From Carcharhinus longimanus (lineage: Eukaryota), in contig JASCQW010000119.1 in NCBI GenBank assembly GCA_030264375.1, forward strand, positions 10,523,346 through 10,587,345: a stretch of DNA of 64,000 nucleotides, given 5' to 3'. The notes below the pieces were generated by a model that was not told where the DNA came from, did no database searches, and worked only from the letters and a program-made list of their open reading frames with translations. Numbering within the stretch: position 1 is the stretch's first letter; each line of letters starts with the position of its first letter. The position numbers were made by a program, and so were the translations under genes. Shown here piece by piece: positions 1 to 64,000 of the stretch.

Positions 1-39
1 AGCAAACACACCGAGCTGTTATAAAACCAGAAAGAGTGT

Positions 40-560
40 TTTCTATTGTGTATCTCTAAAAAATGGTGAGATTCGTAGCTGGCATGCCAAATTTCCTAAG
101 TCTCCTGAGAAAGTAGAGGCGTTGATGGGCTTCCTTAGATATAGCACCGGCATGGGGACACCAGCACAGGTTGTTGGTGTTCCGCATACATAAAAACTTG
201 AAAGTCTCGACACGTTCTGCTTCGTCCTCGTTAATGTAGATAGGAGCATGCTCTCCTTCACGCTTCTTGTAGTCGATAACAATTTCCTTCGTTTTGTTAA
301 CATTGAGGGAGAAATTATTTTTGCCGCATCAGTTCACCAGTTTATCTCATTCCTGTACTCTGCGTCCGCATTGTCTGAGATCCGAACCAGTATGGTAGGT
401 ATCGCCAGCAAACTGGAAAATCGAATTGGAGGAGAATTTGACCACACAGTCAAAGGTGTATGAGGAGCATAGTAGCGGGCTGAAAAAACAGCTTTGTAGG
501 TCACCGGTGTTGAGGATGTTCGCGGAATAGGTGCTGTTGCGAAGAATGTCCAACCGTCCA
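40..560 (-). mobile_element. Degraded Rex1/Babar-type LINE reverse transcriptase fragment
   Basis: Minus-strand frames give FSPLLCSSYTFDCVVKFSSNSIFQFAGDT, RISDNADAEYRNEI and KEAHQRLYFLRRLRKFGM, typical of the RT C-terminal region of this clade. Confidence 0.8.
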
Positions 561-861
561 TTAATAGAGGACTAACAAATTTGTCATGATCTTGCTGAAA
601 TATTTGATGTCTGCGCTCATTTCTAATAAATTCAACAAAGATAATTGCAATAAAAACGTAGTGCATTGGATGCATTCTCCAGGATCAGTGACGATTTTTT
701 AGAAGATTTGGCTCAAAGTGCTCCATGTGTCTCAAAGTATAGAATAATCACACTTTGCCCATTGTTTATATCCGTTCTTTGTACTTGTGCTCAACAATAA
801 TTATTATGTTGTGCAACTGGAAAACTTAGCATTTCTTCCCTCTTTGTAACTTGGTTTCCAG

Positions 862-876
862 ACAAAATCAAGAAAG
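862..876 (+). CDS. Microexon 1 (15 nt), xKIKK
   Basis: catttcttccctctttgtaacttggtttccag|ACAAAATCAAGAAAG|gtaaag; phase 1, open. Confidence 0.75.
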
Positions 877-2314
877 GTAAAGATTTGAACATGATAGACA
901 TGCATTCTTGTTGCAGTAATACGATGCTGATGTAGAAATATTCATAGTGCAAAAAAGGTTATCACATTGGCTATATGTGAACTGTTAGATATAAAGTAAC
1001 CAATATTGAACATGAGTTGTGTAACATGACCGACCTGCACAGAACGATGATCCTGTTATCCTAGCGGCTAAGGCAAACTATGCTGAACTATTGTTCCTTC
1101 CTACACCATGATTCTAGCTGACTGTCCGTTCCAAATACGTTTATAACAACAAGTTATTGTCCCAGCGATCTACCTCCTTTTTCTTCCCAGCAGTTCTTTT
1201 CAGAAGGGAATAATGAAAATTTGACACGTCAACTCTAAATAATGATAAGCTGCATTGGCATTTATATCTATCCTACGATCGATTTCCATTGATTATTCCC
1301 TTCATTCCTGCCAATAATCGAAATGTCAATACAACCTTTTGTCAATGTAACCTGCAGTTTTCAAGTTCATTCCCTCAAATATGTGTCCGTTATTTTTCAG
1401 TAGTCGGAAATAATGTATTTCTTGGTAGTGAAATTCTTTTGACTTGCTCAATTATACTGAAGTAAAGAAGTACAGCCTTCAACTCAGAGCTCGGGAGTTC
1501 ACACGAAATGCGATCAATGCACGGATGCCAGATGAATCTCTGGAAATCAGAAAGCCGCAGAAAGAAAAAAAAATGAGCCTGTGTTTTAAATGCATTTGCG
1601 ATATAAAATTAACATAAAATTTGCACTTGAATACTGTGGCTTGTTGAAAGAAGAAATACAGCAGAATGTGAAATTAATTCGTCAATAATCTTGTTTTACC
1701 GCACAACATGAAAAAAACGTTGAATGTGCTTTTGCTGTTCCTAACCGACCATCAATTTGAGCCATTGTGTCTGTTCAGGACTGTAACCCTACAGCAATTA
1801 CGTTCTCCTTTGTGACCTGATATTACGTGTTATCATTGCTTTGATAAAACGCATTCTGATACATAAGTTTTCCTCGCACTATAAACTTCGTTAGAGACAA
1901 TTCTTTATAATTCATTCTAAAATATAACCTGATGTTGCCCTGTAAAGCCTTCAATAGCCATAGCTAATTTTGATTTAAAAGGTGTAGAGCTGAACATTTT
2001 ATCTGCTACAACTCATATGGTGTCGGGTGTCCCACAGGATAGTTGGGGGTGGACGGGATATCAAGAAATTTGCCCCACTGACAGTTAAACAACAGTGATG
2101 TATTTCCATCTCCAGATGGTAGATGGCTTGCAGGAGTCCTTCTAGCTGGCAGTGCCCAAAAACAAAATGCTTGTCGGCCTCGAATGCAGAAGTTGAGTCT
2201 TTGTTTTGGGTCTACATTCTTAAGGAAATAACTGATCACCAGACCATTTTGATAATATCGGCAATGGCTGCGTGACTATCATCTGTTCAACTCGTTAAGT
2301 TTAAGCTTATTCAT

Positions 2315-2585
2315 CAGTGTTAGAAGTAGCCTTACGTTAACACTGCGATGAAGTTACTATGAATATCCCTTAACTCTCACACGACGATATCTGGTCGGTT
2401 ACACTGTGAGAGAATTCAGCATGGCCAATGCACTTAACCAGCACGTTCTTCGGCCTGGGGAGCAATCTGGAGAAACCCCCGCAGATAGGAAGAGAAACGT
2501 GATGAGTCCGAACACACAGAGACTCAAGCCGGAAATCGAACGCGGATCCCGGGAGCTGTAAGGCAGCAGTACTAACCAGTGTGCG
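2315..2585 (-). mobile_element. HE1-like tRNA-derived SINE
   Basis: Reverse-complement tRNA head (aagccggaaatcgaacgcggatccc...gcagcagtactaacca). The tail is shared with the copy at 5235. Confidence 0.8.
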
Positions 2586-2693
2586 AATTCGAGGGAATTT
2601 TATTCCTTTAAGGAGATTAACTTCCCGTTTTCAACGAAAATCGCAAAAAATATAGTGAACTTAGCATTGAGTGTCAATCCGTTATTCTTCCAG

Positions 2694-2720
2694 AACTTGA
2701 AGTAAAGGAAAATCTTGATG
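2694..2720 (+). CDS. Microexon 2 (27 nt), ELEVKENLD
   Basis: ttattcttccag|AACTTGAAGTAAAGGAAAATCTTGATG|gtgaga. Confidence 0.8.
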
Positions 2721-3932
2721 GTGAGAAAAGAGATTACCATTGCTGAAGAGAAACATACGGGTCTAAAATCCTAAATGATATCTCCTTGTGTTTATGGCAA
2801 ACCTGAAGAACTTCACACTGTTATCGGACAACAAATTTTATGAAATTGGGCACACAAAATGGAAGCAAACTAAAGCTACCCTGAGAGCCCTCCACTAAAA
2901 TCACACAGTAGCAGGCACTGATCAGTAGGCAAGAGCATGTTTTTAGAATGCAAATGAGGACTAGCACCTTAGGGAAATTGGACAGGATGGCACCTACAGG
3001 AACAAAATTAAAGAACACATCCCCACCCCATCAAAATCAGCAGTTCTAAACCAGTCAAACAACCCATGGAGACACCTAAAATTAACACAGTTAAGGAAGC
3101 GTCCCTGGCTCCTCAAAACTCTTGAGATCAATAACACACACATGGTTCAAACTCCAGAGATTCTAGACCATTGACAACCAACCAGACAGAAACGATTCAC
3201 ACACACTTAAAACAGTTGCTCCAACACTCGAAAACATCGAAACAGGATGGCTGAAGTCAAATACTGTAAATAACAGATTAGCTAACAACACCCTCATTCA
3301 AGTAAATTGCTCCTGATTGAGTTTGTACACATGAAATTAGCAACAACTTTTTAGTTGTTGGCAAATAGCAGTGTACCTGTTTATCATTACAGTCGCTCGC
3401 GAGTTCAATGATTCTTAGCTAAGACGTGACTTCAAGTGCATCTGAATAACGAATATCCGATAGCAGCCGAAATATTTTGTACAAATGAGGACTAAAGTTC
3501 ATTCATCCCTCTTCAGATTTAGACAACCGTAATGAGTCCTTCTATAGAGACGCCTCGACTTCAGAATTACAAGCATTACTTCAATTTCCTGCCTAACCTT
3601 TCTTTCCTTTAATTAAATTTGTAGCTCCACCATCCGGGAACGATGCAATACTCCAAATCTGACATACTGTCTGTCCAGGATGCACCGAGTTCAATCGAAG
3701 TTCCTCATGTCCTCAATAGCCTTCTCTTTTGACTGTCAAATTATTTCCTCTGTTTTTGTACTTACGAAAAAAAACTTTAAGCTATACCGAAGATCTAAAT
3801 CACAGATCAAAATTGTGGATCCCTGTTTTCATAAATTTGAATGCATCCGAAGGAAGGTTTCCGCCCTATTCACATAATCATTTCCACCTTGAATGAGTTC
3901 ATTATTCATTCTTCTTCTGCTTTAACGTGTAG

Positions 3933-3959
3933 ATGAGGAGGCACGAGAGAAAAGATCAG
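3933..3959 (+). CDS. Microexon 3 (27 nt), DEEAREKRS
   Basis: cttcttctgctttaacgtgtag|ATGAGGAGGCACGAGAGAAAAGATCAG|gtatca. Confidence 0.8.
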
Positions 3960-4671
3960 GTATCATTCTGTGATAAATGCGTCTTATGCTGCAAATGTGA
4001 ATTTTGCCCCTGTTTTTGAGGGGGAGTCATGTAACACAAGGGCTATTTATCCAAATGTTTATCATTATATGGTCGCCACATAGCTAGCAGAGTAAAGGGG
4101 GCGCATAGAGTTGCGTCATTTTGTTTGAATGGGTAGCGAATATGTTGTCAAAGGGCTCATATGAGATTAGGGAGCAGAAATAGCTGAAACTATTAAGACT
4201 ATTTAAATATTGCAATTTTGTTCTAGTTTGCAATGTAGGAAACAGAGGCGGCACGACAACATCAGAAAAAAAAACACAATGGTGCAATACATCTCTGGTG
4301 TCTGATGAATAAGCGTTCTCTCTGGCATTTAAAACATCCACATAGAATGACAGGTAGGTTTTCGTATTAGTGACCTGTTAGACAAGTAGCACGTGTGTTT
4401 CAGCGCATCTTTAACTGCTTAAAGTTGCAATCCTTTATTTTCAGATCACATATAATAAATTTGATTTGAGAAAACAATCATAGGACACGGCAAATATTCA
4501 GAAATCATTTTGCTAAACTCCATCTCCAAAATATTCTATCGCCCGGTTTCAACTCTAGTCTCACTTATCAACTTGTGTTTGTAAACGCGGTGTATTACAT
4601 TGAGAGGAAGGTACCCTGCTGAAATGTAAACAATTGTTTTGTTATTGTAGTTGTTGTTCTGTTCGGTACAG

Positions 4672-4707
4672 AAATAACGGGTTTACAGGAAAATATAAAA
4701 GATACAG
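4672..4707 (+). CDS. Microexon 4 (36 nt), EITGLQENIKDT; donor reads AT instead of GT
   Basis: ttgttctgttcggtacag|AAATAACGGGTTTACAGGAAAATATAAAAGATACAG|atatgc; fits the 36-nt family (I2, L5, I9, D11) and fills the expected slot. Confidence 0.6.
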
Positions 4708-5234
4708 ATATGCACACAACTGAAACTGGAGCGCAAAGACAAGTTGTTGTTTAGCTTCCAACATCGATCGCTTGTCTGACATTCAGTATTTTCACTAGTG
4801 ACGTATAAAGTACGAGTTTTCTATAATGTATGTTCTGGTCACAATGCTTTAATTAAAAATTAATACATTGTTTTCCTTGCAAAAATTCAAATCAGCTTCA
4901 ACGAACATAAAAATGAGAACAAAATCCTAAAATCTAAATGAAGTCATTTTTTTCCTGACTACACGCTTTGCAAAGTATAAATGCAATTGTAAAGTATACC
5001 ATAACTCCAACCAATAAAGGGCAGAACTCTTTATGCGGTAACTGTATTTAGTATCATCTTGACATTTCAAAAATAATAACGTTAAACCAGTTCTCAATTT
5101 GCATGACCTCTTGGCCAACCAACTCTACCGGTCAAGTATTTCAAAGCAGGCCTCATTTTGGATACCGGTAGTGCAAGTATCGTTCTCGAAACTCTTTGCG
5201 AATGCATTACGTCCAATTAAGATGAAGTTAACAT

Positions 5235-5470
5235 TTATGTATTAGTCACAAGTAAGGCTTACATTAATACTGCAATGAAGTTAATGAGGAATTTCCTGTA
5301 CAGGCCAATACACCTAACCAACACGTCTTTCAGACTGTGGGAGGAAACGGAACACCCGGAAGAGACCAGAGACGGACATAGGGAGAGCGTACAAATTCAG
5401 CAAGACAGCGATCCAAGCCGGGAATTGAACCCGGTGTTGTGAGGCAGCAGTGCTAACTACTGTGCCACCA
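5235..5470 (-). mobile_element. HE1-like SINE (same tail type as the 2315 copy)
   Basis: agtaaggcttacattaatactgcaatgaagtta...ggaggaaacggaacacccgg...gggaattgaaccc...gcagcagtgctaactactgtgccacc. Confidence 0.85.
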
Positions 5471-5874
5471 TCCCACCTACATGTAGCCACTGAATCGGGT
5501 TATGCCTTAAAAAAGTAACACACTGAGCAAAGTGTGCATGAATTGGGTATTTGGAATTTGTTAGAGCACATTGCATTTTTTTAATGTAAACTGTGCATCG
5601 AGACGTGCGTTAACATAATGCCATTCATAACATAGCAGCACCAGCATTTTGCATCACTGCAAAATATGTAAATATTTTTTGCACAAATGTAACTTTCATT
5701 TGTTTATGAGCAAATACATTTTGAAGCTATGTGTGCCTCTTCTGCCCTTCCAACTGATCATTTCGTTTTGGATCATGATTGTGCCCCATATTATGCAGTT
5801 CATTTAGTGTCTGAGAAATGTGGTAACTGTTTCACAGCATTGAAACATTATTTCTAAATTCTGCATCACATTGA

Positions 5875-6200
5875 AACATAGAAACCCTACAGTGCAGAAA
5901 GAGGCCATTTGGTCCATCGAGTCTGCACTGACCACAATTCCACTCAGGCCCTACTCCATGTGCCTAATAATCCCCCTAAACTATGCACCTCAGGACACAA
6001 AGGCAATTTGTGGCATTGCCAATCAACCTAACCCAAACATCTTTGAACTGTGGGAGGAAACCGGAACACCCGGAGAAAACACACGCAGACACGAGGAGAA
6101 TGTGCAAACTCCACATAGGCAGAGACCCAAGCTGGGAATCGAACCTTCGCCCCTGAAGCTGTGAAGCAGCAGTGCTAACCACTATGCTATCGTTCTGCCC
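5875..6200 (-). mobile_element. HE1-like SINE
   Basis: catagaaaccctacagtgcagaaagaggccatt...ggaggaaaccggaacacccgg...gggaatcgaacc...gcagcagtgctaaccact. Confidence 0.9.
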
Positions 6201-6454
6201 ACAAGTGGCATTTTCAGTTCGGTTATCTCTTTGTTTTTTCCCAGACCATGTGTTCACTTGAAACATTTCAGACAAGTTCAGACAAGAATTTGCAATCGTT
6301 ACACATGCCCTTCACACTGTTGTGGTGAGACAGATTCTTGTCTGCAAACCCACTAACTTGATAGGAACTGTGTTCAATATATTTTGAACAGCCCCATTGA
6401 TGCAGCTATTATAGGTTTCAATCAAAGAATGCATGGCCTTCTTCACACCTCACA

Positions 6455-6750
6455 GAATCATGCAATTACATAGTTCTTACAGTGCAGAAGGAGGCCACTC
6501 AACCTATCGAATCGGTACAGACCATAATCCCACCCAGGCCCTTTTCCCGCAACCCGCCATATTGACACTGCTAATCTTCCAGAAACTACGGTTAATTCAA
6601 CATTAAAAGTCAACACAATCCGCTCTTCTTTGCACAATGGCAGGAAACCGGAGCACCTCGGGGAGACTATACAGACTCGGCAACGATAGTGACATGACGG
6701 CGATGCGCGTGGGCGCTGTGAGGCAGCGGTGCTAACCAATATACCGCCTT
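6455..6750 (-). mobile_element. HE1-like SINE, degraded
   Basis: tacagtgcagaaggaggccactc...cataatcccacccaggcc...ggaaaccggagcacc...gtgaggcagcggtgctaacc. Confidence 0.8.
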
Positions 6751-6838
6751 GCATCAGCCATAATCTTATTGACTGGTGGGGCAGGCTCGAAGGGCTAGAT
6801 GGCCTACTCCTGCTCCTATTTCTTATGTTCTTATGTTG
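6750..6838 (+). mobile_element. CR1 LINE 3' tail
   Basis: atcagccataatcttattga...gcaggctcgaagggctagatggcctactcctgctcctatttcttatgttcttatgtt. Confidence 0.8.
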
Positions 6839-8302
6839 CTGACCCTTAACAGAAGCAGGATAGCCCTCTTGCTGGTTCACTGCTTTTTGAGGTTGTGTCC
6901 GTTCTACACATGGTAGACTGTTGTTGCATAGATTAGCTAGTGGATAATGTCTCGCAGATGTCCAGCATGAGATGTTAGGTCTGTGTCCATTGCTTTTATT
7001 TATCAAGATCGGTGGAAGAAATGAGATGTTTTCATCGTTCAGATCAGATCGGATTCTGATGTTATTGTTACCAAATCGAGAAGAGGAAGTGGGATCTTTA
7101 GCCGTTGATTGATTCTTGGCAGCTGTTTTGGATGCCCACGCACCACAACTAAACAAACTTTTCAGCATAGTGGAAATAATGACGAGGTGATTTGGGAGAC
7201 TTAAATCAGGGGCGAAGTAAAAGTAGCTAAATGATTAAAAAAAAGACTCCTCTGATTTTACAAGAAAGGCTATATTTGATAAAAAAAAANNNNNNNNNNN
7301 NNNNNNNNNNNNNNNNNNNNNNNNNNNNNNAAAATTTTAACCCCCCCCCCCCCCCCCGATATTACTGAAGAATTTTTACAGGTAGTTAATTCCTACCTTT
7401 TATGTTTATATGTTGGTGACCACCACCAAAATAGTATAAAACATCTGGAAGCACACGATGGATCAACCACACGAGTTAATTTCTCTGACATTTATATTGT
7501 TGTCATTTTATTGAATCTGTGAAATATCCTCTGGGAATGAACGAATACTCCTGCATTTTGAACTTTTTTTTTCTGTAACAATTTAAAAGCAATAATTCTT
7601 AATTCACATTGTCATCCATTGTTTTCCTTCCGAGTGCGCAATTCTTTAATAATCCTGTCACGCTTTTCTTCCCATCAAGTTCCCTTGCCCCTGAAAGTGT
7701 CAGAATATGAGTTCACATCGTACCCCTTCTGAGTTGTTGCTACTGAACTGCACCACATCATCGGGCTTGGTTACTCTAATTAGTATTCTGCTTCCTCCCG
7801 ATAATTCATTTCGTCCTGGAAACAAATATATTGCGCACAATGTTGCATGTTTTATGACGACGACAGACGAGCATCTTCCCTCCCCAACATCCAAATACTG
7901 CCCACAAAAGAAGTAAAGCTTTTGAATTACCGCCTTTTTAAAACTATGGCGCCTTATCCAGTGTCGTTGCATGGTAAATCTCGTCCGTAAAACACAGGTC
8001 ATCATTGTTATTCAATTTCAAAACAACCCCGGGCTGTGTAAAGACATTTGTTCTACAATATGTTGATGAAGTGTAAGTTGCATTCCCCGAATATTTTCTG
8101 GACAAAAGGTCTACATGTGAATTNNNNNNNNNNNNNNTACATTATCTCAAACATGAAGAAACTACTCTGAACTTTGGGGAACAATACACGGATTTTATAT
8201 TAAGTGAGTAAAACTTGTTTTTTTCTCATCTAATTGTCTCAACCTACTACAAAGTTTGGTATGGTTTACAAAATTTACAATCAGATTTATAATTTGAAAC
8301 AG

Positions 8303-8329
8303 AGGAACAGCTGCGAAAGAAAAACAATA
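8303..8329 (+). CDS. Microexon 5 (27 nt), EEQLRKKNN
   Basis: tttataatttgaaacag|AGGAACAGCTGCGAAAGAAAAACAATA|gtaagc. Confidence 0.8.
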
Positions 8330-10733
8330 GTAAGCAAGCATCCTACAACGAATTGCCTTGAGACATTTAAAATCGTTTGAATTCAGTCCATTTGGCATTG
8401 TCAGCACATTGTTTTAATGCTTTCCTCGCTGAAATCAATAGTATTGACAATTAGATTCTAGTCCTAAATGAAACTTCAGTCCCTCCCGTAAATATCTATG
8501 AACATGACTATTTGTTTTCGAACTTCAGTATAAACTCTGTGGGAGGCCTTTGCAAAGCTCGCGGGCCTACATGCGACTGCCAATAATGTCTTTGCATGTT
8601 AAGAACATCACTTAGTTAGAGCTATCCTTCTATTCCTCACCAAGTTTTAAGCAATTTAAACCAGACATAGTGAAATTACACAGCCTCATACCATTTGATT
8701 TACAAATAAATTCAGCCGACAGCAACATACCTGGAAATATTCGTTATAACAATACATAAAGCAACACTGTGCATAATCCATCCAGCTGCTCACCACGAGT
8801 TCCAGTAGCGCACCCCCCCTGCTCCGCCCCTTTGCCCACCACCCCACCCCCTCCACCTTTTACGCGCAATCACACCACTAAATTCCACCTCTCCTCAAAT
8901 TGCTGCAACGATCTCATTAGCTCTTCCAACATTAGGTTCGAACCGATGGTCACATTTGTGGTGTTCTGGGAGAGTGCTGAGGTGATAGTGGTGGTGGAAG
9001 GCGGGGGGAGTGAATTGGGAGGAGGATGCGTGCAGAAAGGCGCTGTTGATGGCGCGAGCAGATGACACCAGTTGTTCTGTGGATACTTAACTTGCAAGGA
9101 GAAAACGACATTTTTTAATGAAGCAGGCGATTCGAAAGACAACTGTGGGACATAAAGAATGTGGGGAGATGATAGAGCGCAGAAGCAGGAGCATGGTGTG
9201 AATTGCATGGCAATGATGTGTTGCATGCAATTGATTTTAACCTTTTTATATGAACGTGCAGTGAATCAAAATTAAACGTTCATTTCCAATGGTATTGCTT
9301 CCCGTCGATGTTGAGGTTCCCAGAAACCAACAAAAAATGATTTTCACCTCATTTTCAGCTTCCATTTCACTGCAGTATATGTTGGGAACAATTTCACAAT
9401 AGAAAGGGCACGCAAATTAATCCGGAGAATTGAAATGACCGGAACGGCACGCATTTCTCTGGCTAATTTGAACAAAATATCGAATGACAGGTTTAACGTT
9501 TAATTGATAGAGGAATTTGAAATACTGAAAGTTTGAAACGTGACAATCGACACAAAACTTTGCATTGCAGCAAACATCGAGAAATTGAAGATAGCAGCAA
9601 AGAGATATGCCAAAATCGTTAAAGCCCGAAATCAAGAACTTGAACCAGCTTATAATTAGACCGAGCCAGTTTCGGCACCATTTTCAGAAATGCTTTCTTC
9701 AAAATCACCTGAGCCTTCGAATGGTCCCTGAAGATTGCAATCCAGCTCCTCACCACCAACTCCAAATTGAACAAAATACAAACGTTATTGTCTGAACATG
9801 AATTTTATGTGATGCTTCATCCTTTCCTGGAATTTGTGCACAATGCCAATACTTATGAACTCCCGTGCATGAAGCTTAGGTAACGGTGCTAACAATCTCT
9901 GCTTTCCATTAATAAATTGCAGGGCATTGACTCCAGATAGACTGTCCAGTTACGCTATTTAGAACCAATTAACTATCAATTTTTCCAATATGTTTGCTTT
10001 CGCTCTGATTGACGGGAGCATTATGGTCTAACCATGGAGTTAAGCTTTCCCAGGTTAGGATGAGGGTGGCGTCCCGAAGGCCAAACATATAGAAGGCTGC
10101 TCGGACTATAATTAGTCCTGAGTTTGGAGGGAGTCGGTACAAGGCCAAGATGCGTCCTGAATGTTGGCCTCGTTGTCCAGCAGTCAGCAGTGCGGTTCAG
10201 TCTGAGGGTCTGATTTTTTTTTTAATTTGTGTGCGTTACTTTAGTCCATATTCGGGCAGAGACTGAGGTGACGATGAATTAGAAGTCGGGTCAGATCTGA
10301 CTGAGGGCATGTTTACAGGAGCTGAGGACGGAGGACATCTGTGAGTACGGAATGCACTGGCAGCATTATTCCCTTGGCAAAATAAGCGTTTGAACAGCAG
10401 CGACACCAGTGAACTCATAAGGGACGTCATGCCAATTCTACGACGACGATTGGCTTCGATTTGTAAATAAAGCAGAGGTGAAGAAGCGCATGTTTCGCAT
10501 GTTAAAAGGAACACAAATAAAACGAATGGAAATGTATTTCTTTATGCGGCGAATAGACGTGGCGAGCTATAGCCCACTGAATTTTAGAGGAGTGAATTAT
10601 AAAAAAAATCTACCGTTGATTTGTTATGTTCAATTTCTGTTTTTAAAAGATGCGTATCACTCGTTTTCTGATATCCTTCAACAACAGCGGTTGCCAATAT
10701 AACAGTATACATTGATTTTTTTTTATATATCAG

Positions 10734-10769
10734 AACGAACAAATGTGCAAGCATTACTTGCAGACTGTC
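10734..10769 (+). CDS. Microexon 6 (36 nt), KRTNVQALLADC
   Basis: tttttttttatatatcag|AACGAACAAATGTGCAAGCATTACTTGCAGACTGTC|gtaagt. Confidence 0.85.
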
Positions 10770-12859
10770 GTAAGTAGGAAATTTTAGATTTGCCTTACTT
10801 TTATTCTATTAGTACGGACGTGTTTGAGAGATTAGAAAGATTGATATTTAACTCCACAAGTAATTGCAAACTAGGTGGTCATGATACAGCTTGTGTTTCT
10901 GATTTTTTTTTGTGGGAAGCACTGTACAATATACGTTCATAAGGAAAATTACAATGTGGAGTTATTTTTCAAAGGGAAATGTCCTGGTGATCCAAACGGC
11001 TCTCGTTATGCAGAAGTTTGAGAATAGCACAGGAAAATGAATAATTAGGAAGTATATATATCATGAAGATGGCTGTTCAAACTACGATTGCCTCCGACCC
11101 CCACAACCACACTTTAATGTTGAACAAAAAAGTCAGATTGCGTACCAAGAATATTTTGCCCCAAAGAACCAAGCAGCATTTCTGAAGTGGTGTTTATTTA
11201 TGGGGACAATGCGGTGTTATGAAAGATTCTGAAGGAACCTGCATGGCTGCATTGCTGACAGCTGCTATTAAAACAAAGCTGGCAGTCAAATATCTGCAGG
11301 ATGACTTTAGCTGCAAATTCTTTCTGCGCAGCGATATACCATTGTTCTCGATTATCTTCACTGGTTCTATATTGAAGCTTTGCTCACTAACTTTGCGTCG
11401 CTTTAAAACATCCTGACCCGCACAATCGAATTACAGCAGCCCACATCTCTCCGAAATGTTCTAGGTGCACCACTTCTGCCGCTTTTAGCTGCAGTGCCAT
11501 CAGTGCCTTGGAATCCAAGCAATTGTTTCACTTTCCGAAAACTGTGCAAGTCTTTAGCTCGTTAACAGACATTACTGCCCAGACGTGAACCCGGATTTCG
11601 AAAGAGCTGCCCGGCGTCTGCCCCACATTCACAGAAATGGAGGTGGCGCCATTACTTCATTTATACCACACGTGATATCCATTGAGACATTCCCATGCCA
11701 GAAATTGTTCATGTCATTGCAAGTTGCTGCTTTCGAATTTGTGGTGTGAGTTTCTCCAGTCAACAGAGTAACTGACAAGCTGTCGCAGCAATTACCCGCG
11801 ACCCGGCTTCTGTTTTGTATTTGGGAATATTTTTTGTGTCCGTTTGCATTCCAAAATTACTTAAAGATCACGAAAATAACATTAATTTGACATGCAGCTG
11901 TGACCGAAATTATAGTGTCTTTTAGATTTTGGACGAAAACAGCTAGCATTATATTTGCGCACTTATTATTATTGATAGCAGTTACATATGATCATTGGGA
12001 ATAGCACCTTGAGTGGAACAGTCAGCTATTTAATTATGTGCCGCATTCAGGATCATTCTGAATTCTATATGTGAAATATTCCTCACTGCATTGTTCATAC
12101 AGTCGTAAATAATTTAACATTGTCTTAAGCTTTTCAGCGATAACATGAATCTGCAGATCTTCTGCATCATCACATAGTTCTGTTTAGGACTCTTCAAAAC
12201 ATGTAGAACGCTCCAAGTTAACGCATTGCTTATTATTTCCTGTGATAAATCGACTGCCACTTCTTCTGATCCTGTCTCTTATCTTCCTATACGTGAACCC
12301 TGTTAACAACGTAATTATCGTTAATAATTCTAAAAAAAGTTAAAATAAATGAATAACTTGTCGCCATAAATATAAAAATATATGAAGCCGTTCAACTGAA
12401 TTGCCTGGTACAATACACGTATCCGTGAAATCATCGAAATAAACATTCGTTGCACATCTCAAACCAAAACATACTATTCGTGGTGTCGCACAACTTTCGA
12501 GCCTTCCTTACTTTTTCTCAATGAGATCTCATAAAAATGCGGAAATACTTATGTAGTTTCATGTGTTAGACATCTGTATTCTAGGCTCTTACACCATTTG
12601 TTCCACTAAATATTTGCTGTGGATACGTGATGAACTTTGTAATCTCCTTGTAGGACAACCACGCAACATAGAGTAAAAATACTTCACGCCCATTAATCGA
12701 ATGAAGCACAGTTGTTTTTCGCATTAGCACTTTGCTTTGTAATTGGTATTGGAATATTTTGTCTCGAATACGTTCGTAGCATCCATGTGGTTCCATCAAT
12801 AATGCCAATATTCTGGCTACTACGAATATTAAGCACTATATTATTAGAACTGGAAGTGG

Positions 12860-13200
12860 ACGGCACGATAGCACAGTGGTTAGCACTGCTGCTTCCCAGC
12901 TCCAGGGACCTGGGTTCGATTCCCATCTCGGGTCACTGTCTGTGTGGAGTTTGCACATTCTCCTCGTGTCTGGTGGGTTTCCTCCGGCTGCTTTGTTTTC
13001 CTCTCATAGTCCAAAGATGTTTGGATTAGGTTGATTGGCCATGTTAAAATTGTCCCTTCGTGTACTAAGATGCTTAGGTTAGAGGGATTAGCGGGTAAAA
13101 TGTGTAGGGATATGGGGGTAGGGCCTGGGTGGGATTGTGGTCCCAGCAGACTCGATGAGCCGAAGGGTCTGTTTCTGCACTGTAGGATTCTATGATGATT
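12860..13200 (+). mobile_element. Near full-length HE1-like SINE
   Basis: A-box/B-box head ggcacgatagcacagtggttagcactgctgc...gggttcgattccc, and CR1-type tail ctgcactgtaggattctatgat. Confidence 0.92.
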
Positions 13201-13319
13201 CAAGTCGGTAGTATTGAAAAATTGACTCCTATTATAAAATAGAACGTAGAATTACATATATGAAAATTGCGTGGGAGTAAGTTCTACACGATGTCCCATC
13301 ATCTCCAATGTTTGCTTCA

Positions 13320-13780
13320 TCGTATAGTGCATTATCTCGTAATTACCGTGTGCTCTCCACATCCCTTGAATCTCTTGCATTTCATATATCTATCAAAGTC
13401 AGCCTTGAGTATACACAATGTAATGTTTATCAGCACATCATCTGAAAAAAAACACAATCCATCACTACTTTCAGACGAAATTGAAATCCCCCCATTCAAA
13501 TGATTCGTCGTGTTTTTAAGCGGCTGACAAATGTTCTAAATTCCAACAGGAAGGAAAACATATGTTTTGCACTTGCACTTTGCAACTTCAAACTTCGATG
13601 GAAAAATAATGCAAACAAGATAATATGCCGTAGGTTTCATTAAGAACACTTGTCGTTGTTATAAACGTCAAAGAGTATAATTCCAAATAGTTCAAAATGT
13701 TCTCCAAAAACAATTTATCATACCGAGGAATAAGCTTATTTCATGTTTTCTGAAATAATTCCAATGAAAGATTAACCANN
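13320..13780 (-). mobile_element. Highly degraded CR1 3' region
   Basis: ctccacatcccttgaatctctt...atctatcaaagtcagccttgagtata resembles the reverse complement of a CR1 3' end. Confidence 0.45.
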
Positions 13781-14134
13781 NNNNNNNNGGAAGATGGGAA
13801 AGAAATACGTTCAAAAATTCAAGTTGTTGAACAAATAGCACAACATGGTGTTATATTAATATGTTAGTATTGAAGAACGAAGACCTCAGGTTGGGAAGAG
13901 GACATTCATCTCCATGAAACTGATCTGCTATTCCAGAGAATTGAGCTCGCTCATGATGTGGCTGCAACTCAGGTTGTCTCACTTTCACCTGTAATCATTT
14001 CCTTCTTTGTCGATCAGAAGGCTTTCATGGTCTTNNNNNNNNNNNNNNNNNNNNNNNNNNNNNNNNNNNNNNNNNNNNNNNNNNNNNNNNNNNNNNNNNN
14101 NNNNNNNNNNNNNNNNNNNNNNNNNNNNNNNNNN

Positions 14135-14940
14135 CTTGGGCTTAGAAATAGCAGACGGAGGTTAATCCTCACAAATGCAAGGTGAAACATTTCGGAGGAT
14201 CAAAGTTAATTATGAATTTTAGTGTAACATTAACATCCAGAGGAATATGGGTACATATGTCCACAGTTGTCTAAATTTGGCAAAACATGCGCCTAGGGTG
14301 AAGAAGGAGGCATATGGCATGATTGCCTTCATGAGCCGAGGCATTTAGTAGAGGGTTGGAAAATCATGTTGCAGCTATATAAAATATTTATGTGAGCACG
14401 TTTGCAACATTGCGTTCATTTTTGGTCACCACACTACCGGAGGGAGTAGAAGCTTTGGTGACAGTGCAGCCAAAGTTCACAAGGATGTAGCCATATCTCG
14501 AGGGTGTTGGTTATCGGGAGAGATTCAATAAATTAGGGTTGTTGTCACTAAAAAAAAAGATGGAGACTGTTGGGAGACTAAATAGTGGTCTACAGAATTA
14601 TGAGAGGCATAGGTAGAGTGGAAAATCAAATACTTTTTCCAAAGGTGGAACGATCAATTACAAGTGGCACAAGTTCAGACTGAGGGGGGCAGTCCAAAGG
14701 AGATGTGTGGGAGAAAATTCTCACCCAGAGAGTGGGGGAGGGGGTGGTGCCTTGAAACACCTGCCAGATGAAGTGGTGGAAGCAGACACAACAGTAACAT
14801 TTAAGCGTCATCTTAATGGGCACATTAATAAGGAACAAATTGAGAGATGCTGATAGTATAAGGGAGTAGCTTTGTTTTAGTTCAGGCATCATGATCATCA
14901 CATGCTTCGGGGGATTTTTCCTGCGCTGTTGTTTTTATTT
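14135..14940 (+). mobile_element. Degraded CR1 LINE 3' fragment
   Basis: Remnants of the RT C-terminus (gtgaagaaggaggcatatggcatgattgccttcat; tggtcaccacactaccgg; ttctcacccagagagtgg). Confidence 0.8.
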
Positions 14941-16384
14941 GTTTGTTCATTGTGTCTATCGAATGCAGTCATTTTAAAGGGAAGCAAAAATAAATACAGA
15001 TAAAACATAGAATCCAGTTACTAATATACTTAAGTGTCATTGTTACATTAGACCTTCGTGCATGGTACTCATTTATATTGCTATAATAAATGACCGTATT
15101 AATTGCTTACAGAGCGATTGGTTGGTACAATATACGATTATGCTTAATTTCCCGCATTATTCCAAATAAGTACACCACGTAGTACTGAATTTCAGGTTTT
15201 CCCTCAGATCTGCTGAGCACTGTGACAGATGAAATAGCACGCATTTTCACAGGTCTTGTGGAGTAAACATGCAAAAGCATTTTACAATATGACAGATGTT
15301 GTCTATCGAAGTACTTATAAAGCTGCAGTCGACCTATCAAAGTTGGTACATAATTTGCCTTGCAATATATTACATTAGAGTTGTTGCTTTCAAATCCGTG
15401 TCTAACTTCAAATTCTTGAGAAAACTTTAGAAGATTACAATTCAGACATTCATTATTTCTACAGAAAGTTATTAAAGACCGTAGATGCCATCCACTAGGG
15501 TCAAGATTAGAAAGACAGAAGCTGAATAAAATCAAAAGTCCGGCAACATCTTTGGACTGCGAAGCTGTGTTGTGTTTCCAGGGCATATGCCACAACTTCA
15601 GACGGACAAGGAGCGTCTCAATTTTTTTTTCCTGATATTTTTTCAATTGTATTATTAACTATTAATTTGACTAATTTTGCATTTTTTCCAAATTATTCAT
15701 TTCTGCTCTTGTTTTATACAAACGAAACCAATTGAATGTCCTTTGTTGTGATTACACGTGTCCAATTCATTACATAGACTGCGTACTTCCCATTTCTGAT
15801 ATTTGTATTTGTGGGAAGAACAATTCTTTTGACTGCATGTTCATTGATGTCTGTATTTGAAGGACATTTAACTGCCTGTTACACAATTGTATGCTTTGTC
15901 TCAGTATAAAACACGTTTTTTTCTTTGAAACGTTTTATGATCAACAGCTCATCTTCATGTTATTGGGAAACAAGTTATATTTCAGATTGATTGCATATTT
16001 AGCTAGCACAGTTTTCTATGCGTAAATAAAAAAAAACATTTTAAAAAGGGCATTTTTGTTGTGCGGGGAAAACATCAATCGTCTGCCAAAATATCTGTCA
16101 TAGTTTCCCTTTCAAATAAGTTTCATTCTACGTTTACCAACTTTTTGACTTGAAACATTAGATCCATACGCTGCCTTTACCTTCGCAATGAAAATCGAAG
16201 TTACATGTTATTGTCGATGTTGTCTGTATTTTTGCTAACATTTTAAACAATTGTCATCCCATTCCGCATTACCAGATCTGATTTATTATCTCTGCCCTTT
16301 ACGTCCATAAGGAATTCCACTAAGGATTACGTCTCGTGAATTGGTATCTCAGGTCATCTGTGCAAAATTGTTTTATCCAATAAA

Positions 16385-17068
16385 AGTAAAGGATTGGAGC
16401 GTGCCCGAGTATTGCCGTGGATAAGAACTGGGAGCTGTAGTCATGGACTTCCACACAGGCGGCTCAGGTCGAATGGCCGTTTTCTGCTGACCGAAGCAGC
16501 ACTGAAACTCGGCGTCTACCTAAGCGACTGAGCATTCCCCTTCAGGAACGTACTGCTCACCTCCGTAGAATGAGGAAGGGGCCAGAAAAAGTGCCCTAAA
16601 CATTGTCTGTTTCACTACACACTGGCCAGTTTACCGCGGCTGACGGGGATCCGATCTTGAGGTCGAATAAACAAAATAAATCACCAGGTGACACCACTCA
16701 CCATTGGCACGTGGAACGTGCGCACTCTATTGGACACCCTACAGCAGACAGACCAGAGAGAAGAACAGCCTTAGTTGCAAGAGAGCTCGCAAGATACAAC
16801 ATTGACATTGCAGCCTTGAGTGAAACTCGTCTTGCCAACGTAAGTCAGTTGGCTGAAACTGGAGGTGGATACACTTTTTTTCTGGAGCGGTCGCGGCAGC
16901 GATGAGCGTCGTGATGCTGGAAATTGGATTCGCCGTCAGGAGTCACCTTGCTCGGAAACTTGCTAGTCTACCTAAGGGTGTGAACGACCGGCATATGACA
17001 TTGCAGCTTCGGCTACAGAACAGAAGTCAAGCCACCCTGATAAGTGCCTATGCCCCCACAATGAACGA
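16385..17068 (+). mobile_element. RTE-clade LINE 5' portion (5'UTR plus AP-endonuclease N-terminus), frameshifted
   Basis: LTIGTWNVRTLLD / RPERRTALVARELARYNIDIAALSETRL / GGGYTFFWSGR / GFAVRSHL / TLISAYAPTM. Confidence 0.92.
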
Positions 17069-17863
17069 CATATTATTATATTTGTTACGATTTTGGTAGT
17101 TAGTAGAATTTGTCGTATGATTATTCTTAATTCAAATTTTAAATTGTCTTAAAATCTGTAATGGTAACAAATTCGATGACAGATATATGCTTCATTGATT
17201 TAGATAATAATATAAAACCTACGTGCAGAAGTTAATTAGATTTTTTTTAATTATTACGATAAATAATTACATTCTTAAATATATATGAAAATAAACGTCT
17301 CGAGCCATCAAAGCGATCGCTGCTAATGACTGTCAGATTGATTTGCATGTTTTCAACTCATTGAAGTATTTCTTTTTCGAATACAAGTTCAATTCAAATA
17401 GTGTTTTGGACGCTTTTAGTCACTTATGGATAGCAGTGGACTAGGTTCCATCATGCTATTTAAAGATGAAGCAGCAGTCATCTTGCTTGCAGGACTGCAA
17501 TGACAACGTCAGTTTGATTTAAAATTGCAGTCGCTGTAGATTGAAATTTTATTTTTATTGTTGTAAATTTATTGGGAACAGAACTTGCAACATTACTATT
17601 ATTTATTCAAATTTAAAATTGCAATGATGATTAGATGTCAAAATAGCGTATGCTGACAAATTCGACATACGTATTCCTATTCTTCATGGGCGTAGTATTA
17701 ATGTTAAAATGTAAGTGCAGAAGATAACTGGAATTAATTAATGATAATGTCATATTCATATCTATCGATAACAAAAACTGTCAATGAGAAATGAACATTA
17801 TTTCAAAAAGAATTATTTATAAATATGATTTTGTCATGAACTTATTATTGCATTTTCTAATAG

Positions 17864-17890
17864 ATGAACAGTTAAGCGAAATGATCAAAG
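17864..17890 (+). CDS. Microexon 7 (27 nt), HEQLSEMIK
   Basis: ttgcattttctaatag|ATGAACAGTTAAGCGAAATGATCAAAG|gtattg. Confidence 0.85.
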
Positions 17891-17904
17891 GTATTGGTTT
17901 TAAT

Positions 17905-17905
17905 G

Positions 17906-17938
<33 letters not shown>
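17905..17938. repeat. (TA)n microsatellite just downstream of the microexon 7 donor
   Basis: gtatatgtatatatatatatatatatatatatatt. Confidence 0.9.
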
Positions 17939-18899
17939 TCATCAGTTTCCTCTCCTGTGCTAAATTCCAAGTAGCAGGAATATATTCAATCTGAAAGTGA
18001 TAACATTGTGTCCTTTGTCATTACTGTAGAGCCTGAAACGTGCTCGACATTTGTGAAAATGGAACAGGCAGCTGATATGTCTTTTCAAAACATAATACAT
18101 CATGATTCGAATGTTCATTTCGTTGCTGGCTGAATATTGCATGAATAGAAAGCGACATTACAACTGTAAATGAAACATCAACAAAAAAGCAANNNNNNNN
18201 NNNNNNNNNNNNNNNNNNNNNNNNNNNNNNNNNNNNNNNNNNNNNNNNNNNNNNNNNNNNNNNNNNNNNNNNNNNNNNNNNNNNNNNNNNNNNNNNNNNN
18301 NNNNNNNNNNNNNNNNNNNNNNNNNNNNNNNNNNNNNNNNNNNNNNNNNNNNNNNNNNNNNNNNNNNNNNNNNNNNNNNNNNNNNNNNNNNNNNNNNNNN
18401 NNNNNNNNNNNNNNNNNNNNNNNNNNNNNNNNNNNNNNNNNNNNNNNNNNNNNNNNNNATAGTCACCACTTTTCACAGCAAATGCAAAATATGTGACAAC
18501 AGGATATAACAGTAAGACAAAGTTTCATTAGAAATAATTGTGGGGTCTCAGCTCGTGATATATGAGCATTTAAAGTATAGGTGTTCTCCTTATGTTGCAT
18601 GGAAAATGAGCTGCAAAATTCGTCAAGAAGACAAAAATACTGAAATGAAGAGTGAGTCAGGAGCTTATTAAGGAAAACATTCACGCAAATTGATGAATGC
18701 TGAGAAATGGTAAAGGACTGATGATGGTTGCATGAAAATGCCAACGTTGAAAACAACTGACGATGATCTACTGAACAGGAAAATCCATCAGGGAAAAGGT
18801 CAGAGGAAGATGAAATATATCATTCTTCTAAGCGAGTGGCATAAAGAGTGGCCATACAATGATTACTTCGCAATCAGTGGAGAATTCTCACGGAGGACG

Positions 18900-19780
18900 G
18901 AGAGACTGAGTGCATACGTGAACGATTTGATGAAGGCAACAAAATAAAAACGAGGCAGAGTATCACTGAATGTTGATTCATCTACATAATACTTTTGGAG
19001 GCAAGATGTGCTCAAAAATGAAGGTGAGCCTAAACAAAAGTGTGACTAGTGAGAGAAGGTAATTAAGACACATGTGAGTGTACATTCATGTGTAAAGTTA
19101 AACCATTATCTTTCTCCAGTAATGGAAGTCAGAGTCACTCATGAATGGGCATAATTTCGGTTAGTAAAGAAGGCAAACGCCATGATTGCATTTATTGTTC
19201 GCAGCTTTGAGTGCAAGGGTTCGAATGTCATGTTGTAACTTTACAACATTTTGATTTGACCTTTAGGAGTGTTCAATCAATTCTTATCACCACATTACAG
19301 GATGAATGTGAAGGCTACGAAGTGGGTGCAGAATATGTTCACTAGAATACTCATTGGTGTAGACGGTATGGGTTACATAAAAGAGTAGGGCAAACTGAGG
19401 CTGTTTTCTCTTGATTGGCGGAGGCTGAAGGAAAGCTTGACATCAGTCTATGCAATTATGATAGGCGTGCATAGGGTTGACAGTCAAAATCTTTAATGGG
19501 ACATTGATGAAAGTGAGAGAGAGAGAGAGAAATAATCAAAAGAGATGTGAAGGGCAAGTTATTTTGCACAGTGCAATAGGGACCTGGATCGGGTTCGGTG
19601 GTATATGGAGATAAGTGAGGGGCGTTTAAAAGACGTTTAAATAAGCACGTGCATAAGAAGAAGTAGACAAATATGAACAAGCAGAAGACGGAGGGGAATA
19701 GTTTAATTTGGCGTCCTGTTCTACAAGACATTGAGAGCTGAAACATCAATTTTGGTGCTGAACAATCCTAAGTTCTTTGT
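18900..19780 (+). mobile_element. Highly degraded CR1 LINE fragment
   Basis: gtaaagaaggcaaacgccatgattgcatttatt...tcaccacattacaggatgaatgtgaaggct...ggcggaggctgaagg; homologous to the CR1 copies at 14135 and 49500. Confidence 0.7.
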
Positions 19781-20230
19781 TTACGTTGATCCAGATCTGT
19801 TGTAATCCTGTAAACACTGCCTATTGAACGGTATCTCGGATACCGGCAAAATCCGCATTTGACAGAATCATTGGGCGCCGATGGTATTGGAATGTCTTCA
19901 ACGAAGTTTCCATTATTGCCTGGTTGAAACCCCATTGCATTACTGGGGCGAGCCGAGTACGACCATACCTCAACATCTGGCTTCCAGGAATCTCGTTTTC
20001 ACATCGCCTGATAGTTAAGACAGTTCGTTTAAACACTACACATCCATCATCACGCCCCCACCCCCTCCGCCCCCTACGGAACTCTTCACTATTTACTCTA
20101 AAGGCCATCGGAAAGAGAATATCCAGCCGATTTGTTGTTGTACGGAAATATTGCCTGCAGTGAATATTGTCTAATTTAAATGAAAAACTGCTTCAATAAT
20201 CAATGATTTTCAATCAATTGTATGCCACAG

Positions 20231-20266
20231 AAATGCAATATTTGAAAAACCAACTTGAAACTAAAG
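20231..20266 (+). CDS. Microexon 8 (36 nt), EMQYLKNQLETK
   Basis: ttgtatgccacag|AAATGCAATATTTGAAAAACCAACTTGAAACTAAAG|gtaact. Confidence 0.85.
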
Positions 20267-23019
20267 GTAACTGTTACAAATAAGCATTTTCTTCTCGTTC
20301 GCTTTGTAGGGATTAATACTATTACACACAAACACGCATTCACAAACAAACGCACACAGATATGTACAAAATACAATAAATGTATATCTGACATTTGAAA
20401 ATTTGCCGCTTGTGATTGGAAGACGGATCATGATAGCGATCAACACACAATACAACATGACTATTGCACGAAGGTAGACTCAAATGAAGCAGAGTATCTG
20501 CATTGAATTATATTTGTAACTACGCGATTTTTCTGTAAAGGAAGTTAGGCTAACCGTCAATGAGACTGTCAATATCGTGAAGGTAAGTGAAAAAGGCACA
20601 GTTGTGACAGATTTTGGGATATAATGCCAACGCAGTTGCAGAAAGCCGGAATAATGAACAACAGGGAATGTGCTTCGTTGCCGTTTTGGAATAATGGTAG
20701 ATTTCAGGGTAGTTCAGATATGTTAAAAAAGGCAAAGGTGATGCTATTGCAAACATATGCCCTTTATGAGTTTTCATTTCCACATTTGAACTGAAGGTAC
20801 TTAAATCCATAAATTGCCTTGAAGCATGAATGTATTATTAATATATGTTCCGCTCATTCGGCAGCCGCTCGGCATCGTGTACGACATGCCTTGACGCACA
20901 TGGAGGTTGTTATTATTTAAGGTGCTGTTCAGATGTTATTGTTTATTGTTTAATTTGCACCCAACACTCCTTGTCAACGGTAGGCGACGGAACGGGTGGC
21001 TGGGTTGTTACTTGTTCCTCTCATTGTCATTGTTGGCTCCCGTTTGCAGCTCTCTGTGGTTATAAAGCATTGGTTTATTATGAATGATTTTCCTTCATTG
21101 TTGGACAAAGAATTTCCAGTTGACGGGACAGGTGTTGCACTTATAAAAGGATGTATTACTGGGTAAGATGAGATGAAGCGTTATGAGGCAATGGATTATT
21201 CCACGATCTAAGTCCTTTAGATGGCAACATAGATGCAGGGAACCTAGATGTGATTAAGGTCTTATTTTGATTCAATATCCCAAAAGTAGTTGCAAACAGC
21301 ATGATGTTCCTTCAGCTAGTGTTCCTCTACCTGCTGTGTCTCGCGTAGCATAGCACTGTAAACGTAGTAACGCCTGAAATCACGGGCGATCATCTTGGTG
21401 CTCTCTTTTGGTCTGTCGCTGCTCCAGTTCCAATCTTCGCTATAATTAGTGGAAGCTGATTGTGCGTGTATCATTTTAGGAAGTAGTTGTTGTGGTACGG
21501 TACATACTGCATGGACATCGTGCAGCAAGGCGTTGGCTCAGTTGCAAGTGGATGCAAGATGATTGGATATCACATTCCGTTGTATGGACCTACAACACGT
21601 CGCAACTTCCATATACATATGTAACATTGTCCTACCAGACCTTGCGAGTTCTAAATTTTCCATATCATCGGGTTTTTCGAATGAGGAAAACAGTTCGAAA
21701 AAAATGATCCATCATGTTTTCTCAGACATATCTCAAGAGTGCATTTTCAGTTACTGCCCATGACTTTAAATTTATTCTAAAACATCCCTGAAACTTTCAC
21801 TTTTTGGGGAAAAAAAGTGTTCAACCTTCTGCTTTAATCAATGGAACCGAACATATTAATTCCAGTCATCGTTAAAATAAATTCCATCTTAAAGGCCTTT
21901 TAGAAGTACTTCTGAAATGTGATGTTCAAGAGTGTACACGAAAGCCATATCAAATCAAACAACGTTACGTTTTGCTGCTTGCTTAACATCTTCACAAGAT
22001 AAGTGTTACATTTCAATTGCAAGTGAACAAAATAATAAAGTTAATACATGCAATGCTTCAAATATTGCAAAGTGAATGCACTTTTTCACTTATCGGTTGC
22101 ACAACTTTCTCGCTGACACTTATTCTTTTGCATCAAGATCAGTTGCCAACTTACACATTGTTTTTTCATCTGTGCAAATAGTGTCATCTTTTAAGCAAAG
22201 TCACCCTAATCTCGAGACTGCAGCAAGACCATATAGATTCAAACGGAATTGTGGGCCCGTCAATTCTCTGATTCAAGCCAACTGTGTCAGGGTAAAGCAT
22301 ACACAATTGACGAAGAAGTGGGGTTTCCTCTCCGGCATGCAGTCCGGCTCTCAAAGCGACTCGTGAGACGCACAATCATGTACTCTGAGAGAAATGTTCC
22401 AATCTCCTTCAATCAGTCAAGGAAACAATGATTTTTTTTGTTTGTTTCAGGAGTACCTCGGCCATTTTCTTATCATTAGACTCTGCCATGCGTCCTTAAT
22501 AATTACAAAACATTGGAATATTTGCAAAACTGTATATGTTGTTATCGGTTTTATCGAATATGTTGCAAGCCAAAACAACGTAGAATGCTCAATTTTGGAA
22601 ACATGCATACGTATGTAAAATCATTGAACATGATTTGGCCATTGAGGCCAATTCACTCTAATTTGAGGGAGAAATATTTGTTTTATATCACAGAAGACCG
22701 AACATCGAGGCATCATTTTTAATGTATTTCTTATCAGTTTACCGTGCTCAAAAGAGAAATGGTGCTGTGCATTCATGATAGAATTAATACTGTTGGTGCT
22801 GACATGGGAAATTAATTCTTCCAACTAGCATCAGATATATCATTCTTTACGTCAGGGAGTGCCATTACAGAAGTGCCTGGCTCAAATTGCACTTAAGTGC
22901 ATTATGGCAAAGTCATTCTCAAAGCAATAGAAACACGAATATCAATTACAGTTAATCTCTTATTGCGATTAGCCAACCACTCAAAAACGAAGGGCATAAT
23001 CTATGTTACTTAATAAAAT

Positions 23020-23150
23020 AATGGAATCAAAGTTTATGGAGGTAAACAGCAGGGTTAGGCTATTGAGTTAATGATCAGCCATAGTTCGAATGGCGGAACA
23101 GATTCGAAAGGTCAAATGGCAGCCTCCTGAACCATTCCTCTATGTTTCTG
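23020..23150 (+). mobile_element. CR1 3' tail
   Basis: ggaatcaaagtttatgga...gatcagccatagttcgaatggcggaacagattcgaaaggtcaaatggc...tctatgtttct. Confidence 0.75.
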
Positions 23151-23421
23151 ATCGCATCAACCTTGCAACAAAATTACACAATGGTCAATTCCTTAAAGCA
23201 TTCTCTGATAGACCTAGCATAAAATCAGTGTGCACAGTAGTTTATTGATTGATTTTTATTTTCAGTATCATAGGGCCTCAAGCAGAATCTCCCTAATGTT
23301 CTGACATGTTGACGTTTGACCAATATATGCATCGTCTATGTCGTTAAATGCTTCTACACATTGACCCTTACACATATATCTTATGTATGTTATCTATTGT
23401 CGTTAATGTTCTTTCTTATAG

Positions 23422-23448
23422 AAGAACGATTGATGGCTCAAAGCAATG
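23422..23448 (+). CDS. Microexon 9 (27 nt), EERLMAQSN
   Basis: gttctttcttatag|AAGAACGATTGATGGCTCAAAGCAATG|gtatgt. Confidence 0.88.
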
Positions 23449-23687
23449 GTATGTATTTGTCAATGATTGTATGTAAATAACTACGCATCGGGAATGCAGA
23501 AAGCCTGTTTATGAAGCTAATACCATAACCGAACTACTGTCGTGTTTTGAGTTTCGACAAGTACAAAAAGAATGAGTGCAGCGGCCGAAAACATAGGACG
23601 GCATGGGATTTTTTTTTAAATATGGGCTAATTCACGACTTGTAAAAATGTTGAAGAACTTAAGTTAGTTAACAAGTCAGAGGTTACA

Positions 23688-23714
23688 TATATATATTATA
23701 TATATATATATATA
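23688..23714. repeat. (TA)n microsatellite
   Basis: atatatatattatatatatatatatata. Confidence 0.85.
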
Positions 23715-25359
23715 GGGAGCTGAATGGGCTGATACACAGACGGCTGCATTATTTTGTGAACTTGGCAAAGTAAGCTGAAGGCAGACGGAACGAAAAGTTC
23801 AACTCGACGATCTAGTCTTCATTGTTCAATATGATCCTAACCATTCCAAATCTACTTTAGTCTCACCAATTACTCAATTTTGGATTTGATTTGGCATTCC
23901 CCTTAGCAAACAACATGTTGGTTTATTAGAGAAGCGTACACATAGCGCTTTTCAATAAAAAAAATTCCAAGACTGATGGTGTCAGATGGGATGTGACATA
24001 TTTGTTCTTTCAGATTTGCAGACAAAGTTTTGTTGTTGTTGTTGTTGTGATCACTTGTTCTGCAAATCAAAGAGGGAAATCAAGCTTTTCATTCTATGGC
24101 ATGTCCCACAAAATTCACAACACAGTTTGCTTCTAATACAAAGCTCTCTTTAAGTTATTTCACTCAACAGGATGACTTCCACTGCGTTGTTTGCTTCATA
24201 CACCTGCAAAATGTAACAAATGCACAACAGTTGTAGCAGATGATGGTTTATCATGGAAAAAAAAATCGGTCGGCCATCAGCTGAGGAAAAAATCTGTTCA
24301 AACACAATAAAAAAAATCCAGTGGTTTAACAGTTACCTGTAAAAATGAAGTAATGTGGTTGTCTATGTTCAATCATGCTGGTTGAATGTTTGTGCATAAG
24401 CGGCTATTGTGGGCACCCTGCTGGGTCCAAAAATGGTCAGGAACTAGCCCAGTAAGCTTTCAAATTTTCGGAATCACATGGCCAGAGCTGGGATGGCTGA
24501 GGGGTGGAAATGTCCACTCAAAATTCCACGGTTTTTGGACCATGTACTGGTACACATAATAAGTATCTACGTATATGCAGAATGTGGTTAGCAGGTAAAT
24601 TGATGTTTTCCCACACAACACATTCGGCCTTGCCTTGCCCAATCAAAGTTCAGCATTTCGCCATGACTTCCAATGTCATCCTCTGTTATCGAGCCATCAC
24701 CATGAGCATTCTTGGATTTGCAACATAAATGGACCAAACTGTCTGAAGTGAAAGGATCGGCTCCTAAACTTCTGCGTGTAGTTATTCTGTTCCTAATTTG
24801 ACAAATGCTGTCCACCATTCGCACAAAGAGTAAATAATAAGGGCATATTCAGGAAAGCACAATGTTCTTGAAACCAGTTTGTGCAAAGCAAGAAACTTAC
24901 CCCTGAGCTCAACCACCAGGTTAAGCATACTGTCCTCAAAACAACCATGTACAATTTGTTCTTCCACTGCCAATAAAAAAGGCGCATTGCCGCAATCCGC
25001 CAAGCATTCATCGGGATAGTATTCCATAGACTCAAACTCTACCACCTTTTATGATAATGTAAACAAAGACATTGAAAAAAACCTCCATTTGCATGTTCAT
25101 CTTCGAAAGATACGTCTCGAACCGTGTGCCAGCTGTTGTTTTCGCAAATTCAAAACTATAAATTGCACTTATTGAAATTTTCGTCATGACCCACAATGAT
25201 GCGAATTGAAGAACTCAGGCAGCGTCATTGTGTTTTATTTTTAAGTTTCTTTACAAAGGTTTCATTATAAACATGGCATTACCAATGCAATTAAGTTATT
25301 CCGAACGTCCGCCAGTCGTCACCTCCAACGTCTGTTCTTACAGACGAAATAAACATTAG

Positions 25360-25540
25360 TTTGCAGACTTCACTGAAACCGCACATCTTTCGGACTGGAA
25401 GGCAATTGGAACAATTGGAGAAAACGCATGTTACACGGGACAAACGTGCAGATCCCGCGCTGACAGGGATCCAGGTCGCAAATTGAACCGCGTTCCCTGG
25501 CGCTGTGAGGCAGAAATGCAAGCCACTCTGCCACCCTGCC
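25360..25540 (-). mobile_element. Degraded HE1-like SINE head
   Basis: gcacatctttcggactgg...aattgaaccgcgttccctggcgctgtgaggcag. Confidence 0.7.
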
Positions 25541-25673
25541 ATCACTGTGCCGCGACCGTGAAACGGCACACTTTTATTGTACCGGCTGCAATCTTTTTTT
25601 TTAACATGCAGCGATCACTTCCTCCATTTAGTCTTGCAACCAGATGTCACATGGACTCTTTTTTTGTCCACAG

Positions 25674-25709
25674 AAATCGAGAAACTGAAAACAGATGTGG
25701 AAGATAATC
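25674..25709 (+). CDS. Microexon 10 (36 nt), EIEKLKTDVEDN
   Basis: ctctttttttgtccacag|AAATCGAGAAACTGAAAACAGATGTGGAAGATAATC|gtaagt. Confidence 0.9.
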
Positions 25710-26400
25710 GTAAGTGATAAACTGTGAAGAAAATCACACTGATTAGTCACGATGATCTACTTACATTTTCATTCACGTCATTATGTAATCATATATATAA
25801 AATAAAGCACAAACAACGCAGGCCACATGGTGTGCTGTATTGTGATTCATATTGTGCTTGAACTCCCTCCCACAACATGTCTTCTTAACGCAATAGCATC
25901 TCTTGAATGACTGCAGCAAAGGAAAACTGCATGAAGTGTCAGGAAAGTGAAAAATTGGCTCACCTTATTAATTGACAGTGGAAGTTCATTCGAACGGAAA
26001 CATCTATCCCTTTTTGTTCTCAGGTTTAAATCCGGTATGACAAAATAGCATAGAATAGTTACTTATTTTTAGAGGGTATCAGTTCCTATAATTCACTCTT
26101 CCTCGAGCATTACTTATTTTTCTTCCTTTTCGATGTTTAAGCAGTACACGATTGAACTAGAAATAAGAAGGGCTTTTTTCCGTGACATAGCTATATTTAA
26201 ATTACAATGTTGCTGATCGACGAATTGTTCGGATGTACTCGTCTTTGCTGCCCTCATATTAATGCCACTGAATATGTGAGCTGTTGGCCTAGTGACGAAC
26301 AACGATTAATGTTCTGCTTTACATCCAGAGATACGGGTCTGCATGTCAGTTAGTGAAAAATGCATCTTGTAAAGTTAAAGAAATTTATGTTTTTTTTTAG

Positions 26401-26427
26401 AATTTGCGTTGACAAGTTATCAAAGCG
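26401..26427 (+). CDS. Microexon 11 (27 nt), QFALTSYQS
   Basis: tgtttttttttag|AATTTGCGTTGACAAGTTATCAAAGCG|gtaagt. Confidence 0.85.
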
Positions 26428-27619
26428 GTAAGTGAGCGTTATTGTTAAGTTTATTGTGCAACAATTATTGACTGTGTTAATTTAAGCTTATTTTATGAGT
26501 CAATTTCCGTTCCCTTTAAAAGTGAAAATGTGTCGTCTTCTAGTGTGGCTGATGTACAATTATATTTTATCAAAATGCAGGACAAGCAGAATATGACTTT
26601 CTCCTCTGCTGTTTAAAAAATACATGCAATATAACAAAAAAATGGACTACAGTATCAAGCTATCCAATTTTTGATCTATCTTTGCCTGTATCCTCGTCAC
26701 GTGGCAATTTTCACACAAGGCTATATGAAGATCTCAGCCTATGTGCATCAGTTGATCGCCTTTTATTTAGTGAAAATTGACAACGCTATTTAACTGAAAG
26801 AAGACAGTCGAATATGACCTGCTGTACATGTCAATGTAACCGGCATTGCCAAACGCCCAGCATTTTCTGAGTCCTGAATATATAGTCTGTTTCAAATGCT
26901 AAATTGCATTTTGAGATGGAACACAAATGGCCTATCAATTATTCCAATCGGCAAACAGAAGTTGCAGAATAAAATGGATGAGAATTTGAACTTGCTGGAA
27001 TGAACTAGGTGTGGTATGCACATTCGTTCAAAAAATCAATATTCAATTTAACGAGGGCCTTCATGAGTGCATGAATGAGTGAGTGATTAAGTACGTGAGT
27101 GAGTGAATGATTGACAGTGAGCAGTTGACTGTACAACACAGTCCATTAATTAGAAATGTGTGAGAACGTGGGAGTCTGTGCAATTCAAGCCTCAGTTGAC
27201 CGGATGTTTCACAGTGTGCTCAAAGGCTGAGTTGAAGGGTCTGAGGTGCCGATAGGTGTATCTCTCTTCTTTTTCGATTGTGGCATTAATCTGTGGAGTA
27301 TGTGTTTTGCGTCGGTGAGAGTGAGATGTCCTGTTTTGAGGGACAGGTTGTGGTTGCGAGCTCAGATATAGTGACACGTTAACAAACTGCACTAAAGATT
27401 CAGTCGTGCAAAATCCGAAGCGAGACTTATAATTCTTCATATCTTGCTCACGACTCCATCATTAAAATCAATATACGGAACATTCAGACAATACCTTCGG
27501 CAGACAAGTATAGCCTTAGTGAAGTACTAATATCTCTTGAAAAAAGCAAACGTCTGGCAAATGTAAAAGTCCAATGGTTGAATATGTGTTACAGGATGAA
27601 CTAATGATGAAATCTACTG

Positions 27620-28045
27620 ATTTCGAGTTATAATGAGGGGTTGGGTAGACTGCGTTTTTCCCCATGGAGCTTAGAAGGCTTAGGAGTGATTATATAGACG
27701 GCTGTAAAGTAATGAGGAGCTTAGATGAGGTGGATTGTAAACAGTTTTTTCCCCCCCCCCCAAACATGGGGGAAAGTAAAACTAGAAGTGAAAGGGGAAA
27801 GATACAAAAGAGTCCCGAGGGGTGTTTTTCATTTATTTCAGAGCGTGGAGAGTGTCTGGAACGAGATGCTCGAGGCAGTAATAGAGACGGTAAAACATTA
27901 TCTTTAAAAAAAACATGTAGACAATTAAAACGAAAAGGAGGATAGAGAGGAATAGGTGCCAAATGCGGGAAATTGGGACTAGGTGAAAATTGGGCGTTTG
28001 GATAAATTGGGTAGAATTGCTGTGAAATTTTATGACTCTATCTGT
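27620..28045 (+). mobile_element. CR1 LINE 3' fragment
   Basis: Encodes ELRRLRSDYIDGCKVMRSLDEVD (CR1 RRLRGDLIEVYKIMRG-like motif); tail ttttatgactctat. Confidence 0.8.
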
Positions 28046-31000
28046 ATTCGAGAAAAAAATGTGGAAGCATGCGTTGGTGGAACCGCGGGATAATTCACTG
28101 AAATTGTTGGATGAATGAAGTTTATTTTTATACCGATGGAATCCTTCCATGGTATGCCCTTTGAAGGCTATTCCATCCTTTAATGTCTGTTCATAATTCA
28201 CCTTCAAATGGTGATGGTGAGCCACGTCCTTGAACTCTGCAGTACACATCAAGTAGTTCCAGATTGTTTTTTTTTCTCAGCAGCAATGAAATAGCATTAA
28301 TAAAGCTCATGTAAATATGATGCATAGCTTGAATAGGTACTGGAACTGCCAAGAATCTGCCGCAGTTCTGCTTGTGGCGGAGGTCGAGGTTCCTGGAGGC
28401 AAAGTCGAAGGACTGCCGATGAATTGCAATTCAGCACCTTGTATACTGTAATGTTACTGTGATACTAGTATATTTTTTTGTTCAAGGGGAGTGCAAGAAC
28501 ATTCAGTGTTTCGTTACAAACGACAGCTTAGCTGGCTGGAATATAGCAGACACTGGAAATCAGAAAAAAATAACTCATTGCATCTATGCAACTTTCCTTT
28601 TCAGTAGAAGGCTGAATGAATGTTTCATTGTCAAAAAAGTTGCCCACTGGACTGTTTTCTTGTTTAACATAACAGGGACGTGAAAAAAAAGTATTCAATG
28701 TGTTGCAGCTGTGCGGTTTTAGAAGTGGGAGGAACTAAATTTGCAGCTGAGAAATAAAACAGCTTTTGATATTCAGTTGCTGAAAAAAAATGCTGTTTAA
28801 AGATACTAGCCTCCAATCAGCTCTGACAGTACCCCCCCCCCCCCGGCACAAACACATACACCCTCCCTGCCCCGCTCTTCATCTTTCTCTCTCTCTCTCC
28901 CCCTAACATTCCCTGGTCCTCCAAAAAAATTCTCTGGAACCTACAAAGCATTTAACAAATGTTCAAGCAAATATGCCGGAAGTTGTAAAGTATCTTTAAA
29001 GTGTCGCATAGTTTTATATGATCAATATTTCTAAATTGCAATTGAATTGCAATACGTTGGAATTTAAAAGGTGCTTCTTCCAAAATTAACATTGTTCAGT
29101 GATGAAGATTTAAGTTGTTTCCATAGTTAGATTTAGAACAACACAGTGCTTGGCTAAAGCTTGTGTTGTTAATGTAATTTTTTTTTTCCCGTTAAATTGC
29201 TCCTGAAGAGAAATCACCCTTGGCTGGCTGAAACAGCTGGCCTCAAAACATATCTTGTGTTATGCTCCAACATAGTAACAGTGGTCCGGGAATAAAATAT
29301 ATTATTTCTTGTTTGTTTTAGGATGACTGAGCACAAAGACTGTGGGTGTTGAAGAATTAATGTCTTATTTCAAGTGGTGCATTCAGTTAGTTTAGTTTAA
29401 ATAGGGTGTGTCGTTAGGCAATCAATAGTTTTTCATTAGTTAATCATTTCCTGTTTGTCGAATCGGCTACAGCTTGTGAGCCTCAACGTGATGTGAGTGG
29501 ATAGCTTGATTAAGTTGATAGTGAGGCAGTAGGTGAGTTGCGAAGTTAAAACCAACAGAGGTAACTATGTAAAGAGGTGAAAGTTTCCTGGGTAAACCAC
29601 GAAGTGGGCTGTCACCTAAGAATATACGAGTGTGCATGATTGCTAATGAGGAAGCAGTTGAATGATATGAGTAAATTGATACGGAAAAATTGAGTTTTTT
29701 TTTGAGGGAATGATTTGATTGACTTGAATTAGTGGGATAGCTGGGGAGTTTCTGAAGCTGCTGAATGTGCTAGATGGTCCCCTGTGTGTTTTGGAATAAT
29801 TTTACGTAGGACAGCGCATGAGTGTGGTTGGTTTGGTTGTGAAGTGCATATGTAGATGTGGTTGTGAGTTGCCGGGAGGAAGTGAGTAAATACATGATGT
29901 GTTCGTTTGTTTTGCACACAGTTGCGTGGGTGTTTGTTCGGATGAACAATTATTGATTTGGCGAGGTGAAGTGCATGGGACATTGAATGATATATTAATT
30001 AAGTAGCTGTAGATGGATGTGGTGAGAACAAGAGTGAGATGGTATTTCTATAAATAGCTGATTACTTTCGATTTCTTTAATATGGATACAATTTTGACAT
30101 GTGCCAATGAACATTTGGGATGGTGGCTATGTGACTGCAAGGATGGTACTTGCATCTTTGCATACTTCACATGTGGGCAGTTTGCTAGGGGTAGGTATAA
30201 CATTATATGTGAGTTGCTGCGTGGGTGTCCTATCTATATGCATGCAACGGGAATGTGTAGCTTTGCGGAAATGAACATGCGGCCGAATGATTAGTTTGGT
30301 AACAATACAGTTACGCATATTGTACGTTGTTGGCACCTACCTGCATGAGATGTAATTGTTAGTGAAGTACCGTTAAGCTGGCCGACATATGTGTGAATTT
30401 GCTAAGCTGATCATCAGATTGTGTATGTACGATACCAGATTGCAAAATGTGCATGTGGGTGATTCAATGAGTGGCCACGAGAAATGAGCGGAAGGCATGC
30501 TTAAGTATGCGACTTTGGTTAGTGCGTGCCTGATCAAGTAAGAAGGTATTGCATTATCGAGTAAATTTGTGAGGTGGTTGGAAATGTGATCTCATGCTCA
30601 GCACCCTGATCATGTGTGCGATGTCGCATCTGTGGGCTAAAAGGGTTCTCGGGTGTGTAAAGATAATCAGATGTAATGCATGTTTGCATATCGTGAATTA
30701 CATTAAGTGAAATTATTTATTAGTCAGCAATAGACGCCAGTAGTGTCCATATACAAATCTCGACGAAAATGCCTGTTTTATGTGGGTTGCAGCGGGGTCA
30801 GAGTAGTCTTTGGTTCTCATGTAGTTGTGATGAATTGGAAATATTCAATCTTTCAAGTAATAATTTTCGTCTGGCTGTGTATTAGTTAGCTGGTCAGGTG
30901 TGTCATTTACGGGAAAGGGAAAGAAAGGCTGTGTTACCAGGTGGCTGGTTTATGCAGGTAGATGTTAAGATTTTGAGCAATTCGTTTAAAGTTTATTATG

Positions 31001-33545
31001 TATATGCTAGTGCTACAGGTCGGGCCATGCTAATACTGTAATTAATTCATTGTGGATATTCCCCAGTAGCCACATTCTGGCACCTTATCGGGAAGGCTTG
31101 GGATGCAGATACGATCCAGGCGGTGAGGTGTCCAGGTCAAATTGAAGGTGATCCTGTTTTTTAAGAGGCGCTCGGATAATTATTGGTGTCTGGACAATCA
31201 ATCAGGATTGAGTTGGTCGTATCAAGGAATAGTCATGTAGTCGAGACACAGGCAATTGTCGAATCAATGAATAAAATGAATAAGCTCCTGCAGTTGTCAG
31301 AATGCAGAGGTGTAATCAAAGTGTTGCCTGCTATTCTTTTGCTCGGCCTGTGTTTGCCTCAGACAATGTGGTTTCGAGCCGCCAGAACATCGTTTCTGTA
31401 CCGGTAGGTCCTGAAATAGAGCACTCAAACTCATGTGGGCTTTTGTTATATGGAAATAAGTATGATTCAGATGGGTTACCACAGATCAGTTAAGCATTTC
31501 GTCCTTTTAGCTTTTGGCTATTCAATTTCAGGCATGTGCAATTTCACACTGACCAGAACACATGTCGTTCTGTTTAAATTTTCCTGCCTAAGCGCCTGAT
31601 TATTTTTTTCTCTCCGTTATATGCCAATGCATAAGCCGTTGAAGTATACGACGAAATATCAGGTCCGAATAACATTCTCATAATGGGCAGGCATAGGTTT
31701 TCTTAAAACAATATATCAATCAAGCACTGTTCTCTGTTGGCTAGCAAAAATCAAAAATGGATCAAAATTGCGACTGCCTTTTTTATTTCATATTCTCCGT
31801 ATTATTGCGTTATTGTTTGTCACTTTTTCGAAGATATTTTGAATGTGAGTGTATCTCCAAATTTAACTCTGTGTAGAACAGAGAAAACATGAAGTGTCAA
31901 GGCATGCGAAAAAAAATGTGGCCTGCACAACAAAACTGGCAAAAGCAAAGGCATAGATCAGACAATTGAAAATGCTAAACTGTATAGAATACTTGTCCGT
32001 TCTCAACTGAAGGATTTTCGCCAGCTCAGGGCACAACTCCTTGAAAGGATCGGGATACGTTAGAGGGTCATTCAGACACCAATTTTGAAGAATGATTCCA
32101 TTTGATACAAACGTTAATTATTTGGATAAACTGAATAATGTGTGACAGCTTTCCTTAAGAAAAAGTGAAATTTGAGAGATAAATCAATGCAGCCATTTAA
32201 AGTCATCAGTTACACAGAAAGCCTGTTGGGAAAGGTTAGTCAAATTTGTAGTTATCACGTACAGGAAACATTGATAGTAGTCAATTGGCAATCGAACGAA
32301 CGACAAGCTGAAGGACATTTTTGTGTCTGACTCTGAATGTACTGTCACAGAGTGTCATTGAAGAGTGGCCTATTGAGCTAATTAAGACGAATTGGATTCG
32401 GAACTGAAAAGGTGGATTGCGAACCATATGATGTGAAGACGCTTGTGAAGCAATTGTAGATTAATCCATTGGTCGGTCAACACCGAGGCAATGGAACGAT
32501 TGGCTACTTTCTCTGACACCACCAATCTTTAATCCAATGTGTCTGCGTCAAAAGCAATGAATTTAGTAGTTGAAAATTCCATCTGTTGGGCGAAATGGTC
32601 TGAGCTAAAGTGCATGGACTGGACCAGCGGAGGGAAAGTTGAGGACGTCTGTTTCTGTGCAAGATAAGTCGTGACAGGCAAAGGCGGGACATGCTACAGA
32701 TATGGATCTAATCCAACGAATAATGATTTCGATATGGACCCATCTTCTGCAAGCAGCTGTAATTAAGATTCAATATGGCAATTTTATCTTAGCAATGCAG
32801 TTGACGTCTTCGTTTCTGTTGGTTAGCCAGGTCTACTTTCAAGTACTAAGTACACTGATCTAGCCACTTTAACTTTATAACCCGTTCCTTGGCACATCCT
32901 AGAATTGTTATCAGCGCATTAAAAACATTACGTGCCGAGAGAAACTTGGGGGAGTGTTATGTGGGGTTTGGGGTATGGGCAGGGTGGGGGTGGTTTCACA
33001 GGACTATGACGACATTATGCATGCGTCAACATTTAGGGTCCTGTTATTCCCAGAAGTTGTTTTTGTAAAATAAAATACAGAACAACTCTCTAGTCTTATG
33101 AAAACACCCCGAAGCATCTATGCAAAGAATGATCGTTGCGTTGTATCGCAAAATACGGATTTGATAGTGAAACCGATGTATAAACCCAGTAAATTTCAGA
33201 AGTGTTATTTTATTTCAGGGACCACTTTGTTATCATTGGTCTTCCAATGCAGGCAAAACTGTATTCTGCGACGTGTACCATGGAGATGGAATGCATTTCA
33301 TTGGCATCCCCGCAATCAATTACGAACGTAGCATGATCTAGACAATGCAGCACATTTCAATTACCAATGTGGGGCCATTATTGATGCCTCTCATGTAACA
33401 TGTTTCTGATGCCAGTGATTTGCCAGACTGTGGGGATTAACTGTTTCAGATGAACTATTGTTGTATTAGTATTAAATTTTCAACTGTTATTGTCCACATA
33501 CCAATTTAGGTCGTATTTCAAGTAATCTGTCGTTTGCATTCACAG

Positions 33546-33581
33546 CTGTTGAGAAACTGAAAAGAAAAGTCAAAGATCTCG
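33546..33581 (+). CDS. Microexon 12 (36 nt), AVEKLKRKVKDL
   Basis: cgtttgcattcacag|CTGTTGAGAAACTGAAAAGAAAAGTCAAAGATCTCG|gtaggt. Confidence 0.9.
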
Positions 33582-33814
33582 GTAGGTGAAGAATACAAAA
33601 CACACAGTGACTTCAAGAGGAAGTGTTATTCTCTGATTTTTTTATGTTCACGAGCAATCAATTGACTAGAGTTTGAGGCGCAGTACCTGCATTAAAAAAA
33701 TGCCGTTTTGTCTAATGTTTGGTAAATGCAATTTCAATATTTTATTTTGCAGTTCAGACATGTCAGACGTGTGTATGAACATCGTCATTTTAGCATGATG
33801 TATTGCAACCGGTT

Positions 33815-34085
33815 GCACGGTGACACAGTGGTTAGCACTGCTCCCTCACAAGTCGGTAACTTGGGTTCGATTCCCGGCTTGGACCACTGTCTGTGTGGAT
33901 TTTGCATGTTGTTCCCGTTTTCCTACCAAAGTCCAAAGATGTCAGGGTTAGGTGGATTGTCCATGCTGAATTGCTGCGCGCTGTCAGTGGGACTAGCTAG
34001 GGTTAATGCATGGGTCTGTACGATTGTGGTCAGTGCAGACTCAACGGGCCGAATGTCCTCGTTCTGCGCTGTACATCTCATTCAG
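33815..34085 (+). mobile_element. HE1-like SINE with internal deletion
   Basis: gcacggtgacacagtggttagcactgctccctcac...gggttcgattcccggcttgg. Confidence 0.85.
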
Positions 34086-34923
34086 TGAGCAAAAACATTC
34101 TTTTAACACGCATTGTCTCTTGCGCCGAACAGGAGGATTTAGTTGGTTTAGAGACGGTTGAGCCTCTTGGAACTGACCCTAATGTGGTCTTGTGCAGAAG
34201 TATTTTGCATGAATGAAGACTGAAATAAAGCATGGAATCTAAACTAAACGTCATTTGCACATGTAATTTTTCAGCAGAGAAATTAAGCTAACCGTCAGTG
34301 TGAAAGGATTCTATCAGCTTTAGATGCAGTTGGATGGTTAACAACTGACTCGTACCGTTCTTGTGGACATGTGTTTTCTAGGCATAGACTGCTCTGTGAA
34401 TTGCACAGTTCAACGTGTGTTACGTCTATTAAGAGCATTCACGTAGTTTTGGAACGTTTGGAATGAGTTGAGACATTGAAGATATGGTGGATCTGATGTC
34501 ATTTTATTTTCCGGGCTTCATTTGCTTTGCAATTCCATAGAAGACCCGGAACATGTTAACCTGCTCAATTTAGACAACAATGTATCAATATAAAGCTTAT
34601 ATAGACAAGGGTGAGTTACGTTATTAACCATCTCACTAAACCTGATGCTATGCTTCCACATTGACGGTTAACGTAATTTCATTTGAAAAAAAGAGAAAAT
34701 CACTTATCCACGTTCCTCCTTTATTACTTCACTTGTTTTGTTCTTACCTGCATTTTCTTTACTTTCCATTACACATTTCTATTTTGACTTAATATCGATC
34801 TGCTAGCTACCCTTCAAGCACCAAGTTATATGTCAACTATATGTCCTGCATTTTTTTTCTGGGATGTTTTAAGTTAAGCTTAATTCTCTTATAATCATTA
34901 TCTTTATGTCTTGTTTGCAATAG

Positions 34924-34950
34924 ATAATCAACTGTATCAGACGGACAGTG
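34924..34950 (+). CDS. Microexon 13 (27 nt), DNQLYQTDS
   Basis: tcttgtttgcaatag|ATAATCAACTGTATCAGACGGACAGTG|gtaaga. Confidence 0.88.
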
Positions 34951-34979
34951 GTAAGAAGGGAGATCTTTATATAATTTGA

Positions 34980-35790
34980 ACGTAGAAACATGGAATTAGG
35001 AACAGAAGTATGCAAATTCAGCCATTCAAGTCTGCTCCACCATTAAATCAGATTACCGTTCATCATTCTCTGGTCTCAAGTCAACCTACGCACATGATCC
35101 CATTTGCTATTGTCCTTTCTAATCAGAAATATGTGTATCCCCTTCTTGAAGTGATTGAACAATTCAGACTCCCATACGCAATGGGGCGGCGAGATCATCA
35201 AATTCACCACCTACAGGCCGAAGGGCCTGTTTCCCGTGCTGTGTTGTTCTTTGTACTTTGTGTTAAAGCTACCGCCCCTCAAACTGTACCTGTCATCTCG
35301 TGTACCCAATGAGTCAAAGAATTTGATCTACATTTACTTTCCCAATCCCTTTTAACATGTCATGCACCTGCATCAGAACTTCTCTCAATCTTCAAAAATG
35401 TGTTGCGCATGAGCGCAAAATGTTTAATCCCCCTCATGCGTCATCCTCGGAATCAATCTAGTGAACCGCGTCTGAAAGCCCCCCAAAGCCAAAACATTCT
35501 TCCTCAAATAAAGTGACAACAACTGGACATGCATTCCAGATGTGGTCGCAATAACATCCTATACCATTGCAATACGTTTCTACACTTTTAATCTAATCCC
35601 TTCGCAATAAATGACAAAATCCTATTTGTCTTTGTCATTGCGCGCTCCACTTGTGTATTGACTTTCTGCGATTCATGAACGTGAACAACGAGATCTTTCT
35701 GCCTGGATACATTTTGAATCTGTTTTCCATTCGTGTAATAAATTTCATTTATCTTTTTCCTGCCGACATGAATAACCTCACAATTATTTC
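34980..35790 (-). mobile_element. Degraded CR1 LINE 3' fragment(s)
   Basis: Minus ORF CEVIHVGRKK...QKDLVVHVHESQKVNTQVERAMTKTNRILSFIAKG; reverse tail agaaacatggaattaggaacagaagta. Confidence 0.82.
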
Positions 35791-37315
35791 CAAAATCCTG
35801 AAGATAAATCACTGTATAATAAGCAAATATATGATCTCCAAGCTATTGGAATCATAGAGCAACGAGAGACATATGTTGCATGTTGACGTAAGGGCATTTT
35901 ATCTCGAAAGGAATTACATTTACTCATTTTGGCGACCAACATAAAATTATGCTCCACAGGGATCAGTCAAAATTCCACATGCAATATTTGGGATTTTTTT
36001 TTAGACTATTGTGAATGTAATCGTCAGAACTGAAAAGTCCCTCAGAAAGTTACTGAATGGCACGAATATGCCTGCAGGGCATTTAAGTAACTGTCACATA
36101 ATGCTCATAGTTACCTTCCTTGCAATACACAGCGCGATGGATGACCTATTATGTCTATTGGGACTCTTCGAGGACCAGCCACAATGATCAAACGGACTTG
36201 ATCTTTTAATGTTGAATAGAAGGCGTGGTGCAATCAAGGCTAGCTTGGAAATATTTGATCATTTCCACCATGTTTCTGAAAGACAGCTTGCTTTCAATGT
36301 CCTTCGTTCGTTCTGTAAAACTAGAATTGTGAAGATCCGAATTGGGTCGTGCGTGTCAGTTTCCATACGTATTCTGCAAATCATAACACACTTTTTTTTC
36401 AATTTAGCTTTTTCAAACATTCCGGATATCGAATGTTTATCCAAACGCTTTTATTGCACAATGAGCGCAGACAATATTGCCAACACTCCATTGTTGGTAA
36501 AATCGCTTATTATTGGAAATATTATGTTAATGAGCAGCGACTCACAAGCCACGCATCCTCTTCAACATTTAGTTCTTTGAAATAGCCAGCAAATAAACAC
36601 TGAATTTTAAAGCAAGCTTCAGCATATGACAGTATAACATCACTGTTCTGTACGCTACAATATGTATTTGGCGAATAAACGTGTCAATTTGACTATATAT
36701 ATTTTAAGCACATATTCGTTCGAATCTTTCTCCCTCACTTTGACTGGAAAAGTACTATTAAGTATGTATTATCATCCAACTTTATTTCTCTGCTGTATAT
36801 TACTTCATTTAATTTGGAGTGAGCTAAAACTTAGAAGGTCTGGTCACGTAGCGTTTAGAAGTGTGCAGAGTGTTACCGTGTCAAATTTAGATGAACACAG
36901 ATGACAGAAGGATAAACATATACTGGATGCGTTAGAAGGCTTGTATAAGCATTACTGCAAGGGTAGAATATGTTGCCGATCCCTAATTGCTTGTGAGCTT
37001 AATGGTCGTACAGCAACTTTAGAGGGTCTGTTGGCCTTCAACCGAACTCATAACCAGGTAGCAACATCAACTCCCAAACGTTCATAATTATTTCAAACAG
37101 GCAGGATTATACGTTCACCATTAAATATCTTGTCACAGCGGGGGAGAAGTCATTATCAGCATTTAAATTTATCTGCTTCTCAACTTAAGCACTCAAATAT
37201 CGGGCGCCATACTTTCATCATTTCAACATGCATTAGGCAGAATTTCGCAATTTCCATCCAACAATGGCATTCGTTATGATATAATGAACTGCATAATTAC
37301 GATATTGATCCCTAG

Positions 37316-37351
37316 AATGCCAGCAATTGAAGAAAAATCTTGAAGAAAAAG
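37316..37351 (+). CDS. Microexon 14 (36 nt), ECQQLKKNLEEK
   Basis: attgatccctag|AATGCCAGCAATTGAAGAAAAATCTTGAAGAAAAAG|gtacat. Confidence 0.85.
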
Positions 37352-39640
37352 GTACATGAATGAATCATTTGTATTTCATTGTCCTCCTGGGAAAAGTCAA
37401 GTTCTTTAGTTTGTAAAAGTAGCAGGTTGTGTTCAGATGCAAACAATGAATGATGCTGCATATATAAATAGCATTTCAGCAAAACTGAAGTGTATAGGAT
37501 TTGGACAGACAAACTCTCCACTGTAACCAATTTTGTGGGGGATTATGTGAATCAATCTTAAATATTGACATGCCATATGTGCAAAAACAGCTAAGTGTTG
37601 TGCTTTAGGCCATTGCATATTCAGAGGATGCAATGTTGCCACCGTCAGCACTCACTTAGTGGCGGTCTTCACTTCTATTGCAAAATGTACAGGAACTCTC
37701 AGATACTGAAACACACATTCCTAGCATGTAATCCATCACGAACAAAATTCAATATTGTACCGGCAGGTATCAAGTAAAATTCGCATGAACTAAGTGGCAA
37801 GCTGCAATTATCGCCGATAATATAGAACACCAAAAACTCCCTATTCTTTCAGCTGCGGTTCTTTCGGTGAATACATTAGCGTCAATATGCGCAGATCTAA
37901 TAATGACCAAACAAAAAATACATGAAAAACGTGTATAATTGAGCCATATGAAGGCTGGTATTTCGGGGTTAGGAGATCATCTATTGATTTGTCAAAACGT
38001 GTTCATAATCAGCAAGGCAGATTTCAAGGGTATTGCGAATTGTACAACGCTGTAAATTTTCTGAATCATTGCATTTCCTACAGCACGCAATAAAGCTTGA
38101 TACCATGCAGGATAATGGAATGAATTCGGTCTGTATCCCACTCGATCATTTCTGAATTCACTACTGCCCGCATTAAGGTACAGTGCAGCTTCCATCCGAA
38201 TTACGACCACAAATCAAAAGCCTGCCACATAGCTTTCCGAACATGCTGGACATAATATCTGGACGAAATCAATGGGAAATCGTTATGGCGGTAGCCTACT
38301 CACAAATTATCATCTCAGCCACACAAGTTGCTGACTTTGAAATATTTCAGAGTTATTTGGCTCATTTTGAGGCAACATCCAGGAAGTACTTCGGGAAGAG
38401 GATGGCAAGGGCGAATCTACAATGTTGGCTGCAGGCACTTCGAGAATTGTGTGACGTCCATGATTTATTGCATTGAGGTNNNNNNNNNAATAATAAACTT
38501 GCAAATCATTTCTACATCCATTTAACGAAAAGACGATAATAGAAAAAAAAAGTGAAGCATTGAACATGTTTAGCTTCTCCATGCCATAAATAATTGTGCG
38601 TTATATGAAAAACACAGCACTGTTTTTGAGGCTACACAATGTGTTAGTGATGATGAAGCAGCTTGACATAACACTTGTGGAGAAGATTTTTTATGTGTTT
38701 TTCGTGTGCACTAAACAGATCAAACATATTTATTAAGCAGTTATGAAATGAAATCAAAAAATAATTCAGAGTCACTCTAGGAGTGAACACTGTTTTTGAA
38801 ATTATCTCAAAGTGTCGTGGGATTTTGAAATTTCGATTGAAATTGTTCGTGTGGGAAGAAGTTTGAGCAATCCGTAACGGCAAACATAGCAATTTTCTTC
38901 AGAAGCCTAAGCGCAATTAATATATGCACGAATACATTCTCTCAGAGATCAAAGATGGATTAGTACGATTGTCATTGTACTATAAAACATGCAACATCGA
39001 ATCATCCCATGGATAGGATAGCAATTTGAACATCGTGTGGTCACTTTAATTTATACTTATTTTATGAAACATTTTTCAGATACTTACCTAGCTCTTCATT
39101 ATTGTGGTTGCATTTTAATCGTTGGAATGCAAAACAGAATATTCCAAATCATTTTTTAATTATTATTATTGGACTTGTGAAATCTCCCTTCCGCATCCTC
39201 TTTTTTTTTATCCAGTTGCTTTAATCTGTACTAATTCATTACAGGGGCTTCTGTCAACAGAACGAATGTCTTAATGATTAACTGATCGATGAAACATCGA
39301 CAGCAAGGACACTATTAACCGTCCTTTAATCCGACAGCTATGGAAAAGCATGTTCAGTTTGCTGCACGTCTAAAAATAAATCCCCAGCTTTGACTCCATG
39401 GTCATCCAGATGATCCGCTTTAATTTTATTTTTGTTTTACTTAATGATGATATATTCGGGTGAAGTAAACCTGCTGACGCTGGACGATAGATTGATTAAT
39501 GTACAGACAGTGTCATTACATTCTGAAGTTTCTCAATTAAATGATGATGATGGAAAAAAAGAGCGAGAATCCCAAATACAAAAATCAGACCATTTGTGCT
39601 GTACATTGTTGATAATATATGCGTATTTTAATTATTTTAG

Positions 39641-39667
39641 AGAGCACATTCACAATGAAAGATAAAG
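39641..39667 (+). CDS. Microexon 15 (27 nt), ESTFTMKDK; GC donor
   Basis: ttttaattattttag|AGAGCACATTCACAATGAAAGATAAAG|gcaaga; the only fitting 27-nt candidate I found between exons 14 and 16. Confidence 0.72.
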
Positions 39668-40863
39668 GCAAGAGAAGGAACCGACGTCTGTTTATCACAT
39701 ACTTGCAAAGACTGTGGTTTTTGAAACGCATGCTCAATTTTCACGCAATATGCAACAATATTATTTCAGCTCATTTTGGCTGTGCAGAATGAAATGTATC
39801 TTTATGTACATAAAATTCCAAAGCTGCTAATTTCTGTAAGTGCTTATTATCCACTAAAATCATTCACAAGAAATATGATTCTGTTGTGGCAATCTTATTT
39901 TGGTAGTCTCGATGGAAAGAAGCATAATGATGAAAAAATGATCTTTTAACTCGAGTGTATATTAAAAAGGGAGTTGTGTATTCTGTCGCGGGGTTCTTAG
40001 TGAAACAATGGGACTGTTTGTCCATTTCAAAATAAGATACATTCTCCCTACGCACGTGTTATGGCTATGGGAAATTGAGCAGTGGGCTTGACACGAGTGC
40101 AGCGCAAATCACTCAGATCAAACCAGAAACGCGGCTGAACAAACCATATGGTTTAACTGACCATTATGTGGTTGTCCAGGGAATTACCAATTTTCATCGT
40201 GAAAAAATGACCTCCCATATGACATTTTTTTTTCTGATGTGACGCTCATATAATGTGTTTTACCTGTTTAACATGTGCCACGCATTCGCAAAACACACAA
40301 TCCCCTACTTCATGGACGCCGAAATTATACCGCCTCTCCCGCGATGGAATCAGAGCTTGCGAGTGATAGACAATTGAAATCCGACAGGGATTTCTGATTT
40401 CGCTCAAGCGAGGTCAGATAATCACTTAATTGCATTTCACTCTTTCGCCTAATCATCATTTAATTTTCGGCACATCGGTTATCAGGGTTGTCCCGTCTGG
40501 AAATGCAGTAAGATTGAGCTGATCTTAATTTGATATTTTGCGTTACGAAATAATACATTCAACTTTTTTTTTGTTAACTGATATCACAACAAAATGTTCG
40601 CTGAATTGCTCAGCTTTTCACACATGGCTGATGAAATTGTAAACGAACCAGCTATGCCAATATTAGTTGTCTGAATAGCTTTCAGCATTTGGCATTTTCT
40701 TTTTTGTCATAAGGAAAATTGAATTTCGGAAGATGCTCCACTGTCCAAAACCGAATTGCTTGTCTTACACATAATAATTTAAAAAAAGCTGATCTTCAGG
40801 GGGGCAGTCAAATCTGCCAACATAATTCCAGAATGACATTTTCTTTGTGTGTTTCCCCATCAG

Positions 40864-40899
40864 AATTGGAGGAAATGAAAATGAATCACATTGATTGTG
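40864..40899 (+). CDS. Microexon 16 (36 nt), ELEEMKMNHIDC
   Basis: tgtgtttccccatcag|AATTGGAGGAAATGAAAATGAATCACATTGATTGTG|gtgagt. Confidence 0.9.
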
Positions 40900-43800
40900 G
40901 TGAGTGAAATTAGATTGCATTAATTACCGTTCTTCAGACGCCACTTCTTTGTTTAATTGTTTTACCATTGTTTCAGATTTACCCTGAAGTAAACATGTTA
41001 TTATACTCATGAAAGCAGCTTTGGTTCTCGTTCAATGAGGCTGACCGTTTATATGAAATGGAGCTGCAAACTTAGAAGACTGAGATAACACATCATTCAA
41101 CAAACTAGAGCGACGTGGATTCGAATAGATATAAAAGCTTACTGGGTCGGAAACAACAACGCATGTCATTGGATTGGCAAGCAGAAAACCTTTCCATCCA
41201 GCTATGGTTGCAGCGGTTGAACTGGACTTCAATATTCAACTGCACGTGTAGCCTTTGCAGGATGAAGTAAAACACGACAAAATTGTCTTACTCCTGCGAT
41301 GGTGTTCACGAATGCTTCAAATTAGATATGTCAAACACAGGTTGAGCAGAGGGCACATATCGGGAAATTGGAAAATATACGTAAAATGTTGTGGAAGTGT
41401 TCATTTTTGAATTCAGTCTTGAAAAGATAACATGGATGGGCGACATATTTTGACAATGAATTTAAACATCTAGATCCTTAAAAGTTGAAAGCAGATTTTT
41501 TTTTTTCAGCCGTCATAATGATTGCTCGCCGGACAAATGAGCAAGGTTGAGATCGATTAAGCTGCAAATCCTGAACATTTTACAACGTCAGCTTACAATG
41601 TAAACTGAATAGTTTACAACAACCTGAAAAGCACTGAAAATAATGAAAGTCTGTTTTAAATTCGCAGTGATGCGATGTTAGCAACCCCTGATGGTGCGAA
41701 GAGGAGAGGATTGGTGCGTGGTTAGATGGAGGGAGCATTTGATCAATAGATTGATCTTATAACTGATACAAATTGCAGAGACAATCTGCAAACCAAACAC
41801 TTACATAACAAACAACTGCGCGCACAATCTCAGAACCATGTGCCACTTTATTTTTTTGTATAATAAGCTGCGTTATCACAGTTAACAACATTCATCGATT
41901 AAGCTAATAATTTCCGTTATGGTTTACGTTAATTACACTCGAGAAGACCCGTGAAGTGCACATAACAGTATTGCGGTGTTTTCGCTCTCGTGCATTTTGT
42001 TTTTTCACTGCTCTTCCTCGTATTAAATCAATTATTTCCAGACATGTGGCACAAAAGCTCCAACGNNNNNNNNNNTGAAAGGGCCAAGTATGTAATACTT
42101 CCTCCTTCCATAATTTAGCGGCCCTCAAAAGTATTGTACAATCTCAGAAACTGATGGCACAAACCTTGTGACTTTCATGGTCCGCACTCTGAAGGGAAGG
42201 CCTGACGTTTTCATCTTCACGACCGCTTCAGCGACAATTAATTCAACGGCACTGACATACCTGAAATATATCCCTGCACCTGAACAGAGGGGTGAGGTGC
42301 AGACTTTCTCAGCCGTGTGTGGAAGTGTAGGGATCGCAGTGAAATACTGCCTTACTACATGATCTTTCATCAGGCTCAAATATTGACGGATCTATTTGAT
42401 CGAGAACATAAATTGATATCAGTAGAAAAAGAACAATCAACTATCCATCTGTAGAATTGTCTATCATTTGCTCATGTTTCTCTTCCAGTGACTGTGACAC
42501 TTTGCTATTTTTGACCCTTTTGAGCAGCATGGACATTTGTTCGGAGATATTGTTTAAACTTCATTTCGGTGTCTACCTGCATTCTGTATTGTTTATAGTT
42601 TGCATTTTGAAACTGGGTGCTTGTTTTTTTTTTCCTTCTCACAACTTCGACGGTCCATCTCTACAACAGCAGTTAGCAACAGAATGCCCTGGCTTTACGC
42701 GATGTTAATGTTTATGTGTCCAGCGGTCTTGCGTGTCAATTCCGTGAACATTATGTTTATTAAAGTGCATCCATTCTATTGTTAGACTTGTTTGTGTGTG
42801 TGTGTCTTGGACACACACACACACACAAAAACAGTAACATGCCTCAGAGTTAGATTAGTCTCAGTTAATCGAAGTTTTTGAGTGTATGTGTTGCATAGAG
42901 CACAAACAAGTCTGTCACGACTAATGCCATTTAGCACATCTCCAAACTCACAATATTCTGCAAATGTTCTAAGCACTGCAACACACTGTATGATTCGTTA
43001 GCACTCCTCTCCGTTTACTGCATGAAAACTAAAAATCTTTGCAAGCACTTAGGGTTGATGTAAAAAAAAACATGCCAGCAAAATTTCCAAAATGTTCTTG
43101 AATGTGTTAATGCCAGGCTGGCTAGCTTGCACATAACAGTGGACGTGATTTACCTCCTATCACGCTCAGGGGAGTGGTTCAATAATGCATTCATCTATTT
43201 TTTTGACAATTCAGAATAAATTAGACACTCATGATAACATCGCCACAGCCCATCATTCTCATTAAAAGATACAATGGTGCTGAAATCTCCTGCCATTTTT
43301 GCGCATGCTGGTACCTTATACGCATTTTTTTTTTCAGATACATCAGCCTTCGTATTTGGAAAAAGATATTGATTTCAGTATTAGTCTGTCATGTGTTTCA
43401 ATCAGCTCAAAAGTTTATTTTTCATCATGTCCTTTACTTAACTTGGCATAAGCCAAGTGTTTTTTTTTCATAAGCAGCAATGTGGCAGCACTCGTGACAA
43501 GTTTCCATTGTTGTAATTAATTTCCCTTGGAACTCATCTCCTAGAATTTCAGCAACACACGTCTGTTAGACGTGTGGCCAGCTTTGCGTGTATATGGATA
43601 ATGGAACTGAGAGGGACATTGGGCAGTGGGACGTAAAGTTCGAGTTTTTGTTTGATTTTGTTCCTGTGGCTCCTGTTTTCCGTTCTACATCTCCTGGCAT
43701 CGCACTCCAGCTTATATTGCTACAGCACCGTCCGTGCTGAGCTACAAGGGACTAATCTATAACAATAGTCATTTCCATCAAGAAATGAGGTGTAGGGCCC

Positions 43801-45371
43801 TCCCGATTTGCACTGGAGAGCGATGGCTTTCAACCTCACCCCATTTCAGCGCTCCAAGTATAGCCGCTTTTGTACCCATTTCAAACGCATATGCTATAAT
43901 TACAGTCAATTTCATGCACAGTGTTCCAAATCTCTTGGACCTCTGCAAAAAGGATGAAATTGCTTGACTGCGTAAAAGTCTTGTGTTTATTTGCCTCCAA
44001 TCCATATCTTGTGTGTAATGACTGCTAACCCAATCAGTTACACCGCTCGCTATCAATCTACGTAAAACTGTTACAATTCTGTATAATACAAATAGGTCAC
44101 GTTCAGCAACTTAGTTGCATTTAAAACATTTTTATCGCAACCCTGAGCGATAAACACTCGAGCATAATCTACTAATTCTTATATTGTAATGCTCTTAACT
44201 AAACCATCGATTCCATGCACTTAGCTTGAATGATCAGCAAACCAATATTTTCCGAATTCAGCCACAGCATTCTTTCAATCATATTTTGACAAAACAGGGA
44301 AAAATTAAGCTATTTTAGATTATTTCACATTGCAACTCTTCTGTCTCAAATAAAGAAGCAAACGTCAGTTAAACACAAACAGACTACATTTAGAGCAAAC
44401 AAATGCATTACCTTCCTGACTCAAGGATTTACTTGGAAAACTGACCATTTGCAAATCATTTTTTTTTGGTACTTCCGTACAAAACAATATGGCTAGAAAA
44501 CAAAACTGTATTTTTGTTTCTTTAGTTGTTACGCTCACTAACACATTCGGCTGTAAATGACTATGAAACGAATAATATTTTGCGTCAAACAGCCAATTAT
44601 TTATTCGATTGACGTATTGAAACACAAGTTGCAATTCTTACCTGTACAAGGAGAGAAACAATGTCTATAAATGGCTAAATCACAAGCAAGTTTGTTGAGT
44701 GCACGAAGGCTGAAATTGATACAGAGAAAGCTGATAATGGAAGAAAAATTACGAAAACGCATGCAGTCATGTGTTACTCGTCTTGTCTACCGGTGGAGTT
44801 AAACATAATTGCCAGCAACGATTTTTTTTTCAAATGGATGGACTTGTTAGTGTCTTGCCAAACAGGAAATTTTCTAGTTATGCCTGAATCTTGCAATCCA
44901 TTTCATGGAAATAAATCGATTGATGAAACCGCTGATGGCAGCTCATGTTCTTTCAACGTATTTGGACAAAATATTTCAAGTCGTGTATATAGCAGATCGG
45001 AATTCGATGCCATGTATACGAGGCACGAAAACCCAAAGACAGTATTTCATGCAAGTAGCAGTGAGAATGTCAAACCTAGTTTCAAGTGAAAATAGATTAA
45101 TTACAACGATTCGAGGAAACAACGATACACAGATGCAAGATAAAAAATGAATTCATAACAACAAGATTATGCTCATAGAATGCGTTGGAACTTTGTAGTA
45201 GCAGAAAATACAAATATGGAGAGCTGACAACGAATGACCTACCCTTCTTTTGAAAATGTGATGTTATTCTTTGGAATCCCTCTTCATGCATTCAAGCACA
45301 AATGTTCATCTGAATTCCAGCATTGTTTATAAGAGCTATCATTTTTTAAAAAATAGTTTTGCTCTTCACAG

Positions 45372-45398
45372 AAGAAAGATTAAACATGAACGGCAAAG
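45372..45398 (+). CDS. Microexon 17 (27 nt), EERLNMNGK
   Basis: ttttgctcttcacag|AAGAAAGATTAAACATGAACGGCAAAG|gtaaat. Confidence 0.9.
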
Positions 45399-45609
45399 GT
45401 AAATTACCGAGCATGTATGAAAAAAGGGATGCATTTTTCTCTGATAGTTTATGCTGATATGTTTCGATAAATTTCCATATTATTTCGTGTGGAGTTATAG
45501 TAATGTCACATCACGAAGTAGAAACCGCGTGTGGAGAATACGAATTTGATCTATCTGACCCAGCCGAAGTGGTTCATTATATTGACACTCAGTTAATATA
45601 TTTAATGGA

Positions 45610-45850
45610 TTCATAGAATCCCTCAGAACAGAGGGAGGCAATTCATCCCATCGTGTCTGCACCAGCAACAATACCACCATAGCGCTACGCGCAGTCCCAT
45701 ACATGTACCCCGCGAATCCCTTCAACCTACACATCCCAGAACCCAAAGGAGAAAATTAGCTTGTCCATTCAACCTAACCCGCAAATCTTTGAATTGTGTG
45801 AGGAAACCTACGAAGACACGGGAGAATGCGCAAATTCCACACAGATAGTG
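45610..45850 (-). mobile_element. HE1-like SINE, head truncated
   Basis: tcatagaatccctcagaacagagggaggcaattc...aggaaacctacgaagacacgggagaatgcgcaaattccacacagatagt. Confidence 0.8.
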
Positions 45851-46567
45851 TGGCTCAGATAGATCAAAATGGTATTCTCCACACCGTTGCTTATCTGATT
45901 GGAATGAACTTCCAGTTCAAACCCATTCTCGTGAAGTGCACGCTGAAAGGATATAGTAGCAGTTGCAACCCGGTGCGACTACCTTAATTCAGCCCTTTAA
46001 TTGTGTTGGTCATATAGTTGTACATAACCCCACACGCAAAAAAAAGGGTGGTGTTCATTGCAGGCTGGGTGACAATGTAACTCAAATTTGTTTGTTATGT
46101 TACTGTAGACATTTTAACAAATGCACAACAACTGAATTTCCACACAGTGCATGAAAGGAGAGCATATTGCACAATTTGTCAAAGTGGAGATGCTTCAAAT
46201 TTATTTACTTTATTATTTTTATTAATCTAAATCATTGCACATTACTCAGATTTCCATTTTACTCTTCTGCTTATAAAAATACTGTCGGATTCAATCAAAG
46301 AATATTGTTACGAAAATGGAGTATCACTACTGGTCAAGTCCACCCAATCTATTTCCAGCAAATTAATTCCATCATCCTATGTTAATTGGTTCTCATGGTC
46401 ACTTCTATGCATTTGNNNNNNNNTTCTCACTACATGAAACTAAGTTTCAGATCAATCCTTCTAAAATGAACTTCCATATTCTGGATATCTATTTCAGGTA
46501 AGGTTTACGTCATTTCAAATCTCTTTTTAATATTCTTTAATAATGTAGTATTATTAATATTCTGCAG

Positions 46568-46603
46568 AGATACAAAAACTGAAGGACAGTTTCAACGATC
46601 AAG
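46568..46603 (+). CDS. Microexon 18 (36 nt), EIQKLKDSFNDQ
   Basis: aatattctgcag|AGATACAAAAACTGAAGGACAGTTTCAACGATCAAG|gtgagt. Confidence 0.9.
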
Positions 46604-47094
46604 GTGAGTAGGGAAGGTCTTCATTTCATGATCATTTCGGCTAACCGACTTTGATTGGCCTCATTATTTCCTGACATCAAATACGTAATGATCCTCTTCC
46701 TCAAAGCTGCGATTTTAACCTTTCTGTTTTATCGCCTATGGCTTTGCTATATCATTCATCCGAAATGGAGAAATGCTTGTGCTTGTCAATATAACGGAAA
46801 ATAAAGGGGTGGCGGACGGGTGGGGGTGGGGGGCAAAATTCATCGAATAGCCCTATGGGAAGGTATAAGGAAGGTAGAAATACATTTTCAACTGTGCCAA
46901 TACTCACAGAGCTTAAAGGCGTTTGCTATCATCAACGGAAAATATGTCTCAGTATGTTTCAAAAATCGGTGAGTTATGGACCCGAAATGCCTTTACGTTA
47001 CATTTATTTACGTGAAACAACTGTGATTCAGCACTTAGTAGAAAACAGAGTATACTGAAAATGTTTGTTTTTGCGTTTCGGTAATGGCCAACTA

Positions 47095-47890
47095 CTATGA
47101 CGTTTCATTAGGGTGTGTACAGATGATGTGTTCTCATCAGCAGTGCGTGGACTGATGTAGACTTGCTCGAGAGAGCTCTTTAGTGCCTGGTACTTTGTCT
47201 TGACATCGGATGCGTAATATTCTGCGAAGACAAGTCGTGTGGAAATGATTGAGCTGTCCTGCATGCCTTCAATACACAGCCCACGTTTCACAGGGATACA
47301 AGATGGTAGTGAGTACCGCGCCGCTGTAGACCTTCATTTTTGTTGCTGGGCTGATTCCTCGAGGATCCCATACGGTGGAGCGCAGTCTATCGAAAGCAGA
47401 ACTTGCCTTGCTATTCTGCTGTTAACTTCTGCATCAATAGTCACTGCTTGGGGGAGGGTGCTGCCAAGATAACTGAACTGGTCAACTGCCTTTAGTTTCT
47501 GCTCTTCGATTGCGATTATGAGTTTTGTGTACGGTGCATGAGCAGCAGGCTGGTGCATGACTTCGGTCCTTTTAATGGTGATGGTGAGCCCAAAGTTGTC
47601 ACAAGCCGTGGAAAATTTGTCCATACTGACTTGCATCTCTGGCTCTGAGCCAGCATACAGGGCGCANNNNNNNNNNNNNNNNNNNNNNNNNNNNNNNNNN
47701 NNNNNNNNNNNNNNNNNNNNNNNNNNNNNNNNNNNNNNNNNNNNNNNNNNNNNNNNNNNNNNNNNNGAGTCCAAAGTTGTCACAAGCCGTGGAAAATTTG
47801 TCCATACTGACTTGCATCTCTGGCTCTGAGCCAGCATACAGGGTGCAGCCATCGGCAAAGAGGAAATCTCTCAGAACAGTCTTTTTCACT
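47095..47890 (-). mobile_element. RTE LINE reverse transcriptase segment (inverted 5' part of an insertion)
   Basis: VLRDFLFADGCTL...SMDKFSTACDNFGLTITIKRTEVMHQP...VDQFSYLGSTL...IDAEVNSRIA. Confidence 0.92.
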
Positions 47891-48312
47891 TTGTCAGACG
47901 AGCGCATACCCAAGCAGTTCCTTTTTTGGGAGCTCTCTGCTGGAAGACGCTCGCACTGAGGGCAGAAGGAAAGTTTTAAAGACACACTCAAGGCCTTCCT
48001 GAAGTCGCTTCACATTGACACGGCCAACTGGGAATTGGTGGCACAAAACCGCCCGACCTGGCGTTGCCTCCTCCACAAAGGTTGACAAACTCACGAAGCA
48101 AGGTATATTGCTGAAACACAACTGAAGCGCGAGCTGCGCAAGCCCAGAGACACCAGCGCAACAACTACAGTGTCTACACAAGTCTGTCCAATATATGCCA
48201 GGACATTCCGTGCCCGAGTTGACCTGATCAATCATCTTCGGACACACAGCAACCAGCCTCAAAATGACTAATAGTATCGAGGTCCTCATCGACGACGATG
48301 GGCGAATAACGG
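47891..48312 (+). mobile_element. RTE LINE 3' end (C-terminal region with C2H2 motif and 3'UTR)
   Basis: SDERIPKQFLFWELSAGRRS...FKDTLKAFLK...WELVAQNRPTWR...CPIYARTFRARVDLINHLRTH; tail catcgacgacgatgggcgaataac. Confidence 0.9.
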
Positions 48313-49179
48313 ACAGATGTTGAAATGCCAAAGAGATAAAGGAACAAAGTTGGAAGTTGTGTACTGTGTGCACCTTATATCTTCATTTTGCACATCGGTT
48401 CTACAGTAGTCCCTTTCGTTTTACATTTGATTCTTCTTTACCCATAAACTAAAGACTAATGTAATCATATCTGTCCGTTCTTGAGTTTCAATTTTGCAAC
48501 CTATGTGCGCATTCAGACGATGGTCTGGGTTTTACTCGTGCATCCCCTATTAGATATTGGGAAAATGTATAGATTAATTACCAGCGTCTTTACTTTCGAA
48601 GTCAATCTGTGTTGAAACACATGCCCTGCTCTTTATTCCCCCCAAAAAACTTCGCGATAATTGACATAAACCTTTTTGCCAATAGTTATTGTCGCTTTAA
48701 AGGGAATGAAAACAGAGGCAACCCACCCTTTCCTCATTGGATATAGATATATCTATTTGGTCGTCTTAAATTGTCTTAATTTTCAGTATGTTTTTGACCT
48801 TCTGTTTTGTTCTTGATTTAACTATGCTATTTGTTCAAACAAGGATTTTAAGTCCACACCGTTTTTAAAAGTAAAATGCAGAACTGAAACAAAGAATACT
48901 TCTCCTTTGTATTTGTTTTCAGTGTCACGTTGCCAGACAGTTTTATTTTTCCCAAGAAAGTGCTAACATGCCAATTGCAATGTATATTGAATCGCTGCCT
49001 CTGTAACTCCCCCGCCCCCACCAGTTTGCCTGTACCATTTTGTGATATTTTCCGCACGATGGAGCAGAAATCAAAACTCCATAGGTTACAAAGTGATGTA
49101 ATGTTCCCAATTGATGTTGAAAATGTCAGTGTTGAACGTAAATTGTCATATTACCATGCATCAATATACTTCTTCACAG

Positions 49180-49206
49180 AACAAAAAATTGGCAAAAAAG
49201 AGAAAG
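49180..49206 (+). CDS. Microexon 19 (27 nt), EQKIGKKEK
   Basis: tacttcttcacag|AACAAAAAATTGGCAAAAAAGAGAAAG|gtaatt. Confidence 0.88.
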
Positions 49207-49504
49207 GTAATTTTCTTCCCTTAATGTCAGATATACTCTTGTTCCCAGCGCCTTCTGTTGTTTTCCCTACTGTTGCTGTCAGTTCCAATTGAAACTATTA
49301 GATTCCACTAAATTTCCAGTATGTGGCGTGAGCACTTGTGTCCTACCTGTCTTCTCATAGAACCTATCATTATGGAAAAAAGGGCACTTTTAAAAGTCAT
49401 TCTCAAAGATGCTAATCATATTTCTTCTTCCCACTTGGAAATTTTCATTTAAAATTTTACTCGACTGCAAACAATTTGGACAGAGCGACAAAGATGAAGA
49501 AAGA

Positions 49505-50925
49505 ATGAACTTGTTCAAAAGTGCTGCAGGGAAAAGCCAGGGAACTACAGGCCGCTGAGCCTCACATCTATGGCGGGTCAGTTGTTGGAAGATATTTTGA
49601 GAGGCACGATCTCTTGGCATTTAGAGAGGCAAGTACTGATTAGGGACAGTCAACATAGTCTTCAGAGTGGAAAATCATGTCTCAAAAAATTGACTTAGTT
49701 TTTTTTTTAAGGGGAAATCAGGAAGGTAAATGAGGGCAGTGCAGTTGGCATTGTCTACATGGGCTTTAGCAAGGCCTTTCACCAAGTACCGCATAGTAAG
49801 TTGTTGCATAAGGTTTCTCACCAAATCCAAGGTGATTTAGCCAAATGGGTACAAAACTGGCTTGATGACAGAAGCCAGAGGGTTGTTGTGGAGATCTGTT
49901 TTTCAAACTGGAGACCTATAACCAGTGGTGTGCCGGAGGGATCCACTGTTATTTGTCATTTATATTAAGGGTATGGATGAGAATATTGGAGACATGTTTA
50001 GTAAAATTGCAGATGACACCAAGATCGACGGCATAGTGGACAGTGAAGAACGTTATCTCGGATTGCAACAAAATATTGATCAATTGGGCAGTGGGCTGAC
50101 GAACAGTGGACGAAGTTCAATTTAGACAAATGCGAGGTGACGAATTTTGGTAGATTGAAAAAGGGCAGGACTTATTCAGTTAATGTTGGGTTTTGTCGAA
50201 AGTTATAAATCAAAGAGTTCTCGAGGTACAGCTTCATAGCTCTTTAAAAGTGGAGTCACATGTGGACAAAGAGGTGAAGAAGACATTCAACATGCTTGGT
50301 TTCCTTGGTCAGAACATTGAGTACAGGAATTGGGACATCTGGTTGGAGTTATACAAGACATTGGTAAAGCCACACTTGGAATATTGTGTTCAGTTCTGGT
50401 CATCCTATCATAGAAACGATCTGATTAAGCGAGAAAGAATGCAAAAAAGATTTCCTGTGATGGAACTGGGATTTGATATTTTGAGTTACAAAGAGAGTCT
50501 GGAAAGCTGGGATTTTTTTTTCTCTGGACCACATCAAGCAGAGGCGTGATCTTATAGAAGCCTATTAAATAATGATTGGCATAGATCAACGAGATAATCA
50601 ATGCTTTTTTTCCCCCAAATGTAGGGAAGTCTATAAGTAGAGGGCATAATTTAAGGCACAAAATGAGAGATAAAACAAGGGTGCACAGAAAAATTGTTCA
50701 CGCAGAGGATGGTGAATGTCTGGAACAAGCTGCCAGATCTAGTAGTAGAGGCACGTGGAATTATGTCCTTGAAATACTGTTTCGACGGTTACATGAGAAA
50801 CATGGGTATAGAGAGATAAGGGCCAAATGCGGGCAACTGGGACTGTCGTCGGGTCCATAGAAAAGGGTGGCATGCGCAAGTTGGGTCAAAGGGTCTGTTT
50901 CCATGCTGTAAACCGCAATGACTCT
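49505..50925 (+). mobile_element. 5'-truncated CR1 LINE (RT domain to 3' tail), frameshifted
   Basis: PGNYRP; MGFSKAFHQVPH; WVQNWLDDRSQRVVV; SGVPEGS; SKIADDTKI; LYKTLVKPHLEYCVQFWS. Confidence 0.95.
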
Positions 50926-51004
50926 TTGAAATTTTTAAGCATATTGTAAATTCAGACAAGGGAAAGCAGCTACAAAAATCTACATGACATGTTCGCCACC
51001 AGTT

Positions 51005-51240
51005 CAAACTCACTCACTCACTCACAAACACACAAAAGCAGGCACACAGACATGTACAAGTACCAAGCATACCTACACGGGCACATTCACACAAACATGC
51101 ACTGACAAAAACACAAACAAACACAGTCACGAACAGAAACGCACAATGATACACAACCAAGAGAAAGGGAAAGGCAGGACGCACAGACACTGACACACGG
51201 GTTCACTCATACTTGGACACGCAGGCAAACACCCACAAAG
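51005..51240. repeat. Degenerate (CA)-rich low-complexity tract
   Basis: cactcactcactcacaaacacacaaaagcaggcacacagac... Confidence 0.75.
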
Positions 51241-53289
51241 GCGCAGAAACATTTGATTAAATGTATCATTTGGTAACTCCTGTGCATCCACAGACTACCT
51301 GCTGTACGTATTGCAATACGCATTGGGTGCAATTCGAAAATTGACTTTTCTGTTCGTGAGCCAGGCAGGAGCATTAATGTGGCGCTACATTATTTCTGGT
51401 TGTAATTTTTACCATCTGTAAATGCATTGGGCCATAACTTGTAACATATCAGAAAACAATGATTGTTTGGAAGCAAAACACATGCCTACTGCTCACAACT
51501 CAATTTACCGAAGCTGATTGGGACTGCATTCGGTGAATTCCTGCACTCACCAGCGGAGTTCATCGGCATTGATTCGAGGATTTCATGCCACATTTTTTAC
51601 TAAACTAGCTGCTCTACAGCCTTGTAGTATAAAACGTGAAGTAAAAGCGACAAAGGAGAGAAGATATGCCCCAGGGTGGTTGGGAGGGCCACAAAGCGAA
51701 TGGGGGTCGCAGGGTACGCGGGGTTGTGGTATGGTTAAGACGTCAGGGAGTGATGAGCGGGATTATCGGTACCGGTTTCCCAAATTAGGCAGCGCGTGAT
51801 GCGTTGGATATCGCAGTTTTAAGTATGTGACAAATTGCAGACGGGGAATTCAAATGCGAGAGGTTGTTGTAGGCCTCAGGCGGATGGGGGTTGTTCAAGT
51901 TCTCGTGTGCTTGGTGTCGGTATGAGGCGTACGAATTTCAGGTTCTTTAGGGAGGACAGTAAAATCGCTGGCGAATGACGCATCGTCATGGCGGGGAATA
52001 TGAGTGTTTTTTTGGGATTTTGTGTTCTGTGTTGCATTCTGTGGGGACTGGGGAGGAGTTCCAGCTCGGTCGATGGACGAGTGTGGATGAGCATTGGGCC
52101 TGCATTTATCTGGATTTGGGGTAGCCCTGCTGTACGGTTGGGTAGTCGGTGATGCCATGGATTGTTGGCGATTTGGGGAAGACCATGGCAGAGTGGGCGG
52201 ATAGAGGAGGCCTTCAAGCAAGTGTGTGTATACGGGATTTGATTCCCCCAGAAAGGATTTTAACTCTCTGGGGAGCCTCATGTGTGGATGGGCTTGAACC
52301 GAAAATGCAATTGCGTTGATGTTAGAAGATGTTTCTTTCTTCCAAAGATTTCTGAATTACTATTCGAAATCCGGGTCAGAGAAATGTGCACTTAACGATA
52401 TGTTTAACTTCAGACGAGTCCCGTTGCAGCACATTCACTGCAAAAAAAAAGCTCGTCAGCTTACTGACCAACGGGGTTGATCCAAGAAATATTCGCATTT
52501 ACTGGTGGGGTATCAACAAAATTTGATGATGGGTAGCCAAGTTAGTAAGGGGCAAATTTGCCTTACATCGACGTTGCAACACCACGGAATCACAACATCT
52601 CTAAGATGTGAAAGTGGTGAGTTGAAACACTCGTTGGCCTGACTCCTCGCCTTCCTTGCCATAGGTCTCCCGGAGACGGGAGGTGGCGCAAGTTTGCTGG
52701 CAGTGGGATTCTCTGATCACAAACCTGTCAAAGGAAATTCCCACTGCTCTCACCCAACGTTGATAGGTATGCCTGGGTACGCTACCACATGACAGGAGAA
52801 TCCCATCGCCAAGGAGAACCAGAGAAGCGGTATTCCTATTTGTTCCATAGTTTCCAATTTTCGATGTAAGCAATTCCCTCTGTTCTACAATTAGTGCTCT
52901 TCTCCACAATGACAGAAGAGGTACTCTCCCACATTCCTCCTTAGAAGTGAACATTCTAATTCGTGGAAAAATGTTTCCAAATATCGTTGTGCCCAATCCA
53001 ATGTTTTCTCACCTTTTTCTATTGTGTGACGCTGAGAATCGTATAATAGATTTCTAACCAGAGCCGCGTATCATTTCAGCACAAACCCCTTAGGTTTGTA
53101 CTTACAATTCTCTCAATAAAACCCAACATACACTGTCATATTAGCTATTTTCTCCTAGCTCACTTGCATACTGGTTATCTACACACACATAATTAGTAAG
53201 GGTGTTCAGGAACAGAGAAAATTGAGTTATGTGCAATATAACCATTACGTTACATTCCTTGACCATGTGTTTAGTATGAAAGTGTGTTG

Positions 53290-54500
53290 CCACGCACTTC
53301 TCGACATTGAATATTTTCCACTATTTACCTGCCACCTTCTCTCACGTGTTGAAGTTTTCCACTTCCCTCCGCACAATTTACAATGGTTTTAACCTTGGTA
53401 TCGTTATAAGGTTCGGAAATTGACACTTGCATACCAAGATCTAGATGATTATTGATTAGGAAATGGCAGGAAAAGCAAGAAATCCAATTCCGAACACACT
53501 ATGCACATTAACCCAGTCCGAAATAAAAATATTGACATGTATTCTCTATTTCTGACTTCACAAACAATTTTGCATTCATGTCGTGACTGTTCATTTAGTT
53601 CCACATGTGTTTACCTCTCGAAATGCATGTATAACAAATCATCAGCAAAACCTTAATGCGTAATTTCCCTTCAAGATTCAAAATGTCCCGAAACTTTTAT
53701 GCGTGAGGTTTCACATTTCTGTACCCATACTTCCTTTTCCTGTTCAGCAGAGCATTTTTTCCCCATGTGATTAACAGTTCAAACGGAATGCTTGATTGGA
53801 AATATTCTCACCATTCGGATTGAATTGACAAGTCTGTAATCATGCTCTTCAAATTTGAACATAAATATCTAATGTTTGACATTCGCCGAACCTGTCGTTG
53901 AATCTGGGGAAGACTAAAAAAAAATGGCCCGCATTTTCAATTTGAAGTGTTTCAGTTTCGTTTGATGCATTTTATCCAGCCGCCCTGCCCTGTCAATTTT
54001 ATGTCCCGACAGTCTACCTAGCAGTTCTGCTTATAAGTGTTGAAGATATCAACTGATATTGATTCCCACTCACTCACCATAGGCTGGCAAACCGTTGTCT
54101 ATGCGGCAAAAATACATGCATTAAAAACAAAATCAGCTAAGCCATGCACTCTTCACGATTTTACTCACGTTAAGTCGTTTTTCTGACCTATGTATCTTTT
54201 GCCGTCCATTTTAATAATTATACATATTTAGGAAACATCAGAATTTTGTTGGTTTCCAAGTTAGCTGATAAACCATCGTCGTTTCTCAATAGCCGTTTCT
54301 CAGATGGACATGAATCTTCCACGTTCGTCTCAATTCTCATTTACATTGTTTAGCTGTTACTTATCAAAACATCTGTTTAATTCCTTATCGAAACTGATAT
54401 TTTTTTTTCCCTTAGGAATCCCTAAAATTGTTTTAACTACATTCCATTTTTAAGGGAAGATGCTGTGACTCTGCTGGAACTATTTGATTTATGGAGATTT
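53290..54500 (-). mobile_element. Very old CR1 LINE remnant
   Basis: gtatcgttataaggttcggaaattgacacttgcataccaagatctagatgatt resembles the reverse-complement FADDT region; the rest is only weakly recognisable. Confidence 0.45.
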
Positions 54501-57500
54501 CTCGTTGTTCTGATTTTTTTTCTCCACAGTTTGTTCCAAACTTTCACAGATCTATTATTGTTACAATACTGCAAATATTTTCGCAATTAATTGTGTTATA
54601 CTAGATCGTTTTTATGTCGATTTCTATCGCTACCCCAACCTTATGGCATACAGATCACCTTCTACAAACTGTTTCCACAAAAGGAGGACTTTTGCCCACT
54701 TCAGTTGCAGCAACCATACTCTGCAACGCATTAATTTTTGGGCTACATGCTGGCCATGTATTGCTGAAGAATGATTTCGTTGACAATGAATTTCTGTCCC
54801 TCCTCATCTTTGAGTAAATAAAAACTCTGACTGAATTTGGGTATTTATAGTGCCTAGTATGACTACTGTTTAACATGTATAATCTCTGCCTTTCTGTGCA
54901 ATTTCCTTGCACACCGCACCTCACCTTGCTCTCCGCCCCAATCCTAACACCACCACCACCACACAGCCGGGTATTGCATTCTTCCCACGATTTTCGGCTG
55001 ATAGAATATTCCAAAAATATAACAGCATCACTATTTTCCTTAACTGCTGTCGTCAGTACGTAAAAATTTACCTCCTCAATACATTAAGCAGAAATATCAC
55101 AGGACTGGATGTGTTCCTTTTGTGGATGAAAATAGATTGGCAGAGGAATAGATTGCATAATTTGTTTTCGCATATATAACAGTTTCCTCCAGTGTGGAAA
55201 GTCACAGACGNNNNNNNNNNCTAAAGGATAGACAACAAAGAGATGTTCGCCAAAAAAGCTTTGCAAAATAAATTACTAATCCGGAAACTGCGTGTGTTCT
55301 TGCACATTACTAGGTTCTGTTGTTTTTTTTTCATGGCTGGAAAACCATTTCAGTACTTTATCCGGATTGCTTTTCAACAGATGGTCCAGCTTTCGAATTG
55401 AGTGAAACCTGAGGAATGTTTTGGATCATGACAATCATCATCCATTGAAAGATCGGCAGGTTAATAGGTACTACAAAAAAACAAAAAAAAATGCACTTCA
55501 ACATTTTTTTAAAGTTTCTTGATGACCATGCACGACCTCGACCTCCCCCTGACAAGCGTTGTTAATATGATTGGCTCACGTCCAGATATGCAGAGTGGCA
55601 AAATATAATCTTCCACCTGGGCAACGGACAAGCTTACAACTTTTGAAACAGGTAAATGTTGACCTTGTGTTCACCACATGTGGACACTATACCATCGTTT
55701 TAATGGGCAGATACACTTGGAGCTGTTCAACGACTGAAACAAATACCTATTCTCTTTCAAGTTTTCAGCAGTTCTAACTCTTCTTCCATCTTTTGTCTCG
55801 TGGCATAGGACATTTTTTTATCTGGGATTGAAAAAGGCAAGAGTGACATGGAATTCTGCACGTAGTTCATTGTTGAACTGGTGCAGATAACTTTTAACAA
55901 CATGCTTATTCACCGTCGCGTGCTTGATACCGCCCCATTATAATCGTACTCTGTTGAACGTGATAGCACGATCAAACTCCACCAAATTGCATTCATCAAT
56001 GTGAGGCCGTTTTGTTTTTGCTTCTTGACTGAATAAAACATATGGAAACCCAACGCATAAAAGTAAGGTATGGACTCTCTGCTGTACATCTGAAAATAAA
56101 ATTCAGACGGTTTACCAGCTGGTGCTTGGGTACACTCCGAATGCCGACTTCGAGGTATGTTCAGTATAGATGGACGCAGAAATTCCTGCGTCAGGATTCA
56201 TCTTAATTTGATTAACAGTAAGCGCACCAATGGAAAAGTATGTTCGATGCTTGCCTCGCTCAGAGAGAACACGCCAGAAGTCGAATCTCATGTATGCTCT
56301 GAACTGCCAGGTGGCATGTCGCTGTTTCAGGCTTAAACGATTTGAAGTGTTCTACGTCAGCCTTGGCCTCACTTTTCACACAAATGCATTTCTTCTCAAA
56401 ATTTCACCTTCTTATTTCACTATGACAGACAAGATCCATGAATTAGCAATGATCGAATAATGTGGCCTAACACACCTAAAACATTCCTGTAACTTAATAT
56501 TTCTTCTTCGAAAATCCAGATTCGACGAATGGATGGCACGCATCTGGGCAGCAACTTTAAGTTCCTGAATGTTGATCGCACTAGTCGTGGTTATTTATGA
56601 GTCATGCGAGTTTTCCAGAATCTTCTTAACAATTGGAATGCCTTTAGCCAACCGCTGATTACATCATATTTATGAACATACCTTTTAAAATTGGTCCAAA
56701 ATAACAATGTTTGAAAGCTTTTTGCATAATTCCGCCCGAAATATGGTAATCAATTTAACAAATTTTCATACGTTTCTACGAAATTTTAATCTCTGAACAA
56801 TCTTCGAGGATTTTGTGGATTGGTGATTTTGGACAAAAACATTTTATTCCATAAGGAAACTTTCTTTTGGAACCACTGGCGGGCCAAATTCGATATCAAC
56901 TTAAGCTTCACGCACCCTTTATCTCGTATTCTTTTCAACTTGGTAAAAACAATAAAAACTCTCCACGAATTCAACCTACTGTTCACTTCCCTCCTCGAAT
57001 TTATCTACCATAGTGGAACATCGCCATTGTGCTGGTAATTTGAAACTTTGTCGAAGAAGCTAAGATAAAAGCTGAATAATTGTATTGTGCAAACTCGTAT
57101 TGCCAGTGCGAAAATCGAAAAAAAAATCTAGATGTGTTTTTTTCCATTTTCTTTTGATTGACGAAAGAAAAATGTGGTGACTTGAAATCACAAATATGTA
57201 GTTGAATGCATTGTTTATAATATATGTAATTGAATAACGAATTTTAACAGTAATCTAACAGAAAATCAACCGAACACTACGAACTATGAGGAAAGCAACA
57301 ATTGCAAAAGAGCTCTTGTTTCCAGGTCCCTACTTGTCAGACAGAAAACCTCAAAGCCACACATGCCCAGAAGCATCAACAGAAACCAGCAATACACATA
57401 GGATAAAACTCTTAAAATCGTATTCTGCGCTCTTAGACAGCGTGGAACATCTATACTTAAGTGCTATTTAACGCTTTCAAAATAATGCACACCCAGGTAT

Positions 57501-58315
57501 TCCACACGGCGATTCTATATTGGTATCTATGTTGGGTTAGCTAAAATCACATCCGGCACCTCACTTCCACAGTTCAACATAATACCACGCAAAGAATCCT
57601 GGGCCAGTTCCGTTCAGGGATAAATATTAAGGATGTAATATATCAATGAACGAATCCCAGTGGTACAAAGGAACTGGCGACTTCCCTTAAAACATATTTC
57701 CACGCGAACATTTATCTTGCTTATACTGCTATAACTGCCTGCACTTCCAAGCAGCACTGAGAAGAATTTAGTGAGCGCAATGTTTGATGTTTTGCTCGCT
57801 GCCTTTTGTTTTAATGGTGCTCCTTATATTTAGATTGACGTCCCACGGAATCTTACCAAAATCTTTGATAATAAGGTATATGGGCCATTGATTCTTTTAC
57901 AATCCCGAGAAGAATGACCTGCAGCCGCTCCATGACATCTTTCACCCTAACAGCATTGTGGCAACATACCATCATTACGGGTGCACGATCGGTATTTCAC
58001 TGTATCGCTCCTTGATCCCTTCTGTACATCTGAGATACCCCTGGTGCCAGTCACAAGGCTCTAAGGGCACTGATCTCAAAAGTAAACTCACCACCTTTCA
58101 AAGTAGAAAACCAATGTGTCAATGCGGGCCCAAGGATTCCTCCACAAAATGTGCCGTCATGTTGGTATGACTGACCCCCAACATATTCCGTTTTTGCCAT
58201 CTTATGCGGCAGTCTTCTTCAACAAATTTTCACGAGGAACTATGTTACTGCCCATCTAGTAATTCCTTAGATAGCAACACTTTTCTAATTACCTTTAATT
58301 ACATCTTTTTTCTAG

Positions 58316-58351
58316 CGTTCAAGACATTGGAAAGGGACGCAAGTGACAAAG
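58316..58351 (+). CDS. Microexon 20 (36 nt), AFKTLERDASDK
   Basis: catcttttttctag|CGTTCAAGACATTGGAAAGGGACGCAAGTGACAAAG|gtgtgt. Confidence 0.82.
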
Positions 58352-58669
58352 GTGTGTCTGCAATGTTGATGGTTACCGTTAATTTGAATAACAATGTACA
58401 AAATTATGCTGTGATCCCGTATGACTCTGCCTTCCATCTAAACAGGAGGCAGAATACGCCGATATCTGCCGTCATCTAATCGTGACATTCACACATCAAC
58501 AGTGGTCAGCAGACCTGCCCTGACTCAAGTAAAATCTTGGAATTTCTTGGATAACCCCCATAATGTAAATATTGGTCCAGTTGAAATCACAGTTTTTTAA
58601 CAGTGCTTAAGTGATTAATCTCATTGTCACTGCCCGTCACTTGAAATGATCCTGAGACTGTTTCTCGTT

Positions 58670-58850
58670 ATTTTCCAAACTGAGGAGAGATTGGGTAAAC
58701 TACGGTTGGTCTCCCTGGAAAGACGGAGAATAAGGAGAGACCTAATAGAGGTGTATAAAATTATGAGGGGTATGGATAGGGTAAACAGTGGAAAACTATT
58801 CCCAGGTCGGAGGTGAAAAACACGAGGGGTCACAGATTGTTCTTTGTTCT
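58670..58850 (+). mobile_element. CR1 LINE 3' fragment
   Basis: Encodes EERLGKLRLVSLERRRIRRDLIEVYKIMRGMDRV. Confidence 0.9.
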
Positions 58851-58907
58851 TTGTTATTTGATCCTGTGAGATCAGATATGAATTGGCAGCGAAATTGAAA
58901 CAGGGAG

Positions 58908-59225
58908 GGGCGGCATGGTAGCAGTGCTGCCTCACATGTCCAGGGACCCGAGTTCGATTCCCGGCTTACGTGAAGAATGCGTGTTGTCCCCGTGTCTGCG
59001 TGGGTTTCCTCCGGGTGGTCCGGTTTCCTCTCACATTTTGAACTTGCACGGCTTAGGGTGATTGGTCTTTGTTGGTGTCCCGCAGTGTCCCGGGATGCGT
59101 TGGTTAAAGGAATTACCTGTGTAAATATTTCGGATTATAAGGATAGGACCTGGGTGGGATTGTTGTCGGTGTAGACTCGATGGACTGAATGGCCTCCTGC
59201 TGCAATGTAGGGTTTCTATGATTAT
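58908..59225 (+). mobile_element. HE1-like SINE
   Basis: gggcggcatggtagcagtgctgcctcac...gagttcgattcccggctt...ggcctcctgctgcaatgtagggtttctatgatt. Confidence 0.9.
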
Positions 59226-59759
59226 CTTTAGAACCTGCACTGGTTTGATCAAACCTTAAAAGCCTTTCAACTGGCGCAGAAATGATTCAAGATTATCCTC
59301 AAACGAAAATTGAATTTGCTTAAGTCTGGAAAGAAGTATTGCAATTTTTCCAATGGACCTAGTAAGGACTAAGGAAACATACAAGAAAAACAACTATTTT
59401 CACGACGTAATTCGCTAGACTAAATAATTGGCAACCGGTCACAATGATACTCAATGTAGCTATTGTTCAGCGAATCCTATGAAAATTGGTAGTATGAAAT
59501 TAAGATAACCGTAAAATTGCACTGATGTTATTCAATATTATGAAATTTTAGTTATAGTCTTTCTGAATGACTTTGTATGTCCACCTCTGGGCACTACAGT
59601 TTGGAAATGATGGAAATGTTTTTTAGGCGTGGGAGGAGTGATGAATTGGATTAATTGTGCATTTGTGAAAATTTATTCAAGTGGATAAACGATAGAAGCT
59701 GGCTCTCTCCACGTCAGGATAGAAAGGATTACATGGAAAGTTAATAGATATTCTAATCA

Positions 59760-60105
59760 TATAATATTTAGTGCAGAAGAACACATTTGACCCTTCCAGT
59801 CTGCACCGACTCTCTGAGAGAGTATCTTACCCAGGGCTTCTCCTCTGCCTTATGCATGAAAACCCATACATTTATCATGGCTAATCCCCTTAATGTACAC
59901 ATGCTGGGAAATTAAGGGGCAATTGTGCATGTCCAATCCACTTAACTTGCGCACTGTGGACTGTAGGAGGAATTTGGAACACCCCGAGGACACCCACAGA
60001 AGCAGAGAGAGAATGTGTAAGCTCTACACCGTTATCAGACGCCGGATTTAATTCCAGTCCCAGCCCAGCCGTTGTGAGGCATTAGTATTGGCCACGGTGC
60101 CACCG
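59760..60105 (-). mobile_element. Degraded HE1-like SINE
   Basis: agtgcagaagaacacatttgaccc...ccaatccacttaacttgc...gtgaggcattagtattggccacggtgccaccgt. Confidence 0.8.
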
Positions 60106-60512
60106 TATCTCATCAAAAAAAAAATTTTATAGATCCCGTCATTGGAATCTGTTTCAACAGGCAGGAACATCATTCTGTGGCTACCAAAAAAAATTACCAA
60201 TGTGTAAGTGAAATATGCAAAGGAAATTGTTTTACTTTCAACGGCGTAACTGTTACAATCTGTAAAGTGCGCTCGCTAAATAATGTGCAACTCTTCTCTG
60301 TCGTATCTTTGCAGGGAAATTTCAATGTATAATCGAAAGGAAGGATAAGGCATTTCAGTTGGAGAAATAACGGAGCTTGAGAACTAGGTTCACAATATCT
60401 GGGGCCCAATTAGCTCACATTGTACTCAATATTCCTTAAGCGATTTGAATATTCTTGCCGATATGAGTGTAGTGCGCAGTTTATTTAGTTGTTTATTTCC
60501 TTCACCTATCAG

Positions 60513-60539
60513 AAAAAGAATTGGGGAACAAGGAAAAAG
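60513..60539 (+). CDS. Microexon 21 (27 nt), EKELGNKEK
   Basis: tttccttcacctatcag|AAAAAGAATTGGGGAACAAGGAAAAAG|gtaatg. Confidence 0.88.
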
Positions 60540-61720
60540 GTAATGACGTGAACACGGGTGTTTTATTTGAAACAGCCTCGTCTTATATCAAATTATATCA
60601 AATGTCAGTATTTTTTTTCCAAAGATATGTCATAAGAGAAACGTGGAATACAATTTTACAAAATTGCACGCTTTTGTAATGCATCTAAATCCAACTTAAT
60701 ATGCTGCAAACTGGGAATAAAGGCGTGTTTCTATGTCAGGTGAAGTGACTCGACCAAAATGTAACTTTGAAAATGTAAGGCCGTGGAGCAAAAACAAATT
60801 GTGACGTTAATTAGCTGCTGTGCTATTCGGTGGCATCTTCACTGAACGCATCCTGATGAAGATGATGTTCCGTGATAATTGTCAATGAGCAACGTCACGG
60901 CTGTTTAGACATGACACTGAGCATTTAATAAAGACTTCCAGTCTAGAAATTTAAATATTATAAGTGCATTTTTCCATTCATATACTATTTTTCGAAGAAT
61001 TCTGAGAAAAGTAACATATTTTCATTTTTTTTTCTGTTTATGGTATGTGCCTTTCATTGCAGTTACACTAAAATCATATCCCGCCCTTGCGACAAAAAAA
61101 AGCGAATTAAGAGGACCACGGAATATAGTGCAGATAAGGTGGAGTTTACACGGTGTGTTTAGAGGTAATCACTGTAAACATTAACTTTGCATTAAATGTT
61201 GATACCGCATCAGAAATGTTGATAGTCACAGCATTTTACAGCATGAAGATAGGTTATTCGGCCCAGCTTGTACATGCCACATTTTTAACCATTAAGGTAA
61301 TTCCAGTTTCACACGATTGTCCCATAACCGTCCATGCTCATCTTAGTCTGCTGACTATTTTCATATATACATATATACATATATATGTATATATAAAAAT
61401 ATAATTTATGTAAATATTAAGAGTGCTTGATCCCCGTAGCTCTACATGTATATATTCTGTTACGTCAGTTTATTTTTTGTTCCTGTGAAGTTGAGTACAC
61501 AGATCTAGTTCATTTTTTTTCGTCAGTGTGCCGGTGGTTACTTATTTTCGGTACCTCAGTGTAATTGTTCAGAGCTTGTTACATCACGGTCCGACAACAG
61601 AGGCTGGAGTCAAGTGCAGACACTTCCACGTTCGTCCTGTGTCACGGCTTTGTAGATTCAGGACATTTACTGCAGATTGCCCATGATATTCCCGATGCCA
61701 AATTTGCTATTCTTTCACAG

Positions 61721-61756
61721 AACTGGAGAAACACAAAAACAATCTTCAAGACTGCC
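61721..61756 (+). CDS. Microexon 22 (36 nt), ELEKHKNNLQDC
   Basis: ctattctttcacag|AACTGGAGAAACACAAAAACAATCTTCAAGACTGCC|gtgagt. Confidence 0.9.
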
Positions 61757-63623
61757 GTGAGTAGAAAGAAGTTGCGTTAAAACTAAACCTTGAAGTTTCA
61801 GCTGATCAACTCCTTCGACTACGTCGATGGTATTTTCATTCTATCGCTCGTGTGCACAATCCCATCTCAGTGTTAATGACGGCACTCACGGTGCTTCAAT
61901 GAACGTCACCCACGTTATTTTACACCGAAAAAAAATGAGGAGATATTCAAATATTGGATGCAGGTAAATCGGTTGTATTTTCTCTGACTTCTTACGGGCT
62001 TATCACAGGAAATAGACGGCAGTGTTTGATCAGTTATTCAAATATATGCAAATTTTATGTATTTATTTATTTGAACTCGCATTAGGTATTTAGCAAAAAG
62101 TAGAAATATTTTGTCTTGTCCAAGTATTTAGGCCTGCAACATTCTGCACTGCCTCCTCACTTATCCTGTTATGAATACTTCTCTCTTTTTTGTACTTTCC
62201 ACTAAGCCAATTGGTATTGATATCTGACTCTATCTTATCGTGTTTGCGAAATGGTCAGCTAATACATTCACCAAAGCTCGTGAATCTGTTAGATTACGTT
62301 TCATGGAATAAATTGATCTTTCAAAGAGTCGGTGCAAACTCAATATGCGGAAAGGCATCTTTCTGCACTGTGCAGTTCTATTTTCTGTGGGACTCGTGTT
62401 TTTTATTTCTATAACTCATTCAAATCTCCTCCTAGATGTTTTTACTTCTAATAAAACAACCCAACTTCTCCAAGCTGCCGAATAAATAAAATGTGTCATC
62501 TGCAAAAACATTTCTAAACCGTAAGCAATACAGACTCTTTATCTCCATATTACCAATGTTCATAGTTATATTAAAAAAAAGTCATGCTCAGGTCCTGTTG
62601 CAGTCCTGTGCATGATCAGCCTTTCTTCCATCCTCCTTTATTCTATGTCACTATAAATAAAGCCCAGAATATTGTAAGTATTCCTACCTTATGTTGTCAA
62701 CCGTCATGCTAATTTCAACGAAAGTTGCAGACAAACAAAAGTTTCATCTGCTCCATTGTTTATTATTTGCTACTTATTTTTAGACTCTTATTGCGTTTTT
62801 TTCGACCTACAGTCAACACTCAGCACCTCCCCTCCTTGACTTTAAATTACCATCTATCTATCGAATACATCAAATTCTCCATGTTCATTTGAATTTCGAA
62901 ATTGTCCCTTCATATTTAAAATGTTTCCAAGTCGTGTGCTATTCTCAAACTTTGAAGTTATTTGCTGGACACCAAGGACCATATAGTGAATATATTTTGT
63001 AATNNNNNNNNNNNNNNNNNNNNNNNNNNNNNNNNNNNNNNNNNNNNNNNNNNNNNNNNNNNNNNNNNNNNNNNNNNNNNNNNNNNNNNNNNNNNNNNNN
63101 NNNNNNNNNNNNNNNNNNNNNNNNNNNNNNNNNNNNNNNNNNNNNNNNNNNNNNNNNNNNNNNNNNNNNNNNNNNNNNNNNNNNNNNNNNNNNNNNNNNN
63201 NNNNNNNNNNNNNNNNNNNNNNNNNNNNNNNNNNNNNNNNNNNNNNNNNNNNNNNNNNNNNNNNNNNNNNNNNNNNNNNNNNNNNNNNNNNNNNNNNNNN
63301 NNNNNNNNNNNNNNNNNNNNNNNNNNNNNNNNNNNNNNNNNNNNNNNNNNNNNNNNNNNNNNNNNNNNNNNNNNNNNNNNNNNNNNNNNNNNNNNNNNNN
63401 NNNNNNNNNNNNNNNNNNNNNNNNNNNNNNNNNNNNNNNNNNNNNNNNNNNNNNNNNNNNNNNNNNNNNNNNNNNNNNNNNNNNNNNNNNNNNNNNNNNN
63501 NNNNNNNNNNNNNNNNNNNNNNNNNNNNNNNNNNNNNNNNNNNNNNNNNNNNNNNNNNNNNNNNNNNNNNNNNNNNNNNNNNNNNNNNNNNNNNNNNNNN
63601 NNNNNNNNNNNNNNNNNNNNNNN

Positions 63624-63900
63624 NTATCTACCTGTGACTTAAACACATTCAGCGAGGTAGCCTCCACCACTTCAATGGACAGAGAATTCCAGAGGCTCAC
63701 CACTTTTTGAGTGAAGAAGTTCCTCCACAACTCCGATCTAAACTGCTTCCCCCACCCACCCCCACCTCCCTTATTTTGAGGTTGTGCCCTCTAGTTCTGC
63801 TATCCTTTCTAAGCAGGAAGAATCTCTCTCCCTCTACTATGTCTTTCCCCTTCATTATCTTATATGTCTCTACAAGATCCCCCCTCAGCCTTCTAAACAC
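63624..63900 (-). mobile_element. CR1 LINE 3' fragment running into an assembly gap
   Basis: RRLRGDLVETYKIMKG...RTRGHNLKIR; WRNFFTQKVVSLWNSL. Confidence 0.92.
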
Positions 63901-63962
63901 TGTCATTGCTTAAGGATCCGTGTAACGTCACACTTCGCATTTGTTACTCTGCATTTATCTAG

Positions 63963-63989
63963 AACTGATGCTAAGCAACGCAAAAAAAG
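63963..63989 (+). CDS. Microexon 23 (27 nt), QLMLSNAKK; gene continues beyond the window
   Basis: ctctgcatttatctag|AACTGATGCTAAGCAACGCAAAAAAAG|gtaagc. Confidence 0.88.
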
Positions 63990-64000
63990 GTAAGCTTTCG

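Follow-up and report, generated by a model that had tools for sequence, protein, structure and literature searches.

A microexon array in Carcharhinus longimanus as the inner part of a putative giant coiled-coil gene ending in a B30.2 exon

The exon array in the window

The window is the whole stretch of DNA analysed here, 64,000 nucleotides from Carcharhinus longimanus (GCA_030264375.1 JASCQW010000119.1:10523346-10587345), located on the scaffold called C119 below. Between positions 862 and 63989, 23 small exons lie on the + strand. Twelve measure 27 nt, ten 36 nt and the remaining one 15 nt; together they make up 699 nt. The initial annotation had described them as tiny phase-1, stop-free exons of a hidden coiled-coil gene. 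All 23 are recovered with a coding signal and a length excess over chance, and the residues that it quoted for the 27- and 36-nt exons match the recomputed columns exactly.

862..876 (+), 15-nt phase-1 candidate exon, the least certain; in frame; splice scores 2.6/3.5
2694..2720 (+), 27-nt exon; in frame; picked by the profile screen
3933..3959 (+), 27-nt exon, where the strictly alternating run begins; in frame; splice-scored; profile-picked
4672..4707 (+), 36-nt exon of module type; non-canonical donor (AT); in frame; not profile-picked
8303..8329 (+), 27-nt exon with a weak acceptor; in frame; profile-picked
10734..10769 (+), 36-nt exon; in frame; not profile-picked
17864..17890 (+), 27-nt exon; in frame; splice-scored; profile-picked
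20231..20266 (+), 36-nt exon; in frame; splice-scored; profile-picked
23422..23448 (+), 27-nt exon; in frame; profile-picked
25674..25709 (+), 36-nt exon; in frame; profile-picked
26401..26427 (+), 27-nt exon; in frame; splice-scored; not profile-picked
33546..33581 (+), 36-nt exon; in frame; splice-scored; profile-picked
34924..34950 (+), 27-nt exon; in frame; profile-picked
37316..37351 (+), 36-nt exon; in frame; profile-picked
39641..39667 (+), 27-nt exon with a GC donor; in frame; profile-picked
40864..40899 (+), 36-nt exon; in frame; profile-picked
45372..45398 (+), 27-nt exon; in frame; splice-scored; profile-picked
46568..46603 (+), 36-nt exon; in frame; splice-scored; profile-picked
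49180..49206 (+), 27-nt exon; in frame; splice-scored; profile-picked
58316..58351 (+), 36-nt exon; in frame; profile-picked
60513..60539 (+), 27-nt exon; in frame; profile-picked
61721..61756 (+), 36-nt exon; in frame; profile-picked
63963..63989 (+), 27-nt exon, the last of the window; in frame; profile-picked

The concatenated exons contain 0 stops in the phase-1 frame versus 19 and 18 in the other two frames. At a splice score of at least 6, the + strand of the window yields nine candidates of 27 nt and six of 36 nt, and no more than one of any of the 44 remaining lengths; the - strand yields at most two per length. No excess of 21-nt exon candidates is seen in the window. A screen of 324 kb, combining a leave-one-out nucleotide profile with the splice score, picks 80 of 3,398 candidates on the + strand versus 2 of 3,308 on the - strand. 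Stops in the phase-1 frame are found in 2 of these 80 exons, versus a background rate of 35-46%, and the counts for the other frames are 51 and 38. The screen misses four of the 23 window exons (862, 4672, 10734, and 26401), and the support for the 15-nt exon at 862 consists of its splice sites alone. The length excess and the openness of a single frame rule out chance or artefact as the source of the array.

The splice sites had been called good. Three depart from this: the AT donor of 4672-4707, the acceptor of 8303 (score -4.6), and the GC donor at 39641. Directly 3' of exon 4672-4707 is ATATGC in place of GT. By eye there is no nearby in-frame GT with a good donor, and the site does not match the U12 donor consensus, so that both an alternative donor and a U12 AT-AC intron were rejected. 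This exon is probably skipped, or else it is an allele or assembly variant. If exons 4672 and 8303 are skipped together, 63 nt are lost and the register is unaffected.

The heptad register, claimed to be unbroken, is kept over the stretch 3933-65884, but only four of its six core positions are mostly hydrophobic. Lys occupies position 7 of the 21-residue module in 23 of 41 cases, and Leu occupies position 21 in 16 of 32. Beyond this stretch the alternation fails, with 27-27 runs and exons of 30 and 42 nt. Of 72 neighbour pairs, 49 alternate between 27 and 36 nt; shuffling gives a mean of 36.0, and 16 of 10,000 shuffles reach the observed value. The directly read part of the array alone contains more than 100 heptads.

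Extent of the gene and its terminal exon

On C119 the + strand array covers 639 kb or more; ~260 kb of this is bridged by pattern matches only, and assembly gaps could conceal a gene boundary. The window is the inner part of the gene and about a tenth of it. Upstream, the array runs to at least G000:C119:10042909; between 122 and 160 kb from the window it is sparse and includes a long N gap. No 5' end was found in C119 10,085,001-10,145,000. There is no convincing exon for a signal peptide or transmembrane segment in ~51 kb of upstream sequence, which is itself still inside the array. Downstream of the window, about 30 further exons precede the terminal exon. By extrapolation, the gene would hold ~150-175 exons. 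Inspection of the flanks for terminal domains, as had been proposed, leads to one B30.2 exon.

L028:3733-4253 = G000:C119:10681078-10681598 (+), terminal PRY-SPRY/B30.2 exon, 94 kb past the window end

In Pfam this exon matches SPRY only (E 5.7e-17). Its acceptor is phase 1, the same as in the array, and it is the sole + strand B30.2 match between 9.02 and 11.29 Mb of C119.

Tandem duplication had been suggested as the way in which the rod grew, and exon-bearing blocks duplicated inside the gene bear this out. Two duplicate blocks of 3.7 kb and 2.1 kb are 90% identical and contain two exons each. In five comparisons, the identities of exons versus flanking introns are 96 vs 93, 90 vs 92, 81 vs 77, 83 vs 73, and 80 vs 80%, and no excess conservation of exons is found among them. 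Since exons are about as similar as their flanking introns, the constraint on residues is weak. One intragenic duplicate has lost an exon.

The gene family in chondrichthyans and its B30.2 pocket

C119 contains five paralogous B30.2 exons, four of them with array-type exons upstream. The family genes on this scaffold number six, and several are very large. Genome-wide, 16 of 18 matches to the 27-nt exon pattern are on C119 (control, 2), each upstream of a family B30.2 exon and on the same strand. The paralogues form one clade (support 100/100) with database models from chimaera, including Callorhinchus, and from skate, ray, and shark. The suggestion of a lineage-specific chondrichthyan protein holds in every search made. 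Largely, the gene has also been overlooked by annotation, as had been expected: scyTo_0006617, its probable orthologue, is recorded with no more than the B30.2 exon (190 aa). The database models of relatives are mostly lone B30.2 exons or short (129-460 aa), and carry TRIM39-, TRIM58-, TRIM69- or A33-like names. A set of 352 candidates, 302-2,000 aa long, includes no full-length orthologue. Among the best 120 matches of a profile search aimed at longer proteins, a list crowded by multi-SPRY proteins, a single family member appears. Callorhinchus has one model of 1,697 aa with a rod and a B30.2 domain.

The 9+12 module recurs at 21-residue spacing in skate and ray models. The module profile has no match in three of seven family models, and a single match in each of four of ten TRIM controls. 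RefSeq isoform pairs of four genes in three species differ by exact in-frame 9-residue blocks. In all seven longer family models SPRY/PRY are the only domains, and Ig, RING, and B-box are absent from all seven. Some database models start with signal-peptide-like hydrophobic sequences, which end at an acceptor-like site and probably represent intron read-through. Titles and abstract openings identified no publication describing the family; subscription journals are poorly covered there, and supplements of shark genome papers may list its genes.

In the B30.2 tree, the family clade sits on a long branch as its own group and attaches at an unresolved fork that also holds TRIM and BTN rows from chimaera; the BTN rows themselves are not one group. 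The tree does not put the family clade within the butyrophilins, which is a point against the best reading given below.

The closest solved structure to the family B30.2 domain is that of BTN3A1 (PDB 4n7i, E 5e-32). The BTN3A1 columns K393, R412, and R469 (numbering checked by spacing against the available part of PMC4303140) are all basic in 16 of 20 family rows versus 1 of 246 other rows; in these other rows misalignment of the loop columns is possible, and the rows cannot be counted as independent. At least two of the three are basic in all 20 family rows. The gene of the window has R, R, and T at these columns, with Arg in the column of H378. Neither H351 nor H378 is found in the family, whose residues at both His columns are mostly Ser/Thr; R418 of BTN3A1 falls within an insertion that the family profile does not have. 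An AlphaFold model from an 8-row B30.2 alignment reached a pLDDT of 38.6 and was discarded. In the linker, Trp/Phe is found at -12 in five of seven family models and two of three chimaera BTNs; Trp is found at -16 in 16 of 16 A33-type TRIMs. True TRIM matches to the B30.2 domain are at most 36% identical.

Interpretation and comparison with known systems

The window is considered to be part of a giant protein-coding gene whose product is a cytoplasmic rod with an anion-binding B30.2 head, and the probability of this reading as a whole is put at roughly 0.6. The 27- and 36-nt microexons, symmetric and in phase 1, would very probably be spliced in order onto the final B30.2 exon. Each 27+36 pair would add three heptads, so the array is likely to encode a charged coiled-coil rod of ~1,500-1,800 residues, as extrapolated from the part read. 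With a rise of 0.15 nm per residue in a coiled coil, the rod would be roughly 220-270 nm long, probably dimeric and kinked at breaks in the alternation. No exon shifts the frame, so rod length could be tuned at little cost by duplicating blocks and skipping exons; block duplication is observed, and cassette use is seen only in the models of relatives.

It is somewhat more likely than not that the protein lacks an Ig ectodomain and RING/B-box and serves in the cytoplasm as a tether or scaffold, comparable to a butyrophilin/BG tail set free. Paired C-terminal B30.2 heads might bind an anionic ligand via the conserved basic pocket, a tentative proposal. It can be speculated that heptad and linker exons of a butyrophilin-like gene in a TRIM/BTN cluster were expanded before the chimaera-elasmobranch split, with later relocation to and expansion on C119.

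The rod could instead be the cytoplasmic tail of a membrane-anchored BG/butyrophilin-like receptor, capped by B30.2, with divergent Ig and transmembrane exons far 5'. The available passages of PMC5938342 and PMC4046983 describe BG tails of many phase-split heptad exons and butyrophilins ending in B30.2; the BTN-like linker and BTN3A1 as the top PDB match fit as well, and the array is still running at the most upstream sequence reached. However, on C119 6.3-11.3 Mb, where six family genes lie, searches find neither a BTN-type IgV (all 68 candidates scored; a word-based first look at sequence with assembly gaps) nor a BTN IgC (C2-set_3, PF22705; all 57 scored), nor any general V-set among 150 of 928 candidates scored. 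With Ig in 0 of 7 family models and hydrophobic starts that are probably read-through, this receptor is rather unlikely. Alternatively, RING and B-box exons far 5', together with a hugely extended coiled coil, would make the gene a TRIM-type E3 ligase or restriction factor, in agreement with the database names and with the unresolved fork in the tree. This reading is nonetheless very improbable given RING/B-box in 0 of 7 models, the linker unlike all 16 A33-type TRIMs, the low identity of TRIM matches, and the absence of a B-box on C119 6-11.3 Mb among 150 of 277 candidates scored, a coverage that leaves the TRIM reading some room.

The array might also comprise several tandem genes or be partly dead, its window exons unjoined to the B30.2 exon. 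The AT donor at 4708, the weak acceptor at 8303, the near-neutral divergence and lost exon in the duplicates, the sparse stretch with its N gap, and the shortness of most database models point in that direction. This is improbable in view of the rarity of coding-frame stops, the single B30.2 exon for the entire + strand array, a pattern match at 10,329,729 that bridges a stretch not read base by base, the Callorhinchus model, and the register preserved when 4672 and 8303 are skipped together.

The giant-gene reading exposes a family conserved from chimaeras to sharks and rays and mostly annotated as fragments, and an extreme case of protein building via microexon duplication. The conserved basic pocket bears on whether B30.2 domains sense anions or phosphoantigens outside mammals as well, and on how butyrophilin-type sensing arose. 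As a long shot, the genes may be ancient, giant, splice-tunable rods from butyrophilin tails whose heads bind phosphorylated metabolites. If true, a phosphate-sensing pocket, ancestral or convergent with BTN3A1, would exist outside mammals on a microexon-coded molecular ruler.

The best reading is that the shark gene is a variant of the BG/butyrophilin design and a member of neither family. The initial annotation named BG antigens and butyrophilins as one parallel, which is the right one. The design principle, heptad microexons and heptads followed by B30.2, is already known. In the literature passages available, a two-exon 27+36 unit is not described for BG or butyrophilins. According to the accessible parts of PMC5938342 and PMC4046983, chicken BG genes encode a long coiled coil in many tiny split-codon exons, which are 21 nt long or in some cases 18 or 24 nt. 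A gene has 13-36 of them, exon number differs among genes, and duplication is fast; there the BG tail is contrasted with the B30.2-ending BTN tail. The shark gene resembles BG, including its soluble 'zipper protein' tail, in building a coiled coil from many small split-codon exons. BG has an IgV domain and a transmembrane region, whereas the shark exons are of 27/36 nt, number ~150-175 per gene by extrapolation, and are followed by a terminal B30.2 exon.

Butyrophilins share with the shark gene heptads followed by a C-terminal B30.2 domain (passages of PMC4046983 and PMC5938342), a similar 9-residue linker and, in BTN3A1, basic residues at the three phosphoantigen-pocket positions (available part of PMC4303140). 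BTNs carry a transmembrane helix and Ig ectodomains but few heptads, in contrast to the shark gene with its hundreds of heptads and no Ig match. The shark family differs further in its split 9+12 module, its separate B30.2 clade, and the lack of H351, H378, and R418. Class IV TRIMs (TRIM39, A33-like, TRIM21, and pyrin) likewise have a coiled coil followed by B30.2; the shark family models contain no RING/B-box, their linker differs from the A33 type, and the rod is built of microexons and is several times longer.

The stalk of CD23/FCER2, the other parallel suggested, has a 21-residue coiled-coil period in a 63-nt unit. The shark gene has the same period but splits the 63 nt into two exons, and its terminal exon is B30.2 (SPRY only in Pfam) rather than a C-type lectin, so that this parallel does not hold. 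By description, guinea-pig enterophilins resemble the shark gene product: they are soluble and combine a long leucine zipper with a B30.2 domain at the C-terminus, but are mammalian proteins and much shorter than the shark rod. Enterophilin-1 binds sorting nexin 1, according to the available part of PMC13749957.

The microexon array in and around the window

Both strands of the window were scanned for AG-exon-GT units with a splice score of at least 6. On the forward strand of these 64 kb, nine candidates are 27 nt long and six are 36 nt long, with at most one at each of the other 44 lengths. The reverse strand has at most two candidates at any length. All 23 forward-strand exons of the initial annotation (862–63989) were identified again, totaling 699 nt. 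Their phase-1 frame, described there as stop-free, contains no stops vs 19 and 18 in the other two frames, and the residue columns reported for the 27-nt and 36-nt exons match exactly. The claim of good splice sites throughout does not hold for three exons: 4672–4707 is directly followed by ATATGC in place of a GT donor, the acceptor of exon 8303 is weak, and the donor of exon 39641 is GC. Joint skipping of exons 4672 and 8303 would drop 63 nt and leave the register intact. The heptad pattern ascribed to the 21-residue module stands at positions 4, 11, 14, and 18, which are mostly hydrophobic, but not at position 7, which is usually Lys, or position 21, which is Leu in half.

The window occupies C119:10523346–10587345 of a 2.68-Gb genome. 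For 324 kb around it, a leave-one-out nucleotide profile was combined with splice scores. It picked 80 of 3,398 candidates on the forward strand vs 2 of 3,308 on the reverse strand. The profile, seeded on the window exons and iterated, is frame-aware by construction and does not use stops as a filter; a coding-frame stop is present in two of the 80 exons, compared with 51 and 38 when the remaining two frames are read (background 35–46%). Among the 73 best exons, 49 of the 72 neighbor pairs alternate between 27 and 36 nt (shuffle mean 36.0; 16 of 10,000 shuffles reach 49). From 20 kb upstream of the window to the B30.2 exon described below, the longest strictly alternating run is inside the window.

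Upstream of the window, the array is extended by pattern matches and fetched stretches. The interval 6.5–10.6 Mb of the same contig (C119) contains 16 of the 18 matches of the 27-nt exon pattern (control 2), 9 of the 24 of the 36-nt exon pattern (control 1), and 9 of 17 (control 9) and 14 of 34 (control 17) in two further exon-pattern searches. The most distant upstream forward-strand match belonging to this array is at 10,042,909, and array exons were also read directly at 10.088–10.144 Mb. Up to the stop codon, the array spans at least 639 kb, with ~260 kb of this bridged only by pattern matches; no first exon was seen in the upstream stretches examined. Extrapolation from 73–86 exons per 318 kb gives about 150–175 exons and 1,500–1,800 residues. 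The 36-nt pattern has 15 off-scaffold matches (control 1), including C109:50812392, C133:14086395, and C162:113441667, and some of these resemble coding exons of other coiled-coil genes.

Self-comparison reveals intragenic duplicates containing both exons and introns: blocks of 3.7 kb and 2.1 kb, each carrying a pair of exons, are 90% identical, and in older duplicates the identity is 65–79%. The proposal that the rod grew by duplication of an exon module is supported, with exon-bearing blocks copied together with their introns. Exon length is kept in seven of eight duplicate pairs; in the other, one copy is deleted. The nucleotide identity of duplicate exons is barely above that of the introns. 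What selection maintains seems to be exon length, phase, freedom from stops, and the heptad pattern, and not particular residues. Other sequences along the array are as follows.

L041 ~1500–3100 (fetched stretch; C119 10,116,500–10,118,100): broken retroelement whose frames resemble reverse transcriptase and GIY-YIG, presumably Penelope-like
L030 ~3150–4030, 106–107 kb upstream of the window: duplicate block with the deleted 36-nt exon
L010 ~485–540 (+), 89.5 kb upstream: short C2H2 zinc-finger-like remnant in an array intron
L012 ~9300–9800 (+), 60 kb upstream: intronic ORF fragment, which we take to resemble an endogenous retroviral envelope transmembrane subunit
Window 47334–48009 (−), 50184–50549 (+), 51876–52356 (−): intronic fragments, presumably of LINE-like reverse transcriptase/endonuclease
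Window ~61225–61345: 120-bp interspersed repeat, of which the genome has at least 39 further copies

The terminal B30.2 exon and its putative pocket

The last 27-nt exon, 150,563 bases from the window start, is followed by a 172-codon exon with a phase-1 acceptor and a stop codon. A single AATAAA is seen ~230 nt after this stop. The exon matches Pfam SPRY (E 5.7e-17) and is the sole forward-strand B30.2 match at 9.02–11.29 Mb of C119. The initial annotation had pointed to the flanking DNA for exons of Ig-V, C1q, lectin, or B30.2 type, and it is the last of these that was found downstream. Its strand and phase, and the way relatives are built, make this exon a likely part of the array gene.

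Excerpts of PMC4303140 describe the phosphoantigen pocket of butyrophilin (BTN) 3A1 as R412, R418, R469, H351, H378, and K393. The spacing of these six residues agrees with the alignment to BTN3A1. The K393, R412, and R469 columns are all basic in 16 of 20 family rows, and at least two are basic in all 20; the corresponding counts are 1 and 12 among the 246 other B30.2 rows (of 450) ungapped at these columns, with rows that are not independent and an uncertain loop alignment. At the histidine columns (H351 and H378) the family has mostly Ser/Thr, and R418 is without counterpart. In this gene itself, the R469 column is occupied by Thr and the H378 column by Arg. The family B30.2 can reasonably be considered to contain a conserved putative anion-binding site; that it senses phosphoantigen would be a long shot.

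A chondrichthyan family

The five closest genomic B30.2 exons are 37–45% identical and share this scaffold, with positions at 6.33, 8.53, 9.02, 9.09, and 11.29 Mb. In pattern searches of the genome, four have array-type matches upstream on the same strand, and none was seen upstream of the 8.53-Mb exon. In protein databases, the closest relatives of named source are from Callorhinchus, Scyliorhinus, Chiloscyllium, Leucoraja, Narcine, and Hypanus. All are chondrichthyan, in line with the lineage-specific protein suggested earlier; two further close relatives are nameless Logan proteins.

A tree was built from 55 B30.2 rows: 6 from this genome, plus 13 relatives, 13 BTN, 21 TRIM, and 2 NLR selected among 279 retrieved proteins. 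The 19 family rows form one clade (100/100, branch 0.95), and this gene pairs with scyTo_0006617 (99/94). The latter is annotated as a B30.2 exon alone, which fits the expectation that annotation misses such a gene. A look-alike of the tree's basal pair, assigned by eye outside the tree, is located at C81:94.27 Mb within the genome's TRIM/BTN cluster, suggesting that the family arose there. Contig C81 at ~85–102 Mb, probably the TRIM/butyrophilin region of this genome, contains dense B30.2, B-box, and BTN-type IgV and IgC matches, and one 27-nt pattern match at 90.98 Mb. Since a chimaera has a family member, the origin would predate the holocephalan-elasmobranch split.

In four genes, two from Narcine and one each from Callorhinchus and Scyliorhinus, exact 9-residue in-frame blocks separate RefSeq isoforms, and one 6-residue block also separates family isoforms. 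Such RefSeq isoforms usually have RNA evidence behind them; those of the family are predicted models. A 9+12-residue profile from this genome has three matches in the skate model and two in one Narcine model, where paired matches are spaced by exactly 21 residues. Another Narcine model has three matches, and the Callorhinchus model of 1,697 aa has eight (shuffle maximum 5). Three of the seven family models have no match, and four of ten control TRIM proteins have one each. SPRY/PRY are the sole domains above or near the cut-off in all seven longer family models. In the 1,697-aa Callorhinchus protein (P0061, XP_042192744, named 'nuclear-pore anchor-like'), a tandem 8-residue Thr/Asp/Pro-rich repeat breaks the rod internally. 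The ESM atlas contains chordate clusters of 1,277–1,802 aa with SPRY (scores 0.79–0.92), two of which bear automatically assigned names of the kind given to long coiled coils. As a lead only, this suggests that long rod-plus-SPRY models are already in databases, perhaps beyond sharks.

Proposed product, and comparison with butyrophilin, BG, and TRIM

Most likely, one continuous gene would give a very long pre-mRNA, spliced to encode a charged coiled-coil rod with C-terminal B30.2 heads. By analogy with chicken BG antigens, as described in parts of PMC5938342, the rod is probably dimeric. It may work as a cytoplasmic tether, and duplicating or skipping frame-neutral exons would adjust its length. 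A soluble BG tail regulates actin-myosin in gut epithelium, according to excerpts of PMC4046983, so a freed tail can act alone.

The best solved relative of this B30.2 is the BTN3A1 B30.2 domain (E 5e-32). A linker Trp/Phe is present 12 residues before a conserved Leu in five of seven family models and two of three chimaera BTNs; in A33-type TRIMs (16 of 16) the Trp is at −16. The −12 residue is Leu or Arg in three TRIM39-like rows, and Lys, Phe, and Pro in three other BTN rows, which are fused or multi-domain models taken as uninformative. This comparison gives modest support to derivation from a butyrophilin tail, which the tree does not settle. At 6.3–11.3 Mb of C119, no match was found to BTN-type IgV (68 of 68 candidates scored), BTN IgC (57 of 57), or B-box (150 of 277), and none of the 150 candidates scored (of 928) in a general V-set search falls there. 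Titles and abstract openings listed by literature searches contain no description of a chondrichthyan rod-B30.2 family. On the features tested, the gene cannot be assigned to BTN, BG, or TRIM. The array is real, and it is a variant of the BG/butyrophilin heptad-exon design.

What the first reader, a model, noticed from the sequence alone, without database searches (positions are those of the whole stretch)
3933..61756. Reading frame is per exon but heptad register is per exon pair: a possible splice-tunable molecular ruler
Every exon is symmetrical (phase 1, multiple of 3), so any exon can be skipped without a frameshift. Neither 9 aa nor 12 aa is a multiple of 7; only the pair (21 aa) is. Skipping adjacent pairs would shorten the rod in three-heptad steps, while skipping a single exon would break the heptad register by 2 residues. 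The strict alternation over ten units suggests selection on register. Inference: alternative splicing could generate a ladder of rod lengths, or kinked isoforms, from one locus.
Basis: inference. Interest (0 to 1): 0.7.

Follow-up and report, generated by a model that had tools for sequence, protein, structure and literature searches.

The report
Giant shark micro-exon coiled-coil B30.2 gene
This window is a slice of an enormous shark gene whose roughly 200 tiny exons build a very long protein rod ending in an immune-type recognition domain; the exons mostly alternate in size, but the evidence does not show that splicing uses them as a tuned ruler.

Summary
The exons are real: 22 phase-1 micro-exons of 27 or 36 nt lie in the window, and one 36+27 pair encodes three heptads (period 3.50). 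The window is only about 8% of the array. About 210 copies run on one strand for at least 817 kb and end in a B30.2/SPRY exon 94 kb past the window; the 5' end was not reached. That B30.2 falls in a clade whose named members are all cartilaginous fish (100/100 support; 7 paralogs in this genome), apart from TRIM39-like and butyrophilin domains. Alternation is strong but not strict (131 of 177 junctions; 53 register shifts). Inactivated exons are lost singly, not in register-keeping pairs (2 of 20 runs, chance 1.6), and 0 of 5 in-frame isoform differences in homologs equal 21 residues. Block duplication of a two-exon module explains the alternation. The pairwise splice-ruler is not supported. 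What remains is an apparently undescribed family of giant coiled-coil–B30.2 genes, built like butyrophilin and chicken BG tails. Expression is untested.

The parts
2694..2720 (+).
3933..3959 (+). 27-nt micro-exon (S)
4672..4707 (+). 36-nt exon-like copy (L class) with AT in place of the GT donor: probably inactive
   Evidence: base not verified by reads
8303..8329 (+). 27-nt micro-exon (S); start of the longest in-register run
10734..10769 (+). 36-nt micro-exon (L)
17864..17890 (+). 27-nt micro-exon (S)
20231..20266 (+). 36-nt micro-exon (L)
23422..23448 (+). 27-nt micro-exon (S)
25674..25709 (+). 36-nt micro-exon (L)
26401..26427 (+). 27-nt micro-exon (S)
33546..33581 (+). 36-nt micro-exon (L)
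34924..34950 (+). 27-nt micro-exon (S)
37316..37351 (+). 36-nt micro-exon (L)
39641..39667 (+). 27-nt micro-exon (S) with a GC donor
40864..40899 (+). 36-nt micro-exon (L)
45372..45398 (+). 27-nt micro-exon (S)
46568..46603 (+). 36-nt micro-exon (L)
49180..49206 (+). 27-nt micro-exon (S)
58316..58351 (+). 36-nt micro-exon (L), divergent
60513..60539 (+). 27-nt micro-exon (S)
61721..61756 (+). 36-nt micro-exon (L)
63963..63989 (+).
1..64000 (+). The whole window lies inside the gene. The array continues at least 666 kb upstream and 87 kb downstream; the terminal phase-1 B30.2/SPRY exon lies outside the window at about G000:C119:10,681,078-10,681,598 (L011), preceded by a 27-nt exon 7 kb before it
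   Evidence: (Pfam SPRY E=5.6e-17)

Best explanation
The window is the middle of a giant cartilaginous-fish gene for a coiled-coil rod capped by a C-terminal B30.2 (PRY-SPRY) domain. SHOWN: about 210 phase-1 micro-exons over at least 817 kb; a 36+27-nt module that encodes three heptads; tandem block duplications with homologous introns; single-exon inactivation; a terminal B30.2 of a distinct clade; the same 12/9-residue blocks in chimaera, skate and electric-ray proteins. INFERRED: the rod grew by unequal crossing-over of blocks, which by itself keeps the alternation; the reading frame is under selection but heptad register only weakly and locally, so single exons can die or be skipped at the price of a local stutter or kink. 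INFERRED BY ANALOGY (butyrophilin and BG tails, TRIM coiled coils): the protein self-associates through a rod of up to about 1,900 residues and holds its B30.2 ligand-binding heads at the far end, as a cytoplasmic scaffold or innate-immune sensor. Rod length is set mainly by heritable exon gain and loss, plus register-blind skipping.
For: Array and controls. B30.2. Heptad pattern. Synonymous spread at conserved Leu (CTG 22, TTG 15, CTA 14, TTA 6 at S position 3). Stops in splice-intact copies 2 versus 9.2 expected under neutral decay, P=0.005. Duplicated blocks: 23 pairs with 65-93% flank identity; 17 older pairs have exon identity 0.81 versus flank 0.75. Dead runs not register-neutral. Tree: 13 of 42 rows form the clade at 100/100. 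Paralog arrays upstream of other B30.2 exons. Homolog parse: chimaera rod scores 242 versus 74+-14 shuffled. Six of six homolog models carry no RING, B-box or Ig match.
Against: No transcript of this gene was seen and the 5' end was not found. The 753-kb core span holds 76 kb of N, with 25 gaps of 600 bases or more, enough to hide another B30.2 or first exon, so it may be more than one gene. The stop-depletion test is biased in favour of function because models were trained on stop-free copies. Recent duplicate exons show little constraint (85-100% exon versus 80-96% flank identity). The window's 21-exon run (p=0.025) and 74% alternation are compatible with real selection on register. Function rests on analogy only.
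Confidence: 0.6

Rival explanations
1. One reading: regulated skipping of adjacent 27+36 pairs yields a ladder of rods in three-heptad steps, a splice-tuned ruler.
For: Symmetric exons; the pair equals 21 residues; longest in-register run sits in the window, p=0.025; only 1 of 64 copies is dead in the 3' region against 20 of 124 in the 5' region, p=0.002. An Atlas cluster of long rod+SPRY proteins is named 'isoform X51' (score 0.79, a lead only).
Against: 53 register shifts of 177 junctions; dead copies not paired; 0 of 5 homolog isoform differences are 21 residues, though only one lies inside a heptad rod and all are predicted models; paired exons are 0.7-9 kb apart in the window with no sign of coupling; the next array uses 36-27-27 units.
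Confidence: 0.1
2. A butyrophilin/BG-type membrane receptor with an extreme cytoplasmic tail; its Ig and transmembrane exons lie upstream of the region read or are too divergent to detect.
For: Same layout of small heptad exons before B30.2 (PMC6790196, PMC8813856 passages); a true butyrophilin in this genome has IgV-IgC-TM-27 nt-B30.2; the 5' end was not reached.
Against: No C2-set_3 match on C119 between 6 and 11.5 Mb (57 of 57 candidates scored); no V-set match there among 150 of 928 scored; no Ig or TM exon recognised in the 52 kb before the next array; no Ig match in six homolog models; B30.2 outside the butyrophilin branches.
Confidence: 0.12
3. The array is not one gene: either several tandem genes whose ends sit in assembly gaps, or one multi-megabase unit with alternative terminal B30.2 exons.
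For: Exon sequence type changes across a 6.2-kb gap at about -500 kb; micro-exons resume 52 kb after the B30.2 exon with no recognisable 5' domain between; 25 large gaps.
Against: Only one B30.2 match between 9.09 and 11.29 Mb (150 of 156 candidates scored); a single chimaera model already has a 1,495-residue rod.
Confidence: 0.1
4. A decaying pseudogene or partly abandoned array.
For: 21 of 201 copies have lost a splice dinucleotide, 20 of them in the 5' part; two exons would create junction stops; weak constraint in recent duplicates.
Against: Open B30.2 exon of about 173 codons; stops 2 versus 9.2 expected; 63 of 64 copies splice-intact in the 3' 227 kb.
Confidence: 0.08

Closest known systems
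Chicken BG (butyrophilin family)
   Same: Long coiled-coil tail from many tiny split-codon exons; exon number varies between genes; alternative splicing changes tail length; the true heptad spans two exons (PMC4046983, PMC5938342 passages).
   Different: BG uses 21-nt exons (13-36 per gene), so each exon keeps register; it has IgV and TM and no B30.2. Here the module is 36+27 nt, about 200 exons, with B30.2 and no Ig found.
Butyrophilins (BTN/BTNL)
   Same: Short heptad exons followed by a terminal B30.2 exon; single-heptad skipping is reported for macaque BTN3A (PMC6790196 passages). The shark BTN gene has a 27-nt phase-1 exon before B30.2.
   Different: BTNs have only a few heptad exons plus IgV-IgC-TM; this B30.2 is in a separate clade.
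Class IV TRIM proteins (RING-B-box-coiled coil-B30.2)
   Same: Coiled coil plus C-terminal B30.2; clustered, fast-evolving multigene family (PMC3137616 passages). Databases label homologs 'TRIM39-like', 'TRIM69-like', 'A33-like'.
   Different: No RING or B-box in six homolog models, no B-box near the locus; the rod is micro-exon built and roughly ten times longer.
Unstudied cartilaginous-fish models XP_042192744.1 (Callorhinchus, 1,697 aa), XP_055510696.1 (Leucoraja), XP_069775384.1 and XP_069797409.1 (Narcine), XP_038668997.1 (Scyliorhinus)
   Same: Same B30.2 clade for the four genes represented in the tree; 12/9-residue blocks clear in the chimaera and skate models, weaker in the ray models, not above shuffle in the catshark model.
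   Different: Automatic names only; rods from about 100 to about 1,500 residues; orthology to this gene not established (about 35-44% B30.2 identity).
Nebulin-type rulers and Schistosoma micro-exon genes (recalled; one search gave one listing only)
   Same: Symmetric small exons that allow length variation by skipping.
   Different: No sequence relation; no isoform ladder shown here.

Membership tests
Butyrophilin (BTN/BTNL) | Extracellular IgV and IgC domains | tested here: inconclusive
   None found on C119 6-11.5 Mb or in six homolog models, but the 5' end was not reached.
Butyrophilin (BTN/BTNL) | Transmembrane exon | tested here: inconclusive
   No credible TM exon in the regions scanned; hydrophobic N-termini of two homolog models look like read-in from acceptor tracts (inference).
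Butyrophilin (BTN/BTNL) | Small heptad exons before a terminal B30.2 exon | tested here: met
Butyrophilin (BTN/BTNL) | B30.2 groups with butyrophilin B30.2 domains | tested here: not met
   Separate 13-row clade, 100/100, in a 42-row tree of similarity-picked rows.
Chicken BG | 21-nt single-heptad exons | tested here: not met
   93x27, 76x36, 6x30, 2x42, 1x33 nt among 178 live copies; a generic scan of 13-90 nt showed no 21-nt class.
Chicken BG | No B30.2 domain | tested here: not met
   B30.2 exon present.
Class IV TRIM | RING and B-box | tested here: not met
   No match in six homolog models; no B-box on C119 6-11.5 Mb among 150 of 277 candidates scored. 5' end of this gene unseen.
Class IV TRIM | C-terminal B30.2/SPRY | tested here: met
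Splice-tuned molecular ruler | Isoform ladder in register-keeping steps | not testable with these tools
   No transcript data; the proxies (dead-exon pairing, homolog isoforms) go against it.

The most novel reading that the evidence does not exclude
An undescribed cartilaginous-fish family of giant coiled-coil-B30.2 genes is expressed and uses combinatorial skipping of about 200 micro-exons to make a large repertoire of rods of different length and kink pattern, spacing B30.2 recognition heads over tens to hundreds of nanometres: immune-sensor diversification by geometry rather than by binding-site sequence.
Probability: 0.22. Interest if true: 0.85.

Novelty: new variant of a known kind. Interest (0 to 1): 0.55.

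Why it matters
Gene finders miss 27-36-nt exons, so this family shows up in databases as bare B30.2 fragments or mislabelled TRIM, A33 or nuclear-pore proteins. If expressed, it is among the most exon-rich genes known, occupies several megabases on two chromosomes of this shark, and is shared with chimaeras. It would be a second, independent case (after chicken BG) of a butyrophilin/TRIM-related gene growing a huge micro-exon rod. Because register here needs two exons, the array is a natural test of how much heptad register is constrained: about 200 units with visible duplications and losses. The specific pairwise-ruler idea adds little at present.

Tried and rejected
Sequencing runs for the B30.2 exon: no RNA holder listed. 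No read-level evidence was obtained, which leaves expression and the AT donor at 4708 open. Protein search with the B30.2 exon against longer proteins: 0 of 468 candidates at E<=1e-20; the profile search of longer proteins was crowded by TRIMs and did not list even the chimaera homolog among its best 120. The 5' end was sought over 670 kb upstream and not found; scans for Ig, RING, B-box, TM, signal-peptide and Met-Ser first exons gave nothing credible. A secreted or anchored form, suggested by hydrophobic N-termini of two homolog models, was set aside because the same pattern arises by reading into an acceptor tract at +210,322. A named 'CC-B30.2' class was not found: in the one paper of six that I opened the term was part of RBCC-B30.2. 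The one-clade test on my 12 pre-named rows was rejected (p-AU 0.008) because an unlabelled own paralog (L043) nests inside; the 13-row branch has 100/100 support. One copy was mis-recalled as 33 nt and corrected. Dead copies under 18 bits were dropped; one search repeats the tests at 15 bits with the same result. Earlier findings of this scan: none. No structure or complex prediction was run.
Full report
OBSERVATION. Splice-site and profile scans find 22 exon-like copies in the window, 12 of 27 nt (S) and 10 of 36 nt (L), all on the + strand, phase 1 at both ends, without stops. They are not chance: with the splice dinucleotides masked, 158 splice-intact hits score 8 bits or more on the forward strand of 864 kb and 0 on the reverse. 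Across 76 L and 93 S exons the hydrophobic positions are L1, L4, L8, L11 and S3, with Lys or Thr at S6, giving the spacing 3-4-3-4-3-4 over 21 residues. For the 20 live exons from 8303 to 65,884 the best period is 3.50, a/d positions are 70% hydrophobic against 7% elsewhere, and 0 of 5,000 exon-order shuffles reach that power. Two details are wrong: the L copy at 4672 has AT where the donor GT should be, and another S exon lies at 2694, so the spliceable order at the start is S-S-S. The AT base was not checked against reads.

WHAT IT IS. The window is G000:C119:10,523,346-10,587,345. Reading 670 kb upstream and 200 kb downstream shows that the array runs from at least -666,181 to +150,589 in window numbering. 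A curated set for -595 kb to +151 kb has 201 copies: 178 live (93x27, 76x36, 6x30, 2x42, 1x33 nt; 1,848 residues), 21 with a lost splice dinucleotide and 2 with a stop; about ten more lie further upstream. It ends in a phase-1 B30.2 exon at about +157.7 kb (Pfam SPRY, E=5.6e-17). Five close paralog B30.2 exons lie on C119 at 6.33, 8.53, 9.02, 9.09 and 11.29 Mb and one on C81. The same 27- and 36-nt motifs lie upstream of the C119 paralogs on the matching strand, and in an array on C81. The closest database proteins are cartilaginous-fish models with a coiled coil and B30.2 only, or bare B30.2 fragments. In a 42-row tree these and the seven own paralogs form one branch at 100/100, apart from TRIM39-like and butyrophilin domains (rows were picked by similarity, midpoint root). 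The 12- and 9-residue blocks can be parsed out of the 1,697-residue chimaera model (score 242 versus 74+-14 shuffled) and the skate model, more weakly the ray models, and not the catshark model. The module therefore predates the chimaera-shark split (over 400 million years, recalled).

IS ALTERNATION STRICT, AND WHY DOES IT EXIST? Among live exons 131 of 177 junctions alternate (null 88+-7, p<0.0001). Of the 46 same-class junctions, 24 are clean, 13 have a dead copy between, 8 span a gap and 1 hides a likely exon. Counting odd-length exons there are 53 register shifts; the window run of 21 exons is the longest, the next is 11, permutation p=0.025. Self-comparison finds 23 pairs of exon-bearing blocks with 65-93% flank identity: the array grows by block duplication, which keeps alternation with no need for selection (inference). 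If register were enforced, dead exons should come in L+S pairs. They do not: 2 of 20 dead runs are multiples of seven residues (null 1.6, p=0.51), and 3 of 27 at a looser cut-off (null 3.1). Frame is protected: 2 stops in splice-intact copies against 9.2 expected (P=0.005, biased in favour by training on open copies), and conserved leucines use varied codons. Decay is regional: 20 of 124 copies dead in the 5' part, 1 of 64 in the 3' part (p=0.002).

SPLICING. No transcript of this gene was seen. Annotated isoforms of three homologous genes differ by in-frame blocks of 6 and 9 residues (Narcine gene 1), 9 (Narcine gene 2), and 9 and 7 (Callorhinchus): 0 of 5 equal 21 and 1 of 5 is a multiple of 7. 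Only one lies within a heptad rod and all are predicted models, so this is weak. Atlas clusters of 1,277-1,802-residue SPRY proteins resemble the chimaera rod protein, one named 'isoform X51'; this is a lead for heavy splicing, homology untested. Inserting 2 residues breaks the helix in trimers and 5 must be spread over two heptads (PMC4786415, passages), so kinks are physically plausible, but many are already fixed in the genome.

MECHANISM. Most likely (0.6): a self-associating rod, up to about 1,900 residues or near 280 nm if all live exons are used (0.15 nm per residue, recalled), that presents B30.2 heads, working like a butyrophilin/BG tail or TRIM coiled coil in innate sensing or cytoskeletal scaffolding. 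Anatomy, heptads, duplication and single-exon loss are shown; expression, oligomer state and function are inferred. Rivals: pairwise ruler 0.10, butyrophilin with unseen Ig-TM exons 0.12, several genes or alternative terminal exons 0.10, pseudogene 0.08.

KNOWN SYSTEMS. Chicken BG tails are built from 13-36 exons of 21 nt, vary in number and are shortened by alternative splicing (PMC4046983 and PMC5938342, passages). Butyrophilins have a few heptad exons before B30.2 (PMC6790196 and PMC8813856, passages; PMC12841164, first of four parts of the text). A true butyrophilin in this genome has IgV, IgC, TM, one detected 27-nt exon and B30.2, which suggests a shared origin of the 27-nt phase-1 exon (inference). 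Membership of BG and TRIM fails on tested features; butyrophilin membership fails on B30.2 placement and is open on the N-terminus.

NOVELTY. Literature searches listed no paper describing this family; the library omits most subscription journals, I read listings and passages only, and I saw no supplements, where shark genome gene-family tables could mention it.

Noticed in passing
window numbering +210,404 to +253,168 (L016-L020): A second micro-exon array starts 52 kb after the B30.2 exon, with 36-27-27 and 33-27 units, and no recognisable 5' domain exon in between; it may belong to the paralog ending at C119:11.29 Mb or be an alternative 3' path.
   Followed up: partly
G000:C81:92.05-93.91 Mb, minus strand (L100-L103): Same 36/27-nt exon types inside the TRIM/butyrophilin cluster, pattern hits spread over about 1.85 Mb, with near-identical recent copies.
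   Followed up: partly
G000:C81:100,453,269-100,461,023 (L099): An ordinary butyrophilin gene: IgV, IgC, TM, 27-nt exon, B30.2.
   Followed up: yes
window numbering -281,128 and +129,335: Two GC-donor copies end in T and would form a stop at the next junction; they may be unused or poison exons. Two other splice-intact copies hold internal stops (-230,265, -211,810).
   Followed up: no
window numbering -666,181, -414,889, -261,424: Tandem acceptors three bases apart allow 27- or 24-nt forms, a one-residue register shift.
   Followed up: no
window numbering +80,384-93,553 and +95,647-113,247: A recent duplication (90-93% identity) carrying four exons per copy, including the 42-nt ones.
   Followed up: yes
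window 47,586-47,847: An 81-nt repeat on both sides of a 100-N gap, probably an unmerged assembly overlap.
   Followed up: no
window 16,600-17,030; 47,000-48,400 (minus strand); 49,500-50,900; 27,650-28,000: Broken LINE fragments that look like RTE and CR1 elements (labels recalled, from translations and the sequence); many SINE-like copies.
   Followed up: no
window numbering -60,701 to -60,204 (L030), also near -40,900 and -557,700: Intronic fragments that resemble the transmembrane part of a retroviral envelope gene (label recalled). Observed only.
   Followed up: no
homolog models P0157, P0155, P0153: Ray and chimaera models begin Met-Ser-Glu/Asp, which would fit a very short first coding exon and a soluble protein; no convincing such exon was found here.
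   Followed up: partly
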